Assembly (NCBI GenBank): GCA_903916595.1
Contig: CAIWXI010000049.1
Location: 23,396-87,395 of the forward strand
DNA: 64,000 bases
Reading direction: 5' to 3'
From: an uncultured Bacteroidales bacterium
Lineage (GTDB): Bacteria; Bacteroidota; Bacteroidia; Bacteroidales; FEN-979
Part shown: one piece after another, positions 1 through 64,000 of the stretch
Position numbering within the stretch: the first letter of the stretch is position 1
Layout: the number at the start of each line of letters is the position of its first letter
Program-made: the position numbers and the translations under genes
Notes under the pieces: model-generated
What the model was told of the DNA's origin: nothing
Databases searched by the model: none
The model's input: the letters and a program-made list of their open reading frames with translations, nothing else

Positions 1-2
1 TT

Positions 3-338
3 GTAAAAACCTATCTCAGCGGGAAATATGAGCTTGATATCGCTTCCACCGCCGAAACTGCGCTGATAATGGCTCCCGAGGGACTATATGATGTGATCCT
101 TATGGATATCAACCTGGGCCCCGGCATGGACGGAATACAAGCCACCCGGGAGATCAGAAAACTAACAGGTTATGCCGAAGTCCCCGTGATTGCAGTAACG
201 GGCTTCACCATGGCCGGTATGAAAGAAAAGATTATGGATGGAGGAGCCTCGTATTTCCTGGCAAAGCCATTCGGTAAAAATAGCCTCGTGGATCTGCTGG
301 TAACAGTGCTGCCAGAGGAAGGAAGGACTGATGACTGA
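3..338 (+). CDS. response-regulator receiver (REC) domain, 5' end cut by the window edge; probably the C-terminal REC of a hybrid sensor kinase
   Basis: The frame is open from nt 3 (VKTYLSGKYELDIASTAETALIMAPEGLYDVILMDINLGPGMDG...), so the ATG at 69 in the ORF track is internal. DVILMDINLGPGMDG (phospho-acceptor Asp context), VIAVTG and FLAKPF are classic REC motifs. Confidence 0.8.
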   Translation, partial: VKTYLSGKYELDIASTAETALIMAPEGLYDVILMDINLGPGMDGIQATREIRKLTGYAEVPVIAVTGFTMAGMKEKIMDGGASYFLAKPFGKNSLVDLLVTVLPEEGRTDD

Positions 339-381
339 TGGCAGATATCAGATTTTTCACCATTTCACCATTTCACCATTT
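328..381 (+). repeat. four phased heptamers (CTGATGA CTGATGG CAGATAT CAGATTT) followed by (ATTTCACC)x3.5
   Basis: Read directly. Overlaps the REC stop and ends 9 nt before the GT2 ATG. Confidence 0.9.
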
Positions 382-389
382 AACAATCC

Positions 390-1403
390 ATGTCCACCTT
401 CAGCATCCTCGTCCCTACCTATAATCATGAGCAGTTTATCGACGACTGTATCCGCTCGGTAGTTGCCCAGACCTTTACTGATTGGGAAATGATCGTGCTC
501 GACGACGGGAGTCCCGACGGAACTGGCGCTCTGGTGAGGGAATGGGCTAAATCGGAGCTGAGGATCACCTACATCCGCCAGTCCAACAAAGGGATCTTCA
601 GGCTGTTCGAAACCAATAATTACGGACTGGGGATATCCAAAGGAAAATATATTTGTATTCTTGAGGGGGATGATTACTGGGAAAAGGATAAGCTGCAAAA
701 ACAGTTCAATGCCCTGGAAAGTCACCCTGAAGTGGTTCTCTGCTGGGGGAAAGTCAATGCCTTTTCATCCGAGACCAAAAAAATTCACACTATACTTCCC
801 ATGGTGGGCAGCACCGTCCCATTCTCATGGAACAATAATCCCTCAGGTAATATTTTAAACAATCTGTGTCTCGATAATTTCATTCCTTCGGTAACTATAA
901 CGATGCGAAGAACGGCTCTTGAAGAGATCGGCGGGTTCCAGGAACTGCAGGGATTTCCCGCAACAGATCTGCCCACGGTTCTAAAACTGGCAACCATGGG
1001 GCCGTTTTATTTCTGTAATGAGATCCTTGCCAATTACAGGATACAGAGCAACCAGATCACAAAAGTATATTCTATCAAATTACTGGAACAAAGAATACAG
1101 TTCATCCACGGGTTTATCGCTTCCCTGCCTCCCGTGATAAAACAACAGCTTATGCTGACGACCCCGCAACTGGACCGGCATTTCAGAAAGACCCGGCTGA
1201 TAACCCGTGTTGTTTCGGGCCGTCACAAGCTCATCCGCCAGGAATATAAAGAAGCAAGAAAAGATTTTCTTGCCGCCCTCGAAACCCGATCAGCTTTACT
1301 CCCCGCCTGGAGGCTTGCGGCATTCGCCGGACTGGTTTTCGGCCTCTTCCACCGCAACATGGAAGGATTGCTGCAGGTCCTGGGTAAGACGGGATACCGG
1401 TAA
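390..1403 (+). CDS. glycosyltransferase family 2 (GT-A fold)
   Basis: N-terminus FSILVPTYNHEQFIDDCIRSVVAQTFTDWEMIVLDDGSPDGT plus LEGDDYW (DXD-type) is the GT2 signature. Confidence 0.85.
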   Translation: MSTFSILVPTYNHEQFIDDCIRSVVAQTFTDWEMIVLDDGSPDGTGALVREWAKSELRITYIRQSNKGIFRLFETNNYGLGISKGKYICILEGDDYWEKDKLQKQFNALESHPEVVLCWGKVNAFSSETKKIHTILPMVGSTVPFSWNNNPSGNILNNLCLDNFIPSVTITMRRTALEEIGGFQELQGFPATDLPTVLKLATMGPFYFCNEILANYRIQSNQITKVYSIKLLEQRIQFIHGFIASLPPVIKQQLMLTTPQLDRHFRKTRLITRVVSGRHKLIRQEYKEARKDFLAALETRSALLPAWRLAAFAGLVFGLFHRNMEGLLQVLGKTGYR

Positions 1404-1414
1404 GGCGCTTCGCA

Positions 1415-1470
1415 CCGATAACAGATATCGGATAACGGATGTCGGATAACAGATGTCGGATAACAGATGA
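1415..1470. repeat. eight phased heptamers CCGATAA CAGATAT CGGATAA CGGATGT CGGATAA CAGATGT CGGATAA CAGATGA
   Basis: Read directly. Begins 12 nt after the GT2 stop. Confidence 0.9.
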
Positions 1471-1507
1471 CTGAATTTTGTATTTTTGACTTTTTAAAAT
1501 CGATTGC

Positions 1508-1846
1508 ATGAAAATTATCGCTCAGCCTGTCATCTTATCTGAACTTTGGGAAAACCGGGAGGTTGATTTTACTGAAATGATGAAAATTGTTGTTGATGTG
1601 AAGCAGGAGATTCTCGCTATCGATGCTGAAATGCATGCTGATCTCGAACAGGATTTGCTGGCCGAAGGGAGTCAGCAACAGGATCTCTGGGGCGCAAACA
1701 TCTATCCTTTAAAAGAAGCGGATGATCGGTTAGAATACACATCTTTCATTAATATAAGGCCTTCACTGGGAAACAGTTCCATGGAGGTCATTGATCCCGG
1801 CATCAGAAATAAAATTGCTGCAATCGCAGATCATTTGCTGATATGA
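1508..1846 (+). CDS. hypothetical small acidic protein (possibly DUF5674-like; recollection only)
   Basis: 112-aa ORF with ATG start, bracketed by heptamer arrays and with no competing ORF. No catalytic motif recognised. Confidence 0.5.
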   Translation: MKIIAQPVILSELWENREVDFTEMMKIVVDVKQEILAIDAEMHADLEQDLLAEGSQQQDLWGANIYPLKEADDRLEYTSFINIRPSLGNSSMEVIDPGIRNKIAAIADHLLI

Positions 1847-1854
1847 TTCGAGAG

Positions 1855-1933
1855 TCGTACATCGTAATTCGTACATCGTACATCGTACTTTATACATCGT
1901 AATTCGTAAATCGTAATTCGTAAATCGTAAATC
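1855..1933. repeat. eleven phased heptamers TCGTA[CA][AT] (one degenerate TTATACA)
   Basis: Read directly. Fills the 1847-1936 spacer. Confidence 0.9.
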
Positions 1934-1936
1934 AAA

Positions 1937-2299
1937 GTGTATCCCCTCGTCTATCATAAAACCCTTACCACCGAAAAGTGGAACTCATATCCCCGCTTTC
2001 AGCAAATCCTGATGATTGCAAATGAGATGAACCGTGCGCAGAATGCACTGCTGAAAAACGACACTCAAAACGCCATACATGCCTGGGAACGCGCATTTGA
2101 ACTGACAGATCTTACAATCAACGACTCCAGTAATGTCAGATATTTAAAGGAGCTCCTTCGCTTCAGGGAATTATCGGGGGAATTGTTCCTGAACCCCGAT
2201 GCCGATTTCAGCAAGGCACTTATGAATGCACTGATAAGCCTGGACCCGAAAGCCTGGAATATGTTGAGATATCAGATATCTGCCATCAGTAATCAGTAG
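1937..2299 (+). CDS. hypothetical protein
   Basis: 120-aa ORF with a GTG start 4 nt after the heptamer array. The last ~10 codons (RYQISAISNQ) are encoded by AGATATC/TGCCATC repeat DNA. It overlaps the mutY stop convergently by 7 nt. Confidence 0.45.
   Translation: MYPLVYHKTLTTEKWNSYPRFQQILMIANEMNRAQNALLKNDTQNAIHAWERAFELTDLTINDSSNVRYLKELLRFRELSGELFLNPDADFSKALMNALISLDPKAWNMLRYQISAISNQ
2267..2294. repeat. four phased heptamers AGATATC AGATATC TGCCATC AGTAATC inside the 3' end of ORF 1937..2299
   Basis: Read directly. Same units and orientation as 23458-23499. Confidence 0.85.
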
Positions 2300-3420
2300 T
2301 CCTCCAGATACTTTTCGATGATCCTGTGGACCGGCAAATCATTGAACTTGCTCCGAAGGATATATGTACCGAATTTTTCGGAGGGCTTTTCGATTTCGAG
2401 GGTGTAAAACCTGGCGGTGATCTTTAGATGGCTCAGAAGATGACTGACTTGCGTAGATTGTCCCAGTACCTTTACCTTGCTCGCCCCGAAAAACTGTCGC
2501 CATTCGGGGGTGTTCATCAGCCTTTGCAGGTTTACTGTTTTTGAAGTTTCAATCAGCGGAAATTCGTACAAGCCCTTCCAGATATCATTTCCTGTACGTT
2601 TCCTGAAAAATAATCCCTTTTTCCCTCTTACGCTAATCACCAGGTAATTGAAATACCTGGGCTTCAGAGGTTGCTGCTGTTTTTTTAGCGGAAGTTTTTC
2701 GACCATCCCGAATTTCAGCGCGTAACAGCTGTCGTTGAAAATGCAGTTATTGCACTGCGGATTACGTGGCACGCAATATGTTGCGCCGAATTCGATCATT
2801 GCCTGGTTGAACGTGCCGGATGTCGGATGCGGGATATGGGATACGGGATGCAAGATATCCTGCATCCTGCATCCTGCATCTTGTAACCTGCATCCTGCAT
2901 CCTGAATCTGTTCCATCAAACCATTCAGCACCTCCATGATCTCCTTCTTCACAGCAGCCTCATCAACCGGCCCGGTGATCCCGAAATGGCGGGTTATGAA
3001 ACGAATCACATTTCCATCCATTACAGGGTGGGGAAGACCGAAGCAGACTGAAGCAATCGCTGCAGCAGTGTAATCTCCAATCCCCTTTAATGCCCGGAGT
3101 CTGTCATAGGTTTCGGGAAATATTCCGTTATACTTTTCAACGATGTCATTTGCCGTGGAATGCAGATTGCGTGCCCTCGAATAATAACCCAGCCCCTGCC
3201 ATTGTTTCAACACCTCATCCTCAGTGGCCACGGCGAGGTCCTGAACCGTGGGAAAGACATCAGCGAACTTGTTATAATAAGGAACTCCCTGTTCAATGCG
3301 GGTTTGCTGCATAATGATCTCCGAAAGCCAGATCAGATAGGGATCGGTCGTCCGCCGAAAAGGAAAATCCCGGGCATTTGCCTTGTACCATTTAAAAAGC
3401 TTGTTCAGGAAATCATTCAT
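2293..3420 (-). CDS. mutY: A/G-specific adenine DNA glycosylase MutY, carrying a ~31-codon in-frame repeat insertion
   Basis: HhH-GPD motifs (LIWLSEIIMQQTRIEQG, LGYYSRARNLH, LKGIGDYTAAAIASVCFG), Fe-S loop CVPRNPQCNNCIFNDSC and a C-terminal NUDIX-like domain. Start moved to ATG 3420 (MNDFLNKLFKWY) because the 29 upstream codons of the track ORF are GTGNNNC repeat DNA and a -7 box lies at 3428-3435. Confidence 0.85.
   Translation of the reverse strand: MNDFLNKLFKWYKANARDFPFRRTTDPYLIWLSEIIMQQTRIEQGVPYYNKFADVFPTVQDLAVATEDEVLKQWQGLGYYSRARNLHSTANDIVEKYNGIFPETYDRLRALKGIGDYTAAAIASVCFGLPHPVMDGNVIRFITRHFGITGPVDEAAVKKEIMEVLNGLMEQIQDAGCRLQDAGCRMQDILHPVSHIPHPTSGTFNQAMIEFGATYCVPRNPQCNNCIFNDSCYALKFGMVEKLPLKKQQQPLKPRYFNYLVISVRGKKGLFFRKRTGNDIWKGLYEFPLIETSKTVNLQRLMNTPEWRQFFGASKVKVLGQSTQVSHLLSHLKITARFYTLEIEKPSEKFGTYILRSKFNDLPVHRIIEKYLEDY
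2816..2908. repeat. 13 phased heptamers forming an imperfect palindrome (GGATG-type arm / CCTGCAT-type arm) centred on GATATC 2854-2859, in frame inside mutY
   Basis: CCGGATG TCGGATG CGGGATA TGGGATA CGGGATG CAAGATA | TCCTGCA TCCTGCA TCCTGCA TCTTGTA ACCTGCA TCCTGCA TCCTGAA. Confidence 0.9.
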
Positions 3421-3427
3421 AGAGTTG

Positions 3428-3435
3428 CAAAAGTA
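3428..3435 (-). promoter_or_regulatory. Bacteroidota -7 box TActTTTG, 7 nt upstream of the mutY ATG
   Basis: The plus strand reads CAAAAGTA. Matches the TAnnTTTG consensus. Confidence 0.4.
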
Positions 3436-3452
3436 CGATAAGTAGTGAAACG

Positions 3453-3508
3453 GTGAGCCATGAGCCGTGACACGTGACACGTGACACGTGGTACGTGCTT
3501 CGTACATC
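3453..3508. repeat. eight phased heptamers GTGNNNC (GTGAGCC ATGAGCC GTGACAC x3 GTGGTAC GTGCTTC GTACATC)
   Basis: Read directly. Lies upstream of the mutY start/-7 box. Confidence 0.9.
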
Positions 3509-3593
3509 TGTCCTTCGGCCCCGCATCTTCCACATCTTCACGCCGATTTGAAAAATATATTTCCCTTTACCCCTTGTTTTCCTAAAAAAGTCC

Positions 3594-3601
3594 TATATTT
3601 G
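3594..3601 (+). promoter_or_regulatory. -7 box TAtaTTTG for the HU/bS22-like operon
   Basis: 67 nt upstream of ATG 3669. Confidence 0.55.
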
Positions 3602-3668
3602 CAAACCCATTCCGGGATCAATCAAAAACATTCAGTATTAAATATATATAAACAAATCATCAGGTAAA

Positions 3669-3959
3669 ATGACAAAAGCAGAAATTGTAGCAGAAATTGC
3701 TAACAAGACCGGAATCGAGAAGGTCGCTGTCCAGGCTTCGGTCGAAGCCTTTATGGAAACCATTAAAACTTCCATGATAACCGGCCAGAATGTTTATCTT
3801 AGGGGATTCGGCAGTTTCATTATCAAGAAACGCGCAGAGAAAACAGGAAGAAATATTTCAAAGAACACCACCTTGATTATTCCCGCCCACAACATTCCTT
3901 CTTTCAAACCTGCCAAGACCTTTGTGACCAAGGTGAAAAGTCACGTCAAGGCTAAGTAA
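3669..3959 (+). CDS. hup: HU family DNA-binding protein
   Basis: 96 aa. MTKAEIVAEIANKTGI...VYLRGFGSF...RNISKNTTLIIPAHNIPSFKPAK is the HU/IHF fold signature including the beta-arm. Confidence 0.9.
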   Translation: MTKAEIVAEIANKTGIEKVAVQASVEAFMETIKTSMITGQNVYLRGFGSFIIKKRAEKTGRNISKNTTLIIPAHNIPSFKPAKTFVTKVKSHVKAK

Positions 3960-3978
3960 GCAAATTTATAAACAGGAT

Positions 3979-4068
3979 ATGCCGAGCGGAAAGAAACGTA
4001 AAAGACATAAGATGGCCACACACAAGCGTAAAAAACGCTTGCGTAAGAACCGGCACAAGAAGAAGTAA
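3979..4068 (+). CDS. 29-aa highly basic micro-protein (bS22/AURKAIP1-like candidate ribosomal protein); not in the ORF track
   Basis: ATG 3979 to TAA 4066-4068 encodes MPSGKKRKRHKMATHKRKKRLRKNRHKKK. It lies 19 nt after the HU stop on the same strand. The composition and KKRKR..HKRKKRLRK pattern resemble mycobacterial bS22. Confidence 0.5.
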   Translation: MPSGKKRKRHKMATHKRKKRLRKNRHKKK

Positions 4069-4163
4069 CGCATGCAATTCGCATGGGCCTTCCCTGCTAC
4101 AATTCCTATGTTCCTTACAATTCCCGGATCTCATCCGGCCTTTGTAATCAATCTACTATATAA

Positions 4164-5717
4164 GTGAACAAGGAACTCATCATCAACTCGACTTCATCGG
4201 AAGTCGAAATCGCCCTTCTGGAAGACAAGCTCCTTGTTGAGCTGAATAAGGAAAAGTCAAACAACGAGTATTCCGTAGGTGATATTTATTTGGGCCGGAT
4301 CAAGAAGATCATGCCAGGGCTGAATGCGGCTTTCGTCGACGTGGGTTACGAGAAGGATGCATTCCTTCATTACCTCGACCTTGGTCCCCAGGTTCAGTCC
4401 TTACTTAAATACATCAGACAGGCACAGTCGGGCAACGCACAGAATTTTAATTTAGGTGATTTTGTTTTTGAACCCGAGATTCTCAAGACGGGCAAGATAA
4501 ATCACGTACTGAAATCCGGTTCGAACATCCTGATTCAGATCGCCAAGGAACCTATCTCTACCAAAGGCCCGAGGGTATCTTCGGAACTTGCGTTTGCAGG
4601 CAGGTATCTGGTGCTGATTCCCTTTTCCGACAAAATTTCTGTTTCTCAAAAGATTAAGTCGGCGGAAGAGCGTAATCGGTTAAAACGACTTATTACCAGT
4701 ATCAAGCCAAAAAATTGCGGGGTGATCATCCGCACGGTAGCCGAGAACAAGCTGGTGGCCGACCTCGATGCCGACCTCAGGTCTTTATACAAGCGTTGGG
4801 AGTCCATCTCACAAAAACTGGTTGCCGCCAAGCCACCGGTAAAAATCATTGGCGAAATTGACCGTACTTCGGCTATCCTCAGGGACGCCCTCAACGAATC
4901 GTTTAACAATATCGTGGTGAACGATGCTACCCTGTTCGAGGAGATCAAAGCCTATATTGGCAAGATCTTTCCCGACAAGATAGGCATTGTAAAGCTTCAT
5001 TCGGGCAAGACGCCGATCTTCGAACAATATGGTATTGATAAGCAGATCAAGGGCACTTTCGGGAAGACCGTTACGATCAAAAGCGGAACGTATCTGGTAA
5101 TAGAACATACCGAAGCACTTCATGTGATCGATATTAATAGCGGGCATCGTGTGAACCAGGACCAGAACCAGGAAATGAATGCCCTGGAAACCAACCTGGA
5201 AGCCGCCGCGGAAGTCGCCCGTCAGCTTCGGCTGCGCGATATGGGCGGCATCATCGTGATCGACTTTATCGACATGACCCTGGGGCAGAACCGACGCAAG
5301 CTGTTCGATAAGCTCAGGGATGAGATGAAAAGAGACCGTGCCAAGCACAGCATCCTTCCCCCAAGCAAATTCGGACTAGTACAGATCACCCGGCAGAGGG
5401 TACGTCCCGAAATGAACGTGCAGATTCTCGAGAAATGCTCGGCTTGCGACGGAACAGGAGAAATACGTCCCAGTATCCTGCTTACCGACGAGATCGAGAA
5501 CAACCTCAGTTACCTCGTTCGCGAACAAAACGAAAAAGACCTTACCCTTATCGTCCATCCCTTCGTACATGCATTCCTCGTCAAAGGGTTCTTCAAAAAC
5601 GAACTTTCGAAATGGAAAAGCAAATACAAGGTTAAACTCAAACTCGAACCCCAGAACTCATACCATTTTCTCGAATACCATTTTTATAATAAGAATGGGG
5701 ACGAGATAAAGATGTAA
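4164..5717 (+). CDS. rng: ribonuclease E/G family (RNase G-like)
   Basis: S1 domain (GDIYLGRIKKIMPGLNAAFVDVG), catalytic-core motifs (HVIDINSG, GGIIVIDFIDM) and a Cys-containing Zn-link region (CSACDGTG). GTG start. Confidence 0.85.
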   Translation: MNKELIINSTSSEVEIALLEDKLLVELNKEKSNNEYSVGDIYLGRIKKIMPGLNAAFVDVGYEKDAFLHYLDLGPQVQSLLKYIRQAQSGNAQNFNLGDFVFEPEILKTGKINHVLKSGSNILIQIAKEPISTKGPRVSSELAFAGRYLVLIPFSDKISVSQKIKSAEERNRLKRLITSIKPKNCGVIIRTVAENKLVADLDADLRSLYKRWESISQKLVAAKPPVKIIGEIDRTSAILRDALNESFNNIVVNDATLFEEIKAYIGKIFPDKIGIVKLHSGKTPIFEQYGIDKQIKGTFGKTVTIKSGTYLVIEHTEALHVIDINSGHRVNQDQNQEMNALETNLEAAAEVARQLRLRDMGGIIVIDFIDMTLGQNRRKLFDKLRDEMKRDRAKHSILPPSKFGLVQITRQRVRPEMNVQILEKCSACDGTGEIRPSILLTDEIENNLSYLVREQNEKDLTLIVHPFVHAFLVKGFFKNELSKWKSKYKVKLKLEPQNSYHFLEYHFYNKNGDEIKM

Positions 5718-5725
5718 TTTAATGG

Positions 5726-5790
5726 ACGATGTACAATGTACGATGTACGATTAAAGAGTCCTTCGTACATCGTACATCGTAAATCGTACA
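5726..5790. repeat. inverted heptamer arrays (ACGATGT ACAATGT ACGATGT ACGA / TCGTACA TCGTACA TCGTAAA TCGTACA) giving a ~25-bp hairpin with a 12-nt loop
   Basis: Read directly. Occupies the rng-trpS spacer and ends 4 nt before the trpS ATG. Confidence 0.9.
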
Positions 5791-5794
5791 TTCC

Positions 5795-6796
5795 ATGATC
5801 ATGCAAACCGTAGTTAGCGGAATCCGCCCCACCGGCAACCTACATCTGGGCAATTACTTCGGCGCCCTGAAGAACTTCGTAAGGATGCAGCAGGAGAATA
5901 ACTGCTATTTCTTTATTGCGGATTATCACTCCCTTACCACCCATCCTACTCCCGCCGATCTTCACGGAAATGTGAAAACCGTGCTGGCTGAATTCCTCGC
6001 TGCCGGACTCGACCCTGAAAAAGCCACCATATATATACAGAGCGACCTTCCCGAAACAGCTGAGCTCTACCTGCTGCTGAATATGAACGCTTACATCGGC
6101 GAGCTGGAACGCTGTACTTCTTTCAAAGACAAGATACGCACCCAGCCGCAGAATGTGAATGCCGGATTGCTTACCTATCCTACGCTGATGGCTGCGGATA
6201 TCATTATCCACAGGGCACACAAGGTACCCGTGGGCAAGGACCAGGAACAACATCTCGAGATGACCCGTACCTTTGCGAACCGTTTTAACCGCATGTACAA
6301 GGTGGAGTTCTTCCCTGAGCCACAGGCCTTTAACTTCGGCGAAGAGCTTGTCAAAATACCCGGACTGGATGGTTCCCTTAAGATGTCCAAGTCAGACAAT
6401 GAAAATTCAGCGATCTTTTTAGCTGATGCCCCGGAAGTCATCCGCAAGAAAGTAATGAGGGCAACAACCGATACAGGCCCTACCGAACCAGATTCGCCCA
6501 AGCCACAGGCAGTTCAGAACCTGTTCACCCTGATGGAGGATTTTTCGACCAAAGAAGCATACGATCATTTCAACGGATTGTACAACAGCTGCCAGATCCG
6601 TTACGGGGATATGAAAAAGCAACTGGCCGAGGATATCATTAAATTCACAACCCCCATCCGCGAGGAGATCCTCAGGATCAAATCCGACGAAGCTTACATC
6701 AGTAAGGTCGCCCGGCTCGGAGCTGAAAAAGCACATGCCAGCGCCTCGCAAACCATCTCTGAGGTTCGGGAAATCATAGGGTTCAGAAGCTTTTGA
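5795..6796 (+). CDS. trpS: tryptophan--tRNA ligase
   Basis: Class I HIGH-type motif (TGNLHLGNY), KMSKS motif and ~330 aa length. Confidence 0.9.
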   Translation: MIMQTVVSGIRPTGNLHLGNYFGALKNFVRMQQENNCYFFIADYHSLTTHPTPADLHGNVKTVLAEFLAAGLDPEKATIYIQSDLPETAELYLLLNMNAYIGELERCTSFKDKIRTQPQNVNAGLLTYPTLMAADIIIHRAHKVPVGKDQEQHLEMTRTFANRFNRMYKVEFFPEPQAFNFGEELVKIPGLDGSLKMSKSDNENSAIFLADAPEVIRKKVMRATTDTGPTEPDSPKPQAVQNLFTLMEDFSTKEAYDHFNGLYNSCQIRYGDMKKQLAEDIIKFTTPIREEILRIKSDEAYISKVARLGAEKAHASASQTISEVREIIGFRSF

Positions 6797-6799
6797 TTA

Positions 6800-6833
6800 T
6801 CGAATATTGATCAAGGAATATTGAATGTTGAAG
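6800..6833. repeat. GAATATTGA repeated at 14-nt spacing (…GAATATTGATCAAG GAATATTGAATGTTGAAG)
   Basis: Read directly. Related, in the opposite orientation, to 37780-37820. Confidence 0.8.
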
Positions 6834-6843
6834 TTAGTGAACC

Positions 6844-8430
6844 ATGAAACACCTGAAACTTCGGCTTCTGCTGCTTTCCCTCGCTTCCGGATTGCTCTTT
6901 TCCCTTGCCTGGCCTGAGAAAGGAGTTCCGGTCTTGTTGTTTATTGCTTTTGTCCCTTTACTGCGGATGGAGGAGCTTATCAGCTCAAACCGTGAGAAAT
7001 TTAACCGGTTCTCGGTGTTTTTCTGGTCGTATCCCGGTTTCTTCCTGTGGAATTTGCTTACTACCTGGTGGATAGTGAATTCAACCGGACAGGGCGCTGC
7101 CATGGCCGTTTTGCTCAACGCCATGTTCATGAGTATTGTGTTCGCCTTTTTCAGCGGAACAAAGCGCAGGCTGAACAGCAGACCCGCCGGATACCTGGCC
7201 CTGGTCTGTTACTGGGTGATGTTTGAATACCTTCACCTGAACTGGGACCTGAACTGGCCCTGGCTTAACCTCGGAAACGGCTTTGCTTCCTATTCTCACT
7301 GGGTACAGTGGTACGAATATACCGGGGCGTTCGGGGGAACGGTGTGGGTGCTGGTAGCGAATGTGATGATTTTTTCCATTTTAAATGGTGAAATGGTGAA
7401 TCGCCATTTCACCATTTTACTTACTATCCTTCTCCCCATCGCCTTCTCCTACCTCCTCTACTACACTTATAAAGAGAAGGCATGGCCCGTCAACGCTGTG
7501 ATTGTTCAGCCCAACATCGATCCGTATTCCGAGCAGTATGTTCTGCCGCCACAGCAGGTTTTAGGAAGGATCATGAGTATCGCGGGAACCGCTCTTGATT
7601 CCTCGACCAATATCCTGGTGACTCCCGAATCGGCGCTTCAGCAGGAAATGTGGGAGAATGAGTTGGAAACTTTTGAGAGTATTAAACTGGCGAGACAGAT
7701 TATAACAAAGTATCCTGGGCTGAATATTATTCTCGGGGGGACTACTTTTTACGCTTTCAGACCGGACGAGAAAATTCCGCATACCGCCCGGAAGTTCACT
7801 CAGGAGGACCGCTGGTACAACAGGTATAACGCGGCGATCATGGTGAACAGCCATCCGCAGATACAGACCTATCATAAATCAAAACTCACGCCGGGAGTTG
7901 AGATTCTGCCCTCATATAACGGATTCAAATGGCTTGAAAAATATGCTATCGACCTCGGCGGAATTGTCGGAAGCCTCGGCACCGACTCGGTTCGTAAGGT
8001 TCTTCAGGTTGTGAGCATGCCCCCGGTGGCGGCTTGTATCTGCTATGAATCGATTTTCGGGGAATTTTTTGCCGAATTCGTCAGGAATGGCGCCCAGGTG
8101 ATGTGTATTATCACCAACGACGGATGGTGGGGTAATACCGCCGGGCACAGACAGCATTTTTCTTTTGCCCATCTGCGTGCTATCGAGACCCGCCGAAGTA
8201 TTCTCCGATCGGCCAATACCGGGATTTCGGCCGTGATCGACCAAAGGGGCGATGCGCATCAGCAGACGAAATACTGGGTCCCGGCGGTGATCAAAACCAC
8301 TGTTAATGCAAATGATAAAATAACTTTCTACACCGCACATGGCGATTACATCGCGTTCTGGCTTTCGTGGCTCGGCGGATTGCTTTACCTTGGGTCTCTG
8401 GGAGTATGGGTCATGAGGAAACGTATCTGA
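6844..8430 (+). CDS. lnt: apolipoprotein N-acyltransferase
   Basis: Polytopic N-terminal half plus a CN-hydrolase domain with catalytic-Cys context VAACICYESIFGEF. Contains a short in-frame octamer hairpin insert (7383-7417). Confidence 0.85.
   Translation: MKHLKLRLLLLSLASGLLFSLAWPEKGVPVLLFIAFVPLLRMEELISSNREKFNRFSVFFWSYPGFFLWNLLTTWWIVNSTGQGAAMAVLLNAMFMSIVFAFFSGTKRRLNSRPAGYLALVCYWVMFEYLHLNWDLNWPWLNLGNGFASYSHWVQWYEYTGAFGGTVWVLVANVMIFSILNGEMVNRHFTILLTILLPIAFSYLLYYTYKEKAWPVNAVIVQPNIDPYSEQYVLPPQQVLGRIMSIAGTALDSSTNILVTPESALQQEMWENELETFESIKLARQIITKYPGLNIILGGTTFYAFRPDEKIPHTARKFTQEDRWYNRYNAAIMVNSHPQIQTYHKSKLTPGVEILPSYNGFKWLEKYAIDLGGIVGSLGTDSVRKVLQVVSMPPVAACICYESIFGEFFAEFVRNGAQVMCIITNDGWWGNTAGHRQHFSFAHLRAIETRRSILRSANTGISAVIDQRGDAHQQTKYWVPAVIKTTVNANDKITFYTAHGDYIAFWLSWLGGLLYLGSLGVWVMRKRI
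7383..7417. repeat. octamer hairpin AAATGGTGAAATGGTGAA-tcgc-CATTTCACCATTT in frame inside lnt
   Basis: Read directly. Encodes LNGEMVNRHFTIL. Confidence 0.9.
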
Positions 8431-8439
8431 TATCAGATA
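8424..8439. repeat. perfect 16-nt palindrome TATCTGATATCAGATA overlapping the lnt stop
   Basis: Read directly. Same GATATCA unit family. Confidence 0.85.
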
Positions 8440-8455
8440 TAGAAAACCTAAAACT

Positions 8456-9454
8456 ATGAAAAATATTCTTCTCATTTCAATATTCGCGCTGAGTCTGGTT
8501 TGCTGCAATAATCCGTCTCAACGGGGCAAATCGGCGGCTGCAGACTCGGCGGCATCGGCCACGCCCAGGGTTGACGTGCCTTCGTTCAACAAAGATTCGG
8601 CTTATGCTTATGTTGTTGCGCAGCTTGCTTTCGGCCCCAGGGTTCCGGGTTCGCCTGCGCATGAAAAATGCGCTGAATACATCACAACGAAGCTTCAGTC
8701 ATGGTGCAAGGATGTGATCGTTCAGAAATGCAGGATGGCTGCATATAACGGTAAGATGCTGGATGGGAAGAACATCATCGCCTCCTGGAAACCCGAATTA
8801 AAAAACCGTATCGTCCTTTGCTCGCATTGGGAGTCAAGGCCCTGGGCCGATCATGATCCGGATCCGAAGCTGCGCCGCCAGCCTGTGGATGCCGCCAACG
8901 ACGGCGCCAGCGGGGTGGGTATTCTGATGGAAGCCGCCAGACAGTTCAGCATCAAAGAACCCACGATCGGTATCGATATTGTATTGTTTGACCTGGAAGA
9001 TTATGGTCCTCCCCAGGATGTAAGCCAGGGTGACGATAAATGGTGGGGGCTGGGATCACAGTACTGGGCCCAGAACCCGCATAAACAGGGGTATTCGGCA
9101 AGATATGGCATCCTTCTCGATATGGTCGGCGCCCAGGGTGCGACCTTCCTGCTTGAAGGCTTTTCACAGCAGAATGCAGGGGATATCCAGCAAAAGATCT
9201 GGGATACCGGCAACCGTATAGGCTATTCATCGTTCTTCCTCTACGAAAAAGGAGGTTTTGTGACCGACGACCATATTTTCATCATGAAGTACATGAACAT
9301 CCCTGTGGTTGACCTGATTCAACTTGACAAGAGCACCGAGTCGGGATTTAATTCTACATGGCATACCACCCACGACAATCTCGCTTCCATCGATGCAAAC
9401 ACACTTAAGGCTGTAGGTCAGACGGTGCTTACAGTAGTTTACGAAGAAGAGTAA
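8456..9454 (+). CDS. M28-family metallopeptidase fold, glutaminyl-cyclase-like lipoprotein
   Basis: Lipobox LSLVC-C. HWESRPWADHD, DGASGVGILME and VLFDLEDYG are metal-ligand contexts typical of M28 and type II glutaminyl cyclases of Bacteroidota. Confidence 0.7.
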   Translation: MKNILLISIFALSLVCCNNPSQRGKSAAADSAASATPRVDVPSFNKDSAYAYVVAQLAFGPRVPGSPAHEKCAEYITTKLQSWCKDVIVQKCRMAAYNGKMLDGKNIIASWKPELKNRIVLCSHWESRPWADHDPDPKLRRQPVDAANDGASGVGILMEAARQFSIKEPTIGIDIVLFDLEDYGPPQDVSQGDDKWWGLGSQYWAQNPHKQGYSARYGILLDMVGAQGATFLLEGFSQQNAGDIQQKIWDTGNRIGYSSFFLYEKGGFVTDDHIFIMKYMNIPVVDLIQLDKSTESGFNSTWHTTHDNLASIDANTLKAVGQTVLTVVYEEE

Positions 9455-9458
9455 TTTA

Positions 9459-9782
9459 CTTCTGCTCTTACTTTGCAGCTCTCAGCTACGGAACTATTAC
9501 GACCCACCATCGGCTTGCTTCCTAAGCCAGGTCAGCCGTTCGGTACTATGTTTGTCTCTTTTATAATGGGATAACCACTTAGTGAAGTCTAATTGAAGCG
9601 AAACATCTCACACAAGCTGCCTTGGGTGTTAAGGAGCGAATTACCCTTTAGAGTAAAATCTGGTAAATCATTCATGAGTGACGCAAACACCCCAGCAGCG
9701 GTGTGAGGATGTGAGCTAATGTAGGTCGCAGTAGTTTCGTAGCTGAGGGGTGCAGGGTCAGCGATGAAGCAGTAATGCAGAG
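9459..9782 (+). ncRNA. orphan highly structured element: candidate ncRNA, or alternatively a MITE-like element with ~24-bp terminal inverted repeats
   Basis: No ORF, lying between two convergent stops. 9481-9504 pairs with 9724-9747 (24 positions: 21 Watson-Crick, 2 G-U, 1 A-C mismatch on the + strand). A nested helix pairs 9604-9630 with 9686-9711, and there is a small hairpin GGCTT-GCTTCCT-AAGCC at ~9512-9528. Strand was assigned only from the G-U count. Confidence 0.4.
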
Positions 9783-9791
9783 ATGCCAGCG

Positions 9792-11150
9792 CTAAAGCAG
9801 CTCATTCGCAAGATTCGCGAGATCGGAGCGTTCGCCTTTCTCGAGCTTAATATGAGCATACAGGGGATGATGCTTGATCTTGTCGATGAGCGTCGACAGC
9901 CCGTTCGACTGTGCATCGAGATAAGGCGTATCGATCTGGTGGATATCGCCCGTGAAAATGATCTTGGTGTTTTCCCCGGCCCGGGTAATGATGGTCTTGA
10001 TCTCGTGAGGCGTCAGGTTCTGGGCCTCATCCACGATAAAGCATACGTTTGAAATACTTCGTCCGCGGATATACGCCAGGGGCGTGATTACCAGCTTTTC
10101 TGTTTCCACCGCTTCCTGTATCACCTTGTATTCCTTGTCTCTCTCGTTGTATTGGTTTTGAATGAATTTGAGGTTATCCCAGAGCGGCTGCATGTAAGGA
10201 TCGAGTTTCGATTTGATATCGCCGGGAAGGTAGCCGATATCTTTATTGCTTAAAGGAACGATCGGACGGGCCAGGTAGATCTGCTTGAAATTCTTTTTCT
10301 GCTCAAGGGCCCCGGATAATGCGAGTAAGGTCTTACCCGTACCTGCGATACCCTGTAATGTCACGAGTTTCACATCGGGATTCAGAATGGCATGAAATGC
10401 AAAAACCTGCTCGGCATTGCGGGGAGTGATCTTGAAACAGGAATGTTTTTCAATCTTTTCAATCCGTTCGGTAGCCGGGTTGAAGAAAGCAAGCACAGAG
10501 CTCTTCCCGTTCTTCAGAATATAATAATGATTAGGTACCGGTTTTTTCACTCCTATATCCTCGGGTAAACAAAATCCGGTTTCATACATCAGGTCGATGA
10601 TGGTCTTGTCGAGGCCGTCTACAAAGGTTTTCCCTGCATACAGTCCTTCCACATCCTTGACTTTGCCTGTAAGAAAATCCTCTGCCGCGATATTCAGGGC
10701 TTTGGCTTTCAGTCGCAGGTTGATATCTTTAGACACCAGGACCACCTTCTTTCCCGGGTTTTCCTGCATCATCATCAAGGCCGCGTTGAGGATCCAGTGG
10801 TCGGGTTTATTTTCACCAAACACCGTATTAGTGTCGAGATCGCTGTGCTCGTTCATCACTACCTTGAACTTGCCGCCTTTGCTTCCGCCCAGCGAAATCC
10901 ATTTGGTGAGGGTCGATCGTGCCGACAATTTATCCATTATGCGGATGAACTCCCTGGCTTCGAAATTGATGGTGTCGTTGCCTTTCTTGAAATCGTCGAG
11001 TTCCTCAAGCACCGTGATGGGGATCGCCACATCGTTGTCTTCAAAACTACTGATCGCGTCATGGTTATAAAGGATAACTGAGGTATCCAACACGAAGATC
11101 TTCTTGTTTGCTGATTTCTTTTTTATCATGGAAGATGTTTTGACTGGCAT
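9792..11150 (-). CDS. PIN-domain plus PhoH-like ATPase (YlaK-type)
   Basis: N-terminal PIN domain (FVLDTSVILYN...LEELD), Walker A GIAGTGKT and Walker B-like FIVDEAQNLT. Confidence 0.85.
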   Translation of the reverse strand: MPVKTSSMIKKKSANKKIFVLDTSVILYNHDAISSFEDNDVAIPITVLEELDDFKKGNDTINFEAREFIRIMDKLSARSTLTKWISLGGSKGGKFKVVMNEHSDLDTNTVFGENKPDHWILNAALMMMQENPGKKVVLVSKDINLRLKAKALNIAAEDFLTGKVKDVEGLYAGKTFVDGLDKTIIDLMYETGFCLPEDIGVKKPVPNHYYILKNGKSSVLAFFNPATERIEKIEKHSCFKITPRNAEQVFAFHAILNPDVKLVTLQGIAGTGKTLLALSGALEQKKNFKQIYLARPIVPLSNKDIGYLPGDIKSKLDPYMQPLWDNLKFIQNQYNERDKEYKVIQEAVETEKLVITPLAYIRGRSISNVCFIVDEAQNLTPHEIKTIITRAGENTKIIFTGDIHQIDTPYLDAQSNGLSTLIDKIKHHPLYAHIKLEKGERSDLANLANELL

Positions 11151-11241
11151 AAAAGTATGTGTTTAAACAGGGTGTTACGACATCCGCCGAAAGAAAATAT
11201 AAACAAGATTTTGTTGGGAAATATTTTATCCCTATTTCCAT

Positions 11242-11249
11242 TATCTTTG
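11242..11249 (+). promoter_or_regulatory. -7 box TAtcTTTG for polA
   Basis: 15 nt upstream of the in-frame TTG 11265. Confidence 0.5.
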
Positions 11250-11264
11250 CATAAAACCACTAAC

Positions 11265-14159
11265 TTGCCAGAAAACAAACTCTTCCTCCTCGATGCAATG
11301 GCCCTGATCTACCGGGCCTACTACGCGTTCAAGAACAACCCCAGGGTGAGTTCCAAAGGAGTAAACACCTCTGCTGCTTTCGGATTTGCCAATACTCTTT
11401 TTGATGTACTGCGGAAGGAAAAGCCCACGCATATAGGTGTTGCCTTTGATACCATCGCACCTACCGTGCGCCACGAAGGGTACGAATTGTACAAAGCTCA
11501 CCGACAGGAAACCCCGGAAGATATAATTTTATCAATTCCTCTTATTCACGAACTTCTTCACGCTTTTAGAATTCCCGTTCTTTTTGTTGATGGCTTTGAG
11601 GCGGATGACGTAATTGGTACCCTCGCCAGGCAGGCTGAAACTGCGGGATGGACTACTTATATGATGACTTCGGATAAGGACTTCGGACAACTTGTAAGTG
11701 CTACCACCCTGATTTACAAGCCCGGAAAGTTCGGCGGAGATGTTGAGATCATGGGCGTGAAGGAAGTCTGCGAGAAGTTCGGGATCAGCAATCCGCTTCA
11801 GGTCATCGATATGCTTGGTTTATGGGGAGATGCGTCGGATAATATACCTGGTATTCCCGGCGTGGGCGAAGTCACGGCCCGCAAACTCCTGGCCGAATTC
11901 GGCTCGGTGGAAAATCTTGTTGAACACCCAGAGAAGGTTGCCAACGAAAAACTGCGTCAGAAAGTTATTGAATTCAAAGATCAGGCCCTGATGTCGAAAA
12001 GCCTGGCAACTATCATTCTTGATGTTCCCATCGCCTTCGAACCGGATAAACTGGTCGTGGAAGCACCCGATGAGCTGCGGCTGAAAAGGTTGTTTGATGA
12101 ACTAGAGTTTCGGGCGCTCGGGGAACGTGTTTTCAAATGGGCGGCAGGGATGCAGGATCCAGGATCCAGGATCCAGGATGCAGGATCCAAAATCTTACAT
12201 CCCGCATCTGACATCCCGGACCTTTTCTCCGACCTTGAATCTGCTTCCCCAATCCCTAATCCCCAGTACCCAGTCACCCAGTCACCCAGTCATCCTGCAT
12301 CCAGCATCCTGGATCACGACTCACGGATCACGGATCACGACTCACTTGCCACGATCTCTGACACTCCCCACACCTATGTTCTTGTCAACACACAGGAAGC
12401 CCGCCTTGACCTCATCCGCAGTCTTAAGAAATCAAAAACATTCTGCTTTGACACGGAAACTACGGGAATTGACCCTAACAACTCGGAACTGGTAGGGATG
12501 TCGTTTTCGGTGAAGCCGCATGAGGCATATTATATTCCTCTCCCCGAGAACTACCATGAGACTGAACTTATCGTCCAGGAGTTCAAGGATGTACTTGAAG
12601 ATCCCAAGATCGAAAAAGTGGGACAGAACATGAAGTTCGACATTGCGATCCTGAAATGGTACGGCATCGATGTTAAGGTTCCCATGTTCGACACTATGCT
12701 GGCGCATTACCTTTTGCAGCCCGACATGAGGCATAATATGGATTTCCTCTCGGAGATCTATCTGAAATACAAGCCGGTACCTATTGAATCCCTCATAGGA
12801 AAAAAGGGCGCGGGCCAGCTTAGCATGCGCACGGTTGATACTGATACAATTAAAGAATATGCTGCGGAGGATGCTGATGTGACTCTTCAGCTGAAAAATG
12901 TGTTCGAGCCTTTGCTGGCTGATAGTGATACCCGTAAACTGTTCGACGAGATAGAGATTCCGCTCATTCCTGTTCTTGCTTCTATGGAAAAGGAAGGTGT
13001 GCGGATAGATTCTTCGGTTTTGAACGAATATTCGGTGGAGCTTGAAAAAGAAGTACTTATAATTAAGGAAGAGATTTTCAGGGAAGCCGGAACAACGTTT
13101 AACATCTCTTCTCCAAAACAGCTGGGCGAAATCCTTTACGAACGGCTGAAGATCGTTGAAAAGCCCAGGCAGACCAAGACCAAGCAGAATTCAACGAGCG
13201 AAGATGTGCTGACTAAGCTTGAAGCAAAACATCCGATCATCAGCAAAATATTGGAATACCGGTCTTTGGCAAAATTGAAGTCGACGTATGTGGATGTGCT
13301 TCCATTGTTGGTAAGCCCCCGTGATAATCGCATTCATACATCGTATAACCAGGCGGTTGCGGCTACAGGCAGACTGAGCTCCAATAATCCAAACCTTCAG
13401 AACATCCCTATCCGCACAGAGAAAGGGCGTGAAATCCGCAAAGCGTTTGTGCCCAGGAATGATAATTATATCTTGCTGAGCGCCGACTATTCCCAGATCG
13501 AACTTCGCATCATCGCATCGATGAGCGGGGATAAAAACATGATGGAGGCCTTTAAAAATGGCGAGGACATCCACCAGGCGACGGCTGCCAAGATTTACGG
13601 CATGAAGCTTTCTGAGGTGAGCAAGGACATGCGCAGGAATGCCAAAATGGTGAACTTCGGGATTATATACGGAATTTCAGCATTTGGTTTGTCAGAACGT
13701 TCAGGCATGTCGCGAAAAGAAGCTGCGGATGTGATAAAACAGTACTTTGAACAATACCCCGGGATCAGGGAGTATATGGATAATACCATCGCTTTTGCCC
13801 GGGCTAACGGTTTTGTGGAAACCCTTATGAAACGCAGGCGTTACCTTAGGGATATCCATTCGGGCAATGCCAACGTTCGCGGATTTGCCGAACGAAACGC
13901 CATCAATGCACCGGTTCAGGGTACAGCGGCCGATATGATAAAGATTGCCATGATCAGGATTTTTCATAAGTTTGAAGAGCAAAAACTAAGGTCGCGGATG
14001 ATATTGCAGGTTCACGACGAACTTGTGTTTGATGTGCATAATTCTGAAGTTGAAGAAGTTAAAAATATAATTGAAATTGGAATGAAGAACGCGTTGCTGC
14101 TGGATGTACCTGTTGAGATTGACATGAATACAGGAGCGAACTGGTTGCTGGCGCATTAG
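11265..14159 (+). CDS. polA: DNA polymerase I; the inter-domain linker is built from heptamer/octamer repeat DNA
   Basis: 5' nuclease (KLFLLDAMALIYRAYYAF), 3'-5' exonuclease (FCFDTETTG), polymerase motifs A (LLSADYSQIELRI), B (RRNAKMVNFGIIYG) and C (QVHDELVF). Start proposed at the in-frame TTG 11265, 15 nt after a TAtcTTTG box. The track ATG at 11157 would leave only 6 nt for the divergent phoH-like promoter. Confidence 0.85.
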   Translation: MPENKLFLLDAMALIYRAYYAFKNNPRVSSKGVNTSAAFGFANTLFDVLRKEKPTHIGVAFDTIAPTVRHEGYELYKAHRQETPEDIILSIPLIHELLHAFRIPVLFVDGFEADDVIGTLARQAETAGWTTYMMTSDKDFGQLVSATTLIYKPGKFGGDVEIMGVKEVCEKFGISNPLQVIDMLGLWGDASDNIPGIPGVGEVTARKLLAEFGSVENLVEHPEKVANEKLRQKVIEFKDQALMSKSLATIILDVPIAFEPDKLVVEAPDELRLKRLFDELEFRALGERVFKWAAGMQDPGSRIQDAGSKILHPASDIPDLFSDLESASPIPNPQYPVTQSPSHPASSILDHDSRITDHDSLATISDTPHTYVLVNTQEARLDLIRSLKKSKTFCFDTETTGIDPNNSELVGMSFSVKPHEAYYIPLPENYHETELIVQEFKDVLEDPKIEKVGQNMKFDIAILKWYGIDVKVPMFDTMLAHYLLQPDMRHNMDFLSEIYLKYKPVPIESLIGKKGAGQLSMRTVDTDTIKEYAAEDADVTLQLKNVFEPLLADSDTRKLFDEIEIPLIPVLASMEKEGVRIDSSVLNEYSVELEKEVLIIKEEIFREAGTTFNISSPKQLGEILYERLKIVEKPRQTKTKQNSTSEDVLTKLEAKHPIISKILEYRSLAKLKSTYVDVLPLLVSPRDNRIHTSYNQAVAATGRLSSNNPNLQNIPIRTEKGREIRKAFVPRNDNYILLSADYSQIELRIIASMSGDKNMMEAFKNGEDIHQATAAKIYGMKLSEVSKDMRRNAKMVNFGIIYGISAFGLSERSGMSRKEAADVIKQYFEQYPGIREYMDNTIAFARANGFVETLMKRRRYLRDIHSGNANVRGFAERNAINAPVQGTAADMIKIAMIRIFHKFEEQKLRSRMILQVHDELVFDVHNSEVEEVKNIIEIGMKNALLLDVPVEIDMNTGANWLLAH
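12145..12218. repeat. about 10 phased heptamers: CAGGGAT GCAGGAT CCAGGAT x3 GCAGGAT, then polarity flip CTTACAT CCCGCAT CTGACAT; in frame in polA
   Basis: Read directly. Confidence 0.9.
12262..12345. repeat. mixed array: CCCAGTA (CCCAGTCA)x3 TCCTGCA TCCAGCA TCCTGGA TCACGAC TCACGGA TCACGGA TCACGAC; in frame in polA
   Basis: Read directly. Confidence 0.9.
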
Positions 14160-14288
14160 AAATGGTGAAATGGTGAAATGGTGAGAATTAATTGTAGAAA
14201 ATAAATGTAGGAATTTAATCTTCTTTTTATTTCACCATTTCACCATTTCACCATTTCACCATTTCACCATTTCACCATTTCACCATTT
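14160..14288. repeat. (AAATGGTG)x3 - 44-nt AT-rich spacer - (ATTTCACC)x7.5: unequal inverted octamer arrays
   Basis: Read directly. The left arm starts 1 nt after the polA stop and the right arm ends 12 nt before the ROK ATG. Confidence 0.95.
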
Positions 14289-14300
14289 AATAATACCCCC

Positions 14301-15398
14301 ATGACCTACACCACCGACAAACGCATCGTCATGACCCTCGACGCAGGGGGCACCAACCTGGTATTTTCCGCCGTTCAGGCTGTAAAAGAGATCATTGACC
14401 CGATTACTCTTCCGGCCAGGGCCAATTCCCTGGAGGATATTCTGAAATCGATTATCAAGGGATTCCAGCTTGTGCAGAGCATGTTGCCGGAAAAAGCTTC
14501 GGCGATCTGCTTTGCCTTTCCCGGACCGGCCGATTATGAGAACGGGATCATCGGCGAACTGCAGAACCTGCCGTTTTTCAGGGGAGGCGTTGCCCTTGGA
14601 CCTATGCTTCGGGAACAATTTGCCATGCCGGTTTTTATTCTCAACGACGGTGATCTGTTTGCCTATGGGGAGGCGATGTTCGGACTGCTTCCGCAGATCA
14701 ATGCGAAGCTCAGGGCTTCGGGGAATCCGAAAGAATATAAAAATCTGCTGGGTGTTACTTTCGGGACCGGCTTCGGGGGCGGGATTGTGACGCGTAATGG
14801 ATTGCTTTTTGGTGATAACTCTGCCGGCGGTGAGATCAACCGTTCCCGCAACCGTACTTTTAAAAACTGGGATGCGGAAGAAAGTGTAAGCATCAGGGGG
14901 CTTAAACGGGAGTATGCAAACAATTGCGGTTTGAATATTGGTTCCGTACCTGAACCTAAGGAGATTTTCGCAATAGGCATGGGGCAGAAACCGGGTCATA
15001 AAGAGGCAGCTGTCAATGCCTTCCTCTCTTTTGCAATTGACGCTGCCGACACAATAGCAAATGCGATAACACTTGTTGACGGGCTTGTGGTTATCGGGGG
15101 TGGCTTATCAGGGGCTTATCCCTTGTTTCTTCCCAAACTTGTTGAGGAGATGAACCTGCCTTTTGCCACGATGAGCGGACATCCCCTGCCCCGTCTTGAA
15201 ACAGAAGTTTATAACCTCGAAGATCAGGAAGAACTGAAGAAATTCCTGATTTCAGGCTCCGGCAGGATACAGGTTCCTTTCTCTGAAACAACGGTGCAAT
15301 ATGACCCCGGAAAGAAAATCGGAGTAGGGATATCAAGGCTCGGAACTTCAGCCGCTGTTTCTCTCGGGGCTTACGCATTTGCACTTTCCCGCCTATAA
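14301..15398 (+). CDS. ROK family protein (sugar kinase-like)
   Basis: N-terminal ATP-binding motif MTLDAGGTN, a second phosphate motif region GTGFGGGIV, ~365 aa. Confidence 0.7.
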   Translation: MTYTTDKRIVMTLDAGGTNLVFSAVQAVKEIIDPITLPARANSLEDILKSIIKGFQLVQSMLPEKASAICFAFPGPADYENGIIGELQNLPFFRGGVALGPMLREQFAMPVFILNDGDLFAYGEAMFGLLPQINAKLRASGNPKEYKNLLGVTFGTGFGGGIVTRNGLLFGDNSAGGEINRSRNRTFKNWDAEESVSIRGLKREYANNCGLNIGSVPEPKEIFAIGMGQKPGHKEAAVNAFLSFAIDAADTIANAITLVDGLVVIGGGLSGAYPLFLPKLVEEMNLPFATMSGHPLPRLETEVYNLEDQEELKKFLISGSGRIQVPFSETTVQYDPGKKIGVGISRLGTSAAVSLGAYAFALSRL

Positions 15399-15548
15399 GC
15401 AGACAAGATTAATGCCTTCATTAATCTGCTATCAGAAAGGGCGCTTACCTAACCTTTCTATTACATTGGCTTGATTATCATTCTATTAATTTTTCAATAA
15501 AAATTATTTATTTTTTTCATCCCATTGTTTTTCGGTTAAATTATCAAT

Positions 15549-15556
15549 TATCTTTG
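15549..15556 (+). promoter_or_regulatory. -7 box TAtcTTTG for the T9SS-cargo operon
   Basis: 47 nt upstream of ATG 15604, in an AT-rich 200-nt spacer. Confidence 0.55.
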
Positions 15557-15603
15557 TGCTGTAAAAAAATTATAATCTGATTACTAACTAAACAGGATCT
15601 AAT

Positions 15604-16890
15604 ATGAAAAAAGTACTTTTTACTATTGTTCTTTTGCTTGCACTGAGTTCAGTTTTTGCCCAGAAAACACCAAGGGTTATGGTTGCAACAGAAGATGGAA
15701 CAGGCACGTGGTGCACATACTGCCCCGGTGCTGCCATGGGTTGTGATGACCTGCTTTCCAATGGAAAATTCGTTGGTGTTATTGCAAACCATAATGGCGA
15801 TGCATATGCCAACACGTATTCCAACTTCAGAAATACCATGTGGGGTATCAATGGTTTTCCCACAGTAACATTTGATGGTGTGAGGGGATCTGTAGGTGGT
15901 AACCACAGCACTTCGATGTACAACACTTACCTTCCGAAATACGTTGCATGTATTGCAGATTCTTCACCGGTTAAGATGCATATGGCTGTTACAAACACCG
16001 GCCTGGCTTACACTGCTGTTATTACCCTGGAAAAGCTTACCACGATCACTTCAGCCAGCAACATTCTGTTCTTTTTTGTTACCCAGTCGCACATCTCTGT
16101 GAACTGGCAGGGGCAGAACCACCTGGAGCATGTTAACCGCCTTATGTCACCCGATCAGAACGGAACTCCTGTTGACTTCAGCAGTGGCGATGTGCAGACT
16201 GTGACTCTTAATTTCACCATGAATGCTGCATGGCCCATTGCAGACTGTGAATTCATTGCATTTCTTCAAAATAAAGATGCCGGTCAGGGGTATATTGCTT
16301 CACCTGTTAAGAAATTTGCTGTTTACCAGTGTGTCAAGCAGGGAACTGTTGACCTGAATGTTGACTTCTCTCCCAACGCTACCGAAATCAACCAGGGTGA
16401 AACCGTTACTTTTACAAACAATACTTCAGGCGGTTATATTGGCGTTCCTGAAACTTATGAATGGAATTTCCCCGGTGGAACTCCTGCTACTTCACAAGAT
16501 AAAAACCCTGTGATTCTGTATGAACATGGTGGATTTTATGATGTTCAGCTCATCGTGAACCGTGGTGGCCAGATTGACACCCTCACCAGACCATCTTTTA
16601 TTGTTGTGAAGTTCCCTGTTGGCCTCAGCGAACAGGCCGGAACCCAGGTTGCTGTATCCCCCAACCCCAGCCATGGCGAATTCAAAGTAAACTTCAATGT
16701 TGCTAAATCATTTGTTGCCGACCTCAGCATCGTCAATTCAGCCGGAAGGACTGTTTACAGCGAAAGCAATGTTACGGTAAACAATAACACGAGCAAAACC
16801 ATCAGGACCAGCGGTCTTTCTGCAGGCGAGTATTTCCTCACTCTTCAGAACGGAGACTCCAAACTGGTTAAAAAGATCATCATTAATTAA
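15604..16890 (+). CDS. Omp28-related/thioredoxin-like secreted protein with a PKD domain and a T9SS C-terminal sorting domain
   Basis: Signal peptide ending VFA-QK, TWCTYCP redox-like motif, PKD (ETVTFTNNTSGG...YEWNFPGGTPATS...YDVQLIV), CTD (VSPNPSHGEFKVNF...GEYFLTLQNGDSKLVKKIIIN). Confidence 0.75.
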   Translation: MKKVLFTIVLLLALSSVFAQKTPRVMVATEDGTGTWCTYCPGAAMGCDDLLSNGKFVGVIANHNGDAYANTYSNFRNTMWGINGFPTVTFDGVRGSVGGNHSTSMYNTYLPKYVACIADSSPVKMHMAVTNTGLAYTAVITLEKLTTITSASNILFFFVTQSHISVNWQGQNHLEHVNRLMSPDQNGTPVDFSSGDVQTVTLNFTMNAAWPIADCEFIAFLQNKDAGQGYIASPVKKFAVYQCVKQGTVDLNVDFSPNATEINQGETVTFTNNTSGGYIGVPETYEWNFPGGTPATSQDKNPVILYEHGGFYDVQLIVNRGGQIDTLTRPSFIVVKFPVGLSEQAGTQVAVSPNPSHGEFKVNFNVAKSFVADLSIVNSAGRTVYSESNVTVNNNTSKTIRTSGLSAGEYFLTLQNGDSKLVKKIIIN

Positions 16891-16914
16891 TCTGAAATCA
16901 AGACTTTAATCCTG

Positions 16915-16946
16915 AGAGGCCGTCATTCTATGGCGGCCTCTTTTTA
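16915..16946 (+). terminator. intrinsic terminator after the Omp28-like gene
   Basis: AGAGGCCG-(11-nt loop)-CGGCCTCT followed by TTTT. Confidence 0.65.
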
Positions 16947-17006
16947 TAACCCCTCAAGCAACTATCAGGGCCCATTCTCTGTCTTCTTCTTACTAAAATT
17001 ACCACT

Positions 17007-19121
17007 ATGAAAAAACTTATTCTGCTTGCGCTGATATCTCTCCTGAACCTTGCCCTGTTTGCCGGAACCGTCACCAAAACATATCACTTCGGCAAAGTCA
17101 TTATTAAGAGCAACGGGAACTACCAGACACTTTCTTTCGAAAATACACTGTTGTCGGGCAATCCCGGTGAACCTATGATGCCCTGGGCCGCTGTATCGCT
17201 TATGCTGCCCCCGGGTGAATCTGCAACAGGTATTCAGATGCAAACATCAGGATTCGTGGAAATACAGGGATCTTTTCTGATACAGCCTCAACAGGATATC
17301 AGTCCGATTTCAAAAGGCAATAATGGGAAATTTCTGAAAAATGAAGCTGTTTACAGCTCCTCATCAACATATCCCCTTGTGAATACCGGGAATCTTAACA
17401 CTTCCTGGCTTAACGGATATGCCTTTGCCCTTTGCACTTTTACTCCAATGGTATATTACCCTTCGCTTCAGAAAGCCGGATATTATTCAGAAATAACCAT
17501 TACTATTACTACCGAAAAATCGGCTGCCTCGGCCGAAGCGCTGAAAAACCTTTCGCCATCCCTGAAAGTATTGAACAGGGTGCAGCAGTTTGCACAAAAC
17601 CCTGATCTCATCAACCGTTATCCTCAGAAAAAAAGCGCCGCTACCGGGTATCAGGTCCTTATCGTCACAAAACAGGCTTTCTCGTCGGGGTTTGCTCCTC
17701 TCACTGCCCTGTATGATTCTCTGGGGATCACCTGGCAGATAGCTACCGTTGAAAATATCTCCGCCGCAATGAGTGGCGCCGACACCCAGGAAAAAATCAG
17801 GAATTTCATTCAGCAGGAATACCAGCAGAACGGCATTGAATATGCCATGCTTGGTGGTGATGTGGAAATTGTTCCACACCGCAATTTTTACTGCTCTGTA
17901 CTTTCCGGTGGCAGTTATTATACAGCTTTTGATATCCCTTCCGACCTTTACTATTCGGGCATGGACGGCAATTACGATGCGAACAATAACGGGATTTATG
18001 CTGAAGTAGATGATGTTGCTGATCTGCTCCCCGATGTTTCTGTTGGAAGGCTTCCTTTCAGCACAGCTCAGGAACAAACCAACATCATTCATAAAACGAT
18101 CTGGTACAGGGCTCATCAGAAGGCCAACGAACAGGCCCGGCCACTTCTGGCAGCTGAATTTATGGATCAGGGAACGATGACTTTCGGGCAGGATTATCTG
18201 GAACTGATGGTGAACGATCGTACCGACAATGGCTATTTCACTCACGGCATTCCTTCCGCCTCAAACTCTATCGACAGGTTGTACGATACTCTGACCAGCC
18301 CTGTAGGCCCCACTCTTTACGAATGGACTACTTCTGAACTGCTGGCGAGGATAAACCATGGCCCTTCGTTTATTCATCATGCCGGCCATGCTAATGAAGT
18401 TTATGTGATGAAGCTTTATATCAGCGATATCACCAATGCAAATTTCTTTGCCCTGAACGGGGTCACTCATAATTATACCTTGATGTATACTCACGGATGT
18501 GACTGTGGGGCTTTCGACGCCAACGACTGTATCGCCGAAAGGATGGTGCTGATCCAGAATTTCCTTGCCGGCGGTGTTTTCAATTCCAGATATGGATGGT
18601 TTGACCAGGGGACTACCGAAGGTCCTTCGGCCCATCTGAACCGTGAATTCGTAAGCGCTTTGTATAACGACACTCTGGCTAACCAGATCCATGAACTGGG
18701 TTCAGCTCATCTGATGTCGAAAGTAAAAACAGCTCCATGGGTTACTGTTCCTAACGAATTTGAACCGGGAGCCCAACGCTGGTGTCATTATGATTGTAAT
18801 GTACTTGGCGACCCTGTGCTTTGGGTGTTCACCGAGAATATCCCGGTAGGTATACAAGATAAATCGCAGGAGGTCTCTCTTACAGTGTATCCGAATCCCT
18901 GCAGCGGCAAAGTCACCCTGAAATCCACTTCAATCAGGGCATCAAAAGTAAATCTCTCTTTGATTAATACCTTCGGACAGATTGTAGGAACCTGGGAAAA
19001 TATGAATCTGTCTGACCCTCAGTCACTTACGCTTAGTCTGCCTCAGCTTCCTTCAGGCGTATACTCCCTTGAAGCTTATGGTCCTGATTTTAAAACAAAC
19101 ATTAAACTGATCATCAGATAA
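17007..19121 (+). CDS. C25 (gingipain-like) cysteine peptidase with a T9SS CTD
   Basis: Signal peptide and N-terminal C25 propeptide-like region. Catalytic-type contexts HAGHANE (His) and YTHGCDCGAFD (Cys). CTD (VYPNPCSGKVTL...GVYSLEAYGPDFKTNIKLIIR). Confidence 0.8.
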   Translation: MKKLILLALISLLNLALFAGTVTKTYHFGKVIIKSNGNYQTLSFENTLLSGNPGEPMMPWAAVSLMLPPGESATGIQMQTSGFVEIQGSFLIQPQQDISPISKGNNGKFLKNEAVYSSSSTYPLVNTGNLNTSWLNGYAFALCTFTPMVYYPSLQKAGYYSEITITITTEKSAASAEALKNLSPSLKVLNRVQQFAQNPDLINRYPQKKSAATGYQVLIVTKQAFSSGFAPLTALYDSLGITWQIATVENISAAMSGADTQEKIRNFIQQEYQQNGIEYAMLGGDVEIVPHRNFYCSVLSGGSYYTAFDIPSDLYYSGMDGNYDANNNGIYAEVDDVADLLPDVSVGRLPFSTAQEQTNIIHKTIWYRAHQKANEQARPLLAAEFMDQGTMTFGQDYLELMVNDRTDNGYFTHGIPSASNSIDRLYDTLTSPVGPTLYEWTTSELLARINHGPSFIHHAGHANEVYVMKLYISDITNANFFALNGVTHNYTLMYTHGCDCGAFDANDCIAERMVLIQNFLAGGVFNSRYGWFDQGTTEGPSAHLNREFVSALYNDTLANQIHELGSAHLMSKVKTAPWVTVPNEFEPGAQRWCHYDCNVLGDPVLWVFTENIPVGIQDKSQEVSLTVYPNPCSGKVTLKSTSIRASKVNLSLINTFGQIVGTWENMNLSDPQSLTLSLPQLPSGVYSLEAYGPDFKTNIKLIIR

Positions 19122-19131
19122 ATCGCAAAAC

Positions 19132-22125
19132 ATGAAGAAACATTTATTTATTCTTGCCTCCCTGATTCTTACAGCATTTTCGCTGAGTGCAGAAAATTTT
19201 ACATACAGCAACAGCTGGGGTAAACAGGGTTTTAACCTTATCCAGTCAAAATCGGATGTGATACAGCTCGTGTATTCCATTCAGAATTTCTCTGTCGACC
19301 CTGTGGTCATCAACGGACAATCCTTGAAAAAAGTGAACCTTCCGGGAAACTTTCTTTTCAATGATGCAGGCAAGCCTGACCTTCCCGGAACCGGACATTA
19401 TCTTGCAATTCCCCAGGGCTCTGCTCCCCGTTTAAGGATTGTTGACTTTGAAATGGAAACCATTCATGGAGTCGATCTTGCATGGGCGCCCGAACTGCCC
19501 ATGGATACCCAGAAAGACATGGTTTACAACAAAGACCAGCAGGTCTACAGCGCCAACGCTTTTTATCCTGAAAGCCCGGTACAGATCTCAGGAGTGGACC
19601 AGATTCGCGGTACCGACGTGGTTATCCTTGGAATCACCCCCTTCCAGTACAACCCCGTTACAAAGGAACTGAAGGTGTACAGGAACATAAAGATCGATCT
19701 CACTTTCGAGGGAGGTAGCGGCAAATTTGGTAACGATGCTTTCCGCAGTCAGTACTGGGATCCCATCATGGCCGACAATATTCTGAATTTCTCAAGCCTT
19801 CCTTCAGTGAACTATCCCGAACGTATGGCCAACCTCAGGAACACCAATAAACCCGCAACCGATGAATGTGAATATATCATCATCAGCCCTAACGGACCTG
19901 ATTTTCTGAGGTGGGCCGACAGTCTGAAGAACTGGCGTAACCAGCAGGGTATCCTCACCAAAGTTTTCTCTCTGGCTCAGGTTGGCGGAAATACCGAAGC
20001 TCTCATCAAAAGCTTTGTAAGCAATGCATACAACAACTGGACGATTAAACCTGTTGCCTGTTTGTTGCTTGGTGATTATGGAACGGATGCCTCCAAAAAC
20101 ATTACCTCACATCTTTATTCACATCCCGCGGGCTATCCCAATTTCGCTTCCGATAATTATTATTCTGACTTTACCGGCGACGAGATGCCTGACGTTGTTT
20201 TTGCCCGAATTGCCGCAAATGATTCGGTGCAGCTTCGTAAAATGGTTGGACGTCAACTGAATTTCGAGAGAAACCGTCCGGTCGATACAAGCTATTACAA
20301 ACATCCTATTTCTGCTCTCGGATGGCAGGATGACCGCTGGTTCCAGCTGTGTTCTGAACTCGTTGGAGGGTTCTGGAAAAATAAACTCGGGAAACATGTA
20401 ATCAGGATCAACGCCCTGGGTTCCCCGGCAAATAACTACAACAACGGTCCCTGGTCAACAGCTTCCAATACCAATACGGTAATGAATTATTTCGGTCCTT
20501 CTGGTTTGAATTATATCCCAACCATCCCTGGCACTATCGGAGGATTTACAGGCGGGACTGCCACCATGATCAATGCCGCCATCAACAGCGGGTCATTCCT
20601 GTTACTTCACAGAGATCACGGATATTATTCAGGATGGGGAGAGCCAGCTTACGCCTCGGGTAACGTTAGTCAGTTAACCAATACCCTTCTTCCTTTTGTG
20701 TTCTCCATCAATTGCGAAACCGGCGCCTACCATAATCCTTCAGGTTGCCCTGCCGAATGTTTTCAGGAAGTCTTTCAGCGCCTTTATAAAAACGGTCACG
20801 ATGCCGGCGCTCTTGGCCTGGTATGCCCGAGCGAAACTTCTTATTCTTTTGTAAACGATGTTTTCGTATGGGGAGCCTTCGATAATATGTGGCCTGAGTT
20901 TATGCCCTCATATGGTTCAAATCCCGCTTCCAGAGGCATCCTTCCTGCCTTTGCGAATGCTGCCGGAAAATATTTCCTGAAACAGTCCAGCTGGCCGTAC
21001 AACACCAGCGACAAACAGGTTACATACCGTTTATTCCATATGCATGGCGATGCTTTTTTGCAGCTTGCCGATACTGTACCCATCAATCTGACAGTAAACC
21101 ATGCCGATACCATTAGCATGGGTACCACAACTGTCAATATCACGGCTAACGACAGCGCTTTCATCGCCCTTTCGGTGAATAATGAGATCATTGCAACAGC
21201 TTTCGGAAGCGCTTCAGGCCCGGTATCAATTACCATTCCGGATCTCCCTGATGGAACACAGATCCTGGTCGTGGCCACAAAACAGGATTTTAACCGCCAC
21301 ACATCACATATTCTGGTACTGCAGCTGCCTCTTGCTGCTGAATTTACGGCCAGCGCTACCGAAGTTTGCGTCGGTTCTCCGCTTAACTTTACAGATCTTT
21401 CTACCGGTGCTCCTACCGCCTGGGAATGGACTTTACAGGGCGGCACACCGGCAACATCCACCGATCAGAACCCGGCAGGGGTAGTGTATGCCGCGGCCGG
21501 CTCTTACGATGTAAGCCTTACCGTCACAAAATCAGGCCAAAGCCCCAGCACTACAACAAAGACCGCCTATATCAATGTATATGAGCAGCCTGTTGCAGCC
21601 TTTACAAGCAGCGGATCCTATGCCGGTTCACCTACTTCATTCACCGATCAGACGGTCCACCCGGGATCCACTATTATTGGTTGGTTATGGAATTTCGGTG
21701 ATCCTACATCCGGGTCCAGCAATACTTCTACCCAGCAGAACCCAACCCATACGTATTATGCACACGACACTTATGCCGTGACACTGCAAATTCAGACCAC
21801 GGGCGGTTGTGTCGATTCAACAACGACTGATGTGGTTATAAATTTCCCGGTCAGTATCAACGATATCAATGCCCTTGGTTTTGATATCTTCCCCAACCCC
21901 TCAAACGGTAAATTCACCATCACTTTCAATTCCCGTGCGGCTGTTGCGGTAACAATCAACGTGTTCAATTCACTGGGCACAACGCTGTATTCCGAAAAAG
22001 ACCTTCAGGTCAATGGCCGATTCAGCAAGCTTGTTGACTTCACAGGGAAACCAGCAGGAATCTATTATATCAAGATCGAAAGCGAAGCCGGATCTGTAGT
22101 ACGGAAACTGGTGCTCGGAAAGTAA
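19132..22125 (+). CDS. C25-family cysteine peptidase with two PKD domains and a T9SS CTD
   Basis: LLLHRDHGYYSGWGEP (His) and VFSINCETGAY (Cys) contexts. Two PKD repeats (WEWTLQGGTPATS...YDVSLTV; WLWNFGDP...YAVTLQI). CTD (IFPNPSNGKFTITF...GIYYIKIESEAGSVVRKLVLGK). Begins 10 nt after the preceding gene. Confidence 0.8.
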   Translation: MKKHLFILASLILTAFSLSAENFTYSNSWGKQGFNLIQSKSDVIQLVYSIQNFSVDPVVINGQSLKKVNLPGNFLFNDAGKPDLPGTGHYLAIPQGSAPRLRIVDFEMETIHGVDLAWAPELPMDTQKDMVYNKDQQVYSANAFYPESPVQISGVDQIRGTDVVILGITPFQYNPVTKELKVYRNIKIDLTFEGGSGKFGNDAFRSQYWDPIMADNILNFSSLPSVNYPERMANLRNTNKPATDECEYIIISPNGPDFLRWADSLKNWRNQQGILTKVFSLAQVGGNTEALIKSFVSNAYNNWTIKPVACLLLGDYGTDASKNITSHLYSHPAGYPNFASDNYYSDFTGDEMPDVVFARIAANDSVQLRKMVGRQLNFERNRPVDTSYYKHPISALGWQDDRWFQLCSELVGGFWKNKLGKHVIRINALGSPANNYNNGPWSTASNTNTVMNYFGPSGLNYIPTIPGTIGGFTGGTATMINAAINSGSFLLLHRDHGYYSGWGEPAYASGNVSQLTNTLLPFVFSINCETGAYHNPSGCPAECFQEVFQRLYKNGHDAGALGLVCPSETSYSFVNDVFVWGAFDNMWPEFMPSYGSNPASRGILPAFANAAGKYFLKQSSWPYNTSDKQVTYRLFHMHGDAFLQLADTVPINLTVNHADTISMGTTTVNITANDSAFIALSVNNEIIATAFGSASGPVSITIPDLPDGTQILVVATKQDFNRHTSHILVLQLPLAAEFTASATEVCVGSPLNFTDLSTGAPTAWEWTLQGGTPATSTDQNPAGVVYAAAGSYDVSLTVTKSGQSPSTTTKTAYINVYEQPVAAFTSSGSYAGSPTSFTDQTVHPGSTIIGWLWNFGDPTSGSSNTSTQQNPTHTYYAHDTYAVTLQIQTTGGCVDSTTTDVVINFPVSINDINALGFDIFPNPSNGKFTITFNSRAAVAVTINVFNSLGTTLYSEKDLQVNGRFSKLVDFTGKPAGIYYIKIESEAGSVVRKLVLGK

Positions 22126-22136
22126 TTGAGAATATG

Positions 22137-22177
22137 TGTAACGTATTACCTGATAGGTGATACGTTACATTTTTTTA
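22137..22177 (+). terminator. intrinsic terminator after the second C25 gene
   Basis: TGTAACGTA-(15 nt)-TACGTTACA followed by T7. The hairpin overlaps the convergent corC stop. Confidence 0.7.
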
Positions 22178-23463
22178 ATAATAAGCTTATCTATTCGGTT
22201 TCCGTCGAGATCGACTATCTCGAACTCATAATCCATAAAAACGAATTTCTCACCCGGCTTGGGGATGCGTTTGAGAATGCTTATGGCAAGGCCGGCCAGG
22301 GTGTTGAATTTTATCCTTGACTTGTCGAAGCCCTGCAGGTTGAATTCATAAGCAAATTCGTAGAACGACATCTGTCCGTCGGCAAGCCAGCTGCCGTCGT
22401 CCCTGATATTAATCTGAGGCTCATCGGGATCAGGTTCGTTGAAATCACCTACAATTGCCTCAAGTATATCATTCAGCGTTACCATCCCTACAATCGAACC
22501 GTATTCATCGACCACCAGTCCGTAATGGATCTTGTTTTCCTTGAAAAGCTCCAGCGACTCATAGGCCGTAAGCGTTTCCAGAACCAGCTGTGCAGGCCGG
22601 GTATATTCCTTCAGATTCAAATCCGCATCGGGCTTGGAATGTAAAAAAAGATCCTTGATATACACCACCCCCAGAACATTGTCGAGATCATCGTGGCATA
22701 CAGGGTAAACCGAATGAACCTCTTCCCTCATTTTTTTCCATATCTCAGAAAGGTGTTCGTTCACATCGAGCCAGATGATATCGGAATAATGCGTCATAAG
22801 CGAAGCAATTTTCTGATCGCCAAGATGAAACACCCGTTCCACGATATCCTGCTCTATCTCCTGAACTTCCCCGTCGTCGGTGCCTTCCTGAACCATCGCA
22901 CGAATCTCTTCTTCTGTAACTTTTGAATCGGCGGATGGCTTTATCCCAAGAATTCCGATAATCAGGTCGCTTAACCTGGTAAGCAGCCAGGTAACCGGTT
23001 GAATTACATACGAAATAGCGACAATAGGCCGTATCATTACTTTGGAAATGCCTTCGCTCTTGATAAGCCCGATACGTTTTGGCACAAGTTCCCCTATAAG
23101 CATAGATACCAGGGTTACAACCAATACGACCAGAGAAAGGGCAAGAGATTTTGCAACAGTTGCAGAAACACCCGAGGAGATCAGCAGTGACGCAACGCCC
23201 TCGGATATCCCGGCCCCGCTGAAAACCCCGGTAAGGATTCCGATGAGGGTAATGGCAATTTGAAAAGTAGAGAGGATGCGGGCCGGTTTATTGAGCTGGT
23301 CAAGAGCTACACGCGCTCCTTTATGGCCCGATTGTGCATCCAGCTCCAGCCTGGTCTTGCGTGACGAAACCATTGCGATCTCGGTCATCACGAAGACGCC
23401 GTTGATGAGGAAAAGAGCGAAGAGAATGAATATTTCTGCTATCATACCTTGAATGTTTGCCAT
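22165..23463 (-). CDS. CNNM/CorC-HlyC family membrane protein (DUF21-CBS pair-CorC_HlyC)
   Basis: Four N-terminal TM helices, a tandem CBS region and a C-terminal transporter-associated domain, 432 aa. GldE-type naming is not justified without gldD context. Confidence 0.8.
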   Translation of the reverse strand: MANIQGMIAEIFILFALFLINGVFVMTEIAMVSSRKTRLELDAQSGHKGARVALDQLNKPARILSTFQIAITLIGILTGVFSGAGISEGVASLLISSGVSATVAKSLALSLVVLVVTLVSMLIGELVPKRIGLIKSEGISKVMIRPIVAISYVIQPVTWLLTRLSDLIIGILGIKPSADSKVTEEEIRAMVQEGTDDGEVQEIEQDIVERVFHLGDQKIASLMTHYSDIIWLDVNEHLSEIWKKMREEVHSVYPVCHDDLDNVLGVVYIKDLFLHSKPDADLNLKEYTRPAQLVLETLTAYESLELFKENKIHYGLVVDEYGSIVGMVTLNDILEAIVGDFNEPDPDEPQINIRDDGSWLADGQMSFYEFAYEFNLQGFDKSRIKFNTLAGLAISILKRIPKPGEKFVFMDYEFEIVDLDGNRIDKLIIKKM

Positions 23464-23499
23464 CTGCCATCTGATATCAGATATCAGATATCAGATACA
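23458..23499. repeat. six phased heptamers TGCCATC TGCCATC TGATATC AGATATC AGATATC AGATACA
   Basis: Read directly. Includes the corC start codon (23461-23463) and fills its leader. Confidence 0.9.
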
Positions 23500-23504
23500 T
23501 TTTC

Positions 23505-23512
23505 CAAAGATA
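23505..23512 (-). promoter_or_regulatory. -7 box TAtcTTTG for corC-like gene
   Basis: The plus strand reads CAAAGATA. 41 nt upstream of ATG 23463. Confidence 0.5.
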
Positions 23513-23538
23513 CGCATTCCCCGGGCAAAAATGTTCCG

Positions 23539-23546
23539 TACCTTTG
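23539..23546 (+). promoter_or_regulatory. -7 box TAccTTTG for the BNR-protein gene
   Basis: 21 nt upstream of ATG 23568. Confidence 0.5.
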
Positions 23547-23567
23547 TTTATGGTGATTCCCTGCAAT

Positions 23568-26500
23568 ATGAAGACCCTTTATCATATTATCATCCTGAGC
23601 TTGTTTTTCCTCCCGGCCGCCCTGGCCCAGAGGCTGTCAAGCCTTCCTGAAATAACTCCTGCCGGGAAAGGAATTGTAGTTCCTTATGCCGATAACATCA
23701 GTTACTGGAAAGAAATGCTGAGGCAGGGGTACGTGAAACCTCAGAAAATATTTCCGTGGACAGCTCCAAAACCCGTTTCCTCTCTGATCCACTCTGCAGC
23801 TCTGCCTGCTCAGGATTCGCCAGATGTGCCGGTCACCACGAATACAGAAGTTACCCAGAGCGAAAATTCTGTGTTCATCGACCCTGAGAATGAAGATAAT
23901 GTACTGAATTCGAACAATTCTTCAGACTGGTACCAGTCTTATGTTCATAGCTCTTTTGGTGCAGATGCTTACCGGTCTTCCGATGCCGGACTGAGCTGGG
24001 GAGGTTCCTTCGAGGGAGCAGGAAAGACCAACAGCGGGGATCCCACAACGGCCATCAGCAGAAACGGAAGATGGTATGTTGGCAAGATCAGCAATACGTT
24101 CGGGCAAACCGTGGCGTACAGCGACAACCATGGATTTACATGGCATGATGTGCTGGTAGCCCCGGGGCCAGTGAATGTTTACGGCCTGCTCGATAAGAAC
24201 CATATGTGGATCGACAACTCTGAAAACAGTCCATTCCAGGGCAACGTGTATGTAGCATGGACCAATTTCATCAGCGGTTCGCCCGACACCAGCCAGGTAG
24301 AGGTTTCGGCCAGCAACGACGGAGGGCTTCACTGGTTTGCCCCCTATGCCGTGAGCCGGGCCGTGAACGCCGGGAAGCTGAATCATGGGGTGAATATTAC
24401 TACAGGACCAGCCGGTCAGGTTTATATGGCATGGGGCATTTATGACACCTGGCCCTCCGATGAAACCGCCATTGGTTTCACCAGCTCTTTCAACGGTGGC
24501 AGTATCTGGCAACCTTCCCGCCGCATTATCTCAAACATCAAAGGTATACGTAACGGCATGACATCCAAAGCTATGCGGGTAAATTCTTTCCCAAGTATGG
24601 CGGTCGACCTCAGCAAGGGTCCGGGTCGCGGAACGCTATACCTGGTATGGGCCAACACGGGAACCCCGGGCATTAACACCGGCACTGATATCAATGTTTA
24701 TCTTATTAAGTCTGCGGATGACGGAGAAACCTGGTCAGGGCCCGTGAAAGTAAACCAGGACACACCCGGCTTCGGCAAGGAACATTATTTTCCATGGATC
24801 ACGGTCGATGCCGTTACCGGGGGCATCTGCGTGATCTATTATGACGACCGTAACGTATCGGCAACAGAAGCTGAAACCTGGGTTTCATATTCTTACGACG
24901 GCGGAAATAGTTTTACCGATTTCAGAGTGAGCGATGTTTCTTTTACCCCTTCGCCTATCCCCGGACTCGCTTTCAGCTATTTCGGTGATTACATTGGCAT
25001 TCAGTCCCTGAACATGAAGGTCTACCCGGTATGGACCGATAACCGCTTACCCGGCGGACAAACCATGACCTGGACCTCTCCCTTCATCCTCGGTCCGGCG
25101 CCAGGCCAGTCCTGGGTGATGTATTATTCCAACGAGCTGGCCTCCATCGCAACAGGCATGACAAGCCTGCTTAGGTTCGGTGATTCCATTCATCTGAGCC
25201 TTGGAGTAAAAAATATCGGAGACCTTGCTGCCGCCGGTTTGACAGTAAAAGTAACATCGCCATCCCCCTATATCATCATGAGTGATTCAGTGGAACCTTA
25301 TCCCGATATTGCTGCCGGCGGCACTCAGACGGTACAAAACGGATTTGCTTTCAGGGTTTCAGATACTATTCCCGACAACATCAAAGTGAGGTTCAATTTA
25401 GAAGTAAGCAATGCCGACACGGCCTGGAACAGTCATTTTGCAGTGGAATCCCATGCTCCCGCACTGAACATTCTGAGCCTGCACATATATGATACGGCCG
25501 GAGGGAACCGAAACGGCCGGTTCGACCCCGGCGAAACCGATGATGTGATGGTACGTCTAAGCAATACCGGTGATTATCCTTGCCCGGAAGCCTATGGCAA
25601 ACTGCTCGCCAGCTCTCCTTATCTTGAATTAATTAACGACTCGGTTTTTGCCGGTACCCTCAATCCCCTTCAGTTTACCGACCTGCATTACACCGTTAAA
25701 GTGAGCGACTCGGCCCCTACTTCTTCAGGCGCCGCTATGAATGTCGCGGCTGGAAGCGGAAAATACATCCGTCATGCCGCTTTTTATGGTATCATCGGGA
25801 TGGTAGTAGAAGACTGGGAGTCTGATTTATTCACAAAATTTCCCTGGCTTGCCGGGGGTAACACTGCATGGAACATCAGCAGCATTAACCCTTATGAAGG
25901 ATCGTTCTGTGCATTGTCGGGGGTGATCAGCGACCAGCAAAGCTCTCAACTGGCTGTGACGTATACTTCGGCTATGGCCGACAGCATAAGTTTCTACTAC
26001 CGTACTTCGACTGAGCTTGATTATGATTTCCTGAATTTCTATATCGATAATACGTTGCAGGGGCAATGGTCTGGCGTGAATGACTGGTCCAGAGTCTCTT
26101 TCCCTGTTGCCCCTGGAACGCATACATACAAATGGGTTTATGTGAAAGATGAATTTTCGGGCGGGGGATCTGATCAGGCGGGACTTGATTTTATCGTATT
26201 CCCTACTCCCCTTGTACCTGAGATCACCAACGTAAGAGATGCATCCATTTGTGCCGGTACCAGCTTTACACTACAGGCTGAGGCGGCCCTGTACGACTCC
26301 CTCAGGTGGTTTACATACGGCGACGGCAGCTTCAGCAATTCCTCAGACCTCCGTCCGGTTTATACACCTGGAAGTCAGGATATTATTCAGGGCAGCGCCG
26401 CGCTAAGGCTTACAGCTTACAGCAGGTATGGCCGCGGCATCAAAACAATGAGGCTCACCATCGCAGGCCTTCCTCTTGCAGAGATCTCAGTGCTCCCCCG

Positions 26501-26993
26501 GGATACAGCCTGCCATTGGCAGACGATCAGTCTCAGGGCCGACACCGCCGGCGTAGATTCCTATCTCTGGACGCCAGGGAATCTCACAACACCCGAGGTG
26601 ATCGTTGATACTGCTCTTGCCGGGGGCATCGGGACAAAGCTCTTCCGCCTTAAAACCTTTAACACTGCCGGCTGTTTTAAATCAGACTCAGTCTGGATTA
26701 CTTTCATAAACTGCGTTGGCATAGGAGGCATGCCAGAGAGTTTTGCAATAAACATCTACCCTAACCCATCACAGGGAGATTGCACTCTCGAAATTTTTGC
26801 CCCGCTTACCGAATCTATTGGTATTTCTGTAGAAGACCTTCAGCAGAAAATAGTTTTCGAAGAAAATAATGTTAGGGTTTCAGGCCGGATGATTAAATCG
26901 TTTAACTTTGTAAAACTTCCTTCCGGAATGTACATGCTGAAAATACACAGAAAGGACGGAATTTTCTCCAGAAAACTAATGATCAGCAGGTGA
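23568..26993 (+). CDS. large secreted six-Asp-box (BNR/sialidase-fold) protein with a T9SS CTD
   Basis: Start moved to ATG 23568 (MKTLYHIIILSLFFLPAALA-Q signal peptide) because the track TTG lies inside a TAccTTTG box. Asp-boxes: SDAGLSW, SDNHGFTW, SNDGGLHW, SFNGGSIW, SADDGETW, SYDGGNSF. CTD (IYPNPSQGDCTLEIF...GMYMLKIHRKDGIFSRKLMISR). Confidence 0.75.
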   Translation: MKTLYHIIILSLFFLPAALAQRLSSLPEITPAGKGIVVPYADNISYWKEMLRQGYVKPQKIFPWTAPKPVSSLIHSAALPAQDSPDVPVTTNTEVTQSENSVFIDPENEDNVLNSNNSSDWYQSYVHSSFGADAYRSSDAGLSWGGSFEGAGKTNSGDPTTAISRNGRWYVGKISNTFGQTVAYSDNHGFTWHDVLVAPGPVNVYGLLDKNHMWIDNSENSPFQGNVYVAWTNFISGSPDTSQVEVSASNDGGLHWFAPYAVSRAVNAGKLNHGVNITTGPAGQVYMAWGIYDTWPSDETAIGFTSSFNGGSIWQPSRRIISNIKGIRNGMTSKAMRVNSFPSMAVDLSKGPGRGTLYLVWANTGTPGINTGTDINVYLIKSADDGETWSGPVKVNQDTPGFGKEHYFPWITVDAVTGGICVIYYDDRNVSATEAETWVSYSYDGGNSFTDFRVSDVSFTPSPIPGLAFSYFGDYIGIQSLNMKVYPVWTDNRLPGGQTMTWTSPFILGPAPGQSWVMYYSNELASIATGMTSLLRFGDSIHLSLGVKNIGDLAAAGLTVKVTSPSPYIIMSDSVEPYPDIAAGGTQTVQNGFAFRVSDTIPDNIKVRFNLEVSNADTAWNSHFAVESHAPALNILSLHIYDTAGGNRNGRFDPGETDDVMVRLSNTGDYPCPEAYGKLLASSPYLELINDSVFAGTLNPLQFTDLHYTVKVSDSAPTSSGAAMNVAAGSGKYIRHAAFYGIIGMVVEDWESDLFTKFPWLAGGNTAWNISSINPYEGSFCALSGVISDQQSSQLAVTYTSAMADSISFYYRTSTELDYDFLNFYIDNTLQGQWSGVNDWSRVSFPVAPGTHTYKWVYVKDEFSGGGSDQAGLDFIVFPTPLVPEITNVRDASICAGTSFTLQAEAALYDSLRWFTYGDGSFSNSSDLRPVYTPGSQDIIQGSAALRLTAYSRYGRGIKTMRLTIAGLPLAEISVLPRDTACHWQTISLRADTAGVDSYLWTPGNLTTPEVIVDTALAGGIGTKLFRLKTFNTAGCFKSDSVWITFINCVGIGGMPESFAINIYPNPSQGDCTLEIFAPLTESIGISVEDLQQKIVFEENNVRVSGRMIKSFNFVKLPSGMYMLKIHRKDGIFSRKLMISR

Positions 26994-27493
26994 TGAAAAA
27001 GATACTGCCGGTAATTCTTCTTTTTGCAATGCTTTTCAACACGGCCGGTTATTTTATTGTTTACGAATTCAACCGCTACCTGATTCGCCGGGAATTTACC
27101 AGCCTGATCCGGCATGGCTGTTTTGACCGGGATATTACTGTGATTTCGATTTACAATCCTGGTGCAGACCCTGCATTCCGCCGCGTGGAAGATCATGAGA
27201 TCGTTTACCACGGCAACCTGTACGATGTTGCAAAGGAAGTTCATAAAGGGAAAACCGTTGTTTTTTACTGTATCCATGACCAGAAAGAACAGCAGCTTAT
27301 TGCAGGCATGAAAAGAACCCATCAGAATAAAAAAGCCCTTAATCTTCTTCAGCATCTTGTAACGATCGCTTTGCCTGCTGCAAGCCCGGGTACTCATCCG
27401 CAGCAAACAAAAACATTATCCTACCCCTTATTGAGCGAGCATTATACCGGTAACACGGTAATCCCATTCGCTCCCCCTCCTGAGAATACCTGA
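26990..27493 (+). CDS. hypothetical membrane-anchored protein
   Basis: ATGA stop/start overlap with the upstream gene and an N-terminal TM helix (ILPVILLFAMLFNTAGYFIVY). A family-like core (EIVYHGNLYDV...VVFYCIHDQKE) is seen by recollection next to TonB-dependent receptors. Preferred over the antisense ORF 26840..27406. Confidence 0.55.
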   Translation: MMKKILPVILLFAMLFNTAGYFIVYEFNRYLIRREFTSLIRHGCFDRDITVISIYNPGADPAFRRVEDHEIVYHGNLYDVAKEVHKGKTVVFYCIHDQKEQQLIAGMKRTHQNKKALNLLQHLVTIALPAASPGTHPQQTKTLSYPLLSEHYTGNTVIPFAPPPENT

Positions 27494-27625
27494 GTCTTAC
27501 ATTCCCTTCGCGGTTTGATTTTATAACCTTTCCGATGCTGTTAAATGCTTCCGGAAAGGGAATTGAATTTTTCCCGGGGAAATCATGGCTGATTCTTTTA
27601 CTAATACCTATCTAAAAACAAACAA

Positions 27626-29797
27626 ATGAAAACAAGGCTTATGATAAGCTTGTTCCTATTGACTGCGCTTGCATTCAGAGGGACAGGACAGAACAACGAC
27701 AACAAGGCAGTGGTTCGCGACACGATCAAGCTCGACGAAGTGGTGGTGCAGGCCATGCGCTCGCTTACTCCTATGAAGGAGCTGCCGGCAGCGATTTCGG
27801 TGATCTCGCAGGGGCAGCTGCTCGAATTCAGCAAGACCATTGCTCCCGACGAGGCTTTGCGCCTGGTTCCCGGGGTAAAAGTCGAAAACGGGACCGACGG
27901 TTCCAGGGTTCATCTGTATATCCGCGGACAGGGCATTTTATCGGAGAGCGGGTTCAGGGGGATACAGGTGCTGATCGACGGTATTCCCGTGAATGACCCG
28001 GGAGGATATTGCCCCGACCTGTATGATGTGGACTGGGGAGTGGTGAAGAAAGTCGAGGTGGTTCGCGGGCTGGCGGCTTCCTTGTATGGAGCCAATGCCA
28101 CCGGGGGTATCATCAACATTATAAGCGGTAACGGCGGAGCGAAACCCGTTAACACTACTCTATCTTTTTCGGCCGGTTCGTATGGGTTCTGGAAAGCGCT
28201 GGGACAGGTTGACGGGACCAGCGACAAGATCGATTACAGGGTTTCGTACTCCCATACCCAGGGACACGGATACCGTGCACACCAGTCGTTCATGTCGGAT
28301 AACTTCAGTGAAAAAGTGAATTGGACTCCCACGAATAAAATAAAGATCACTCAGCTGCTCACTTATACGGGGTATTTTAACCAGAACTCCGAAGGGATTA
28401 ACATGTACCGTTACGAGACTTTCGGCCCCAGGGCAGCAAATACCGATGCCGTACCTTACAATGAGTTTCAGACAACCAACAGGCTTACCGGTGCCCTGCT
28501 GGGGAAGTTCGACATCACGAAAAACCAGGACCTTCAGGTTAAAGCTTTCTTCAGGACCAACAGTTACCGGGAGACTTCGAACAACGGCGACGACTACAAG
28601 CCCTATCTCACTATGGGGGCTTCAGGCCAGTATGATCTTAACTTCGGCAAAGAGAACCTGAGAAACCATTTCAGTGTTGGCGTTGATTACCAGACTCAGA
28701 CTGTTACTGAGCATATGTTCGCTGTTCCTCCCGGGAACCAGAGAGATTCGAACAGGGTAGACTCGTACTGGAGCCGGCAGTGCTTTGACCAGAGCACTAT
28801 ACTCATCAACCAGATCATCAATCAGCAGAGCCTCGGAGTGTTCCTGATCGACAAGCTGGATATCGCACGCAAGCTTTATGCCCTGCTGAACCTTCGTTAC
28901 GATTATGTTTACAGCAGTCTGCAGAATAACATCCCGGTTCCCGATTCCTTATCCCCATCGGGCAACAGGACCTTTCAGAAGCCGACCTGGCGTATCGGGC
29001 TGGCCTATGATATTTTCAGGGCCTTTAATATTTACGCCAATTACGGGACCGGTTTCCTTACACCTTCGAATGATGAGCTGTACAACAATCCTCAGGCCTA
29101 CGGAGGGTTTAACAACCTCATCAAGCCCACCACATCACAGGGATTTGAATTCGGAGCCAGGGGTGATGTAGGAAATTTCCTGCATTATGATGTGACGGCT
29201 TATGACATTTTTTCTGATAATGAATTCTACCGTTACAGCATTGCCTCAAGGGGCAATAACACGGCATTTTTCGGGAATATGGGAAAAAGTACCAAATGGG
29301 GCATTGAGACTTTCGTGTCGTACTCTCCGGTAAAGAATATCATGATCGATGCGGCATACACCTATTCACATTTCACTTATACCTCACCTGATTCGGTGGC
29401 CGGTCATTTTATGCCAAATTCGCCCGAGAATATGCTATACGCTGAAGTTTCTTACAGTTTTCTGAAGCATTTCAAAGTCGCCGTGGCTTCCCAGTGGCAG
29501 TCGAAATTCTGTATCCAGGTCGACGATTCGATCTATAATCATTATACGATCGGCAAGACCTATTACCAGCCGGGAAGCGTGCAGAGCTCATGGGTAAAGG
29601 GGTACAACATCTTCAATCTCGATATGCATTATGCCTGGAAGCTGGGCTGGCTGAGGGGAGACCTGAGCCTGTACGTTAAGAATGTTTTCGACACACAGTA
29701 TTTCGGGTTTACCGAACCCAATAACGGACCGGATTACAATTCATACCAGCCGGCTCCGGGAAGGGAATTCTTTGTGAACCTGAGGTTAAACTTATAA
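27626..29797 (+). CDS. TonB-dependent receptor
   Basis: Signal peptide, plug domain (DEVVVQA..., PGVKVENGTDGSRVHLYIRGQG), long beta-barrel with aromatic-rich strands and a C-terminal barrel-closing strand (REFFVNLRLNL). Confidence 0.85.
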   Translation: MKTRLMISLFLLTALAFRGTGQNNDNKAVVRDTIKLDEVVVQAMRSLTPMKELPAAISVISQGQLLEFSKTIAPDEALRLVPGVKVENGTDGSRVHLYIRGQGILSESGFRGIQVLIDGIPVNDPGGYCPDLYDVDWGVVKKVEVVRGLAASLYGANATGGIINIISGNGGAKPVNTTLSFSAGSYGFWKALGQVDGTSDKIDYRVSYSHTQGHGYRAHQSFMSDNFSEKVNWTPTNKIKITQLLTYTGYFNQNSEGINMYRYETFGPRAANTDAVPYNEFQTTNRLTGALLGKFDITKNQDLQVKAFFRTNSYRETSNNGDDYKPYLTMGASGQYDLNFGKENLRNHFSVGVDYQTQTVTEHMFAVPPGNQRDSNRVDSYWSRQCFDQSTILINQIINQQSLGVFLIDKLDIARKLYALLNLRYDYVYSSLQNNIPVPDSLSPSGNRTFQKPTWRIGLAYDIFRAFNIYANYGTGFLTPSNDELYNNPQAYGGFNNLIKPTTSQGFEFGARGDVGNFLHYDVTAYDIFSDNEFYRYSIASRGNNTAFFGNMGKSTKWGIETFVSYSPVKNIMIDAAYTYSHFTYTSPDSVAGHFMPNSPENMLYAEVSYSFLKHFKVAVASQWQSKFCIQVDDSIYNHYTIGKTYYQPGSVQSSWVKGYNIFNLDMHYAWKLGWLRGDLSLYVKNVFDTQYFGFTEPNNGPDYNSYQPAPGREFFVNLRLNL

Positions 29798-30724
29798 GAA
29801 GAAAATCGCAACTCCTCCAACAGCGAGTAAAGCTCCAATGAATTCTTTTAGGGTAATTTTTTCCTTGTAGAGTATCATTGACGCTGGGATGATCAGCACC
29901 GGGACTATAGCCATGATGGTTGAAGCTACACCTGTACTGGCGTATCTGATGGCGATCAGGGAGAAGGAGACCCCCAGGAAAGGCCCGAAGAAAGCGCCGA
30001 TGGAGAGCAGGATCATCGGTTTTACCTGGACTACGCCGCGCATCACATCTTTCCATTTGCCCATGAACGAATAGATCAGGGCGAAGCCTGCTGTCCCGGC
30101 CATCACCCTGATCTGGGTGGAGGCAAAGGTGTCGAGGCCCTGCATACCTATTTTACTCAGAACCAGTCCTAAAGACTGGCCCAGGGCCCCTCCGAAAGCC
30201 AGCAGCAAACCCCAAACGGGATAGGAAAATTTCAGGACGTTCCGCACTCCGCCCTTAGTGTTGTTGCCATTACGGCGCAGCACCACGAGTGCAATACCAT
30301 TCATTGTCACGGCCATTCCGATCCAGCTCATAAGGCTCAGCTTTTCTCCGAGTGCCAGCCATGCGAAAAGAGCTGCCATAGGCGGCGCCAGCGCCATCAT
30401 CAGCATTGAGACTCTTGCGCCAATGAGCACGAATGAACGGAACAGGCATAGATCGCCGAAGGTAAACCCGATGAGTCCCGACAGGGAAAGCCAGAGCCAG
30501 TTATGCAGGCCGGCATCGGTGGGAAAGAGATATCCGCGGTAAAAAAAAACAAAGATGCTGAGGAAAGTAAAGCCTACGATCAGCCTCAGTATATTGACTA
30601 CCATAGAGCCAATTTTGCGGCTTGCAGCTTCAAAAGTCAGAGCGGTGACAGTCCAGAAAAAGGCAGTAAGCAGGGCGGCAAATTCTCCGGTATGGCGCAT
30701 AAATAAAGATTTAATGACCGGCAA
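29792..30724 (-). CDS. DMT superfamily (EamA-like) transporter
   Basis: About 10 hydrophobic helices in two EamA-like halves. The start may instead be the internal ATG at ~30700 (MRHTGEF...), which removes the 14-nt overlap with the upstream gene. Contains a T9 run (30541-30549). Confidence 0.75.
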   Translation of the reverse strand: MPVIKSLFMRHTGEFAALLTAFFWTVTALTFEAASRKIGSMVVNILRLIVGFTFLSIFVFFYRGYLFPTDAGLHNWLWLSLSGLIGFTFGDLCLFRSFVLIGARVSMLMMALAPPMAALFAWLALGEKLSLMSWIGMAVTMNGIALVVLRRNGNNTKGGVRNVLKFSYPVWGLLLAFGGALGQSLGLVLSKIGMQGLDTFASTQIRVMAGTAGFALIYSFMGKWKDVMRGVVQVKPMILLSIGAFFGPFLGVSFSLIAIRYASTGVASTIMAIVPVLIIPASMILYKEKITLKEFIGALLAVGGVAIFFL

Positions 30725-31985
30725 GCCAGCTTTCGGGGTTCTGTATCATCTTGCCTTTCCATATCTCGAAATGCAGTTCTGTCTTCTGTTCATCGGCATT
30801 CGTATGGACTTTCCCTATAGGCTGCCGGGTTGTAACTTCCTGGCCTTCCTTTACGTTAACTACTTCGAGGTTTGAATACACGCTAAGGTATTCTCCGTGC
30901 CTGACGATGACCACATTGTTCAGGTTAGGGAACGACATGATTTTACTGACTTTCCCGTTAAAGACCGCTTTCACCAGGGAGTTTGGCTGGGTGGTGATAT
31001 CCACTCCATTATTTTTAATTTTTACCCGTTCAAGAACAGGGTGAGGGTGTTCACCGAAGGTACCTGAGATGAAACCCTTGTCGCAGGGCCAGGGCAGCCT
31101 TCCCCTGTTTGAAGCAAAGGAACTGGAAAGGGTACGTTCAGAAGGCGTCATTTCATAGGTAGCCGGACCCTGAATGATATGACCCGCAGGCTTCTTCTCT
31201 CCACCTTCGGTAGTACGCATCCGTTCCTCCGAAGCCCTGATTTCGGCAGCGATAAGTCTCTCGATCTCGTATTGCAGCCTGGCCGCAGCCTGCTGCTTGG
31301 TTTTGAGGGTGGAAACCAGTTGTTTCTCCTTGCCCGAAAGTTCTTTGACCGTGTTTGCTTTTTCCTGTTTTTCGAGATCCAGCTTCACCTTTTCTTTTTG
31401 CTGGGTCTCAAACAGGCTGAGTTTTTCCTGTTTCTTTGCTTCCATGTCTTTTCTCTGACTGTCGATAACATGGGTCGTGTTTTCTATACGTTCGGCCTGT
31501 CGGCGTCTGGATTCCGAATATTGCTGGTAATACTTCATGCGTTGCCAGGCCTGGTTGAAATCGCGGGATGCAAAAATGAACATGAGCTTATTGCGGCCGT
31601 TCATGCCGCGATATGCGTGGTATATCATCCTGGCGTAATCATTTTTCAGGGCGTTGAGCTGCTTCGACATACGGTCGAGTTCAACATTTTCGACCTGGAT
31701 ATTCATGTCGATCTGCGAAAGCTCCCCGTTGATGGCAGCGATAAGAGCTTCGCGGCTGCGTATCCTCTGGTTCAGTATCTTCAGTTTCTCCATCGACACC
31801 TGCTTCGAAGCCTTGGTCTTTTCGAGCAGCTCGGTTGTATATCGAATCTCGTCTTCAAGCTGCTTTTTGGTCTTCTGCAGTTTCTCTTTATCTAATTGCC
31901 CCAATGCCGCAACAGAAAAAAGAAAGATCAGGATCAGTGGTAAACCGACAAGAATTGATTTCCGGCAGATATTCCTGATCCTCAT
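30711..31985 (-). CDS. M23 family peptidase with long N-terminal coiled coil (EnvC-like murein hydrolase activator)
   Basis: Signal peptide, ~250 aa of heptad-rich K/E/Q sequence and a C-terminal LytM/M23 domain (GVDITT...VVIVRHGEYLSVYSNL...GQEVTTRQPIGKV). Confidence 0.8.
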   Translation of the reverse strand: MRIRNICRKSILVGLPLILIFLFSVAALGQLDKEKLQKTKKQLEDEIRYTTELLEKTKASKQVSMEKLKILNQRIRSREALIAAINGELSQIDMNIQVENVELDRMSKQLNALKNDYARMIYHAYRGMNGRNKLMFIFASRDFNQAWQRMKYYQQYSESRRRQAERIENTTHVIDSQRKDMEAKKQEKLSLFETQQKEKVKLDLEKQEKANTVKELSGKEKQLVSTLKTKQQAAARLQYEIERLIAAEIRASEERMRTTEGGEKKPAGHIIQGPATYEMTPSERTLSSSFASNRGRLPWPCDKGFISGTFGEHPHPVLERVKIKNNGVDITTQPNSLVKAVFNGKVSKIMSFPNLNNVVIVRHGEYLSVYSNLEVVNVKEGQEVTTRQPIGKVHTNADEQKTELHFEIWKGKMIQNPESWLAGH

Positions 31986-32003
31986 TCTGTTTGAATAAAT
32001 TAT

Positions 32004-32846
32004 TTATTGAAGCTGTGTATATCCCGAAGGGATCCTGAAAGGGAACTGAAGGGGCACATCCACACTGATTTTTGAAAAGGAGGCCTTGACCTTGATCGTA
32101 TTATCAGCCCGTATAGTCACATTGAGGTTTTTGGGGAAAAGCTGTCCGCCGATATTCTCAAATTCACCATAACTTGCCTCCAGTTTGATCATTTCGTTTG
32201 AAATCTCCTTAACATCAGCTTCGGTGATCTTAAAAGTTTCCGAATCAAGCCATATATTCTGGATGAATGCCCTGACACTTTCGCGGCTGTCCTTCACATA
32301 TTTTTTAAGCTTTGTACGAGCCGCTGTAGAAAGTTTGTAGCTGTTATTGTCGATACTGGCCCTGAATTTCCCGTCCTCGTAGAACTGCAGATCATTACCC
32401 AGCAGATAGGCCTGCAAAATATCAAAGTCAATATTGGTTTTAAGAAACCGATTCACGGCTTCATAATTTCCGACATAATACGTGTTGCTGAGTTTGTTGA
32501 TCATCTTTACCGAATCCTGGGTGATGATCAGTCGTACCGCTTCAATACCCAGTCCGGGAGTGAGCGAAAGCCATATCACGCTATCTTTTTTTATCCGTAG
32601 CTGCCCGTTAAAAGAGGTGCTTTTTTTCTGATTTTTGTATTCGGCCGAGAATTTGCCCATGAAATACGTGTATTTCAGCTCGTGCTCTTTAAGTTTTTTA
32701 AAGAGGTAGTCGGCTCCCTCTTCTTTGATAGGCGCTTTGATCGCCTTCCTTGCAGGGCTGCAGGACACCGCAATTAACATAAGCAAAATGGCAGGTACTG
32801 TGATGTATCCAATCGTAAAGCCACTGAAATTTTTCATTCTATTCAA
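32004..32846 (-). CDS. DUF4292-like (LolB-fold-like) lipoprotein
   Basis: Lipobox LIAVS-C. Its position between the TPR gene and the M23 gene matches the conserved Bacteroidota arrangement (recollection). The start could be the ATG 9 nt downstream. Confidence 0.6.
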   Translation of the reverse strand: MNRMKNFSGFTIGYITVPAILLMLIAVSCSPARKAIKAPIKEEGADYLFKKLKEHELKYTYFMGKFSAEYKNQKKSTSFNGQLRIKKDSVIWLSLTPGLGIEAVRLIITQDSVKMINKLSNTYYVGNYEAVNRFLKTNIDFDILQAYLLGNDLQFYEDGKFRASIDNNSYKLSTAARTKLKKYVKDSRESVRAFIQNIWLDSETFKITEADVKEISNEMIKLEASYGEFENIGGQLFPKNLNVTIRADNTIKVKASFSKISVDVPLQFPFRIPSGYTQLQ

Positions 32847-34533
32847 TTAATTTTTTTTCATTTATTTTCCTGGTCAGAAATTCCGACCCCTCTCCCTTTG
32901 TTTTGGCTTTGTTCCAGTACTCCAGGGCCTTTTCAGGTTCACCAAGTTTGTACAGCACATCTCCGTAGTGTTCGAGCACTTCGCTACTTACATTCTCCCG
33001 GTCTTCGAGGGCCTTTTCGATCCACTTCTTCGCCTCGTCCATTTTTCCCAGCTTATAAAGCACCCAGCCATAGGTATCTTCGAAGGAAGAATTTGCCGTA
33101 TCAAGTTCATTCGCCTTCAGAGCCATTTTCTCAGCCTTTTCGAGATCCTGACCCCTCACAGAAAGGTAATAGGCATAGTTGTTCAGGACATAGGGATTGT
33201 TCTCTTTGGCTTTTAATGATTTATCGTAGGCCTTATCCGATTCCCCTGCATTTTTCAGAGAATGCCAGGCATCGCCCAGATACATATAGAACTGCGATAA
33301 AAAATCATCGTTATTAACTACCAGCCTTACTCCCCTGTCGAGTATCTTAACGGCCTCTTCATATTTTTTCATCTGGATGGCGCTGAGGCCATTGAACAGG
33401 TAAAGCACACTCTGTTCAGGAAAAAGTTCAATGGCTTTCCGGCTAAGATCGTAAACGGTCTGGTATTCGTTAAGCTGAAGTTCCAGGCGTAACAACTCCT
33501 CCCAGACAATGAACTTGCTTGAATCGAGACTGATCACTTTCATAAAAGCATCTTTTGCCTCAGCATACTTTTTATCCTGTGAAAGAAGGTCGCCATAGAT
33601 TGACCATGCCTTCGGATTGTCGGGATGAGCCGAGATCATGATCCGCGAAAGTTCAAAAGCCTGCTCCTTAAGCTGATCGTAGATCTGATTGATAGTATAG
33701 AATGATAGCAGGATAGTCACTTTGGTATCCACGTCAAGGTTTGGATTGGCAAAGCCCAGTTTGAGTTCCTCAAAAGCCTTTTCCTTATTCCCCGTTTTTC
33801 GGTAGTAATCGGCCAGAGACATGTGAATATAGGGGTCGCCGGGATTTTTCTCTGCAACTTTTTTATAAATTTCAAGAGCCTTGGCCTGCTGGTTATTCCC
33901 CATGTAAAATTCGGCCAGCATAGAGAGATAGCGGGAATCGTCGGGAAAAGCTTTGATCAGGTTTTTCAGTTCATTTTCGGCTTTTTCCAGGTTGCCCAGA
34001 TGGAGATATATCTTCTCCTTTTCAAGTGATATCTCCTCGTTGATCCCGGCCTTTTCCTCGATCACATCATAGGTCTTGGCCGCATTCTTTTCATCGCCAA
34101 CCATGAGGTATAAAGCGGCAAGCTGGAAACAGTAATCCAGTTCGCCGGGATATTTCTGAACCAGCTTTTCATAGATGCCAAGCGCTTCTTTCTCTTTCTT
34201 ACTAAGCTGGCATACTTCGGCAAAAAAAATCTGAAAATATTTATTTTCGGGATCAAGGCGGATGGCATCCTGCATCAGCTCATAGGCTTCTTTGTTATTC
34301 CCGCGGGCTGCATACAGTCTGGCCAGTTCAAATTTTCCGGCAGGATCGTCGGGATAGCGATCGATGTAGTAAGTGAACATCTGCCCGGCTTTTTCAGTAT
34401 TTCCCAGCAGAGCTTCCTTCTTGGCATCGATAAGCATAGCCGGATTCTCGTCTGCAACCACCTGTGGCGCACTAAACGAAGGAGATGCTATAAGTAAGAG
34501 TAGATATGCTATTATAAGTGTCTTGATGTTCAT
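32839..34533 (-). CDS. tetratricopeptide-repeat (TPR) protein, secreted
   Basis: Start moved to ATG 34533 (MNIKTLIIAYLLLLIASPSFSAP signal peptide). The 51 upstream codons of the track ORF are (CACCATTT)n repeat DNA. Many 34-aa TPR units (A..Y...G....A...Y..AL..DP). Confidence 0.8.
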   Translation of the reverse strand: MNIKTLIIAYLLLLIASPSFSAPQVVADENPAMLIDAKKEALLGNTEKAGQMFTYYIDRYPDDPAGKFELARLYAARGNNKEAYELMQDAIRLDPENKYFQIFFAEVCQLSKKEKEALGIYEKLVQKYPGELDYCFQLAALYLMVGDEKNAAKTYDVIEEKAGINEEISLEKEKIYLHLGNLEKAENELKNLIKAFPDDSRYLSMLAEFYMGNNQQAKALEIYKKVAEKNPGDPYIHMSLADYYRKTGNKEKAFEELKLGFANPNLDVDTKVTILLSFYTINQIYDQLKEQAFELSRIMISAHPDNPKAWSIYGDLLSQDKKYAEAKDAFMKVISLDSSKFIVWEELLRLELQLNEYQTVYDLSRKAIELFPEQSVLYLFNGLSAIQMKKYEEAVKILDRGVRLVVNNDDFLSQFYMYLGDAWHSLKNAGESDKAYDKSLKAKENNPYVLNNYAYYLSVRGQDLEKAEKMALKANELDTANSSFEDTYGWVLYKLGKMDEAKKWIEKALEDRENVSSEVLEHYGDVLYKLGEPEKALEYWNKAKTKGEGSEFLTRKINEKKLIE

Positions 34534-34555
34534 TCGGTTGTCTTTGTTCAATGCT

Positions 34556-34603
34556 AAATGGTGAAATGGTGAAATGGTGAAATGGTGAAATGGTGAAATG
34601 GTG
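34556..34603 (-). repeat. (ATTTCACC-phase) octamer x6 on the sense strand of the TPR gene, 22 nt upstream of its ATG
   Basis: The plus strand reads (AAATGGTG)x6. Confidence 0.95.
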
Positions 34604-34650
34604 TTCGGCGAAGCCGTAATGAACACAAATAAAATAGACAATTCGTGAAT

Positions 34651-34670
34651 AAATGGTGAAATGGTGAAAT
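34651..34670 (-). repeat. second octamer block x2.5, same orientation
   Basis: The plus strand reads AAATGGTGAAATGGTGAAAT. Lies 12 nt from the dut stop. Confidence 0.9.
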
Positions 34671-34682
34671 TCATTCCTTCTC

Positions 34683-35117
34683 TCATTTATGACCCGTTGA
34701 TCCAAATCCTCCTGCACCGCGGCTTGTTTCTTCGAGCTCTTCCACCTGCATCCATTCGGCCTGCTCATGGGCAGCGATGATCATCTGAGCGATCCGGTCG
34801 CCATCCTTCACTACGAAATCCTCATTGGATAGATTTACAAGAATTACTTTAACCTCTCCACGGTAATCGGCATCGATAGTGCCGGGAGTATTGAGCACTG
34901 TAACGCCTTTTTTAATAGCAAGCCCGCTGCGTGGCCTAACCTGGGCTTCGAATCCAGGAGGAATTTCGATAAATAATCCTGTAGATACCAAAGCTCTTCC
35001 GAGTGGTTTCAAAACGATATCCTGTGGAACAAACGCCCTCAGGTCCATCCCTGCTGAGGCAGAAGTTTCATAGGCCGGCAGGGGATGGTGGGAAGTGTTG
35101 ACAATCCTGATTTTCAT
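34683..35117 (-). CDS. dut: dUTP diphosphatase
   Basis: 144 aa. Motifs AGMDLRA and [28 protein letters not shown]-terminal [10 protein letters not shown]. Confidence 0.9.
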
Positions 35118-35150
35118 AGGGAAATCTGATGTGCAAAGGTAACAAAAAAC

Positions 35151-36650
35151 TCAATTGGAGACCTTTACCCCACCTGGCTTTTCAAGAAAAAAGGCCGTCA
35201 GCAGAAAAACAGAAAGCAAGCCGGTGTGAAGGAGGATGCGGGATGCGGGATGCGGGATATTGGTATAAACGCTGATCAGATAGAGCAGAAGTGCAAGGCC
35301 GGCATAGCCCGCTGCTTTCCAGATCCTGTATGGAACCGGATAATATTTCTGTCCCAAAAGGTAAGCCACGACCATCATACTTCCATAGCAGATGAATGTG
35401 GCCCAGGCCGATCCGACATAACCATGGAGGAGGTGGCCGGGGCCCAGGGGGATCCACCAGAAATTCAGTGACAAAGTGATAACTGCACCCATCAGCGAGA
35501 GCCAGGCTCCCCAGATGGTTTTCCCGGTAAGCTTGTACCAGATCGAAAGGTTGTAGTATATGCCCAGGAAAATGTTGGCGAACATCAGAACAGGGATGAC
35601 CTCTTTGCCAACCCAGTATTTCTTGTCGATGAGATGCAGGAAAACATCATCCAGAAAAAGCATGGTCACCAGGAAGGTTGTAAGGACCGCAATGATGAAA
35701 TAATCCATGATCCTGGCGTAAGTCTGGCCTGAATCTTTTTCTTTGGCATGGGCAAAAAAGAAAGGTTCAGCGGCAAAGCGATAGGCCTGAACAAACAAGG
35801 TGATCAGAATGGATATTTTGTAACAGGCGCTGTAAATCCCAACCTGGGCTTCGCTAAGATCGGTCGAAAGCGGCAGCAGGTATCTCAGCATCAGCCTGTC
35901 GAGGGTTTCATTGACCATCCCGGCAAGTCCGGCAAACAACAAGGGAAACGCGTAAACCAGCATACGCTTCCACAGTTCGGTGTGCATCTTCCACTTCATG
36001 TTCACGATCATTGGAACAACGAGGGCGAGGGTAATGAAACTGGCGGCGACGTTTGCAATGAACACGTATTCTAATTCCCAATCGGGACGGTAAATCAGTC
36101 GCAGCATAGCATGCAGGGAAGGGAAGCTGTTCCACAGATACGGGCAAAGCAGAATAAAAAACAGGGTCAGTCCTATATTCGTGAAGATGTTGATCATTTT
36201 AAGGGTAGCGAAGCGGCCTGCCTTATTCTGTGAGCGCAGCCTTGCAAAAGGGATGGCGACCAGGGCGTCGAGCCCGAGAATCCATGCAAACCAGATCACG
36301 TATTTTGACTGACCGGGGTAATCGATCCATCCGGCAATGGTTCCCGAAAAAATGCTTGCAAGGAATATGAATGAACCTGAAGTAATCAGCAGCGAAAGCA
36401 TACCGGTGCTGAACACACTGTCTTTGTTTTCTTCCTTCTCGCTGAACCGGAAAAAAGCCGTCTCCATTCCATACGTAATCACCACCATGAGGAAGGAGGC
36501 ATAGGCATAAAACACACTGATAGTTCCGTACTGTGCCGGAGAAAAGACCCTGGTTAGCAGAATGACCATCAGGTATTGCAGAAACCGGCCCAGGATCGTG
36601 GGTATTCCGTAGACAGCGGTTTGAGAGGCAAGACGTCTGATTGATGACAT
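35151..36650 (-). CDS. oligosaccharide flippase family (Wzx/MOP superfamily) membrane protein
   Basis: 499 aa with ~14 TM helices. The N-terminus (RLASQTAVYGIPTILGRFLQYLMVILLTRVF) is typical of polysaccharide-biosynthesis flippases. The C-terminal loop contains a (GATGCGG)3 repeat. Confidence 0.75.
   Translation of the reverse strand: MSSIRRLASQTAVYGIPTILGRFLQYLMVILLTRVFSPAQYGTISVFYAYASFLMVVITYGMETAFFRFSEKEENKDSVFSTGMLSLLITSGSFIFLASIFSGTIAGWIDYPGQSKYVIWFAWILGLDALVAIPFARLRSQNKAGRFATLKMINIFTNIGLTLFFILLCPYLWNSFPSLHAMLRLIYRPDWELEYVFIANVAASFITLALVVPMIVNMKWKMHTELWKRMLVYAFPLLFAGLAGMVNETLDRLMLRYLLPLSTDLSEAQVGIYSACYKISILITLFVQAYRFAAEPFFFAHAKEKDSGQTYARIMDYFIIAVLTTFLVTMLFLDDVFLHLIDKKYWVGKEVIPVLMFANIFLGIYYNLSIWYKLTGKTIWGAWLSLMGAVITLSLNFWWIPLGPGHLLHGYVGSAWATFICYGSMMVVAYLLGQKYYPVPYRIWKAAGYAGLALLLYLISVYTNIPHPASRILLHTGLLSVFLLTAFFLEKPGGVKVSN
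35232..35259. repeat. (GATGCGG)x3-4 in frame near the flippase C-terminus
   Basis: GGAGGATGCGGGATGCGGGATGCGGGATAT. Encodes ...NIPHPASRILLH... on the minus strand. Confidence 0.9.
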
Positions 36651-36657
36651 TTTTTTT

Positions 36658-36713
36658 CAGATAACGGATAATGGATAATGGATAACGGATGGCAGATGGC
36701 ATCCATCATCTGA
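36658..36713. repeat. eight phased heptamers CAGATAA CGGATAA TGGATAA TGGATAA CGGATGG CAGATGG | CATCCAT CATCTGA
   Basis: Read directly. Lies in the flippase-operon leader between the -7 box (36732-36739, minus) and ATG 36650. Confidence 0.9.
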
Positions 36714-36731
36714 CGCTAACCTCCAAGTGTC

Positions 36732-36739
36732 CAAAATTA
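36732..36739 (-). promoter_or_regulatory. -7 box TAatTTTG for the flippase-dut-TPR... operon
   Basis: Left half of the palindrome CCAAAATTA-atca-TAATTTTGG. Confidence 0.5.
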
Positions 36740-36743
36740 ATCA

Positions 36744-36751
36744 TAATTTTG
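36744..36751 (+). promoter_or_regulatory. -7 box TAatTTTG for RNase H gene
   Basis: Right half of the same palindrome, 16 nt upstream of ATG 36768. Confidence 0.5.
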
Positions 36752-36767
36752 GGCTGATAAATAAACG

Positions 36768-37400
36768 ATGGCAAAATCAAAATATTACGTCGTCTGGAAC
36801 GGCCGTAAACCCGGGATCTACGAGGGATGGGATAAATGCAGGGATCAGGTTGCAGGATTTACCGGGGCGAAGTTCAAAGGCTTTCCCACGGCCGACCTGG
36901 CCCGAGGCGCTCTGAACGACGATCCCCGGAAGTACATGGAGAAAGGACTTCAGACGCCGAAAAAGATCATCTGTAAAAATCCCCTGGTCGGTGAACCCAT
37001 TGCCGACAGTATCTGTGTCGACGCGGCTTGCAGCGGTAACCCCGGGGTTCTCGAATACCGAGGGGTTGATACCGCTTCAGGTGCAGAGTTGTTCAAGGTC
37101 GGGCCTTTCCCCCAGGGTACGGTGAACATAGGTGAGTTCCTTGCCGTTGTGCATGCACTTGCATATCTGAAACAAAGAGGTTCAGACTGGCCCATCTACT
37201 CCGATTCCCGCACAGCTCTTGCCTGGCTCAGGAAAAGAGCCATCAACACCAAACTCGAAGTATCAGATAAAAACAGGGAACTGTTTAAACTGGTCGACCG
37301 GGCTGTTTCCTGGATCAGGAACAACTGCTGGAAAAATCCCGTACTGAAGTGGGAAACCGAATACTGGGGGGAGATTCCTGCTGATTTTGGCAGGAAATGA
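36768..37400 (+). CDS. RNase H (type 1) with an N-terminal hybrid-binding / caulimovirus-VI-like domain
   Basis: N-terminus YYVVWNGRKPGIYEGWDKCRDQVAGFTGAKFKGF, then an RNase H-like core (ICVDAACSGNPGVLEYRGV, GEFLAVVHAL, IYSDS). Confidence 0.75.
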   Translation: MAKSKYYVVWNGRKPGIYEGWDKCRDQVAGFTGAKFKGFPTADLARGALNDDPRKYMEKGLQTPKKIICKNPLVGEPIADSICVDAACSGNPGVLEYRGVDTASGAELFKVGPFPQGTVNIGEFLAVVHALAYLKQRGSDWPIYSDSRTALAWLRKRAINTKLEVSDKNRELFKLVDRAVSWIRNNCWKNPVLKWETEYWGEIPADFGRK

Positions 37401-37404
37401 GCAG

Positions 37405-37435
37405 TTATCCGATATCGGATAAAGTCGGATAAAAC
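37405..37435. repeat. perfect palindrome TTATCCGATATCGGATAA plus an extra CGGATAA copy
   Basis: Read directly. Overlaps the yraN stop, 5 nt after the RNase H stop. Confidence 0.85.
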
Positions 37436-37779
37436 GCATCGGGGATATGACTGATTTCAGTGCCCTTATCATCCGCAATTACTGAAACAACATCGAACCT
37501 TACTTCACCCTGGAATCTCCTGAATTTCACAAATGCATTTGCAGCCCTGATCAGCAGCTTTTGTTTTGCAGGTGTGACCCATTTCGACGGCTCTCCAAAA
37601 TACCTTGTGTTCCGTGTTTTAACTTCTACAATTACAAGAACCCCTTTCTCTGTGGCAACAATATCAATTTCGGCCTTCCCTGCCCGGAAGTTGCGTGCCA
37701 GGATCTTCATACCTTTCGCAAGAAGGAACTCTGCCGCAAGGGCTTCGCCTTTTTTTCCGAGGTCGTAGGACCTACTCAT
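37405..37779 (-). CDS. yraN: YraN family (UPF0102) endonuclease-like protein
   Basis: 124 aa. GKKGEALAAEFLLAKGMKILARNFRAGKAEIDIVA...VIVEVKTR is the YraN/PD-(D/E)xK signature. Confidence 0.8.
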   Translation of the reverse strand: MSRSYDLGKKGEALAAEFLLAKGMKILARNFRAGKAEIDIVATEKGVLVIVEVKTRNTRYFGEPSKWVTPAKQKLLIRAANAFVKFRRFQGEVRFDVVSVIADDKGTEISHIPDAFYPTLSDIG

Positions 37780-37820
37780 TCAACATTCGATATTCGTTGT
37801 TCAACATTCGATATTCATTT
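37780..37820. repeat. two 21-nt units TCAACATTCGATATTC(n5)
   Basis: Read directly. Fills the spacer between the LD-carboxypeptidase stop and the yraN ATG. Confidence 0.9.
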
Positions 37821-37822
37821 TA

Positions 37823-38722
37823 TTAAAACCCCAGCTCTACTTCTTCCCCAACAATCATCTTCACCTTTCGCCCCATGATCAGCGCGAGGTTTTCGGGGCC
37901 ATGGCCTGAGGGGAAATCAAAGCAAACCGGGTACTTGTATTCTTTTACCGCATCGGCAATGATCTGCTGTGACGTTTTGCCAAAGGGAATCGTGTTATCT
38001 TTCATGCCTTGCATACTGCCCACGATAAGGCCTTTGAGCTCTCTGAGCATTCCGGCCCGTTTCAGGTTCATCATCATGCGGTCGACATGATACAAATATT
38101 CATCGACATCCTCAATAAACAAAATCTTTCCTTTGGTATCGATCTGGGAATGCGAGCCCATAAGACTGCAGAGTATCGAAAGGTTGCCTCCCGTGAGTAT
38201 GCCTTCCGAGAGTCCGCAACGGTCATATGATGTGGCTTTTTTCGAATAGGCCAGGGATTCTCCGAACAAAGCTTTCCGCAGTGTTTCTATTGAAGCATTG
38301 TCAAAGTGGTTTTCGGTCATATTCAGGGGCATGGTGGCGTGCAGGGTCTCGATGCCGAATTGCCTCTGAATATGGGAATGCATCACCGTAATATCGCTGT
38401 AACCCACAATCCATTTGGGGTGGCTCAGAAATCCTGTGAAATCAAGGCGGTCGATGATCCTCACGCTGCCATACCCTCCCCGGGCACAGATGATCGCCCG
38501 TATCGATTGATCATCGAGCATGGTCTGGAAGTCCTTCGTCCTCTGGGCATCAGTACCGGCAAACTGGTCTTCGCTATTAAAGACATAGGTCCCGAGGATC
38601 ACTTCAAGCTCCCATTTCCGGAATAGCTTCATAGCCAGGTGCAGCTCATCAAATGAGACCGCCCGCGCCGGGGAAACAATGGCGATCCTGTCGCCTCTCT
38701 GGAGGTAAGGTGGCTGAATCAT
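37823..38722 (-). CDS. LD-carboxypeptidase (peptidase S66)
   Basis: GDRIAIVSPA, GYSDITVMH (Ser nucleophile context) and a C-terminal FDFPSGHG motif. Confidence 0.8.
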   Translation of the reverse strand: MIQPPYLQRGDRIAIVSPARAVSFDELHLAMKLFRKWELEVILGTYVFNSEDQFAGTDAQRTKDFQTMLDDQSIRAIICARGGYGSVRIIDRLDFTGFLSHPKWIVGYSDITVMHSHIQRQFGIETLHATMPLNMTENHFDNASIETLRKALFGESLAYSKKATSYDRCGLSEGILTGGNLSILCSLMGSHSQIDTKGKILFIEDVDEYLYHVDRMMMNLKRAGMLRELKGLIVGSMQGMKDNTIPFGKTSQQIIADAVKEYKYPVCFDFPSGHGPENLALIMGRKVKMIVGEEVELGF

Positions 38723-38727
38723 ATTCG

Positions 38728-38735
38728 CAAAAGTA
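38728..38735 (-). promoter_or_regulatory. -7 box TActTTTG, 5 nt upstream of the LD-carboxypeptidase ATG
   Basis: The plus strand reads CAAAAGTA, the same octamer as at mutY. Confidence 0.4.
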
Positions 38736-38748
38736 ATAAATTGATTTG

Positions 38749-38756
38749 TATCTTTG
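38749..38756 (+). promoter_or_regulatory. -7 box TAtcTTTG for metG
   Basis: 15 nt upstream of ATG 38772. Confidence 0.55.
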
Positions 38757-38771
38757 TGGTCTGTTTTACTG

Positions 38772-40823
38772 ATGATGGAACGACCGGATTATAAACGCTA
38801 TACTGTAACTTCTGCACTTCCCTACGCTAACGGTCCAATTCATATTGGCCACCTGGCCGGGGTCTACGTGCCTGCCGATATTTTTGTTCGTTTTCTGCGG
38901 ATGAACGGGGAGGATGTGATCTTTATCGGGGGTTCCGATGAACACGGGGTCCCGATCACCATCAAGGCCTTGCAGCAGGGGATTCATCCCCAGCAGGTAG
39001 TTGATAAATTCCATGGCATCATCAAGCAGTCTTTTGAGGACTTCGGGATCACATTCGACATCTATTCACGCACATCCAACCCTATACATCATGAAACAGC
39101 CTCGGCATTCTTTAAAAAGATGTATGGTGCAGGGCAGTTTATAGAGAAAGTATCGCAGCAGTATTATGATGAAGCAACCGGTCATTTCCTGGCCGACCGG
39201 TATATCACCGGAACCTGTCCGCACTGCCAGTACGACAAAGCATATGGTGATCAATGCGAGAGATGCGGCACTTCTCTGAATGCCACCGACCTCATCAACC
39301 CGAAATCGGTATTAAGCGGAAATGCACCTGTGCTTAGGGAAACCCGGCATTGGTTCCTGCCTCTCGACCAGTACGAGCCATGGCTCAGGGAATGGATCCT
39401 TGAAGGTCATAAGGATGACTGGAAAACCAATGTTTACGGACAGTGTAAGTCGTGGATCGACCAGGGTCTTCAGCCCCGGGCTGTGACCCGCGACCTGGAC
39501 TGGGGGGTGAAAGTGCCTGTAGATGGAGCCGATGGCAAGGTCCTTTATGTATGGTTTGACGCCCCTATCGGGTATATTTCGGCAACCCGCGAGCTGAGGC
39601 CTGATTGGGAAAAATACTGGAAGGACAAGGAAACCAAGCTGGTTCATTTTATCGGCAAGGACAATATCGTGTTCCATTGTATTATTTTCCCGGCCATGTT
39701 AAAGGCCGAAGGCACGTATATCCTTCCCGACAATGTGCCCGCCAATGAATTTCTGAACCTGGAAGGCGACAAGATCTCTACATCCAGAAACTGGGCCGTT
39801 TGGCTGCATGAATATTTGCAGGAATTCCCCGGCAAACAGGATGTACTGCGTTATGTGCTCACGGCGAATGCCCCTGAGACCAAGGACAATGACTTCACCT
39901 GGAAGGATTTTCAGGCTAAAAACAACAATGAGCTGGTAGCTATTCTGGGGAATTTCGTGAACCGCACCATGGTGCTTACCCATAAATATTTCGAAGGCCT
40001 TGTGCCTCAGCAGGGAGAACTTACACCCGGAGATCAGGCCGTGCTTCATGAGATGAAGCAGATCCCTTCGCGCATTGCAATAAGCCTTTATGCCTACCGT
40101 TTCCGCGAGGCCCTGGCCGAGATGATGAATCTGGCGAGGCTTGGTAACAAATACCTTACCGATAACGAACCCTGGAAACTTTATCCGGCCGATAAGGTTA
40201 GGGTGGCAACCGTGTTACATATTTCCCTGCAGATCTGCGCCGGATTATCAATTATTGCAGAACCGTTTTTGCCATTCTCTGCAGCAAAGATCAGACAAAC
40301 TTTAAATCTGCCGCGGTATCCCTGGAAGGATGCCTTGCTTTGTAACTGGCTGGAGCCCGGGCAGAAGCTCAATCCGCCGGAATTATTATTCGAAAAAATA
40401 GATGACGAAACCATTCAGAAACAGGTTCAAAAGCTTATGGACACGAAAGCTGAAAATGCATCAGCCCAGGCAGTGACGGGTCTCAAACCCGCGAAGCCGG
40501 AAATCATCTACGAGGATTTCACGAAAATGGACATACGTGCCGGGACCATACTGGAAGCAGAAAAAGTTGCCAAGACCGACAAACTCCTGAAACTGAAGAT
40601 CGATACCGGCATTGACCATCGCACGGTGGTATCGGGCATTGCAGCCTATTTCAAACCTGAAGACATTATCGGAAAACGGGTGAGTATCCTGGTTAACCTT
40701 GCGCCCCGCAAACTCAAGGGGATTGACTCACAAGGTATGATTCTGATGGCCGAAAATACCGATGGGACTTTATTTTTTGTCACTCCGGATGAGGGAGTCC
40801 AAAACGGAGGCGATATAAAATAA
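38772..40823 (+). CDS. metG: methionine--tRNA ligase with a C-terminal tRNA-binding (EMAP-like) domain
   Basis: [11 protein letters not shown] (HIGH), Zn knuckle [23 protein letters not shown] (KMSKS variant), C-terminal [13 protein letters not shown]...GMILMAE. Start moved to ATG 38772 because the track TTG lies inside a TAtcTTTG box. Confidence 0.9.
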
Positions 40824-40831
40824 TCAGACTT

Positions 40832-41221
40832 ATGACCCGTATCCTGTTTGTCGATGACGACCCTTCGTTAGCAGAAGAAATGAAGTTCCTTTTGGAGGAA
40901 ACCGGGTTTGAGGTGACTACTGCCAATGACGGGGAGGAAGCATTCCGCATTGCCAGGGAAAAGGAGTTTGATATTGTTATTACGGATATACTGCTGATCA
41001 AGAGCCATGGAGCAGACGTGATACTTCATATGCGCCAATTTCATCCATCCGTTAAGATCCTTACAATCAGCGGAGGAGGCTGGGCTTCGGCGCAGTTTCA
41101 TCTTGATTCAGCCCGTTTATTAGGGGCTGACAGCTGTCTGGCTAAACCCTTCTCTATTGAAACTCTGGTGAAGGAGATTAACCGGCTATTGGCGAAGCCT
41201 CAAAACGACCCGGCAGAGTAA
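40832..41221 (+). CDS. single-domain response regulator (REC only)
   Basis: ILFVDDD, phospho-acceptor context DIVITDILL and LAKPF. Begins 8 nt after metG. The 3' end overlaps the convergent gene by 44 nt. Confidence 0.8.
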   Translation: MTRILFVDDDPSLAEEMKFLLEETGFEVTTANDGEEAFRIAREKEFDIVITDILLIKSHGADVILHMRQFHPSVKILTISGGGWASAQFHLDSARLLGADSCLAKPFSIETLVKEINRLLAKPQNDPAE

Positions 41222-42278
41222 CTCTTATAATTGTTCCCCGCTCGGGACTGCTGTCGATGGTGAGTGTGCCGTCGAACAGTTCCACTATCCTTCGCGAAAT
41301 TATCAAGCCCAACCCAAATCCTTGCTGTTCCTGCAATTTTCGCTCAAACTGCATGAAAGCGCCGATTTTCGTCAAATCCTGAGCTGCTATTCCACGGCCA
41401 TGATCTTCAAAAGACATTGTAAAAAATACATCTTTGATTCCGCAGTGAACAGTCACTTTTTGTCCGGGGGCGGAAAATTTGAAGGCATTGTCGCAGAGCT
41501 CTTCCACCACCTTGGAGAATTCAAGCTCGGGGATGAATGCAATGCCTTTTTCGATGTTAATAATAAGGTCGTCCTGACGTTTATATCCGGCAGCGACTTT
41601 CTGGCTGATTTTCGCGAGGATCTCATCAGCATCGGGAAGTTCAAACCGCTGAGCCCATCCGGTTTTTTTCAGTTCCAGCTGTGCATAGAGCAGATAATTC
41701 TGAATGAGACGGTATAAGCGATTAGCGCTGGTGTAAATACGATCTCCCATCAAAGGAAGTTCCTCGGGACTAAACGATTCAGGAAAATTTTTCAGCATCT
41801 GCCCGAATCCCAGTATCGCGTTCAAAGGTGTTCTCAGTTCATGAGGCAGGCTTGTAATGAGGTTATATCTGAGTTCCTGAAGGGCGGCATGGGAGCGTTC
41901 ATGCACTTCATCTGCCTTGTCGAGCCTTGCATTCACCGCTTTCAGCAATTCGTTGCGGGTAAATGGTTTTGTGATGTAGTCATCGGCTCCTTTTTCCATC
42001 CCTGACCGAATCTGTGCGCGATCAGACATCGCGGTCATAAAAACAAACGGGATCAGCGAGGTTGACGGGTTCTGCCGTAATTCAGACAGAACTTCATTTC
42101 CATCCATTTCAGGCATCATGATGTCGCAGAGAATAAGGTCAGGCAGATGTTTTTTTGCAAGTTCAACGCCTTCCTTGCCATCTGCTGCAGCAAACGTGGC
42201 ATAGCCTTCAAATGCAAACCAATATTTCACTTCGTCGCGAAGTACTTTCTGGTCTTCTACGATCAGTATTTTTTTCAT
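41178..42278 (-). CDS. REC-histidine kinase fusion (N-terminal receiver, HisKA, HATPase_c)
   Basis: REC (ILIVEDQ, LILCDIMMPEMDG, ITKPF), H-box SLPHELRTPLNAILGF, ATPase G-boxes (DHGRGI, GFGLGL). Confidence 0.85.
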   Translation of the reverse strand: MKKILIVEDQKVLRDEVKYWFAFEGYATFAAADGKEGVELAKKHLPDLILCDIMMPEMDGNEVLSELRQNPSTSLIPFVFMTAMSDRAQIRSGMEKGADDYITKPFTRNELLKAVNARLDKADEVHERSHAALQELRYNLITSLPHELRTPLNAILGFGQMLKNFPESFSPEELPLMGDRIYTSANRLYRLIQNYLLYAQLELKKTGWAQRFELPDADEILAKISQKVAAGYKRQDDLIINIEKGIAFIPELEFSKVVEELCDNAFKFSAPGQKVTVHCGIKDVFFTMSFEDHGRGIAAQDLTKIGAFMQFERKLQEQQGFGLGLIISRRIVELFDGTLTIDSSPERGTIIRVTLPGRFEASPIAG

Positions 42279-45200
42279 ACGGAAGATTTGTTGGTGATTG
42301 TTCGTGGTAAGCTTACTTTAAACAAGCTTCCCTCTTTCAGCTTACTTTTCAGGGTAATTTTACCCCCATGACGCTGAACAGATTCTTTTACAATATTCAG
42401 TCCCAGCCCGGTACCTGATATATTAGCGACATTGGAAGCCCTGTAAAATGGAGTAAACAGGAGTTTGATCTCCTCCTCCGGAATTCCTATCCCCTGATCG
42501 CGTACCGTAAGTATGACCTCCTCTTCGTTTGCATTCAAAGTTACGAAGATAGTATTTCCTGAGATTGAATATTTAATTGCATTCGACAACAGGTTGCTGA
42601 TAACCAGTTGAATGTTCTTTTTATCAAGGTTCACTTCAATGGATTCCGGTACAGATTGAAAATCGATCGCTATCTCCCGTCCGGCCTGAACTCTGAACTC
42701 TTCGATCAGATTCATCGTAAGGGCCGGGATATCGAACAGTTCAGGTTCCAGCTCCCTTTCTTTTGTCTGCAGTTTCGAAAGGCTAAGTATTTCTTCTATG
42801 ATCTTGCTTAGGTTTACTACCTGCTCTTTGATTTTTCCAAAACGTTCATCCTGCTGTTTTTCGGTCATCTTATGGCGGTAGCTTAACAAGGATTCACTGG
42901 TTGCCATAATAGTTGCGAGAGGTGTACGGAATTCATGCGAGGCTACCGAAATAAATTTCGATCTCATGCTACTGAGTTCCTTTTCTTTTTCAATGCTCTC
43001 GCGGAGGGATTCCTCATACTGCTTCCTTGAGGAGATATCAATTTTGATGGCTATAAATGATGATATCCTGCCCCCCTGGTCAAGGACCGGCGTTATGGTA
43101 AGTTCTTCCGGATAAAGAGTTCCGTCTTTTTTTCGGTTAATCAGCTCGCCGCTCCATACCATACCAGTGTTTATCGTCTCCCAAAATGTCTTATAGAATT
43201 CTTTACTTTGTTCTCCCGATTTCACAAGTTCGCCGGGAGAAAGATTAAGAATTTCCTCCATTTCATACCCGCTGAGATTCAAAAAAGCCGTGTTTGCCCA
43301 TGTAATATGACCATTCGGATCGGTAATAATGATCGGGAGTGCGAAAGATTCAAACGCTGCGCTCTGCATCATAAGTGCCGTTTCGGCTTTCAGATGTTCG
43401 GTTATGTCGCGGGAGATCCCGAACAGAACGTCTTTTTCATCCCACTTGCCCATGACCACACGGGTTTCGACCGGAATCAGGATACCTTCTTTGGTTATCA
43501 GCGGTACCGGGCAGAACAATGCACGCCCTGCCAGCATTTCGCCTACAATAAAACCTGCCTCCTCCCGCCGGTCCGGTGGATGAACTTCAAGAACATTCAT
43601 TTTGTTCAACTCTTCATTAGAATAGCCCAGGCGTTTTCTCACGACCGGATTTGTCCTGATGATTAAGCCCTGGGCATCGAGAATAAACATGAAATCGTCG
43701 ATCGTGTCGAAAAGTACCTGGAAGTTCTGCTGGCTGCGTTTAAGCAAAGTCTCTGCGTTGATACGGGAGATAGTACCTCCAATCTGTATGGCCAGGGCTT
43801 CCAGTGAAAAACGTATTTTGTCAAAAAAATCTGCTCTGGTTTTTGATCCAATGTTTATACAGCCAATGACTTCACCTTCATATTGCATTGGGAGCAGGGC
43901 CAATGACCGTAAGCCTTCTTTTTTCATTACAGGATCAAGAAGTAATTCCGATTCCGAAAAATTAAGATAGAGAACGACTCCTTCTTTTACCAGGGCGGTT
44001 TGCGGGGAATCATGATCATAAAAAGAAGTCTCTGCAATAAATTCTGCCGATAACCCATGGTGAGCCACAAGACTCAGTTTGCCTTCCGCCGAATCGAGAA
44101 GGTAAATCCCGCCGCAATCAACTCCTTCTATCTGTAGCAGAGCCGTAAGCGACAGGGATAAGGCTTCCGACATGGAAGTCATAGTACTGTGCCGGGAAGC
44201 CAGGTCGCGCTGGATACGGATAAACTGTTCGGTAGTTTTCCGCAGACTGATATCTTCAAAAATATACAGTCGTCCGAAGTATTCATTTTTCTCGCCGCGT
44301 ATCTGGGCCGAGAACCTGCGTATCGTACGTCCGTCCTGGAACGGGATCTCATCTTCGATCACGACCTCATTGAACTCATCCTGCAAGGGTTTACAAGACT
44401 CGGCAAAGGCCGGTACATCTTTTAGTACCTGCAAACAATCGGGAATAATGTCGTTGTTTTTCAATTCCCCGGTCTGCATTCGCTGTTCGAGGTGTGTTAT
44501 CCCCCATATCTCGCAGAACTGGTGGTTAAAATACAGGATTGCATCGGTGCGGTTATCCACTACAAAAAATGCGAGCGGTGATGTACTGGCCATTTTCTGC
44601 AGCAGGGATTCATTCCAGCGCAGATCATGCTGAGCTTGTTTCGATTCTGTGATGTCACGGATTATAGAAAGCGCTTCATCCTCAGCAATCACAATGTTCC
44701 GGGCTTCATAAGATCTGAGTTCTCCATGCAACAGAAGCTCGTATTCGAAAGTAACTTTTTCCTGAGTTCTGAATGCCTCTTCGAGGGCTTTCAATCCAAT
44801 TTCTGCTATTTCTGGAGGCAATACCTCCCCATAAGATTTTCCGATAAACTGATTGGCGGGCAACAGAAGGTCGTTGGGATCTCCGCTGCTTAATTCAAGG
44901 AAAATTCCCTGGCGATTGATCCGGAAAAGCAGATCTGGAACAGCATTAAGGATTGCCTGGAGTTCTTTGGTACGAACCTTTACCAGCTTTTCAAGATCGG
45001 TAGTATCTTGCTGCAGTCTGCGGTAAAGCTCCCGCTGACGGAGGTTAAGCAGAATCTGGTTTGCAATATCTTCGGCAATCTGCAAATCTTCCGGTGTAAA
45101 ATGATTGGTCTCATTGGCCATAAGGGCAAACACACCGATAAGCCGATCATTATCTATCATTGGAACACCAATTACACTTTTTATCCCCTTTTGCAATAAC

Positions 45201-46357
45201 AGTTCATCCCCCTTCGAAATGATCTCTGCCTCCCCAATGTTGCGGCAATAAGCATTCCCCTTAGTAAAATGAGAAGTGTCAAATAAATTTAGCGGAAGTT
45301 TTTTTCCTGAAGAGCTGTCGAACTGCCCGTCGAGCATCCTTGATTCAATACAGGCTTCTTCCTTCTCGAAATCGAATGTGACCAGCTGAACCTCAGCACA
45401 GGGAATCATCTGGAGAATACTCTTCATGGCCAGCTCATCAACGGCATGTTCATTCATTTTCGACCGCATGATGGCATGATCCATTTTACGCAGCACTTCG
45501 AGCCTCTGGTTTGCCCTGTTTAGTTCAGACAGGTTCTCCCTTAATGGGGTAAGGTCTTCAAACGTTGTGAATACCTGAAATGGCTTCTCCTCTCCGGGTT
45601 TGAACTGGGGTTGGGCATTCACATTGATCCAGGAATATGTTCCGGTCCCGGGATTAAAAATTCCCATTACTGCTGCACTTTCCCTGCCTGTTTTCAAAGT
45701 GACCATCGCGGGATGTGTCTCGCCCGGGAAAGGCGAACCGTCTTCATGAATAGCATGCCAGCGGGGATCAACCGAGGTACGGCCTGCCATCTGGTCTGAA
45801 GTGAGTCCCAGAATACGTTCAGCAGCAGGGTTAGCCAGAAAGATCTGGCCTTCCGAATCCTGGTAAACAACTCCCTGGGCCATGGAAGCAAAAAGTGTCC
45901 TGTATTTTTCTTCGCTATCGTGCAGTAGAGTTTCTGCATTCTTCCGGTCCGAAACATCCCTTGTAACCCCTATAAATCCGCTCAGTTCTCCTTTGTCATC
46001 AAAAAGCTTTGATACTGAGTTTTCGAGCCATACCAGACTCTGGTCTTTTTTTATTGCCTGAATTTCAATGACCTTTGGCTGGCTTGTTTCTGTTATGCTT
46101 TTCGTCTTGATCCGGCTGATCAGGGATTCGAATGCCTGGCTAACCACGGGTACTGATGTGTCGGCAATAATAGTGTTTAGGTTCTGCCCGATCAGTTCAG
46201 CAGACTCGTATCCCAGCATTTTTTTTATGGAAGGGCTGAAATATCTGAAAATGAGATCCGGGTCGACAAACCAGATGACATCGAGGGTATTTTCAGCAAT
46301 CTTTGCAAGATGAATTTCAGCTTCCGTGCGGGAGAGCTCAAATTTAGTGTATGACAT
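42275..46357 (-). CDS. 1360-aa multi-PAS/GAF sensor histidine kinase
   Basis: Repeated PAS-like blocks and GAF-like segments, H-box FISVASHEFRTPLATI, HATPase (DQGIGIP, GTGLGLNIV). ATGA overlap with the downstream REC-HK gene. Confidence 0.85.
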   Translation of the reverse strand: MSYTKFELSRTEAEIHLAKIAENTLDVIWFVDPDLIFRYFSPSIKKMLGYESAELIGQNLNTIIADTSVPVVSQAFESLISRIKTKSITETSQPKVIEIQAIKKDQSLVWLENSVSKLFDDKGELSGFIGVTRDVSDRKNAETLLHDSEEKYRTLFASMAQGVVYQDSEGQIFLANPAAERILGLTSDQMAGRTSVDPRWHAIHEDGSPFPGETHPAMVTLKTGRESAAVMGIFNPGTGTYSWINVNAQPQFKPGEEKPFQVFTTFEDLTPLRENLSELNRANQRLEVLRKMDHAIMRSKMNEHAVDELAMKSILQMIPCAEVQLVTFDFEKEEACIESRMLDGQFDSSSGKKLPLNLFDTSHFTKGNAYCRNIGEAEIISKGDELLLQKGIKSVIGVPMIDNDRLIGVFALMANETNHFTPEDLQIAEDIANQILLNLRQRELYRRLQQDTTDLEKLVKVRTKELQAILNAVPDLLFRINRQGIFLELSSGDPNDLLLPANQFIGKSYGEVLPPEIAEIGLKALEEAFRTQEKVTFEYELLLHGELRSYEARNIVIAEDEALSIIRDITESKQAQHDLRWNESLLQKMASTSPLAFFVVDNRTDAILYFNHQFCEIWGITHLEQRMQTGELKNNDIIPDCLQVLKDVPAFAESCKPLQDEFNEVVIEDEIPFQDGRTIRRFSAQIRGEKNEYFGRLYIFEDISLRKTTEQFIRIQRDLASRHSTMTSMSEALSLSLTALLQIEGVDCGGIYLLDSAEGKLSLVAHHGLSAEFIAETSFYDHDSPQTALVKEGVVLYLNFSESELLLDPVMKKEGLRSLALLPMQYEGEVIGCINIGSKTRADFFDKIRFSLEALAIQIGGTISRINAETLLKRSQQNFQVLFDTIDDFMFILDAQGLIIRTNPVVRKRLGYSNEELNKMNVLEVHPPDRREEAGFIVGEMLAGRALFCPVPLITKEGILIPVETRVVMGKWDEKDVLFGISRDITEHLKAETALMMQSAAFESFALPIIITDPNGHITWANTAFLNLSGYEMEEILNLSPGELVKSGEQSKEFYKTFWETINTGMVWSGELINRKKDGTLYPEELTITPVLDQGGRISSFIAIKIDISSRKQYEESLRESIEKEKELSSMRSKFISVASHEFRTPLATIMATSESLLSYRHKMTEKQQDERFGKIKEQVVNLSKIIEEILSLSKLQTKERELEPELFDIPALTMNLIEEFRVQAGREIAIDFQSVPESIEVNLDKKNIQLVISNLLSNAIKYSISGNTIFVTLNANEEEVILTVRDQGIGIPEEEIKLLFTPFYRASNVANISGTGLGLNIVKESVQRHGGKITLKSKLKEGSLFKVSLPRTITNKSSV

Positions 46358-46446
46358 AAGCCGTATTTTGCCTCCTGCAAGATAAAAAAAAACTGTGGTA
46401 TAATATTAATAAGCATAAAAAAAATAGAATCGTCAGTCTTTTAATA

Positions 46447-46454
46447 TATTTTTG
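46447..46454 (+). promoter_or_regulatory. -7 box TAttTTTG for the HisKA_3 kinase/NarL operon
   Basis: 48 nt upstream of ATG 46503. Confidence 0.5.
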
Positions 46455-46502
46455 TCAGGAATTGGCGCAAACACCCCGGGGTTAATCGTGATTAATGGCG
46501 AA

Positions 46503-47546
46503 ATGGACTCATTACTGGAGAAATATACTTCCTTATATGATTCTGCTCTTGTGGGGCACTTCACTCTGAATAAACAGGGTATTATTTTAGAGGCAAATAT
46601 GTTTTTTGCCCGTTTGCTTGGCATCGACCGGCATTTGCTCCTTCACCGATCTGTGATGGACTTTGTTGCTTATGAATCAGGACCTGCTCTCTCCTCATGG
46701 CTCGACACTGCTGTACCGGGGCAGGACTCGACTTCTTTTGAACTTACTCTGAAGTCTGAAAACGGGTCTCTTTTCTATACACTGGCTGAGGGAAGAATTC
46801 CTGTAATCAGCGATGAATACCGGCTTACGGTAATCGACATGACATATCGCAGGCAGGCCGGGGAACGTATGGACAGTTTGACCCAGAAACTTCGTGATCT
46901 GTCGGCTCATATCGAAGCAGGGATGGAACAGGAAAAGAAGCGGATTGCACGTGAAATTCACGACGGCCTCGGGTCGTCTCTCTCGGCCCTGAAGATGGAA
47001 CTTTCGATACTCCACCGCCGTCTGGATCCTGAAAATGTTAATCAGGAGATTGAAAACCATATCCGGTCTATGTCGGCATTGGTTGAAGGAAGCGTGGAAC
47101 TGATACGGAAACTCGCAACTGAACTGCGACCGGAGGTTCTCGATGAACTGGGACTGATAGCAACCCTGGGCTGGTACACCAGCGATTTTAAGACGCGTAC
47201 CGGTATCATCACCGGTTTTAGCGTGTATCCAAAAGATTTCAAACTTGATCCTGTAATTTCAACTGCAGTCTTCAGGATATTTCAGGAGATCATGAATAAT
47301 ATAACAAAACATGCAGGAGCTACCAAGGTCACTATTTTCCTTCACAAGCGGCATCATCTGTTTCTGATGCGAGTGAGAGATAACGGGGTCGGCATCAAAG
47401 ACGAGGAACTGGAACATAAACGATCCTTTGGCATCATCGGTATGCAGGAACGCGTAAAACTTCTGAAAGGGCAGATAAAAATAACCGGGGTCAGGAACAA
47501 AGGTACGACTGTCGTACTGGAGATTCCAACACTACAAACTCATTAA
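46503..47546 (+). CDS. PAS-containing sensor histidine kinase, HisKA_3 (NarX/DegS-like) type
   Basis: H-box IAREIHDGLGSSLSAL, HATPase (NITKHAGAT, DNGVGI). Start moved to ATG 46503 because the track TTG 46452 is the end of a TAttTTTG box. Confidence 0.8.
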   Translation: MDSLLEKYTSLYDSALVGHFTLNKQGIILEANMFFARLLGIDRHLLLHRSVMDFVAYESGPALSSWLDTAVPGQDSTSFELTLKSENGSLFYTLAEGRIPVISDEYRLTVIDMTYRRQAGERMDSLTQKLRDLSAHIEAGMEQEKKRIAREIHDGLGSSLSALKMELSILHRRLDPENVNQEIENHIRSMSALVEGSVELIRKLATELRPEVLDELGLIATLGWYTSDFKTRTGIITGFSVYPKDFKLDPVISTAVFRIFQEIMNNITKHAGATKVTIFLHKRHHLFLMRVRDNGVGIKDEELEHKRSFGIIGMQERVKLLKGQIKITGVRNKGTTVVLEIPTLQTH

Positions 47547-48187
47547 TGAGCAAACCTATGATTGATATCCTGATTGTTGACGATCACGCGATTGTACGCG
47601 CAGGCCTGAATACCATTCTTGAGCTTGAAAAGGGATTTTCGGTAACCGGCATGGCAAAAAATACAGCCGAGGCCCTGAAGATTATTTCGTCGAAAAAGAT
47701 TGACGTGATGGTTCTCGACGTCTCACTCCCCGGTCGCAGCGGCCTTGAGATTATCAAGGAAGCAAAACAAATACAGCCTCTGCTTAAGATCATCATGCTT
47801 AGCATTTACCCCGAAGACCGCTTTGCAATACGCGCTTTAAAAGCCGGGGCTTCAGGTTACCTCACCAAGGAGATGGCGCCTGAAATGATTGTTGAGGCAA
47901 TCAGAAAAGTAAGCTCAGGAGGAAAATACATCACCCCTGTTATGGCCGAGAAACTGGCTGATGAACTCAACGAACTCTCCGAGAAAACACCTCATGAACG
48001 GCTATCTGACCGGGAATTTGATGTGATGTGTATGATGGGCTCAGGAAATTCACTGGTCGATATTGCCTTGAAACTTGGGATCAGCGACCGAACAGTAAGC
48101 ACTTACCGTACCCGTATCCTGAAAAAGATGTCGCTGAAAAACAATTCCGAAGTAATTCATTATGTGATTGATAACGGATTAATTTAA
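47546..48187 (+). CDS. NarL/FixJ (LuxR-type HTH) response regulator
   Basis: REC (ILIVDDH, VMVLDVSLPGRSG, GYLTK) plus a C-terminal LuxR HTH (LSDREFDVMCMMGSGNSLVDIALKLGISDRTVSTYRTRILKKM). 1-nt overlap with the kinase gene. Confidence 0.9.
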   Translation: MSKPMIDILIVDDHAIVRAGLNTILELEKGFSVTGMAKNTAEALKIISSKKIDVMVLDVSLPGRSGLEIIKEAKQIQPLLKIIMLSIYPEDRFAIRALKAGASGYLTKEMAPEMIVEAIRKVSSGGKYITPVMAEKLADELNELSEKTPHERLSDREFDVMCMMGSGNSLVDIALKLGISDRTVSTYRTRILKKMSLKNNSEVIHYVIDNGLI

Positions 48188-48277
48188 ATGCCATGAAACG
48201 GTTATTTACCCCCCCCCTATCCCGCTGAATTTTCACTTTCTTAGTTGTTTGTTGAAAACTTTTCATGGTTTCTGTAT

Positions 48278-48285
48278 TACCTTTG
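48278..48285 (+). promoter_or_regulatory. orphan -7 box TAccTTTG with no ORF downstream for ~220 nt
   Basis: Consensus match only. Confidence 0.35.
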
Positions 48286-48461
48286 CACCATTAAGCTGCG
48301 CGAAATCCTGAAGAATGCCGGGTTGCTCTGAACTTCCCGGGGGATGGCCGATGGCATCACCTTGTTAATATTGCGATTTCTTTCAGCACAGAACCCTGCT
48401 GATTGAATCCGCCATAATCCGTTATCTCACGCCCCATTAAGTTGTGATTCACGAAATATTG

Positions 48462-48469
48462 TATTTTTG
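48462..48469 (+). promoter_or_regulatory. -7 box TAttTTTG for the 88-aa/NTase cassette
   Basis: 37 nt upstream of ATG 48507. Confidence 0.5.
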
Positions 48470-48506
48470 CTTTGCTATCAGTCTAAACGAAGCTAATTGA
48501 TACAGT

Positions 48507-48773
48507 ATGGAAGGCGACGATCTGTTCCCCAGGGTTGATGAAACTATGGCGGAATACCTGAAGTCAGACAGGTACCGTAAATCTTCATCGGGGATAACTT
48601 TTTCAGACTTTGAAGGTCAGGAAGAAGCAAATTATGCATTCTGGCGGCGCCTTACCCCATCACAGAGAATAGAGTTGCATACCATCATGGTCAATTCCAT
48701 TTACAAAGACGCATCCAATAGAAATACAGGCAACCAGACTTTTGAAATTGTTTTTACTGATAAATCCATATGA
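48507..48773 (+). CDS. hypothetical 88-aa protein, first gene of a two-gene cassette
   Basis: Preceded by a TAttTTTG box 37 nt upstream and has an ATGA overlap with the next gene. No recognisable domain. Confidence 0.55.
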   Translation: MEGDDLFPRVDETMAEYLKSDRYRKSSSGITFSDFEGQEEANYAFWRRLTPSQRIELHTIMVNSIYKDASNRNTGNQTFEIVFTDKSI

Positions 48774-49237
48774 ATATATTTAATGAATTCCATCAACGGT
48801 TCCTGTTTGAATTACTGAAACATGAAGTGGATTTCATTGTAGTTGGTGGTTTATCAGTTGTTTTCCACGGATATATCAGAACAACCGGAGACATGGATTT
48901 GTGGATTCGTCCGACAAATGAGAATAAATTGAAATTACTGCCTGTTATTTCACAATTTGGCCTTACTCCGGATTCGATTGAGATGTTACAAAACAAGGAT
49001 TTCACACAAATGCTTGCATTTCATTTTAACCACCCTCCTGATAAGATCGAATTCCTTACTTCTGTTTCAGGACTTGAATTTGATGATGCATTCGTAAAGC
49101 GTGACCATCTGGCCATCGAAAATTTCGAAGTGCCATTCCTGAGTTTTGAAGATTTAATTATCAATAAAATGACTGCAGGAAGGCTTAAAGACAGAGCCGA
49201 TGTTGATGAGTTGCAAAAATTTCATCGTAAAAAGTAA
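48770..49237 (+). CDS. minimal nucleotidyltransferase-fold (pol-beta superfamily) protein
   Basis: GGLSVVFHGYIRTTGDMDLWI fits the G[GS]-x9-13-D-x-[DE] NTase motif. 155 aa. Confidence 0.6.
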   Translation: MNIFNEFHQRFLFELLKHEVDFIVVGGLSVVFHGYIRTTGDMDLWIRPTNENKLKLLPVISQFGLTPDSIEMLQNKDFTQMLAFHFNHPPDKIEFLTSVSGLEFDDAFVKRDHLAIENFEVPFLSFEDLIINKMTAGRLKDRADVDELQKFHRKK

Positions 49238-49276
49238 GCATTGAAGATTATTATCCGAATATTAAATCCATTACCT

Positions 49277-51535
49277 ATGCAATGCAGCCTGAAAATATTG
49301 CTACTCTCTGTTATTCTTTTTCTCGGCGGATGTGGGCATAAAGAAAAGCAAATTACCACCCTGCATATGCTCGAAGGGGGTAAGACCTTTGCTGTCCCCA
49401 CCGGAACTGCTGCCGATCAGATCGTGCTGAAGAAGATCCCCGATGCCAAATTCGAATATTACAACAGCATCCTCGACTGCTCCATTGCGGTAAAGGACGG
49501 CAAAGCCGATGCCGCAGCATACGACCTGCCGATACTGAACAATATTGCAGCCAAGAACGAGGGTTTGGTGGTGCTTCCGGAACTCATTATGGACGATCAG
49601 TATGGATTCGCAGTAAGGCTGGACGATAATGATCTTAAAAATACGATCGACCAGGTAGTTGCAGAACTCAGGTCCAACGGCACTTATGAAGCCATGAAAA
49701 AGCGATGGTTCCCCGAAAAGGGCGACCCGGCACCAATGCCGCTTTTCCCTTCGGACGGGAAGAACGGGACGCTGAATTTCGGTACCGCTGCAGTTACAGA
49801 ACCCATGTCGTTTTTCGATGCAAACAAACAGATTGTCGGATTCGATATTGAAATCGCTTCAAGGGTTGCCCAAAAACTGGGAAAGAAACTCATCATCACC
49901 GACATGGAATTCGGCGCCATGATCCCTGCCCTGATCTCGGGCAAAGCCGATATGATAGGAGCCGGACTTTCCATCACTGCCGAGCGTGCAAAGAGTATAC
50001 TGTTTTCCGAATGTTACTATAAAGGCGGGCTGGCAGTTATTGTCAGAGGGAAACCTGCATCATCCCCGGCAGTGGCAACAGGTTTGCTCAAAACCGTGAA
50101 TGACATCCATGATAAACGTATCGGCGTCCTGTTAGGCAGCATCCATGATGCCTATGCAACAAAAACCTATCCTAACGCCACTCTCCTTGAGTACCAGAAC
50201 GTTTCCGACATGCTGTTTGCCCTTAACTCCGACAAGGTCGACGTTATATTTATGGATGAATCATCGTTGAAAGAAGTCTTCAGTAAAAACCCTGACCTGG
50301 GAGTCCTTGACCCAAGCATGTTCATAGTACCAATTGCGGCCGGATTCAATAGTGAAAATGACAGGCTCAGGGAACAGTTCAATGCGTTTTTGCGTGAAAT
50401 ACGAACGAATGGCATCTACAATGATATGGTTGACCGATGGATGAATAAAGGCCTGTCGGAAATGCCTGAAATAAAAACGCCAGCTACCAACGGAACTCTT
50501 AAACCAGGTATTGTGAGCGACCTCGGGCTGCCTTTCACAGTTATAAAAGACGGTCAGCTGATCGGATTTGATATTGAACTTTCAAAACGTTTTGCCGCAT
50601 ATGCCGGGAAAGGTTACGAACCGGTCGACCTTCCCTTCGCAAGCCTGCTCGCTTCAATTTCGACAAATAAGATCGACATCATAACCAGCTCGATGATGAT
50701 CACCGAAGAACGTAAAAAACAAATCGATTTTTCAGATCCATATTACGAATCTGGAGTGAGTGTGATCGCTCAGAAAAAGAATCTCGCAAAATATGCAGGG
50801 ACTGCCACATCCGCAGACAAAAGAACATTTGCAGAGAAGATGTCCGATAGTTTTTACAACAACATCATTTTCGAAAAGAGGTACCTCCACATCATTAACG
50901 GCCTCTATGTTACTTTGGTCATATCGATCTTTGCCGCATTGTTCGGGACTCTGGTTGGCGCACTGATTTGTTTCATGCGGATGTCAAAGCGCATGATCCT
51001 TTCAGCCACGGCCAGGGCCTATATCTCGGTGCTTCGCGGAACTCCGGTGCTGGTGTTGCTGATGATCATCTACTACGTGGTGTTTGCTTCGGTGAATATC
51101 AATCCTGTGCTGGTGGCAATCTTTGCTTTCGGACTGAATTTCGGGGCCTATGTGTCGGAAATGTTCAGAACCTCGATCCAGAGCATTGACAACGGTCAGA
51201 AAGAAGCAGCCATAGCCGGCGGTTTTACCAAAGTGCAGACCTTTATATATATCATACTGCCCCAGGCTATGCGGCAGATCCTCCCGGTTTACAAGGGAGA
51301 ATTTATCTCTCTTATCAAAATGACATCCATCGTGGGGTATATCGCGGTACAGGACCTCACCAAGGCAAGCGACATCATCCGCAGCCGTACTTTCGATGCC
51401 TTTTTCCCTCTTTTTATGGTAGCCGTGCTGTATTTCCTCCTCGCCTGGCTGCTCACCTGGGCCCTGGGCTTAATTGAACTATCAGTCGATCCGAAAAGAA
51501 AACGTCAGAAAAGAGAAAAGGAGGCAGCAAGATGA
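49277..51535 (+). CDS. fused amino-acid ABC transporter: lipoprotein signal, two type-3 substrate-binding domains, permease domain
   Basis: Start moved to ATG 49277 ([19 protein letters not shown] lipobox). Two SBP_bac_3-like halves ([11 protein letters not shown].../[18 protein letters not shown] and [10 protein letters not shown].../[16 protein letters not shown]). C-terminal TMD with EAA-like loop ([31 protein letters not shown]). Confidence 0.8.
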
Positions 51536-52614
51536 TAAGGACAGAACATCTCTCAAAACATTTCGGCCCCCTGGTCGTGCTGAAAGATATCAATGCGGAA
51601 ATCAGCAAAGGGGAAGTCATTTCTGTGATCGGCCCCTCGGGAACGGGAAAAAGCACTTTTCTGCGTTGCCTGAACCTGCTCGAAGAACCTACCGGCGGCA
51701 GCATCTTTATTGATAATATACCCATGCTTGACAAGCATACCGATGTTCCCAAACTCAGGCAAAGGATGGGCATGGTATTTCAGTCATTCAACCTTTACGC
51801 TCATCTAACCGTTCTTGAGAACCTGACTATAGGCCCTATTAAATTACTTCGAAAGAAGAGAGCTGAAGCAGAAAGCAGGGCCATGGAACTCTTAAAGCTC
51901 GTCGGCCTGGCCGAAAAAGCAGGAAGTTTCCCTGATGAGCTTTCGGGCGGACAAAAGCAGAGGGTTGCCATAGCGCGCTGCATGGCCATGGACCCGGAGA
52001 TCCTGCTTTTCGACGAGCCAACTTCCGCCCTCGACCCCACCATGGTGAGCGAAGTGCTGGCCGTGATCAGGAGGCTTTCGAGGGAAGGAATGACCATGGT
52101 CATCGTGACCCACGAAATGGAATTTGCACGTAATATTTCAAGCCGTGTATTTTATATGGACGAAGGATTGATCTATGAAGAAGGACCTCCGGCTCAGATC
52201 TTCGACAATCCGCAGAAAGAAAAAACAAAAGCCTTTATTAACCGCATCCGCAGTCTTCATTCCCAAATCACCAGCAGGGATTATGATCTTTATGCCCTGC
52301 AGGGCGAGATGGAAAATTTTTGTGAAAAACACATGCTTTCGAAAAAAGTTTCGGGCTATGTGGCTCATATTGCCGAAGAAGTCCTTTGCCTGCAGAAAGA
52401 CTTCAGCGACATCAGACTGAGCCTGACTTATTCCGAGAAAGAAGGGACTGTTGAACTTGTATGCAGCAGTGCCGGTGTGCCGTTAAACCCCCTGGAGGAT
52501 GAGGAGCTGAAGGATGACATCGGTTTAAAACTGATCCGGGGCCGGTGTACGAGTGTGGAATATCGCCTCGAAGACGGGAAAAATATCCTTACCCTGAGAC
52601 TCAGGGATGAATAA
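51532..52614 (+). CDS. amino-acid ABC transporter ATP-binding protein with an extra ~110-aa C-terminal domain
   Basis: Walker [10 protein letters not shown], signature LSGGQKQR, Walker [14 protein letters not shown]-loop VTHEM. Residues ~250-360 have no counterpart in standard ~240-aa GlnQ-type ATPases. ATGA overlap with the permease gene. Confidence 0.85.
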
Positions 52615-52644
52615 TCAGAACTTTCTAATCTGAAATTTGCACTT

Positions 52645-53088
52645 ATGAGAATACCATTGATCCAAAACATACGCCTTGCAGCCCTGCTGCTCGTTATGAC
52701 GTCGGTTGTACTTTCATGCAAACACAAATACGATGACCCTGTTCCGACTCCAACGCCTTTTGGTAGCTGGACCAAGGCATTTCCGGGCACCGAACCTTAC
52801 AACGCTCAGCTAAACCTGAAGTACGACGGAACCATGGCATAGATCATGCTCGACACACTTTCAACCCATACAAACAGCTATTGTAAAATCCAGGTCAGCG
52901 GTAGTCAGTTACGTTTTTATGATGATCCCGACTTTCCGGCAGAAGGCCTCTGCACCTGGGATCCCGACTGTACAGGGAACGGATATTATTCATATACCGT
53001 AGACGGCTCCGGTCTGAACATTACAATGCTTAAGGATTTTTGCCCTCCCAGAGCCCCGTCTTTCAGCGGCACATGGGCAAGACAATAA
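52645..53088 (+). pseudogene. small lipoprotein gene interrupted by one in-frame TAG (52840-52842)
   Basis: Track ORFs 52645..52842 and 52846..53088 are in the same frame and are separated only by TAG (…KYDGTMA*IMLDTL…). The N-terminus has signal peptide plus lipobox VVLS-C. TAG is one transition away from TGG (Trp). Confidence 0.6.
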
Positions 53089-53139
53089 ACTTCCATTATT
53101 ACCGATGGTACTTTGCCAGAGGATATTGTCTGATCCGTG

Positions 53140-53202
53140 TCATTGATTCCACTACAGATAATTCATTGATTCTACTACATCTTACTGCTTTTCATTGATT
53201 TA
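53140..53202 (+). repeat. three direct copies of TCATTGATT(C[CT]ACTACA) upstream of HU-2
   Basis: Copies at 53140-53156, 53163-53179 and 53192-53202. The last abuts the -7 box. Confidence 0.7.
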
Positions 53203-53208
53203 CCTTTG
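53201..53208 (+). promoter_or_regulatory. -7 box TAccTTTG for HU-2
   Basis: 29 nt upstream of ATG 53238. Confidence 0.55.
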
Positions 53209-53237
53209 GTTAATTATTAATCTCCAAACTTTATACC

Positions 53238-53528
53238 ATGACAAAGGCAGACATTATTACGAACATCGTAAAGCAGACCGGTATTGAAAAAGCTGCAGCA
53301 GAGGATGTAGTCAACACTCTTATGACTTCAGTGAAAAATTCCATGATTAAAGGAGAAAATGTTTATCTGCGTGGATTTGGCACTTTTGTTATAAGAAAAC
53401 GTCAGGAAAAAATTGGCAGAAACATTCCCCGAAAAACTTTTGTGACCATTCCGGCACATTCCACCCCCAGGTTCAAACCCTGCAAAACCTTCCTCAATAA
53501 AGTAAAACAGAATGTTGAAGTAGAATAG
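53238..53528 (+). CDS. hup: HU family DNA-binding protein (second paralog)
   Basis: 96 aa, collinear with the 3669..3959 protein (MTKADIITNIVKQTGIEK...VYLRGFGTFVIRKR...IPAHSTPRFKPCK). Roughly 60% identical by eye. Confidence 0.9.
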   Translation: MTKADIITNIVKQTGIEKAAAEDVVNTLMTSVKNSMIKGENVYLRGFGTFVIRKRQEKIGRNIPRKTFVTIPAHSTPRFKPCKTFLNKVKQNVEVE

Positions 53529-53557
53529 CAGCATTTTCAACCCTTCGCCATTTTTTC

Positions 53558-53565
53558 TATCTTTG
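53558..53565 (+). promoter_or_regulatory. -7 box TAtcTTTG for tRNA-Arg
   Basis: 10 nt upstream of tRNA position 1. Confidence 0.6.
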
Positions 53566-53575
53566 CACTTCCATT

Positions 53576-53647
53576 GGCCCTGTAGTTCAATGGATAGAAT
53601 GGAAGTTTCCTAAACTTTAGATGCAGGTTCGATTCCTGCCGGGGCTA
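53576..53647 (+). tRNA. tRNA-Arg (anticodon CCT)
   Basis: Hand-folded cloverleaf: acceptor GGCCCTG/CGGGGCT (two G-U pairs), D arm GTTC-AATGGATA-GAAT, anticodon arm GAAGT-TTCCTAA-ACTTT, 4-nt variable loop, T arm GCAGG-TTCGATT-CCTGC, discriminator A. No encoded CCA. A -7 box lies 10 nt upstream. Confidence 0.85.
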
Positions 53648-53660
53648 CAAATGTACATAT

Positions 53661-53699
53661 AAACCCTTGTTAAACAAGTCTTTACAAGGGTTTTTTCTT
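53661..53699 (+). terminator. intrinsic terminator after tRNA-Arg
   Basis: AAACCCTTGT-(13 nt)-ACAAGGGTTT followed by a T run. Confidence 0.75.
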
Positions 53700-53745
53700 T
53701 AAGGGTACACCGTTTTGCAACATTTCACAACATGCTTAACAAACA

Positions 53746-54837
53746 ATGAAGATCGGCATCCTTGGCACGCGGGGTATTCCCAATAATTACGGGGGGTTTG
53801 AGCAATTTGCCGAGCATTTATCTGTAGGGTTGGTTCAGCGGGGACATGACGTATGGGTGTACAATTCACATAACCATCCATTCACTGAAAATAGCTGGCA
53901 TGGCGTAAATATTATCCATCGTTATGATCCCGAAGATTACATAGGTATTCCCGGACAGTTTATCTATGATTTTAATTGCATCGTCGACTCCCGCAAACGC
54001 AATTTTGACATTCTTCTCCAACTAGGCTATACAAGTAATTCGATCTGGCACCGGCTCTTGCCTGAGAGAGCAAAGATTGTCACCAATATGGATGGCCTGG
54101 AATGGCAGCGCAGCAAATACAGCAAACCCGTGAAACGGTTTTTGAAATTTGCGGAAAAACTTGCGGTGAAAAGCAGCAACTACCTTATTGCCGATTCAGA
54201 AGTTATCCTGAACTACCTGTCGAAAACCTACCAGGTCCCCGTTACTTTCATACCCTATGGGGCTGACATTTTTGAATCAGCTTATGAAGACGCATTAATT
54301 CCTTTCAAGGTTAACCCGCGTGAATATTTTCTGATCATTGCTCGAATGCAACCCGACAATCACATTGAAGAAATTATAAACGGAGTGTTACTTTCAAAGA
54401 CCATAATGCCGCTTTTGATTGTTGGGAACTGCAGAAACAGATACGGACGATCGCTCCGGACAACATATGAGTCTGAAAAAATCAGGTTTCCGGGACCAAT
54501 TTTTGAAAAAGAGAAACTAAATAATTTACGGTATTTTTCCCGGCTTTATTTTCACGGTCATTCATCCGGCGGAACGAATCCATCGCTGCTTGAAGCCATG
54601 GCCGCTTCGGCACCGATATGTGCGCATGATAATCCCTTTAGCCATGAAGTCTTAGGGAATAATGCCAGGTACTTCTCCAACGCATCACAAATTTCGGAGA
54701 TGATTGATGAAAATCAAAACCAAATTGTAAATCCGGATTTTATCATTGAAAACATTGAAAGGATAAGATTTAAATATAACTGGGTTACATTGATACAATC
54801 GTACGAAACCATGTTCCAAAAAGCTGTTTCTAATTAA
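53746..54837 (+). CDS. glycosyltransferase family 4 (GT-B) with a DUF1972-type N-terminus
   Basis: MKIGILGTRGIPNNYGGFEQFAEHLSVGLVQRGHDVWVY is the DUF1972-type start of rhamnosyl/glucosyl transferases. C-terminal GHSSGGTNPSLLEAMA. Confidence 0.8.
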   Translation: MKIGILGTRGIPNNYGGFEQFAEHLSVGLVQRGHDVWVYNSHNHPFTENSWHGVNIIHRYDPEDYIGIPGQFIYDFNCIVDSRKRNFDILLQLGYTSNSIWHRLLPERAKIVTNMDGLEWQRSKYSKPVKRFLKFAEKLAVKSSNYLIADSEVILNYLSKTYQVPVTFIPYGADIFESAYEDALIPFKVNPREYFLIIARMQPDNHIEEIINGVLLSKTIMPLLIVGNCRNRYGRSLRTTYESEKIRFPGPIFEKEKLNNLRYFSRLYFHGHSSGGTNPSLLEAMAASAPICAHDNPFSHEVLGNNARYFSNASQISEMIDENQNQIVNPDFIIENIERIRFKYNWVTLIQSYETMFQKAVSN

Positions 54838-54867
54838 ATTCACCTCGGAATTCGTTCAGTTTTTTCA

Positions 54868-54875
54868 TAAATTTG
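54868..54875 (+). promoter_or_regulatory. -7 box TAaaTTTG upstream of/overlapping the annotated start of the initiating sugar transferase
   Basis: Consensus match. Its last three nt are the track's TTG start. Confidence 0.35.
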
Positions 54876-56282
54876 CCGGAAAAATTGTTGCATAAACCTG
54901 ATTTGCCGCGAACTTTCGCCAGATATATACCAATCCTTTCACTTGCGGGAGATTTTATCCTTTTAAACCTTTTTTTTGTAGCAGGGTTTTGTTATTTCAA
55001 GGTCGACGGTTCATATTTTGCACCCCGGTATTTACTGTTTTACATCTACCTTAACCTTATCTGGTTAATCCTGGTTCTGTTTTTTGGCACACATAAGATC
55101 GATCAGAATACAAGTAAAAAATCGATTCTTTTTAAATCCTTCAACATTACTGTCTTTTTCTTTTTCCTGTTTTTGCTCTATTTCCAGGTCACTCCCTTGT
55201 CTTATTATCCAAGGGATACTATCAAATATCTATTCCCGGTCTTCTTTATCTTTATTCTTACATGGAAGTTCCTGTTGTATTACGCATTCTATTTTTATCG
55301 TAAAATGGGGTTCAGTCTCAGGAATGTCATCATTTTAGGCTATACTCCCTTAACCATTGACTTGCAGATTTTTTTTCAGAACAACAAATGGGCAGGTTAC
55401 AGCTTCCTGGGTTTTTTCAGTGGAAAAAATGAAGACAATCCAAATATTCTGGGACGATGGCCTGATCTCAAAGCGTTTTTAGATTCAAACCAGGTCGATG
55501 AAATTTATGTTGCTTTAAATGAGATCCCTCGTGACATCCTTCCTGAAATTAACGAGATCATCGACGGGCATCCAGTAAAGGTCCGTATTGTACCTGATCT
55601 CGGAGCCTTTTCTTTTAAAAGTGCAGAGCTCGTCAACTATGGTGCATTGCCTGTCTTGAAAATTCACCGTGGCCCCTTGAGTTACTGGTCTAATCGTTTG
55701 ATCAAACGGGTGTTCGATGTGCTGCTTTCCATTTTTATGATTCTCTTTGTGGTTTCCTGGATCAGTTTGCTTCTATACCTGCTTTCACGTTGTGGCATCT
55801 GTGATGGTGTTTTTTTCAGGCAAACGAGGACAGGTATTGATGGACATCAATATACCTGCATTAAGTTCCGCACCATGAAGAGAAGTTTTGATGCTGATTT
55901 GAAACAAGCAACCCGGGATGATCACCGCGTCTCAAAAACAGGAAAAATTTTGCGAAAATACAGTTTGGATGAACTGCCACAATTCTTCAACGTTTTTTTA
56001 GGTGAGATGTCGGTAGTCGGGCCCCGTCCTCACATGCTTGCACATACCGGGCAATACAGGAAAATGATCAGACAGTTCATGCTCCGGCATACGGTTAAAC
56101 CCGGGATCACGGGCCTGGCGCAGGTAGAAGGATACAGGGGAGAAATCAGGGATGTGAATGATATCAGGAGACGGGTTGATTGTGATGTGCAGTATATTGT
56201 AAATTGGTCGATAATCCTGGATATAAAAATCATGCTAAAAACGATTTGGGTCATTATCAATGGGCAGGAAGAAGCCTATTGA
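54873..56282 (+). CDS. polyprenyl-phosphate hexose-1-phosphate transferase (WbaP/WcaJ-type initiating enzyme)
   Basis: Five N-terminal TM helices and a C-terminal bacterial sugar-transferase domain (KRVFDVLLS..., DELPQFFNVFLGEMSVVGPRP, PGITGLAQV). Start uncertain: the track TTG is the end of a TAaaTTTG box and other in-frame TTGs follow at ~54885-54890. Confidence 0.8.
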   Translation: MPEKLLHKPDLPRTFARYIPILSLAGDFILLNLFFVAGFCYFKVDGSYFAPRYLLFYIYLNLIWLILVLFFGTHKIDQNTSKKSILFKSFNITVFFFFLFLLYFQVTPLSYYPRDTIKYLFPVFFIFILTWKFLLYYAFYFYRKMGFSLRNVIILGYTPLTIDLQIFFQNNKWAGYSFLGFFSGKNEDNPNILGRWPDLKAFLDSNQVDEIYVALNEIPRDILPEINEIIDGHPVKVRIVPDLGAFSFKSAELVNYGALPVLKIHRGPLSYWSNRLIKRVFDVLLSIFMILFVVSWISLLLYLLSRCGICDGVFFRQTRTGIDGHQYTCIKFRTMKRSFDADLKQATRDDHRVSKTGKILRKYSLDELPQFFNVFLGEMSVVGPRPHMLAHTGQYRKMIRQFMLRHTVKPGITGLAQVEGYRGEIRDVNDIRRRVDCDVQYIVNWSIILDIKIMLKTIWVIINGQEEAY

Positions 56283-56387
56283 AAATAATTCATCTGAATC
56301 AGGCTTTCTTAATAATTACAGGGTTTTGCACTCCTATTATTAATTCCTTTGGACATGGGGGCGAAGGAGCGAAGCTTTAAATTATAA

Positions 56388-57554
56388 TTGCACAATAAAC
56401 CTGTCATGACGTTTTTTCATCATATACCCAATATTTTCAAGATTTTATTTCATTTTTCAATTCTCAATTATCTTGCCAGGCCAAGATCTCATCAACGCGG
56501 CTATAATGTGTTTGGATACTTTTCAAAAATTGTTGGCGCAGGGCAGGATGCGCGTGGGTTTGCTGATGAATTAATAAGAAATGGTGATGAATTTGTTCTG
56601 GTTGATTTTTACCAGAAAACGCATAAGCACATTGCCCGATCAGAGGAAAATCCATACAGAAAATATTATTTCAGGAAGTTTATCTATCATACAAATATAT
56701 TTTTTATTGACCCTGCTCAATGGCAAAAAGTCAGAAAAAAAATACCCACGCTGTTTTTAAAAAACAAACACAATATCATCACCTTCTGGTGGGAGTTTGA
56801 AAGTGGATTTGAGGATAGGATTCCTATACTCAACGAATTTAATGAGGTATATGTTTTCAGTGATTTCATATGGAATATATTGAATTCCGTCGATAACAGG
56901 AACTTCAAGATTACCAGGATTAAATACCCGTTTGCAAAAAACTGGATCATTGAGCATGATCCGTTAACAGTAAAAAGGAAATACAATCTGGAAGGAAAGT
57001 TTTGCTTCTTTTTCAATTTTGACTATTTGAGCAGCTATAACAGGAAAAATCCTGAAGCGATTTTATGCGCGATTGCCGAAGAATTTCCAGATGAGGCAGG
57101 TGTTGTTTTAATTGTAAAAACAAACAACAGCAACAGGTTTGAAGAAAAGGAACACAACTTTTTGAACAAGATAAAAAACCTGGGACTGAATGGCCGGGTT
57201 GTTGTCATCAACGATCCACTTTCAAGAAATGGGTTCATGACCCTGCTAAATGCCATGGATTGCTATATCTCCCTGCACCGGGGTGAGGGGCTGGGGCTTG
57301 GTATTTTAGAGGCGCTTGCACTGAACAAACCAGTCATTGCAACCAATTATGGAGGGAATTCAGAATATATGAACAATCCGCTTGCCATGGCTGTTCCATA
57401 TTCAATGATTCCAGCAAACGACGACTACGAACCGTATAAAAATGTGAAATTCTGGGCTGAACCTGACATCAGCGCGGCCAAAAAGTTTATGCGAACTGTT
57501 TTCAACGAGAAAATGCTGATAGCTCATGATTCAAATAGAAATTATGATATATAA
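56388..57554 (+). CDS. glycosyltransferase family 1/4 (GT-B)
   Basis: C-terminal HRGEGLGLGILEALALNKPVIATNYGGNSEYM (E-x7-E region). The start may be ATG 56406. Confidence 0.75.
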   Translation: MHNKPVMTFFHHIPNIFKILFHFSILNYLARPRSHQRGYNVFGYFSKIVGAGQDARGFADELIRNGDEFVLVDFYQKTHKHIARSEENPYRKYYFRKFIYHTNIFFIDPAQWQKVRKKIPTLFLKNKHNIITFWWEFESGFEDRIPILNEFNEVYVFSDFIWNILNSVDNRNFKITRIKYPFAKNWIIEHDPLTVKRKYNLEGKFCFFFNFDYLSSYNRKNPEAILCAIAEEFPDEAGVVLIVKTNNSNRFEEKEHNFLNKIKNLGLNGRVVVINDPLSRNGFMTLLNAMDCYISLHRGEGLGLGILEALALNKPVIATNYGGNSEYMNNPLAMAVPYSMIPANDDYEPYKNVKFWAEPDISAAKKFMRTVFNEKMLIAHDSNRNYDI

Positions 57555-57563
57555 AACTGTGGA

Positions 57564-60005
57564 ATGTTGAGCGATTTTATAATAAAGAATGGATTGGTAA
57601 TTCTTGGCTATGGCCTGCCTGGTTTTCTTTTCCTGTTCGGGTTGAGCTATTTTGTGAAGTTTGCCAGGCGAAACAAATATTTTTCCGGAATGCAGCTGAT
57701 GAGTATGTTTGTTCGGGCAAACCCAAAAAAGACCATTTCATTTGTCGGGCTTTTTGCAGCAATTATAAGTTGTTACCCTATTGTATTTTGTGGGATGAGT
57801 TTTGTGCCGCCTGCCCAAAATCCCGCTTGTCATTTATTTGGATGGGAAATACAATTTGTTTTATCTAAAATTCTTTTTGCAGTTGGAATAGGCTTGCTCG
57901 TATTTCTATTTACTAATAATTTTCTTGCGGGTTCATTGATTGCTTTCTCCAGCTGTTTTTCTGGTTTTTTCGCGTATCAAAATAACCATCCCGATTTTTT
58001 TGGTTTGATGTATGCTCCCTGGATTGTGATTATCTGGAACCAATTTGGATGGACTTTGAATCAACCTCATCCGGATCTGAGAAAAAGCCTGATCCATGGT
58101 TTATTGCTGGCTGCAATCACCTGGCTGCAGCTTAATACGGGCCCTCCCATTGAAGGTGTTGTAACAGCTTGTTTTATGCATGCATTGGGAATGTTTGTTT
58201 TTATGTACCGTGTGAGATATCGCTTGGGTCTGTTACGATCCTTGCTTCTTACAATTGGCTTCGGACTTGCGATTGTTATGATTTCATCGCCATACTGGTT
58301 GCTTTTTTTTGATACCATTAGCAAGTCTTACACAAACTATGATATTCCAGAGGTTCAGACATTCCCGCTTTGGAAACTAATCGGATTTTTCGATAATTTC
58401 TTTTTTCAACAGATAGATGGAACCCTGGGCGGACCTTCTTCGAATATATTTATCCTAATATGTGTTACAAGCGCAATTCTATGTATTAGATGGTATAAAT
58501 CGATTATCACAAATGTAACAGCGATATTGTTTTTTTTGGCATTGGCAATTGCCTTTGGAGTAATTCCAACATCTGTTTTGAGTTCTATTCCCCTTATCAG
58601 GGATATAATCCATGTAAATACCACTTTTTCGGAGCCTTTGATGATTCTTGGATTAATTCTTTCAGGGTTTGGTATCAAATACTATATTCTGGCATCAAAA
58701 AAACAAAAAATAATAATTCTTATTCTGGCATTTTCTGTTTTTGCCGGTCTGTGCATAATGTATCTGTTGGCAATCATTTATTTACAACCCGCTGTTGTAT
58801 ATGGAGGAAAGTCAATCTGGTTAATTTTCCCATTCTTCGCTATAGTGCTCACAGCGCTTTGGCAGTTGTATCGACAGTCTGAATCAGGAATGTGGAGTAA
58901 GCATATCCTGATCATATTGGCATTTTGCTTTTTGCTATTACATGTAAGTCACGGTATGTATTTAACGACTGGCCAGGGTATTGTAATGCCGCATGAAACC
59001 TTTTATCCTGAACACTATGCAGCCAAACTGAATCAGGGTTTGATTCTCCCGGCATCCGGAATGATTTTGATGCTTATACTTTCTCTACTTCTTCCCGGGT
59101 TTAATTACTTGAAAAGCAGAAATAAAAAGTTAGAAAATAATTCAGTTAATGAAGGAAATCTGACCCTGAATAAAACCGTGAAAGTATTAAGATTAAAACC
59201 TAATTTAGGATTAGGTGATCTTCTTATTTATTTATCGTATATAAAGCAACACTATAATGATTATGATAAATTTCAGATTGTTTTTGATTTTGAAAAATTA
59301 TTATACTGGAGAAATGATTCTCAGAGTATAGCAAACTTCACAAAAGATTTAGTGGCAATATGGTTTAATGATTCAAAAATCGAGATTCTGAATCATTTGG
59401 ATGAATCTGATTATACAGACAGGCTGGAATTGTACAGTAATGTTAAACGTGAATTTTTAAGACCGGTTAAATTAAATAATATTCTAGATCAACCATATAT
59501 TTGCATAGGAACAAAAGTAAGACTTGAAGATTATTATTATTATCTATCTTATAAAGATAAGTTTTTAGATGCCTTAACTATTTTATCTGAAAAGTATAAA
59601 ATAGTTATTATGGGAGAAAGAGAAACAAAGTTTAATAAAGAAATTGCGGATATTCGCGAATTAAATTCGGGTTTGTTTTTAATTTATAATGATTTAATAA
59701 ACAATATAGATAAAAGCAAATTAATAGATTTAACAAGGGAGGAAATCTTGCATGACAATAATGTGGCTGATTTTTATAAGGATGCCATGATATTGAAAAA
59801 TTCAGAATTTACCACCTGCATTGGTGGTGGCGGTTTTCATCTCATCGCAATGTCGTTTGCCCGAAAGGTAATCGGTTATAGAAGTTATGGTTCGGAAGAT
59901 GCTGATAATTTTTTATCAGGAAAACTGATTAATGATGAAAATTTGTTTTTAACAAATGATATTGATTTGTATATTGAAAAATTGATAAATTATAAAAACA
60001 CTTAA
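57564..60005 (+). CDS. 813-aa polytopic membrane protein fused to a C-terminal GT9-like (heptosyltransferase-fold-like) soluble domain
   Basis: Residues 1-~530 are almost continuous hydrophobic helices. The C-terminal ~280 aa show VLRLKPNLGLGDLLIYLSYIK and CIGGGGFHLIAMSFARKVIGY, reminiscent of the GT9 N- and C-terminal motifs (recollection-level). The DNA of the C-terminal part is AT-rich. Confidence 0.6.
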   Translation: MLSDFIIKNGLVILGYGLPGFLFLFGLSYFVKFARRNKYFSGMQLMSMFVRANPKKTISFVGLFAAIISCYPIVFCGMSFVPPAQNPACHLFGWEIQFVLSKILFAVGIGLLVFLFTNNFLAGSLIAFSSCFSGFFAYQNNHPDFFGLMYAPWIVIIWNQFGWTLNQPHPDLRKSLIHGLLLAAITWLQLNTGPPIEGVVTACFMHALGMFVFMYRVRYRLGLLRSLLLTIGFGLAIVMISSPYWLLFFDTISKSYTNYDIPEVQTFPLWKLIGFFDNFFFQQIDGTLGGPSSNIFILICVTSAILCIRWYKSIITNVTAILFFLALAIAFGVIPTSVLSSIPLIRDIIHVNTTFSEPLMILGLILSGFGIKYYILASKKQKIIILILAFSVFAGLCIMYLLAIIYLQPAVVYGGKSIWLIFPFFAIVLTALWQLYRQSESGMWSKHILIILAFCFLLLHVSHGMYLTTGQGIVMPHETFYPEHYAAKLNQGLILPASGMILMLILSLLLPGFNYLKSRNKKLENNSVNEGNLTLNKTVKVLRLKPNLGLGDLLIYLSYIKQHYNDYDKFQIVFDFEKLLYWRNDSQSIANFTKDLVAIWFNDSKIEILNHLDESDYTDRLELYSNVKREFLRPVKLNNILDQPYICIGTKVRLEDYYYYLSYKDKFLDALTILSEKYKIVIMGERETKFNKEIADIRELNSGLFLIYNDLINNIDKSKLIDLTREEILHDNNVADFYKDAMILKNSEFTTCIGGGGFHLIAMSFARKVIGYRSYGSEDADNFLSGKLINDENLFLTNDIDLYIEKLINYKNT

Positions 60006-60008
60006 GAT

Positions 60009-60317
60009 ATGGCTGATACTTTAGGCGGATTAATAGATAAATTAAATACCGCAGATTTGAAAATGTGGAATAATCAGGAAATTCTCTATGAAATCAGAAG
60101 AATGTCTTTTGAAGAATACAAGGAGAAATATTTTAACTCTGAACAAGGAGCAGAATTATTATGGTCGGTACTGAAAAAAGCCTGTGATATTAATGTTCAA
60201 AGGAATCAGTTAATAGATGAAATTGATGAAAAGATTATTGAAATGATTGATGCCCGATTGTCGGGTGAGAATCTGGATGATGGAAAATATGTGCAGAGAA
60301 AACATAAAACCTATTAA
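60009..60317 (+). CDS. small helical protein, DUF4254-like (family seen beside GT9 genes; recollection)
   Basis: 102 aa. LIDKLNTADLKMWNNQE motif. Begins 3 nt after the preceding stop. Confidence 0.5.
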   Translation: MADTLGGLIDKLNTADLKMWNNQEILYEIRRMSFEEYKEKYFNSEQGAELLWSVLKKACDINVQRNQLIDEIDEKIIEMIDARLSGENLDDGKYVQRKHKTY

Positions 60318-60760
60318 TGAATTATAAATATTTTGAGATTTCAGATATCCATGAATTTCTGAAATTTATTGATTCCAACCTTAAAGATATAAAATATTTT
60401 CATCCTCATAAATTTGATTATGAATCGGTTAAATCTATAATAGAAAACAAAAAGGAAGATATTTATCTTTTATTTTATGAAAGAAATATGATCATTGGTT
60501 ATGGCATATTAAGAGGATGGGATGAGGGATATTCAATTCCAAGTTTAGGTATTTTAATTGATAAATCGGTCAGAGGATCTGGGTATTCCAGGCGAATATT
60601 AAATATTTTGCATGAAATTTCTAAGAGCAGGTTTTCCGACTTTATCAGACTGACAGTAAAAACAGATAATACTATAGCTATTAACTTTTATGAAAAGAAT
60701 GGATATGAATTTAAGAAGTATAATAAGGATTCTTTAGAGGGCTTTTATAAAATAAATTAG
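60317..60760 (+). CDS. GNAT family N-acetyltransferase
   Basis: IIGYGILRGW...LGILIDKSVRGSGYSRRIL (acetyl-CoA P-loop-like R/Q-x-x-G-x-G/A) ...AINFYEKNGYEF. Confidence 0.75.
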   Translation: MNYKYFEISDIHEFLKFIDSNLKDIKYFHPHKFDYESVKSIIENKKEDIYLLFYERNMIIGYGILRGWDEGYSIPSLGILIDKSVRGSGYSRRILNILHEISKSRFSDFIRLTVKTDNTIAINFYEKNGYEFKKYNKDSLEGFYKIN

Positions 60761-60766
60761 CCATAT

Positions 60767-61420
60767 ATGGATTTAAATAATATACAGTGTCCAATATGTG
60801 GTTCAAAAAACCTGACACCTAAGAATTCTTTTTGTATTTTTATGAAGAAGAAAATATATAGATTTAAATGTGCTGATTGTGATTTGATTTTTGGACCCAT
60901 TGAATATATAAATCTTACTAAAAACCAATTAGCGGATAAATATAAGGAATTGTATAAAAGCTATGCAGAAAATGATTCGACTGAATATGAAGTAAAAACC
61001 TTTTTAAGTTTATTTCCTGAAAAAGGAGGTTCCTATCTCAATTATGGTAGTGGAAAATGGTCTAAATCAAAAGAGATAATCAATAGTATGGGATATACTA
61101 TCGATTGTTTTGATTTTTCTTTTAATGATGTTGATACTTTATTGTCAAAAAAATATGACGGTATTATATCTAATAACTTAATTGAACACTTACAACATCC
61201 GGTAGAAGATTTTTTATTATTCAGGGACTTATTAAAAGAAGGTAAAATGATGGCACATTCAACCCCGTGCTATGAATATAGATATGATTATTCTATATTC
61301 CATTTGTATTTCTTTATAGGCAGATCGTTAGAATTATTGGCTAAAAAAACAGGATTTGAATTGGAGCATTATATACAAGATGGAGAGTATATTCTTAAAA
61401 GATTTATTAAAACAGATTAA
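60767..61420 (+). CDS. class I SAM-dependent methyltransferase with an N-terminal Cys4 zinc ribbon
   Basis: CPICGS...CADC ribbon, YLNYGSGKW (motif I-like) and YDGIISNNLIEHLQHP (motif II/III region). Confidence 0.65.
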   Translation: MDLNNIQCPICGSKNLTPKNSFCIFMKKKIYRFKCADCDLIFGPIEYINLTKNQLADKYKELYKSYAENDSTEYEVKTFLSLFPEKGGSYLNYGSGKWSKSKEIINSMGYTIDCFDFSFNDVDTLLSKKYDGIISNNLIEHLQHPVEDFLLFRDLLKEGKMMAHSTPCYEYRYDYSIFHLYFFIGRSLELLAKKTGFELEHYIQDGEYILKRFIKTD

Positions 61421-61434
61421 CGAAAAATCAGGAA

Positions 61435-62397
61435 ATGCCAGGTTTGGAAAAGGCAAATAAATACATTGAGAATAGAAAAATGATCAAAAAAGCAATAAGA
61501 AAAATAGCTCATTTAATAGGAAATTCTATTACAATTCCTGACCATACGAATAATGAAACATCCCTATTGGCAATTGGAGCGATGTTGTCGAAACAGCAAT
61601 ATTCAATGAATTCCAATAATATCAATGATTATGAGTTTAAGATATTCAGTCAGTTTGGTGATGACGGAATCATTCAGTACCTGATTAAGAATGTCGAAAT
61701 CAGGAATGAAATTTTCATAGAGTTTGGTGTTGAAAATTATCTGGAATCAAACACGAGGTTCCTGATGATGAATAACAATTGGTCCGGTTTTGTAATGGAT
61801 AGTTCTGAGGAAGCAATTAATAGTCTTAAAAATCAGGATTGGTATCCGAACTTCTGTTTAACTCATAAAGCTGTTTTTATTGACAAGGATAATATCAACG
61901 CATTGTTGGAAAGTGCCGGTTTCTCAAACATCGGGCTGCTGCATATAGACATTGACGGAAATGATTACCATATATTGAAGGAAATTGACATGTCCAGATT
62001 AAATCCTTCAATAATCATTATGGAATATAACAGCGTTTTTGGAAAAGATCGGCATATTACGGTTCCTTACGACAAGAATTTTGTCAGGACAAAATCACAC
62101 TTTAGTAATCTGTATTCCGGGGCTTCGTTGCCGGCGCTCAACTATGTCGCAACAGAAAAGGGATATTCCCTGATTGGCTGTAATCTTGCCGGGAATAATG
62201 CTTATTTTCTCAGAAAAGATTTGCTCAATGAAAAAGTAAAAGAATTATCCATAGAGAAAGCATTCAAAGAAAGCAAATTCAGAGAAAGCCGGAATATTGA
62301 TTTTTCTTTTTCATATTTAACGGGGAATGAAAGACTTGAGGTTATTAAAGGGCTTGAAGTTTTAAATGTAAAAACGAATCAACCCGAAACATTATAA
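61435..62397 (+). CDS. FkbM-like methyltransferase-fold protein
   Basis: SQFGDDGIIQYL...FIEFGVENYLESNTRFL...GLLHIDIDGNDYHILKEI resembles the FkbM family pattern (recollection). The start could be an internal ATG. Confidence 0.5.
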   Translation: MPGLEKANKYIENRKMIKKAIRKIAHLIGNSITIPDHTNNETSLLAIGAMLSKQQYSMNSNNINDYEFKIFSQFGDDGIIQYLIKNVEIRNEIFIEFGVENYLESNTRFLMMNNNWSGFVMDSSEEAINSLKNQDWYPNFCLTHKAVFIDKDNINALLESAGFSNIGLLHIDIDGNDYHILKEIDMSRLNPSIIIMEYNSVFGKDRHITVPYDKNFVRTKSHFSNLYSGASLPALNYVATEKGYSLIGCNLAGNNAYFLRKDLLNEKVKELSIEKAFKESKFRESRNIDFSFSYLTGNERLEVIKGLEVLNVKTNQPETL

Positions 62398-62405
62398 AAG
62401 GGATT

Positions 62406-63236
62406 GTGAATATTTTAAACAGCCGGTTAAGTTTAAATCCAGGGAAATTATTTCCTGTAGCCTGGAGCGATATCAGGGGTACATTCATATGCTACCATGT
62501 GATAACAACCATGGGATGGCAGGATATTGCCACGCGTTACAAGCGAACGCGTTTTGGGGCTTTCTGGCTTACAATCGGAACGGCGGTTACAATCGCAGCT
62601 TTGGGATTTATTTTTGGCAGTTTATTCAAGCAGCCAATAAAGGAATATCTTCCATTTTTGACTATAGGAACGCTGATCTGGAATTTATTAAGCCAATGCC
62701 TTATTGAGGGGAGCAATAGTTTTGTCGTTTCTTCCGGTATCATTCTGCAGGTTCGGCTCCCATTATTTATTCATGTGATGCGTGTATTATGGCGGAATAT
62801 TATAATTCTTGGTCATAATTTGCTGATCCTGCCTTTGGTGTTTCTTATTTTTCTGAGGCCTGTCCCGGTTAATGTTTTGCTGGTGATTCCCGGATTTCTG
62901 CTGCTGACGGCAAACATAAGCTGGATTATGCTGGCTCTGGCAATAATCTGTGCACGTTTCCGCGATGTTTCGCAAATCGTTGCAAATGTGATCCAGATCA
63001 TGTATTTTGTAACACCTGTCATGTGGAATGAGAAGTTGCTGCCGGCCCGCGCCGGGACTGCCATACTCGATTACAATCCGCTTTATCATCTCATCAGCAT
63101 CGTTCGTGCACCCCTGCTCGGCAATTTACCTACAGAAATGAACTGGATTTTTTCATTGATACTGATGGTTGCAGGATGGATACTCACCATGGGCCTCTTC
63201 GGACGTTATCACAAAAGAATTGCATACTGGCTATGA
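62406..63236 (+). CDS. ABC-2 type polysaccharide/O-antigen export permease (Wzm/TagG/KpsM-like)
   Basis: DIATRYKRTRFGAFWLTIGTAVTIAALGFIFG start motif, six TM helices, GTG start. Confidence 0.8.
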   Translation: MNILNSRLSLNPGKLFPVAWSDIRGTFICYHVITTMGWQDIATRYKRTRFGAFWLTIGTAVTIAALGFIFGSLFKQPIKEYLPFLTIGTLIWNLLSQCLIEGSNSFVVSSGIILQVRLPLFIHVMRVLWRNIIILGHNLLILPLVFLIFLRPVPVNVLLVIPGFLLLTANISWIMLALAIICARFRDVSQIVANVIQIMYFVTPVMWNEKLLPARAGTAILDYNPLYHLISIVRAPLLGNLPTEMNWIFSLILMVAGWILTMGLFGRYHKRIAYWL

Positions 63237-63979
63237 TTTCTAAGGCAAATATTCAACTTACAGACGTTACTGTTGATTTCCCGGTGTTCAACGCGGTTAA
63301 CATGTCGCTTAAAAACCGGGTGATGAGCGCTGCCACCGGGGGTGTCCTGGGGCGGCATGATGGACTTGTTGTTGTTCGGAGTTTACAAAATATTAATCTC
63401 AGGATTTCAGCGGGTGAGCGCATTGGATTGATTGGCTCCAATGGCGCCGGCAAGACAACCCTGCTCAGGGTAATTTCAGGCATCTATTATCCAACTGAGG
63501 GGACGGCCCTTATCGAAGGAAATTGTATTTCACTCATTAATATATCCCTCGGCATCGATGCTGAAGCAACCGGCAGGGAGAATATACGATTGAGATCAGC
63601 AATGATGGGATTCACCCCTGCTCAAACAAAAGAGCGGATCGACGAAATAATAAGCTTCTCAGGCCTGGGCGATTTTATTAACATGCCTTTTCGGACCTAT
63701 TCAACGGGGATGCAACTCCGGCTTGCTTTTGCTGTATCCACCTGTATTCATCCACAGATTCTGGTAATGGATGAGTGGCTTTCGACCGGAGATGAAGAAT
63801 TTGCAGGGCGTGCTGATGAACGGCTTAAGAAAGTTATCAATGCTACCGAAATCCTTGTCCTTGCAAGCCATTCCCCCGACCTGCTTAAACGCAATTGCAA
63901 CCGCCTTATCTGGCTCGAACGAGGGGAGATCAGAATGGATGGCAGTGTTGAGGAGGTATCTAAAGCCTATTTCAGGTAG
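63233..63979 (+). CDS. polysaccharide export ABC ATP-binding protein (Wzt/TagH/KpsT-like), no C-terminal glycan-binding extension
   Basis: Start moved to ATG 63233 (ATGA overlap with the permease stop). Walker A GSNGAGKTT, signature YSTGMQLRLAF, Walker B ILVMDEWLSTGD. Confidence 0.85.
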   Translation: MISKANIQLTDVTVDFPVFNAVNMSLKNRVMSAATGGVLGRHDGLVVVRSLQNINLRISAGERIGLIGSNGAGKTTLLRVISGIYYPTEGTALIEGNCISLINISLGIDAEATGRENIRLRSAMMGFTPAQTKERIDEIISFSGLGDFINMPFRTYSTGMQLRLAFAVSTCIHPQILVMDEWLSTGDEEFAGRADERLKKVINATEILVLASHSPDLLKRNCNRLIWLERGEIRMDGSVEEVSKAYFR

Positions 63980-64000
63980 TTGATAGAACATACAGGCCTC

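Follow-up and report, generated by a model that had tools for sequence, protein, structure and literature searches.

Tandem hepta- and octanucleotide arrays in spacers and genes of an uncultured freshwater Bacteroidota

Arrays and their position relative to genes

The stretch of DNA analyzed here (the window; 64 kb, 64,000 nt) comes from an uncultured freshwater Bacteroidota and was studied together with fragments from relatives. Its first part carries short tandem arrays between genes, in 5'UTRs and inside coding sequences; the genes flanking them have no common function. The features are as follows (+ or −, strand;., no strand assigned).

326–354 (.): heptamer array, ACTGATG ×2 with GCAGATA/TCAGAT; contains the stop codon (336–338) of the upstream sensor-kinase gene
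355–387 (+): octamer array, TTTCACCA ×3.4; ends 8 nt before the GT2 start codon; polymorphic insertion site of a 47-nt element
1404–1416 (+): 13-nt GC hairpin, GGCGCTTCGCACC; directly 3' of the GT2 stop codon, abutting the next array
1413–1472 (+): 14-nt-period array, (GATAACA GATGTCG) ×3.8; upstream of a TATTTTTG box at 1481
1855–1936 (+): direct heptamer array, TCGTA[CA][AT] ×11.3; fills the DUF5674–hyp120 spacer; unstructured, fold z-score +2.2
2261–2297 (.): array of GATATCA ×2, TGCCATC and AGTAATC; overlaps the convergent hyp120 and mutY stop codons
2814–2909 (−): inverted heptamers, CGGATGY/GGGATAY versus CTGCATC, inside the mutY coding sequence; hairpin of −51 kcal/mol; encodes an extra loop of ~28 aa
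3453–3508 (.): CGTGACA ×3.6 array with degenerate flanks; upstream of the mutY −7 box at 3428–3435
5721–5793 (.): inverted arrays, ATGTACG ×4 / TCGTACA ×4; fill the whole RNase G–trpS spacer; hairpin of −33 kcal/mol, z-score −6.3
6797–6833 (+): degenerate GAATATTGA array; its conserved motif GAATATTGAATGTTGAA ends 11 nt before the lnt start codon
7383–7416 (+): octamer palindrome, AAATGGTGAAATGGTGAATCGCCATTTCACCATTT, in the lnt coding sequence; encodes LNGEMVNRHFTIL
12145–12218 (+): GGAT[GC]CA ×6, then inverted CATCCCG CATCTGA CATCCCG; polA linker; z-score −2.4
12246–12345 (+): TCCCCAA run, CCCAGTCA ×4 (octamer), CATCCTG and GGATCACGACTCAC arrays; polA linker
14155–14295 (.): GAAATGGT ×3.2, 34-nt AT-rich spacer, ATTTCACC ×7.5; fills the polA–ROK spacer to 5 nt from the ATG
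23456–23501 (−): TGCCATC ×2.3 and ATCAGAT ×4.1; between a TATCTTTG box (23505) and the CNNM start codon; z-score −2.9
34550–34672 (−): AAATGGTG ×6, 47-nt element (34604–34650), AAATGGTG ×2.5; upstream of the TPR gene start at 34533
35227–35264 (−): GGATGCG ×3.6 inside the Polysacc_synt (flippase-like) gene; G3N4 ×4 motif on the + strand
36655–36715 (−): GATAA[CT]G ×4.4, GATGGCA ×2, CATCCAT CATCTGA; Polysacc_synt 5'UTR, from a TAATTTTG box (36732) to the ATG
37773–37820 (−): 21-nt-period array with two copies of GAATATCGAATGTTGAA; ends at the UPF0102 start codon; sequence conserved in relatives

In a lag scan of the window, self-match windows of at least 22/28 occurred only at lags 7 (10 segments), 8 (4), 14 (4), 16 (2) and 21 (4), and the same scan of 100 block shuffles yielded just one segment, at lag 19; a looser scan gave 14 segments versus 0.08 expected. 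The tandem-repeat finder (TRF) and the lag scans therefore confirm that the period-7 arrays proposed in the initial annotation, which form one family, are real and far above shuffles, and every array listed there was recovered, by TRF and in the sequence, at or near its position. However, the annotation had missed a second, period-8 family, AAATGGTG/CACCATTT, which occurs at six places (355, 7383, 14155, 14224, 34550 and 34651). The same period specificity holds in 2.46 Mb of loci from other Bacteroidota, in which 70 perfect arrays have a 7-nt unit and 42 an 8-nt unit, compared with at most 4 for units of 5, 6 and 9–11 nt.

TRF and both lag scans agree that the window contains no arrays beyond ~38.8 kb, as first noted. 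Before ~38.75 kb, arrays make up 28% of the intergenic bases and occupy 11 of the 21 junctions of at least 25 nt, compared with none of eight after it (Fisher p = 0.012); the junction enrichment is real, but about half of these junctions, not most, are filled. Array density is 18.9% in intergenic and 0.68% in coding DNA, which makes arrays about 28 times denser in non-coding DNA than in genes, although 409 of the 1079 array bases are coding and lie in-frame within mutY, polA, the flippase gene and lnt. The proposed placement, exactly between a stop codon and the next start codon or between a TAnnTTTG box and the ATG, is true of some arrays: seven lie in box-less spacers, some within a few nucleotides of the next start codon, and only two (23456–23501 and 36655–36715) lie between box and ATG. 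However, two others (1413–1472 and 3453–3503) lie upstream of the box, and the picture is too narrow because arrays also stand in-frame inside essential genes. Codons are supplied by the arrays as well, namely the stop codon TGA at 336–338 and at the mutY end and the start codon of CNNM, which sits within a GATGGCA unit.

Inverted arrays do exist, and three hairpins are very stable (z-scores of −6 to −9); the array at 14155–14295 folds at −50 kcal/mol with a z-score of −9.3. However, only about 5/16 arrays, forming strong or moderate hairpins, fold better than shuffles, so that imperfect hairpins are fewer than had been supposed; one array is less structured than its shuffles, and folding of 6797–6833 against shuffles gave no secondary structure. 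An Rfam search of the arrays returned no family match, giving nothing but spurious miRNA-type hits at 14155–14295, and no terminator signature was found in them. They are neither CRISPR nor REP/BIME elements, as already concluded.

The GAT/ATC core that had been ascribed to the arrays holds up as a statistical bias. Relative to the remainder of the window, heptamer arrays are enriched 2.8-fold in GAT/ATC, 4.7-fold in GGAT/ATCC and 8.2-fold in GGATG/CATCC, and the core is present in about 8/11 unit families (binomial p of about 2 × 10⁻⁴). However, the core is not defining: the CGTGACA array, regarded as its one exception (GTGNNNC, 3453–3508), indeed lacks it, but so do all octamer arrays, and it is weak in the ATTCAAC arrays. 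The GAATAT[TC] motif noted as common to 6800–6833 and 37780–37820 was located, as GAATAT[TC]GAATGTTGAA, at 6816 and in minus-strand copies ending at 37816 and 37795.

The arrays are arranged both directly and invertedly. Identical units recur at unlinked loci, including AAATGGTG at its six places, TCGTACA, and a GATGGCA+GATATCA composite at four places. The arrays at 326–354 and 2261–2297, which are 86% complementary, are two copies of a dispersed 'gene-end module'. The 13-nt GC hairpin also adjoins arrays at two sites in L001 and is interleaved nine times in an L103 array; its single in-window match is not above chance.

Variation between strains and species

Strains were compared using independent metagenome assemblies from different samples and pipelines (ENA and JGI). 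Strains at 99.7–99.9% identity to the window have four indel loci (55, 7, 21 and 84 nt), every one of them in an array; at ~97.3% identity there are five indels in 21.4 kb, of which the largest two fall in arrays. Copy-number steps are 7, 14, 21 and 28 nt between genes and, in coding arrays, only multiples of 21 nt (21, 42, 63 and 84 nt). Whole-unit gain and loss in arrays outpaces every other kind of indel; the copy-number variation that the initial annotation had suggested looking for is present across the assemblies, and strongly supports slippage, one of its candidate origins, as the type of variation. Among the spacer arrays, L007 has one additional unit at 326–354, strains differ by 7, 21 or 28 nt at 1413–1472, a 14-nt indel at 1855–1936 occurs in the 97.5% strains and a 7-nt indel sets L090 apart at 36655–36715. 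Larger changes are a 41-nt insert containing GGCGCTTTGCGC at 2261–2297 (L001, L003 and L007) and the array at 3453–3508, in place of which GGATGCA and GGGGAACT arrays stand wholly in the 97.5% strains.

Inside genes, mutY alleles differ in the copy number of a 21-nt unit (2, 3, 4 or 5), and the polA array at 12145–12218 has 6, 12 or 18 units depending on the strain (steps of 42 or 84 nt); that at 12246–12345 shows 9- and 12-nt indels in the 97.5% strains with the frame kept. The MutY array loop is an insertion relative to solved MutY structures, and in an AlphaFold2 model with a mean pLDDT of 85.8 only this insert falls below 50. Homologues with 57% identity or more have an insert of anything from 0 to ~100 aa, and distant homologues lack it. 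The polA arrays are positioned before the Klenow fragment. In Polysacc_synt and lnt, coding sequence has been overwritten by an array without a change in length, with 12 ancestral residues replaced at 35227–35264. Arrays inside genes are found only at permissive sites, namely a disordered loop in MutY, the linker between PolA domains and segments of membrane proteins.

Different species retain arrays at the same junctions, but the sequence of the units is replaced over time. At any one site the array evolves in place, and its units in one species differ from those in another by one or two mutations. The Polysacc_synt 5'UTR site is empty in five relatives and is occupied by four unrelated unit families in others.

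Nature of the arrays and alternative explanations

The arrays probably represent a hepta-/octanucleotide satellite of the LSSR/STRR type resident in this freshwater lineage. Heptameric SSRs have been reported in Xanthomonas, Nostoc, Beggiatoaceae, Microcystis and five Bacteroidetes (PMC4679880, PMC4692102); cyanobacterial STRR arrays, likewise heptameric, were aptly named as the closest precedent, although the published class is wider. The present arrays would add a new and rich case to a known but little-understood class of bacterial satellite DNA. The best reading is that the satellite is selfish and driven by slippage, and that spacers, UTRs and protein loops tolerate its presence. Slipped-strand mispairing would account for the unit-step changes and intra-strand template switching for the inverted arms, ectopic conversion or mobile hairpin arrays with tiny embedded elements may carry the same units to unlinked loci, and selection would filter where arrays survive. 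Judging from their positions, most arrays would be transcribed (in seven promoter-less operon spacers, two 5'UTRs and four coding sequences) and should therefore have a phenotypic effect on mRNA structure, spacing and start- or stop-codon context. Copy-number changes could tune expression, probably as a by-product and not as a designed signal; the RNase III-processed heptamer tract in the Haemophilus influenzae hmw 5'UTR is a documented precedent (PMC12721329).

Several observations tell against this reading. Pure slippage fails to explain identical units at unlinked loci or the coding overwrite without length change in Polysacc_synt and lnt, and all eight strains have the same sequence in the hairpin at 5721–5793. 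Besides slippage, some mechanism that copies units from one locus to another is required. Furthermore, the GAT/ATC bias, the motif GAATATYGAATGTTGAA, which adjoins two start codons and is conserved in relatives, and CACCAUUU, which is sense-oriented before three start codons, hint at a sequence-specific function for some arrays.

It is possible, but rather unlikely, that at least the hairpin-forming and octamer arrays are non-autonomous, foldback- or MITE-like mobile DNA with arms of short tandem units, as would be the ultra-small inserts (the 47-nt element and the 13-nt GC hairpin), mobilized by an enzyme encoded elsewhere in the genome, with slippage only modulating copy number after insertion. 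The 47-nt element, which is embedded in arrays, has imperfect inverted termini (ATTCACGAA and TTCGCCGAA), and at two loci some strains carry it and others do not. At 357, L002, L004, L005, L006 and L008 carry it with exactly one extra octamer (55 nt) between 100% identical flanks; at 34580, L090 and L091 are without it and three octamers (71 nt in all). A third copy lies in L102 within the 37773–37820 array, flanked by (T)AATATT. However, its loss is equally explicable by recombination between flanking octamers, and only three insertion sites were found in the 2.46 Mb of fetched loci. A ~330-nt hairpin array at an unrelated L103 junction has the same centre and arms as the mutY hairpin array, and the recurrence of units and composite modules at unlinked loci, the filled and empty Polysacc_synt 5'UTR sites, and the likeness of the in-frame palindromic insertions to Rickettsia palindromic elements (PMC10969869) also favour mobility; nevertheless, the hairpin arrays lack clear target-site duplications and fixed termini, evolution at a single site proceeds in place, and no transposase or RAYT-like gene was detected in the window by Pfam on 20 ORFs and precomputed domains.

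Somewhat more doubtful is the idea that the arrays are selected cis-regulatory RNA elements, in which intercistronic or 5'UTR hairpins or unstructured tracts, modelled on REP/BIME hairpins and the hmw tract, would control mRNA processing, stability and translation initiation or coupling, with copy number as an expression rheostat. The array-filled promoter-less spacers, the two arrays between −7 box and ATG, the three very stable hairpins, the array-derived stop and start codons, the hmw precedent and the retention of an array at junctions despite unit change are consistent with such a role. However, most arrays are no more structured than shuffles, the same arrays are also found within genes and ahead of promoters, five relatives do without any array at the 5'UTR site, and the arrays show neither a terminator signature nor an Rfam match, nor do their flanking genes share a function.

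The omega protein of pSM19035 has heptads WATCACW in direct and inverted orientation. By analogy, the arrays could be phased sites for a DNA- or RNA-binding protein reading a GAT/ATC-containing heptad, such as a cooperative, omega-like ribbon-helix-helix repressor or centromere protein, or an S1/Csp-type RNA binder (the MacGregor proposal); this is improbable. The core enrichment, the GATCACG and GATCACA units in the polA linker and the L098 5'UTR, the two orientations and the conservation of GAATATYGAATGTTGAA point towards a binder. However, unit sequences vary greatly from locus to locus and, at one site, are replaced from species to species, which a sequence-specific binder would not permit, and the CGTGACA, ATTCAAC and all octamer arrays count as lacking the core, which unit families may share by descent from one another. 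In addition, arrays lie inside coding sequences, and the window showed no candidate for the binding protein.

Finally, metagenome assembly artefacts can be dismissed with near certainty: the mutY array does interrupt assemblies (scaffolds L170–L172 have a gap of 100 N; contigs L173 and L174 start inside it), so that short-read copy numbers may be uncertain, but arrays are mostly shorter than the assembly k-mer length, the reading frame is always kept in coding arrays, and independent ENA and JGI assemblies contain the same arrays, with copy numbers that are strain-specific and consistent.

Period and placement of the arrays

The initial annotation had described 7-nt-phased arrays between the genes of the first 38 kb, and at each position that it named Tandem Repeats Finder (TRF) returned a period of 7 or a multiple of 7. 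The lag autocorrelation that it had proposed was run on the window (28-nt windows with at least 22 self-matches), and self-matching was found at lags 7, 8 and their multiples only: ten segments at lag 7, four at lag 8, four at lag 14, two at lag 16 and four at lag 21. The control of 100 block shuffles gave a single lag-19 segment in one shuffle and otherwise none, and a looser lag scan yielded 14 segments against 0.08 expected. By TRF and by these scans against shuffles, the arrays have the form of long simple sequence repeats (LSSRs), namely head-to-tail tandem units of 5-11 nt that are longer than chance. Furthermore, TRF revealed a previously missed period-8 family, the AAATGGTG/CACCATTT octamer arrays, in six places.

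Genes were mapped from the gene calls on matching public contigs together with Pfam. Intergenic DNA makes up 5.5% of the window, and arrays occupy 18.9% of these bases (28% before 38.75 kb) compared with 0.68% of coding bases, a 28-fold intergenic over-representation of the kind that also characterizes LSSRs. Among junctions of at least 25 nt, arrays are present in 11 of the 21 that precede 38.75 kb and in none of the eight that follow it (Fisher p = 0.012). The absence of arrays beyond 38.8 kb was borne out, nothing comparable being detected there; the right-hand third of the window contains, among other things, closely packed operons and a glycan gene cluster of low GC.

The host belongs to an uncultured Bacteroidota lineage, as judged from its proteins and the nearest MAGs, and is present in public environmental metagenomes; in RNase G, the nearest species-representative genome is no more than 67% identical. 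The fetched Bacteroidota loci (2.46 Mb) contained 70 perfect arrays of at least three copies for 7-nt units and 42 for 8-nt units, with at most four for each of the unit lengths 5, 6, 9, 10 and 11. In other Bacteroidota the arrays are sporadic. The spacer downstream of RNase G in distant Bacteroidota (a Bacteroidales MAG, Chryseobacterium and a Bacteroidia isolate) also bears 7-, 8- or 16-nt arrays with unrelated units.

Arrays 3' of RNase G in homologous loci
L011, 11552-11632
L061/L062, approximately 11650-11760
L034, 11741-11783

Variation between strains and species, and arrays inside genes

Relatives were assembled as syntenic loci from independent assemblies, found by exact-protein look-ups and a metagenome scan, the latter of which also supplied the strain series for approximately 23-38 kb. 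The strain set comprises loci that are 99.7-99.9% or about 97.5% identical to the window (L001-L008, L090 and L091), and the species set is a graded series reaching as low as about 55% protein identity. The near-identical strains have four indel loci, every one of them in an array, with lengths of 55 nt, 7 nt, 21 nt (mutY) and 84 nt (polA), the first corresponding to a 47-nt element plus one octamer. Comparison with 97.3% identical strains over 21.4 kb gave five indels in total, the two large ones of which (71 and 7 nt) are in arrays. The comparison of copy number between strains that had been suggested earlier shows whole-unit steps, which measure 7, 14, 21 or 28 nt in intergenic arrays and 21, 42, 63 or 84 nt in coding ones. 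These unit-step indels and in-frame allelic series show the arrays to be genuine, hypervariable and filtered by reading frame.

An origin as assembly artefacts is contradicted by the same comparisons across independent assemblies, although the arrays do break assemblies. Short 'MutY' proteins of 168 and 190 amino acids in the 90% cluster, considered as frameshift alleles, in fact result from 100-N scaffold gaps and contig ends within the array and are spurious entries of protein databases, and no evidence of phase-off mutY alleles was obtained. On contig SqFcA752, at the equivalent of about 34.5 kb, synteny is lost immediately after the TPR gene at an octamer junction, and the next gene is HhH-GPD in place of dUTPase, through either a rearrangement or a join made in assembly at the repeat. 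The convergent M28 peptidase/PhoH-PIN spacer (9455-9791, 337 nt) differs between the 99.7% and 97.5% strain groups by many scrambling indels, the latter group carrying a TCACGTG x3.7 array; this spacer has no Rfam match.

Assembly breaks within the mutY array of homologous loci
L170-L172, 2865-2964, 100-N gap
L173, 1-76, contig starts inside the array
L174, 1, contig starts inside the array

Several arrays, missed by the initial annotation, are in frame within conserved genes. The inverted arrays of mutY (2814-2909) encode approximately 28 residues (IQDAGCRLQDAGCRMQDILHPVSHIP...) that the solved Geobacillus MutY lacks between its positions 170 and 172. These are residues 170-197 of the protein, and the AlphaFold2 model (mean pLDDT 85.8) is confident except at the insert (residues 176-198), the sole part with a pLDDT below 50. 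The number of QDAGCR[LM] copies is two, three, four or five among the alleles, and the proteins accordingly measure 375, 382, 389 or 396 amino acids. In polA, arrays at 12145-12345 account for about 70 residues of the linker that joins the 5'-nuclease and Klenow parts, with 6, 12 or 18 GGATSCA units across strains. The flippase-like (Polysacc_synt) gene contains GGATGCG x3.6 at 35227-35264; its CCGCATC x4 array replaced 12 ancestral residues without changing the length of the protein, and has since decayed through point mutation in some species. An octamer palindrome lies in lnt at 7383-7416, and an array after the start codon of a sensor-kinase gene has either 21 or 12 units, depending on the strain, a difference of 63 nt that retains the frame. 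CATCCTG/CATCCCG/CATCTTG units at 3257-3520 of L001 (one of the strain loci), just upstream of the window start, encode the N-terminal MK(HPASRIL/HLASRIL)n of this hybrid sensor kinase, and an adjoining octamer array there has about 7.5 or about 15 units.

Arrays that are free of stop codons also inflate ORFs, as in mutY (404 versus 375 amino acids) and the TPR gene (615 versus 564). A stop-free span over-calls in-gene arrays in relatives because 5'UTR arrays are often open in the frame of the gene, and that count was left out. The call for polA begins at ATG 11298, yet conserved N-terminal residues (..NKLFLLDAMALIYRAYYAF) are encoded upstream (11157-11298), and the true start is probably an upstream non-ATG codon.

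Across species, array sites are kept while their units are replaced. Five relatives have a short empty site (TAATTTTGGGACAGATAAAAAAGCATG) as their flippase 5'UTR, which in others holds CCGTTAT, TCACGAT/TCACGGT, ACTAGGY or AACAGTG/TCACYAG arrays, often as hairpins. The MutY loop insert ranges from 0 to about 100 residues among homologues of at least 57% identity, with differing repeat-coded peptides such as DVRCQMS x5, and is absent from distant homologues.

Unit composition, folding and explanations considered

The GAT/ATC core that had been proposed for the units reflects a genuine bias (2.8-fold for GAT/ATC and 8.2-fold for GGATG/CATCC); however, it is missing from the CGTGACA array and from all octamer arrays. 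Of the many arrays for which hairpins had been suggested, about five fold significantly better than shuffles, three of them strongly and two moderately; the remainder are plain direct repeats.

Arrays with strong hairpins (z-scores relative to shuffles)
2810-2912, -51 kcal/mol, z-score -6.6
5718-5794, -33 kcal/mol, z-score -6.3
14155-14297, -50 kcal/mol, z-score -9.3

Placement between a TAnnTTTG promoter box and the ATG, also claimed earlier, was found for two arrays; two others lie upstream of the box and seven are in spacers that have no box. The arrays at 23456-23501 and 36655-36715 occupy the position of the heptamer SSR of hmw, between promoter and start codon, and these 5'UTRs gave folding z-scores of -2.9 (23454-23503) and -0.5 (36651-36720). 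ACTGATG modules overlap two stop codons, and the other arrays have no consistent orientation.

Three other explanations each account for part of the data, and each may hold for particular arrays. The first is that the arrays are mobile foldback or MITE-like DNA. A 47-nt element (ATTCACGAATTG...GGCTTCGCCGAA; ATTCAC...GCCGAA) with short, imperfect inverted ends lies within octamer arrays and is present or absent among close strains at two loci, 34604-34650 and site 357. A third copy, at 4247-4293 of L102 (a 77% identical relative), is in a different (AATATTC) array and is flanked by direct repeats of 6-7 nt. In this comparison with MITEs the element is polymorphic at two loci and has a third copy, but its terminal repeats are short and imperfect and it is smaller than typical MITEs. 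The arrays are unlikely to be accumulated target-site-duplication footprints of this element: site 357 differs by exactly the element plus one 8-nt unit, which fits simple insertion or precise loss rather than the build-up of footprints. A 13-nt GC hairpin, GGCGCTTCGCGCC, adjoins arrays at 1404-1416 and at 9787 and about 8590 of L001. At 7500-7730 of L103, a related locus, it alternates nine times with CATCCTGCATC to give an array of 26-nt period; the hairpin array that bears it there spans approximately 330 nt and matches the mutY insert in its centre and arms, but is situated at an unrelated intergenic junction. As a motif enriched in the window GGCGCTTCGCGCC was rejected (one match versus 0.86 expected), and its link to the arrays comes from related loci. 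Small dispersed repeats (SDRs) of Nostocaceae, as attributed to Elhai and co-workers in 2008, are reportedly mobile inserts of 21-27 nt with hairpin potential that occur within tandem heptameric repeats and differ in placement among close relatives. The 47-nt element and the 13-nt hairpin behave like such SDRs, while their sequences, sizes and phylum differ.

The second explanation is that the arrays are selected RNA elements. The fully conserved hairpin at 5721-5793 and a conserved GAATATYGAATGTTGAA motif beside two start codons are candidates for a specific function. Rfam at gathering thresholds matched tRNA only, with no array, and a more permissive scan, covering 1-40 kb, returned nothing but miRNA-like matches to the 14.2 kb hairpin, so that membership of a known RNA family was rejected. 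No array has the stem and T-run pattern of an intrinsic terminator; the best canonical terminator of the window (22136-22170, a 16-bp stem followed by T7) is at the array-free convergent C25 peptidase/CNNM junction. The motif GAATAT[TC]GAATGTTGAA occurs at 6816-6832 (+ strand) and 37779-37816 (- strand), on the sense strand immediately 5' of the lnt and UPF0102 starts; unlike the hypervariable arrays it is kept in relatives down to about 66% protein identity, and it may be a genuine regulatory site. At 37405-37440, adjoining the stop codon of a gene with a Cauli_VI domain, the 3' end of UPF0102 has a palindrome, TTATCCGATATCGGATAA, and after it GTCGGATAAAA (GGATAA units).

The third explanation, phased protein-binding heptads, has omega-type iterons as its model. 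These are contiguous 7-bp heptads of one consensus, found in promoters of a few co-regulated genes and bound by a cognate RHH protein. The arrays do not fit omega-type iterons, having many unrelated units that turn over between species and lying in some cases within coding regions.

Known classes of longer repeat are set aside, as the initial annotation had judged. CRISPR arrays consist of 23-55 nt repeats separated by unique spacers of similar length, whereas the units here are contiguous and 7-8 nt long, and even the 26-nt period array of L103 has constant 'spacers'. REPs are imperfect palindromes of 20-40 nt with conserved heads, linked to RAYT transposases. The present arrays resemble REP/BIME/REPIN sequences as abundant, hairpin-capable extragenic repeats in operon spacers, but they are not REP/BIME, their 7-8 nt units being non-palindromic and head to tail; no transposase-like gene, as in the RAYT linkage of REPs, was seen among the ORFs of the window.

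Knowledge of bacterial heptameric repeat arrays goes back to 1990. STRR, which Mazel and co-workers are said to have described in that year, are reportedly heptanucleotide tandem arrays dispersed through cyanobacterial non-coding DNA. The precedent holds as to general kind, the arrays here likewise being heptanucleotide tandem arrays dispersed in non-coding DNA; however, the host is not cyanobacterial and CCCCAGT, TTGGTCA and CAACAGT are nowhere tandem in the window, where CCCCAGT occurs once, beside a ACCCAGTC octamer array.

Among long SSRs, heptamers form the most frequent class (Mrazek et al. 2007 as summarised in PMC4679880; PMC4692102). Intergenic heptameric SSRs of Xanthomonas (GGGAATC) and Nostoc (GGGGAYT) include inverted copies and are conserved in position and variable in length and sequence (Rehm et al. 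2015, PMC4692102). The present arrays share with LSSRs and heptameric SSRs the tandem 7-nt units, the strongly intergenic location, the inversion of some copies and slippage as the proposed cause; as in Xanthomonas and Nostoc, G-rich units with an ATC/GAT core occur among them, and a G3N4 x4 motif is formed by the GGGATGC array at 35234-35258. They differ in having many unit families within a single genome and a parallel 8-nt family, in lying also in frame in conserved housekeeping genes and in their uncultured Bacteroidota host. TAACTGA repeats occur in Beggiatoaceae, Cyanobacteria and five Bacteroidetes, near start or stop codons and occasionally in ORFs (MacGregor 2015, PMC4679880); they contain stops in all three frames and show 7-nt-step indels between close strains (PMC4679880). 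The resemblance extends to 7-nt indel steps and occasional ORF copies and may extend to heptamers just upstream of starts or over stops, and the ACTGATG unit at 326-340 (x2-3) is one mismatch from the rotated unit ACTGATA. TAACTGA itself occurs seven times singly in the window with no tandem pair; most arrays here are built of other units and many have an inverted arrangement, and MacGregor 2015 (PMC4679880) does not report TAACTGA repeats inserted in well-conserved enzymes.

In Haemophilus influenzae, the phase-variable adhesin genes hmw1/hmw2 carry a 5'UTR heptamer SSR (ATCTTTC) that forms a long RNA hairpin with a complementary arm; its copy number varies among strains and RNase III dependence has been proven (PMC12721329). 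A heptamer array between promoter and start codon with strain-variable copy number is common to both systems, but hmw is one adhesin locus whose RNase III dependence is proven, whereas here dozens of loci of no common function are known from sequence. Rickettsia palindromic elements (RPEs) are in-frame palindromic inserts at fold-compatible positions of unrelated housekeeping genes (Ogata et al. 2000, reviewed PMC10969869). The mutY insert is likewise a palindromic repeat in frame at a structurally permissive site of a conserved gene; unlike the arrays, RPEs are about 150 bp long and conserved in sequence, are not built of 7-nt units and show no unit-step variation. For dispersal of one element in the manner of RPEs, the single related hairpin array is that of L103, other in-gene arrays having other units.

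Proposed origin and significance

The best-supported reading takes the arrays as a resident satellite of the LSSR/STRR kind, with units of seven and eight nucleotides. They vary in whole-unit steps, persist at their sites while units turn over, favour non-coding DNA and survive, filtered by frame, in permissive protein segments. Slipped-strand mispairing would account for the expansion and contraction of arrays and template switching for the inverted arms. Slippage alone does not explain the recurrence of units at unlinked loci or the length-neutral overwriting of coding sequence. Identical units are found at unlinked loci (AAATGGTG at six sites; TCGTACA at 1855 and 5721), and two genes end in copies of a composite ACTGATKACTGATGGCAGATATCWGAT module (326-354 and 2261-2297), from which both stop codons come. 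Units may be spread between loci by ectopic copying, through conversion or small mobile hairpin elements. Unit sharing among distant lineages is not above chance, perfect arrays being shared only among close relatives; looser coincidences, such as GGATAAC in a Saprospiraceae MAG, AATGGAC in Parabacteroides as well as in L163/L169, and AAATCGT in L164, are at about chance level.

Most arrays are presumably transcribed, and for this reason they probably alter mRNA structure and the context of start and stop codons. Expression could be tuned in the way of the H. influenzae hmw tract, as an incidental effect and not by design. It is improbable, in our estimate, that the arrays constitute an active repeat ecosystem, in which hairpin arrays and the 47- and 13-nt inserts are copied by a mechanism specific for 7-8 nt, overwriting coding patches and remodelling essential proteins in 7-residue steps. 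Such copying might require transcription or hairpins, a dependence lately argued for H. influenzae. In the same improbable reading, if the slips of a single 7-nt unit that are seen in spacers also struck the mutY and polA arrays, these mutation-avoidance genes would be turned off and on, giving a built-in reversible mutator switch.

The general kind of array has already been published, and this lineage is unusually rich in it. The allelic 21-nt series of mutY and polA, the length-neutral coding overwriting and the octamer family with its 47-nt insert appear not to have been described before. The lineage offers a rich natural experiment, with many 7- and 8-nt unit families and dozens of strain and species comparisons in public metagenomes, clean filled and empty sites, in-frame allelic series (mutY, polA and the sensor kinase) and tiny inserts that enter and leave arrays. 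The cause of the 7-8 nt unit size, the spread of units between loci and the tuning of expression or mutation rate by copy number are thereby made testable. Annotators of Bacteroidota MAGs should note that such arrays entail broken short-read assemblies, ORFs extended 5' of their true starts and spurious protein length variants.

Two further observations concern other parts of the window. The stretch 53238-64000 has, first, a second HU gene (53238-53528) and a tRNA (53576-53647) and, after them, a glycan biosynthesis/ABC-export cluster of low GC (29-43%); this cluster is array-free and may have been horizontally acquired. Between the HU and RNase G genes, a small ORF (3980-4068) encodes an extremely basic peptide of 29 amino acids (MPSGKKRKRHKMATHKRKKRLRKNRHKKK), which may be a small ribosomal protein.

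Follow-up and report, generated by a model that had tools for sequence, protein, structure and literature searches.

A palindromic heptanucleotide array in frame within a variable loop of MutY from an uncultured Bacteroidales bacterium

Introduction

How can an array of seven-nucleotide repeats lie within the reading frame of a conserved DNA-repair enzyme? This question is raised by mutY of an uncultured freshwater Bacteroidales bacterium, which is located in a stretch of 64,000 nucleotides (the whole stretch analysed, referred to as the window). A first-pass annotation of this DNA had described a palindrome of heptamers inserted in the gene near the region for the iron-sulfur cluster. The array, its host protein, and its counterparts in other alleles, relatives, and genes are described here.

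Results

The host gene and its protein

The start codon of mutY was assigned to ATG 3420-3418 (Table 1). A longer variant of the ORF (404 aa) extends to 3507 because the heptamer array upstream of mutY, which is stop-free on the mutY strand, is read through; over-long ORF calls have this same cause. According to protein records, P0123 and P0124 (from NCBI MAGs) carry a 29-aa N-terminal extension found in none of the other cluster members.

The protein contained the Pfam domains HhH-GPD (2e-18), HHH, and NUDIX_4 (9e-12), and matched MutY in PDB (phmmer; E = 4e-63). The AF2 model had a mean pLDDT of 93.7, and was superimposed by Foldseek on the crystal structures of GsMutY-DNA complexes with TM of 0.83/0.89. 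In an alignment of 106 sequences, E34 (LSEIIMQQTR) was nearly invariant (at least 90%), and D135 (MDGNV) and the [4Fe-4S] ligands (C216-x6-C223-x2-C226-x5-C232) were invariant; we take E34 and D135 to be the catalytic Glu and Asp of MutY. The insert spares these catalytic residues, the Cys4 cluster motif, the first ligand of which (C216) is 16 residues past the insert end, and the C-terminal domain for 8-oxoG recognition. Both the overall MutY fold and this NUDIX-like domain are predicted to be present, and the protein outside the insert is confidently modelled as intact. Low confidence was confined to the insert: block-mean pLDDT values of 72, 57, and 81 across residues 171-200, and at least 90 in every other block. 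The model also carried the helix preceding the insert on through the first repeat units (helix 155-180).

Table 1. Coordinates of mutY, its array, and other heptamer arrays in the window
Feature	Position	Strand	Remarks
mutY CDS	2293..3420	-	375 aa; Pfam, PDB matches, AF2 model
Palindromic array, 13 phased heptamers	2818..2908	-	In frame in mutY; residues 171-201 = QIQDAGCRLQDAGCRMQDILHPVSHIPHPTS
3' arm (mRNA sense), heterogeneous NNNCATC units	2818..2853	-	Encodes ILHPVSHIPHPTS; from sequence
GATATC dyad centre, junction of both arms	2854..2859	.	From sequence
Perfect (GATGCAG)x3 tract (mRNA sense)	2860..2880	-	Encodes DAGCRMQ; site of the 7-nt deletion in L079
21-nt higher-order unit GATGCAG GATGCAG GTTACAA	2881..2901	-	Encodes DAGCRLQ; one copy here
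Heptamer array (CGTGACA and related), mutY 5' leader	3454..3499	.	Stop-free on the mutY strand
Heptamer array (AGATATC / TGCCATC / AGTAATC)	2267..2298	.	Where mutY and the 120-aa ORF 1937-2299 converge
In-frame arrays in polA linker, 5'-nuclease to Klenow	12146..12346	+	Encode ...AGMQDPGSRIQDAGSKILHPASDIP...SPSHPASSILDHDSRITDHDS...
(ATCCCGC)x3 in a gene for a membrane protein (499 aa), close to its C-terminus	35228..35263	-	In frame; encodes NIPHPASRILL

Anatomy of the array

The first six heptamers (2818-2859) read GGATGTC, GGATGCG, GGATATG, GGATACG, GGATGCA, and AGATATC, and the next seven, of the complementary type (2860-2908), CTGCATC (three times), TTGTAAC, CTGCATC (twice), and CTGAATC. 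The first-pass annotation had described thirteen phased heptamers (6 + 7) at 2816-2908 around a GATATC centre, translated in frame on the minus strand within MutY, and this description was borne out. The same GATATC centre was present in the array of a relative (L001) and in the window arrays at 2267-2298 and 23456-23500. In the mRNA sense, the units of the 3' arm are TTGCATC, CCGTATC, CCATATC, CCGCATC, and CGACATC; this arm was unchanged among alleles of the same species, and almost identical in a second species. TRF found a period of 7 at 2814-2851 and 2857-2908 with 5.4 and 7.4 copies, respectively, and the array is a long simple sequence repeat, with a short tandem unit beyond compositional expectation. 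Anchor sequences across the array are ATGGAACAGATTCAG...ACGTTCAACCAGGC, and MQDILHPVSHIPHPTSGTFNQAMIEFGATYCVPR is a candidate tryptic peptide.

The insertion site across relatives

In the phmmer alignment against PDB, query residue 169 corresponded to residue 170 of Geobacillus (G. stearothermophilus) MutY and residue 198 to residue 172, leaving ~27 query residues (170-197) unmatched. The net insertion was ~27 residues, at about 174-200. The length of exactly 31 codons given previously holds for the coding content of the array (residues 171-201), but not for the net gain of 27 residues (81 nt), because the array codons at its outer edges stand in the place of codons of the ancestral loop. Both this alignment and spacing counts supported insertion between the helix ending in VLNGLMEQ and the FNQAMIEFGA helix, which leads to the [4Fe-4S] motif. 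The earlier wording "just before the Fe-S cluster loop" was correct in placing the array upstream of the cluster; however, what follows the array is the helix that runs to the cluster, and not the loop itself.

The spacing from DGN to FG was 52 residues in 77 of 106 Bacteroidota MutY proteins, in agreement with the first-pass annotation, according to which other MutY sequences have nearly no gap here, and was 79 in the window and 59-151 in all of the 28 close relatives. The 28 members of this clade had 7-99 extra residues of differing sequences, and their alignment contained no insert residue conserved clade-wide. Since the spacing is fixed in those 77 proteins and ranges from 59 to 151 with unrelated sequences in these relatives, the site is a clade-wide hypervariable loop; it is old and length-polymorphic, and not the product of a one-off event. 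Conservation of the segment in array-free relatives, previously named as contrary evidence, was not seen: the 28 inserts differed, and relatives with MutY inserts carried heptamer arrays elsewhere in their genomes.

In MutY of relatives, the arrays had different units: L001 carried (GATGTCA)~17, and further types were present in L081, L083, L084, and L086. These five had the end ...CGACATCCGG in common with the window array. Some relatives had nested small hairpins or a ~140-nt TIR element (L002, L003, L005, L006, and L051) at this site, in either orientation and all in frame. Eight of eight close genome loci read through the array in a single frame. A distant MutY (P0071; 45% identity) contained an independent array-type insert at the identical site, and, judging from these sequences, the loop appears to be permissive and to have been hit independently in a distant lineage.

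Strain variation and the reading frame

Contigs from NCBI, ENA, and JGI included 33 that encode exactly the 375-aa protein, and dozens of others with near-identical alleles. Within one 90% cluster, MutY proteins of 375, 382, 389, and 396 aa differed solely in the copy number of DAGCRLQ: one in the window and two to four in other strains of the same species. Several copy numbers occurred on each of two N-terminal sequence backgrounds, and the repeated 21-mer was seen in the DNA of L077 and L080. GATGCAG has no stop codon in any phase on either strand, but this freedom from stops on both strands is common to ~50% of all heptamers; the stop-codon filter on units is real but weak.

At least 110 mutY contigs were in frame versus one frameshifted contig (L079), a count limited by the fact that assemblies record majority alleles only. 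L079 differed from the window mutY by one mismatch and a 7-nt gap, having two GATGCAG units in place of the three at 2860-2880, and its gene was broken into 205 + 168 aa. When ten predicted frameshift products were looked up exactly in a collection of 15 billion proteins, only that of L079 was found, and the nine others were absent. A pattern scan of JGI metagenomes over the terminal tract yielded two copies, both in frame, too few for allele frequencies. Split mutY genes (190-aa and 168-aa cluster members) were mostly artefacts of N gaps (L074-L076 and L080) or contig ends (L077 and L078) in the array; among them, only L079 had a true 7-nt deletion. Removal in the manner of an intein or intron was also considered: it was supported by no domain match, and is hard to square with the strict frame conservation.

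Conservation against a second species

The window and L072 had one difference in 42 nt of the non-homogeneous arm, whereas the genes were only 78% identical. Synonymous third positions were identical at a fraction of 0.96 in the array versus 0.63 gene-wide. The conservation is far above the expectation for a neutral loop, and these two sequences hint at a constraint outside a neutral-passenger model.

Arrays elsewhere

TRF reported 21 period-7 rows in the window, with scores up to 81, compared with a mean of 0.9, a maximum of 4, and a best score of 36 in 30 simulated 64-kb windows (Markov-1). In the first 38 kb, most of the short spacers between genes were occupied by heptamer arrays, the units of which differed from locus to locus. 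The genome-wide class consists of heptanucleotide (and octanucleotide) tandem arrays, in which (X)n is followed by complementary (X')n. The intergenic arrays 5721-5792 and 14159-14288 had this stem-loop layout and ran from a stop codon to the next start codon. The array at the 3' end of mutY codes for the final residues of the neighbouring ORF (1937-2299) and overlaps the stop codon of mutY; in the strain of L077 and L078, the neighbour is a gene for 114 aa, and a (GATAACA)5 array lies between it and mutY.

In polA, the linker arrays were composed of GGATCCA/GGATGCA, followed by complementary and other units, and the Klenow alignment began only at residue 406. The homologue of the same species (P0135) had two extra SRIQDAG units, and the linkers of relatives were likewise made of array peptides, from other array types. 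The 3' arms of the mutY and polA arrays were only partially similar. A further in-frame array was found in the gene for the 499-aa membrane protein (Table 1), presumably a polysaccharide flippase.

Dozens of small, spurious ORFs corresponded to (GATGCAG)n arrays; where a source was named, it was mostly a Bacteroidota MAG. A protein search with the insert peptide matched only such small ORFs and missed the MutY alleles themselves, and is therefore unusable for counting in-frame hosts. No transposase or RAYT was found by Pfam among 30 ORFs scanned in the 64-kb window. Rfam gave no match at the arrays or the TIR element, and one tRNA-Arg only in the whole window; the arrays were not enriched in a scan for sigma-70 and intrinsic-terminator signals. 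A separate TIR element, present in the window (9470-9760) and in mutY of relatives, does fit the pattern of dispersed copies with one consensus. No evident target-site duplication accompanied the mutY array.

Discussion

A probable explanation, and the one we favour, is that a palindrome of the genome-wide heptanucleotide class occupies a permissive MutY loop, in which it is translated and evolves by slippage, while selection keeps stop-free forms in multiples of three. In a progenitor of this clade of freshwater Bacteroidales, one such array would have come to occupy part of the coding sequence for a MutY surface loop, by insertion or growth in place; the receiving loop would run from the last helix of the HhH/six-helix-barrel module to the helix entering the [4Fe-4S] module. 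Its transcription and translation would yield an extra, poorly ordered excursion of ~27 residues. Array length would then change via replication slippage or unequal exchange among repeat units. Because 7 and 3 are coprime, the frame would survive only a gain or loss of 21 nt (three heptamers, seven codons) or of another length divisible by 3, and only units free of stops in every phase would persist. Such selection would account for both the higher-order unit of 21 nt and the steps of seven residues among strains. The strict frame conservation suggests that the array is translated; slippage is the likely mechanism of its change, and the insert may be near-neutral. It is rather unlikely that heptamer palindromes are instead not passive. 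In that case, a lineage-specific process would build the (X)n-(X')n arrays, which within genes would supply new linker peptides and serve as elements that can be tuned or switched, 7-nt slips in mutY toggling a mutator state and 21-nt steps tuning the enzyme, or the hairpin itself would be selected, the latter being proposed because of the unusually high nucleotide conservation between the two species.

Selection for the nucleic acid, with the peptide as a by-product, was weighed in its own right: a DNA or mRNA stem-loop would function in ribosome pausing between the MutY modules, in mRNA stability or processing, or as a protein-binding or cruciform site. The array folded strongly in the mRNA sense (-48.8 kcal/mol versus -27.6 +/- 3.5 in 200 shuffles; z = -6.0, none as good), as did those of L072 (z = -4.4) and L001 (z = -4.8), its nucleotide conservation between two species was well above that of flanking synonymous sites, and intergenic arrays of a similar layout, from stop to start, recall hairpins of the REP/BIME type. 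However, the inverted arms found by a repeat search (39 nt) were just 74% complementary, folding as DNA was weak (-19.1 kcal/mol, z = -2.7), and fold strength was not kept clade-wide (z = -1.7 in L084, -1.6 in L086, and -0.4 in L004); together with the complete turnover of sequence and length among relatives and the results for Rfam families and terminator-like signals, this makes such a role unlikely. A selected linker or interaction peptide, conferring a new property on MutY of the clade, would be compatible with an insert of some kind in every member (7 to 99 extra residues) and with the helix extended in the AF2 model. This is very improbable given an insert with no residue conserved clade-wide, low model confidence, a composition equal to the translated repeat unit and its complement, a copy number variable within species, and the occurrence of the same peptides both in spurious ORFs between genes and in the linker of polA.

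Gain or loss of one or two heptamers in (GATGCAG)3 could also make mutY a contingency locus, with frameshifts producing reversible G:C to T:A mutators; in-frame 21-nt changes might, in addition, tune MutY activity as do the mutL repeats of Salmonella. A unit length that is not a multiple of 3, the perfect triple unit, the unstable copy number within species, the deletion in exactly this tract in L079, which otherwise matched the window gene bar one mismatch, and precedents in H. pylori mutY (PMC8875331) and Salmonella mutL (PMC2955026) all point in this direction. On the other hand, the single frameshifted contig stood against at least 110 in frame, the other nine predicted products were absent, and both JGI copies were in frame. 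L079 is a single MEGAHIT contig, and could reflect repeat collapse, as assemblers break at the array (N gaps or contig ends in L074-L078 and L080). Moreover, the perfect tract has just three units, and similar arrays in polA, the flippase gene, and most intergenic spacers indicate no targeting to a switchable gene. A mutator switch is, thus, possible but tentative, and we judge it quite unlikely. The breaks and N gaps that assemblies often show at the array also raise the question of an assembly or sequencing artefact, or a pseudogene; this is barely credible for an exact protein recovered from 33 contigs with near-identical alleles on dozens more, an ORF intact with all catalytic and cluster residues, and inserts at the matching site in relatives from independent projects.

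Among known systems, Rickettsia palindromic elements (RPEs; Ogata et al. 2000, 2002, as summarised in PMC10969869) are similar in that palindromic hairpin repeats occur in frame in unrelated housekeeping genes and also between genes, and in that the extra peptide segments, for which translation of the mutY array is presumed, are apparently compatible with the fold. The mutY array is a palindromic element in frame inside a housekeeping ORF; however, it lacks the one dispersed consensus with TIRs or target-site duplication of RPEs and MITEs. RPEs are dispersed copies with a conserved consensus of ~100-150 bp and a conserved peptide, whereas mutY-type arrays have locus-specific 7-nt units and change length by slippage. 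The hosts also differ: an obligate intracellular alphaproteobacterium versus a free-living Bacteroidales bacterium. The ~140-nt TIR element in MutY of relatives is a closer analogue of RPEs than the heptamer array.

Long simple sequence repeats of 5-11 nt, especially heptanucleotides, have been described (Mrazek et al. 2007, as summarised in PMC4679880), as have TAACTGA repeats in Beggiatoaceae, Cyanobacteria, and Bacteroidetes (PMC4679880). These are likewise tandem; they are numerous in particular genomes, where most lie between genes, often directly beside a start or stop codon. Their growth is attributed to polymerase slippage, and the stop-codon content of the unit sets the permitted sites. 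However, they are described as direct repeats, with coding cases said to favour units divisible by three, while the window arrays are paired with their complement into palindromes, have many units of one period, and include a 7-nt array that steps of 21 nt keep in the reading frame of conserved enzymes. Heterocystous cyanobacteria possess STRR heptamers (CCCCAGT, TTGGTCA, and CAACAGT), also in tandem arrays, which differ from the mutY-type units (GATGCAG and other GATG-type heptamers) of a Bacteroidota host.

A REP consists of one conserved palindrome (20-40 nt) that by definition lies outside genes, and REPs are associated with RAYT (Y1) transposases. The window intergenic arrays resemble REP/BIME as stem-loops between genes, with 5721-5792 and 14159-14288 spanning the whole spacer. 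Unlike REPs, the window arrays have arms composed of tandem units and include copies within genes, and the 64 kb showed no RAYT. In H. pylori mutY, slippage in a homonucleotide tract acts as a mutator switch (PMC8875331, citing Huang et al. 2006), and the copy number of 6-bp tandem repeats tunes the activity of Salmonella mutL (PMC2955026). These share with the mutY array a slippage-prone repeat in a DNA-repair gene, in which copy change can inactivate (cf. L079), but the mutY array belongs to a genome-wide class, its common variation is in frame, and it gives no sign of frequent or reversible switching. Inverted repeats within coding sequence, with protein encoded by both arms, are also found in mitochondrial genes of Nematomorpha, in which the arms of coding palindromes encode conserved protein regions (PMC6649704), and in PARCEL palindromic repeat coding elements, which encode 25-residue amphipathic domains of surface proteins (PMC2996958). 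In contrast, the mutY arms encode a non-conserved loop of a cytoplasmic repair enzyme.

This locus provides a clear and checkable case outside Rickettsia of repeat-derived palindromic DNA in frame in core enzymes, MutY and Pol I, and the natural alleles of mutY indicate that the process is still running. It illustrates how a 7-nt repeat can persist in a reading frame, through a 21-nt higher-order unit and stop-free units, identifies a permissive loop in MutY, and reveals a route from heptamer arrays to de novo protein linkers. In practical terms, stop-free arrays interrupt metagenome assemblies and mislead gene callers, which produce N-terminal extensions and spurious 'hypothetical proteins' by the dozen. 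If the frameshift of L079 represents real switching, this free-living environmental bacterium would have a mutator under repeat control.

Array structure and integrity of the host gene

Re-reading of the window sequence matched exactly the layout that the first-pass annotation had assigned to 2816-2908, i.e., two opposed sets of phased heptamers meeting at GATATC. TRF detected period-7 arrays at 2814-2851 and 2857-2908, and a repeat finder defined inverted arms of 39 nt each with 74% complementarity. The predicted fold of the mRNA-sense strand was -48.8 kcal/mol, compared with -27.6 +/- 3.5 kcal/mol for 200 dinucleotide shuffles (z = -6.0). The window contained 21 period-7 TRF rows (scores up to 81), versus a mean of 0.9 (best score 36) in simulated windows matched to it in dinucleotide composition. 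The mutY array is not a chance feature.

The array was in frame, on the minus strand, in a 375-aa ORF (2293-3420; ATG at 3420), and its translation corresponded to residues 171-201, QIQDAGCRLQDAGCRMQDILHPVSHIPHPTS. The protein contained HhH-GPD, HHH, and C-terminal NUDIX_4 domains (Pfam), and the closest solved structures were MutY from Geobacillus stearothermophilus (E = 4e-63) and E. coli (E = 2e-44). Two homologue alignments, of 34 and 106 sequences, showed D135 and the cluster ligands C216-x6-C223-x2-C226-x5-C232 to be invariant and E34 nearly so; E34 and D135 are the catalytic pair of MutY. An AlphaFold2 model, for which the 106-sequence alignment was the input, had a mean pLDDT of 93.7 and pTM of 0.87, and its TM-scores against MutY-DNA crystal structures were 0.83 (query) and 0.89 (target). 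The sole weak stretch of this model was 171-200 (block means of 72, 57, and 81), where the helix before the insert was prolonged and followed by a loop. Judged from its sequence and predicted fold, this ORF encodes an intact MutY.

Repeat arrays in the window and their gene context
Feature	Position	Context
GGATGTC GGATGCG GGATATG GGATACG GGATGCA AGATATC (six GGAT-type heptamers)	2818-2859	mutY
CTGCATC x3, TTGTAAC, CTGCATC x2, CTGAATC (seven complementary-type heptamers)	2860-2908	mutY
GATATC	2854-2859	junction of the two arms
(GATGTAC)n/(GTACATC)n	5721-5792	RNase G-TrpRS spacer, stop codon to next start codon
In-frame heptamer arrays, ~200 nt	12146-12346	polA (11157-14159, +), linker between 5'-nuclease and Klenow parts
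(AAATGGTG)n/(CACCATTT)n	14159-14288	3' of polA, stop codon to next start codon
(ATCCCGC)x3	35228-35263	ORF 35151-36650 (-), flippase-like membrane protein; in frame near C-terminus, encodes NIPHPASRILL

Insertion into a hypervariable loop

In the phmmer alignment, query residue 169 paired with GsMutY residue 170, and query residue 198 with residue 172. Of 106 Bacteroidota homologues, 77 had a spacing of exactly 52 residues from DGN to the FG of FNQAMIEFG, whereas the window MutY had 79; the net insertion was therefore 27 residues. All 28 members of the clade to which the window belongs, which are MAGs of uncultured Bacteroidota/Bacteroidales from fresh water (Lake Pavin, the ELA lakes, and Swedish lakes), had spacings of 59-151, and no conserved residue was found among their inserts in the homologue alignment. 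The initial observation was confirmed, and its interpretation as an in-frame insertion into MutY, rather than a segment conserved among relatives, was supported by the phmmer gap, the difference in spacing (52 vs 79), and these homologue comparisons.

At the DNA level, the insert of one relative (L001) consisted of ~17 copies of GATGTCA, followed by GATATC and CGACATCCGG; since ...CGCATCCGACATCCGG ends both this array and that of the window, both stem from one ancestral array. Different GATG-type arrays with complementary arms, some with small nested hairpins, occupied the site in four other relatives (L081, L083, L084, and L086), and an extra ~140-nt element with terminal inverted repeats was found in mutY of L002, L003, L006, and L051 (in the opposite orientation in L005). 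The mutY frame stays open across all of these inserts, whether arrays, nested hairpins, or the ~140-nt element. The same loop of a distant MutY (P0071; 45% identity) carried an independent array-type insert, and the loop is therefore permissive.

The nested hairpins of L081 (at the array centre) and L086 were small, GC-rich, and in frame (GGAGCTTTGCTCC; AGCGCGAAGCGCT twice), and the mutY arrays seem to draw in further palindromic insertions. Octamer arrays were also present within the mutY insert of relatives: TTCGCTAC in L006 and L051, and ATCACGCC in L004.

Length alleles and frame

The exact window MutY was encoded on 33 contigs, and its 90%-identity cluster contained alleles of 375, 382, 389, and 396 aa, the sole difference among which was 1, 2, 3, or 4 copies of DAGCRLQ ahead of a terminal DAGCRMQ. 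The DNA repeated between alleles was a 21-nt higher-order unit, GATGCAG GATGCAG GTTACAA. The alleles fell on two distinct N-terminal sequence backgrounds, each with several copy numbers, and the changes are therefore recurrent; by this allelic record, the array is changing now.

In assembled consensus sequences, the ratio of in-frame to out-of-frame alleles was at least 110:1. The out-of-frame case was an 18.3-kb MEGAHIT contig (L079) with the window mutY, one mismatch, and one GATGCAG less in the perfect triple tract, a deletion that shifts the reading frame and splits the gene into pieces of 205 and 168 aa. A collection of 15 billion proteins contained none of nine further predicted frameshift products, and a JGI metagenome pattern scan across the tract yielded two copies, both in frame. 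Other seemingly split mutY genes were explained by N gaps or contig ends within the array. Repeat-mediated mutator switches in H. pylori mutY (PMC8875331) and Salmonella mutL (PMC2955026) are a plausible functional analogue, but a single contig speaks for such a switch here, and the chance that it is real is small.

In six loci (L074-L078 and L080), metagenome assembly breaks or N runs fell exactly at the mutY array, part of which was duplicated in scaffolds, suggesting within-sample length heterogeneity or a failure of repeat resolution.

Other arrays

Within the window's first 38 kb, almost all short intergenic spacers were filled by heptamer or octamer arrays, many of which had a stem-loop arrangement, (X)n ... 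(X')n. The polA linker was length-polymorphic within the species (homologue P0135 has two extra SRIQDAG units), and consisted of other array-type peptides in relatives, including those with as little as 68% identity; its 3'-arm strings were similar to those of mutY, with an identical reading phase. A search with the insert peptide yielded dozens of "hypothetical proteins", 30-95 aa in length, which are translated (GATGCAG)n arrays (P0256-P0375; MQDAGCR repeats), and the source-named matches were mostly Bacteroidota MAGs. No Rfam family was found for the heptamer/octamer arrays, and no transposase among 30 window ORFs.

The octamers formed a second repeat class of perfect arrays, AAATGGTG / CACCATTT, of up to 7.5 copies (355-381, 7383-7400, 14159-14288, and 34556-34670), with long stem-loops from two opposed arrays after polA and between dut and a TPR gene. 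A further array (36657-36701) was located just upstream of the start of the flippase-like gene. The convergent ends of mutY and a 120-aa ORF (1937-2299) overlapped by 7 nt within a heptamer array (2267-2298) coding the C-terminus of that ORF; in another strain (L077/L078), this neighbour was 114 aa, with a (GATAACA)5 array between the genes, and arrays thus remodel gene ends as well. A ~290-nt element at 9470-9760, in the convergent spacer of the peptidase M28 and PhoH/PIN genes, had terminal inverted repeats (GCTCTCAGCTACGGAACTATTACGACCCACC... and complement) whose family also includes the termini of the ~140-nt element in mutY of relatives, and no Rfam match. Two adjoining gingipain-like C25 peptidase genes (17007-22125), with T9SS C-terminal sorting domains and beside other Por_Secre_tail proteins, look like ordinary Bacteroidota content unrelated to the arrays.

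The mutY ORF was prolonged over 3421-3507, to 404 aa, through a stop-free upstream array, and window ORFs of 64-92 aa (1231-1509 and 1763-1957, both minus strand) were mere translated arrays. The NCBI MAG proteins P0123 and P0124 have a 29-aa N-terminal extension, which may derive from a stop-free upstream array, as in the window ORF. Arrays of this kind are a source of error in calling ORFs and genes.

Discussion

The evidence best supports reading the array as a palindrome of heptanucleotide repeats, one of a genome-wide class, that lies in a permissive MutY loop, is translated, and changes by slippage or unequal exchange. It would have come into this loop in an ancestor of the clade. Because 7 and 3 are coprime, a run of three units would pass through all three codon phases, with only stop-free units persisting; GATGCAG has no stop on either strand. 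The gene would survive only length changes divisible by three, hence the 21-nt higher-order unit and seven-residue steps. Translation is probable because the frame is strictly conserved across alleles and species, which RNA-level removal would leave unexplained, and the lack of conserved insert residues together with low model confidence points to a near-neutral insert.

Conservation at the DNA level does not fit readily. Between the window (2818-2908) and a different species (L072, 1803-1895), the array was 94% identical, versus 78% for the whole mutY DNA and 81% for the protein. Identity at synonymous third positions was 0.96 in the array (27 codons), against 0.63 across the gene as a whole; the two flanks of 30 codons gave 0.71 and 0.62. 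The non-homogeneous 3' arm differed between the two species at 1 of 42 nt. Unit homogenisation is ruled out as the cause because the units of this arm are unlike one another, and no broad recombination tract was seen in the flanks. Possible causes are a constraint on the nucleic acid itself, conversion over very short patches, or slow substitution in hairpin DNA. There is a small chance of a hairpin function; against one shared across the clade, fold z-scores among relatives spread from -6.0 to -0.4 and the arms are no more than 74% complementary.

Among known systems, the array behaves most like Rickettsia palindromic elements, palindromic repeats that sit in frame within housekeeping genes and are tolerated by the protein fold (PMC10969869), but differs from RPE/MITE in having no conserved dispersed consensus. 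It belongs to the broad class of long simple sequence repeats, among those with a heptanucleotide unit (Mrazek et al. 2007, as summarised in PMC4679880); its palindromic layout and retention in frame within conserved enzymes set it apart from the published descriptions. Coding palindromes (PMC6649704) and PARCELs (PMC2996958) share with it the translation of both arms and nothing else. In a literature search of incomplete coverage, we found no published account of such Bacteroidota arrays lying within the reading frame of mutY or polA. The feature is of interest as a present-day case of selfish or neutral DNA, derived from repeats, within core repair and replication enzymes.

Follow-up and report, generated by a model that had tools for sequence, protein, structure and literature searches.

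The intergenic spacer considered here separates two convergent genes, encoding an M28-family peptidase and a PIN+PhoH (YlaK-like) ATPase, in a window (the whole stretch of DNA that was analysed, 64 kb) from an uncultured Bacteroidales bacterium. The wider surroundings are made up of housekeeping genes, with Lnt on the upstream side and DNA polymerase I on the other. An earlier sequence-only reading had described the spacer as free of ORFs and without the signatures of RNase P, tmRNA, SRP or 6S RNA. No ORF in it exceeds 37 aa, and the small frames present (23–37 aa, with TTG, GTG or ATG starts) all lie in parts that are not conserved in L103, a contig from a sister species. Rfam 15 returns nothing at gathering thresholds, nor anything of note at permissive ones (up to E = 10), where the best match is snoZ182 with 15.5 bits and E = 8.2, and ARAGORN is negative for tmRNA.

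A promoter/terminator scan made no call of a sigma-70-type promoter or of an intrinsic terminator within the spacer. A lone Bacteroidetes -7-like box, TATGTTTG at 9547–9554 on the plus strand, was spotted by eye, and we dropped it as a candidate promoter because it is not conserved in L103 and a single box of this kind is near chance expectation. The features of the locus are collected in Table 1, in which O and O' denote the two terminal arms, M the subterminal block and H the inner hairpin.

Table 1. Features of the M28/PhoH spacer and its flanking genes, in window positions
Feature	Position	Strand	Remark
M28-family peptidase, 332 aa	8456–9454	+	Gene 5' of the spacer
Whole spacer, 337 nt, allele A	9455–9791		Between the convergent stop codons
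Outward continuation (weak) of the left inverted repeat	9459–9480		Partly common to the sister-species spacer L001
Left terminal arm O, CTCAGCTACGGAACTATTACGACC	9481–9504		Orthologue in L103 contiguous with block M
Proximal part of block M, conserved, subterminal	9505–9547		Includes small hairpin 9512–9528
Distal part of block M, variable	9548–9602		Not alignable with L103
Hairpin H, conserved module	9603–9712		Stem 9603–9630 / 9686–9712 (halves of about 27 nt), with conserved bulges
Apex of H, 55 nt, variable	9631–9685
Linker from H to the right arm, about 12 nt	9713–9723
Right terminal arm O', GGTCGCAGTAGTTTCGTAGCTGAG	9724–9747		Outer end is the A/B allele breakpoint
Terminal motif GGGTGCAGGG...AGCGATGAAG (also given as GGGTGCAGGG...AGCGATG)	9748–9769		Outside the right arm
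PIN+PhoH (YlaK-like) ATPase, 452 aa	9792–11150	-	Gene on the right side of the spacer

Palindromic architecture of the spacer

The pairings proposed in the sequence-only reading are all present. The two arms are complementary at 21 of 24 positions, the exceptions on the plus strand being two G·U pairs and one A·C, and in a search that tolerated up to three mismatches these were the only two sites in the 64 kb, where shuffled sequences give an expectation of 0.00. A repeat finder extends the inverted repeat, in weaker form, to 49 nt with 76% complementarity (9459–9507 / 9721–9769), and picks up the central part of the inner helix as well, which joins 9603/4–9630 to 9686–9711/12. The small hairpin within block M is formed by GGCTT and AAGCC. 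A GTAG tetranucleotide is present in the arm ends, ...CCGTAGCTGAG, and H is flanked by three direct TCGCT motifs. On the minus strand of the window, the full element runs from O' (9747–9724) through H (9712–9603) and M (9602–9505) to O (9504–9481).

The spacer folds far better than shuffled sequence: the plus strand reaches -126.3 kcal/mol (z = -6.96, with none of 100 shuffles as good) and the minus strand -112.6 kcal/mol (z = -6.35). When 16 spacers of 70–700 nt from the window were folded and compared with mononucleotide shuffles, two others were equally extreme, both of them tandem-repeat hairpins. More generally, the genome is rich in 7–8-nt tandem arrays and in tandem-repeat hairpins.

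Beyond the right arm, the GGGTGCAGGG motif is common to two alleles of this spacer (A and B, below), to the related contig L114 and to L090, in which it lies at an unrelated locus. From this distribution the motif probably belongs to the element, and the region that contains it is probably the true terminal region. What had been taken for a 24-bp closing helix is simply a pair of inverted terminal arms.

Spacer alleles and homologues in related genomes

All 337 nt of allele A are identical in eight independent metagenome assemblies whose flanks, where measured, differ at 4–62 of 5,999 sites. Two more contigs with allele A have the same spacer length, the same score with the H model and the same orientation of H, and the sequence collection lists the exact M28 protein in 132 of its indexed blocks. 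Allele A is thus genuine and not an assembly artefact.

Contigs that encode an identical PhoH protein, with flanks 96–99.6% identical to the window and 97–99% identity at 4-fold sites, nevertheless differ in their spacers. Five of them carry a 257-nt spacer, allele B, whose core defies alignment with the window, and another has allele C together with a different neighbouring gene. The cores of B and C are unrelated or distantly related to that of A, and 7–8-nt tandem arrays are present in the H apex of both. Between A and B, similarity is lost leftwards at about 9460 and resumes exactly at 9747|9748, and the three final codons of the M28 peptidase also vary. At least ten alleles of the M28/PhoH spacer occur in the clade. 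L114 and L115 have the same PhoH protein with spacers of 226 nt and 501 nt respectively, the latter holding two head-to-head copies of H; L107 retains a mere relic of the element, and in L001 the corresponding position is taken by an unrelated palindrome of 186 nt. From strain to strain and from species to species, modules come and go, are doubled head-to-head and change orientation.

Neither blastn nor nhmmer matched the element in 80 syntenic loci from GTDB species chosen as PhoH relatives, which mark the host as an uncultured Bacteroidales and among which the M28–PhoH synteny is kept, and this gave the first impression of a lineage-specific insert. Homologues surfaced only when closer relatives were sampled by exact-protein look-ups. 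The M28/PhoH spacer measures 0–50 nt in related genera and 95–501 nt within the closest clade, so that, judged from this distribution, the long spacer is the derived state.

In the sister species represented by L103–L106, the 281-nt M28/PhoH spacer is homologous to the window element in opposite orientation (nhmmer E = 6e-23). PhoH is 95% identical to that of the window in these contigs, and 4-fold sites, at 40–51% identity, are saturated. Despite this, the 67-nt block 9481–9547 is 89.6% identical between the window and L103, which suggests either a sequence-specific function or recent transfer. The L103 copy has the form H-M-O and lacks the second arm, so the closing helix cannot form there, and the spacer folds no better than shuffled sequence (z of -1.1 and -0.4). 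The closing helix is likewise absent from L003, L114 and L112, and extra solo 3'-arm units are found in L003 and L103. L103 also has a second H in the neighbouring spacer, between Lnt and M28, whose length is 286 nt there and 25 nt in the window; its two copies of H thus lie within 6.4 kb.

In L090 the element is at an unrelated locus: an MBOAT/AlgI gene is followed, directly 3' of its stop codon, by an arm, by GGGTGCAGGG on the outer side of that arm and by the inner hairpin (about 170 nt matched by nhmmer, E = 8e-14, with the contig ending inside the element). In relatives with MBOAT proteins of the L090 type (86–87% aa identity), 55–93 nt precede the next gene, while the MBOAT/ALGX spacer of L090 is occupied. 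The right arm O' is about 97% identical to the L090 arm. L090 was also the one contig matched among 241 million metagenome records by a 22-nt arm pattern, a pattern too specific to find diverged arms such as that of L103. Since the O-H junction is preserved in L090 and the M-O junction in L103, we infer that the O-H-M-O layout is older than these copies and is no local accident of allele A.

A covariance model of H (R1) scores 111.5 bits at window positions 9589–9719 and also matches L003, alleles B and C, L112/L113, L114 and both copies in L115; H is oriented as in the window in L112/L113 and oppositely in L114. Homologues are thus known in three different spacers and in either orientation. 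A second copy of the element was found in the 64-kb window by none of blastn, nhmmer and the covariance model, and about 60 loci of other genera likewise held no copy of H or of the element. Scans of viral contigs with the arm and hairpin motifs gave 0 matches, and blastn against plasmids and phages gave no match and no element with the same ends. With one copy per 64 kb and none in the loci from other genera, copy number looks low. The sequence-only reading had proposed to tell a mobile repeat from an RNA by counting copies in the same genome and by looking for compensatory changes in relatives. On the first count the blastn result is a single copy in the window, with homologues in related genomes; changes of the second kind do exist, in the nested inner helix.

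Covariation in hairpin H

H is the sole module common to all members of the family, and its stem is maintained by compensatory substitution. When six copies were aligned with MAFFT, 85% of cells were paired and 11 of the 24 pairs had changed on both sides. Among 11 model-aligned copies the figures were 82.7% of cells and 12 of 24 pairs compensatory (35 cells); the latter alignment, having been made with the model, leans towards structure, but the MAFFT result agrees with it. None of 500 shuffles reached the observed score, and slid controls paired at 29–50%.

One-strand RNA hairpins pass through a G-U intermediate in about 90% of switches between AU and GC pairs (PMC5381666). In the 11 copies of H, one-sided G-U changes account for three cells only. 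Non-Watson-Crick cells in the stem comprise eight G·T and six A·C, without strand bias, and when both strands of four copies were folded, the better strand varied by copy. Such strand symmetry implies that the constraint acts on the DNA, or else that both transcripts must fold. Taken together, the covariation points to a DNA-level or two-strand constraint on H, not to a one-strand ncRNA. Terminators that serve both convergent genes have been found to be more constrained than one-way terminators (PMC5381666).

Nature and possible role of the element

On balance, we lean towards reading the region as one strain-specific allele of a modular, invertible, non-coding palindromic repeat of MITE/BIME-like character, and not as a stand-alone RNA gene. 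With the same guarded preference, we would liken the element to MITEs in its general form and to BIMEs in the mosaic way it behaves, and see it as occupying this spacer in a narrow clade of uncultured freshwater Bacteroidales. The element would spread and be rearranged at the DNA level, by transposition in trans and/or by recombination between inverted modules. It may then persist as a stable 3' hairpin for both convergent transcripts, formed when it is read from either side and acting as a barrier to read-through or as protection of 3' ends, in the manner of REP/BIME and MITE hairpins. That the element gives both transcripts such a hairpin is probable in view of its location, its strand symmetry and the analogy with REP elements. 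Most known copies lie in the M28/PhoH spacer, and long residence there with rearrangement in place could account for much of what is seen, with no need of transposition.

Well-known bacterial MITEs are the Correia/NEMIS elements of Neisseria, ERIC of enterobacteria, RUP of pneumococci and the MITEs of Porphyromonas gingivalis. MITEs are 70–300 bp in length, with inverted ends of 15–30 bp and no coding capacity (PMC3733652). The present element, of 267–311 bp, resembles them in its imperfect 24-nt terminal inverted repeats (49 nt when extended), in being non-coding and intergenic at the 3' ends of genes, in its presence or absence by strain and in either orientation, and in its capacity to form long RNA hairpins. 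It differs in that no clear target-site duplication and no cognate transposase or IS with the same ends were found, in its very low apparent copy number, in the shuffling of its internal modules, and in that the conserved part is an internal hairpin and not the ends alone. The suggestion of a MITE-like element made in the sequence-only reading stands as regards size, inverted arms, lack of coding capacity, occurrence in three spacers and the existence of 'empty' sites in relatives; of the other classical hallmarks, target-site duplication has ambiguous candidates, the copy number seen is one in the 64-kb window, and a transposase with matching ends did not come to light in the DNA searched. 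A scan of 44 long ORFs of the window yielded no transposase, recombinase or reverse transcriptase, and no Y1/HUH transposase either; and no parent IS or transposase with matching ends emerged from the 44 window ORFs, the viral contigs, the plasmids, the phages or the metagenome scan with the arm pattern. Two candidate target-site duplications were noted, TGCA at 3 nt outside both arms and a 10/11-nt repeat, GAAGAGTAAT (9446–9455) / GAAGCAGTAAT (9766–9776). Neither is unambiguous, as there is no true empty site for comparison, and the case for TGCA is weakened further by L090, which shares sequence beyond it.

REP units measure 20–40 nt, occur in hundreds of copies and have an associated RAYT gene. 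The hairpin described here is rare and, at about 110–130 nt, much longer, and no RAYT gene was seen. The resemblance to REPs and BIMEs lies in the mosaic of palindromic units, which alternate in orientation and are joined by linkers of variable kind, and in the variation between strains. The GTAG in the arm ends is a further likeness that may be coincidental, its position as a terminal tag not being established. Where REPs lie between convergent genes, they serve as terminators or stabilisers in the 3'UTR, and they differ between strains (bioRxiv 10.64898/2026.03.23.713779). Our element shares the preference for spacers 3' of genes and between convergent genes, and the same role in the 3'UTR is proposed for it. 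A bidirectional terminator would likewise lie between convergent stop codons and have a two-strand stem, poor in G-U pairs and free of strand bias. However, intrinsic terminators have a stem of 5–14 bp and a small loop, whereas the H stem has 24–27 bp with bulges, an apex of 45–60 nt and no flanking A/U tracts, and copies of the element are also found between co-directional genes.

The other hypothesis of the sequence-only reading was a novel structured ncRNA. A stand-alone gene of this kind, about 270 nt long, with the 24-bp helix as its closing stem, transcription from one strand and action in trans, is in our judgement unlikely. The very stable fold, with z of about -7, the real covariation in the inner hairpin, conservation of 9481–9547 and of the H stems far above that of neutral sites between species, and a sequence without Rfam counterpart would all suit such a gene. 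It is left mostly unsupported by the comparison with relatives: turnover at the locus replaces the core of the spacer wholly in conspecific strains, orientation relative to the flanking genes flips between species, L103, the closest full homologue, has neither the closing helix nor a fold better than shuffled sequence, and copies reduced to H, or to relics, exist. The strand-symmetric covariation, with no bias in mismatches and neither strand folding consistently better, and the negative promoter/terminator scan weigh in the same direction. A retron-type msr/msd RNA would match the layout, with the 24-nt inverted repeats as a1/a2, the 99-nt region of small hairpins as msr and the long hairpin as msd. 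It can in effect be dismissed, since a reverse transcriptase gene was found neither next to the spacer nor among the window ORFs scanned, and H-only and truncated copies, and the lack of a match to any Rfam retron family, also speak against it. Invertons are common in Bacteroidales, and the 24-bp inverted repeat around some 220 bp falls in their typical size range. A recombinase would here flip the 219-bp segment between the repeats and re-aim an internal promoter at either convergent gene, producing antisense RNA. Both orientations of the H+M interior among related genomes, the two opposed H copies of L115 and the -7-like box are what such a switch might leave behind, yet we give it little credence: no inversion is seen in the eight assemblies, which agree base by base, or in the two further allele-A contigs, the repeats are imperfect at 3 of 24 positions, the window ORFs scanned include no recombinase, the box is not a conserved promoter, there is no downstream gene start to regulate, and in L103 the missing repeat makes inversion impossible.

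The palindromes might also be neutral by-products, without function or mobility, of a mutational hot spot at which template switching, hairpin-primed replication errors and slippage recur. The abundance of short tandem arrays and tandem-repeat hairpins in the genome, the presence of such arrays in the apex of H in both B and C, the head-to-head duplication in L115 and the unrelated palindrome in L001 are all consistent with this. We nonetheless find it improbable, since 12 compensatory pairs keep the H stem among copies that are saturated at neutral sites, other copies contain orthologues of both arms, and homologues lie at unrelated loci. Also unlikely, in our estimation, is a recombination substrate in which H acts as folded single-stranded DNA, a new REP/attC-like site served by an HUH-type enzyme or a tyrosine recombinase encoded elsewhere; alternatively, the 24-bp arms might make this allele a true invertible switch. 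The strictly Watson-Crick, strand-symmetric covariation, the conserved bulges and the three TCGCT motifs are what suggest the folded-DNA substrate. If true, such a folded-DNA system would drive the cassette-like replacement of spacers, the inversions and the head-to-head duplications in the clade. Integron attC sites, whose cores R'' and R' are RYYYAAC and GTTRRRY, offer a partial parallel: structure is kept over sequence, covariation is of Watson-Crick type, unpaired stem bases are conserved and the terminal structure varies. Judged from sequence, though, the element has no R''/R' core visible by eye, no gene cassettes and no integrase, and we dropped attC itself as a candidate for want of core sites.

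The element is a real and strongly structured feature, and the MITE hypothesis fits it better than the ncRNA hypothesis does, with the caveats given above. The case illustrates how reading a single sequence can mislead: about 270 nt with a near-perfect closing helix and z near -7 resembles a large ncRNA, and comparison shows a shuffled palindromic repeat. At such spacers, metagenome assembly and strain typing will be unstable. If our reading of a modular palindromic repeat is right, this is an undescribed repeat family of uncultured freshwater Bacteroidales, although the kind of element is not categorically new. What makes it useful is its modular grammar of O, H and M, the turnover of spacers within flanks that are 96–99.6% identical, and the strand-symmetric covariation; and its convergent-gene setting provides a natural system for asking about the role of a two-way hairpin at 3' ends.

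Variation of the M28/PhoH spacer among relatives

The spacer between the convergent M28 peptidase and PhoH genes differs in both length and content among related contigs. Two of these, L115 and L114, encode an identical PhoH protein, yet their spacers measure 501 nt (2839-3339) and 226 nt (2839-3064), respectively. The longer is a large palindrome in which two copies of H, the conserved inner hairpin of the window element, stand head-to-head (self reverse-complement match, E = 8.5e-26). In a sister species (L001, 4360-4575; also L108 and L109) the spacer holds a 186-nt imperfect palindrome with arms AAAAGCGATTTCCCCTGC and GCAGGGAAATCGCTTTT, which is unrelated to the window element and has only short terminal motifs in common with it. 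At 1495-1993 of L089, a contig conspecific with the window, a small HTH-like gene adjoins the spacer, replacing M28. As this contig ends in Nextera adapter sequence (ATGTGTATAAGAGACAG), part of it may be an artefact.

In the window itself, nearly all of the spacer lies between the two copies of a direct repeat that overlaps the stop codon of M28. This repeat is a candidate footprint of an old insertion.

Repeat-built hairpins and the PolA linker

Hairpins constructed from tandem repeats also occur in other spacers of the window (see table). In the larger, three copies of GAAATGGT are followed by a 45-nt AT-rich loop and eight copies of TCACCATT; in the smaller, (ATGTACG)n lies opposite (CGTACAT)n. 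Within polA, the arrays are read in frame (..QDPGSRIQDAGSKI..HDSRITDHDS..) as part of the linker that joins two domains of DNA polymerase I, the 5'-3' exonuclease and the 3'-5' exonuclease. In close relatives the called PolA proteins measure 953 to 1033 aa, a spread suggestive of a hypervariable coding linker.

Repeat features of the window
Feature	Position	Location or sequence	z
Tandem-octamer hairpin	14159-14290	directly 3' of polA stop codon	~ -12
Heptamer-repeat hairpin	5718-5794	between RNase E/G and TrpS/TyrS-type genes	~ -8
Inverted heptamer and octamer arrays	12148-12352	inside polA (11157-14159)	
Direct repeat	9446-9455 and 9766-9776	GAAGAGTAAT / GAAGCAGTAAT	
Tandem arrays	355-381, 1417-1469, 1855-1933, 2857-2908, 3466-3490, 12148-12292, 23469-23497, 34556-34603, 35234-35258		

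Other genes of the window

A type IX secretion cargo gene cluster (Por_Secre_tail) occupies 15604-26993 and includes two gingipain-like C25 peptidases (17007-19121 and 19132-22125). Downstream of sugar-transferase genes, six consecutive same-strand ORFs of 102-813 aa (56406-62397) match nothing in Pfam at E <= 1e-10.

Short tandem arrays in the window and in relatives

The 64 kb contain 13 tandem arrays, all but one with units of 7-8 nt (the exception has a 14-nt unit), and several lie inside ORFs. Relatives carry these heptamers in their spacers as well: the conspecific spacer alleles B and C contain (GTGTCAC)n and (GTGAGTC)n, respectively, and in L114 the neighbouring Lnt/M28 spacer, upstream of M28, is filled by (GATGCRG)n and (CCAAYAA)n. 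Short tandem repeats look like a genome-wide habit.
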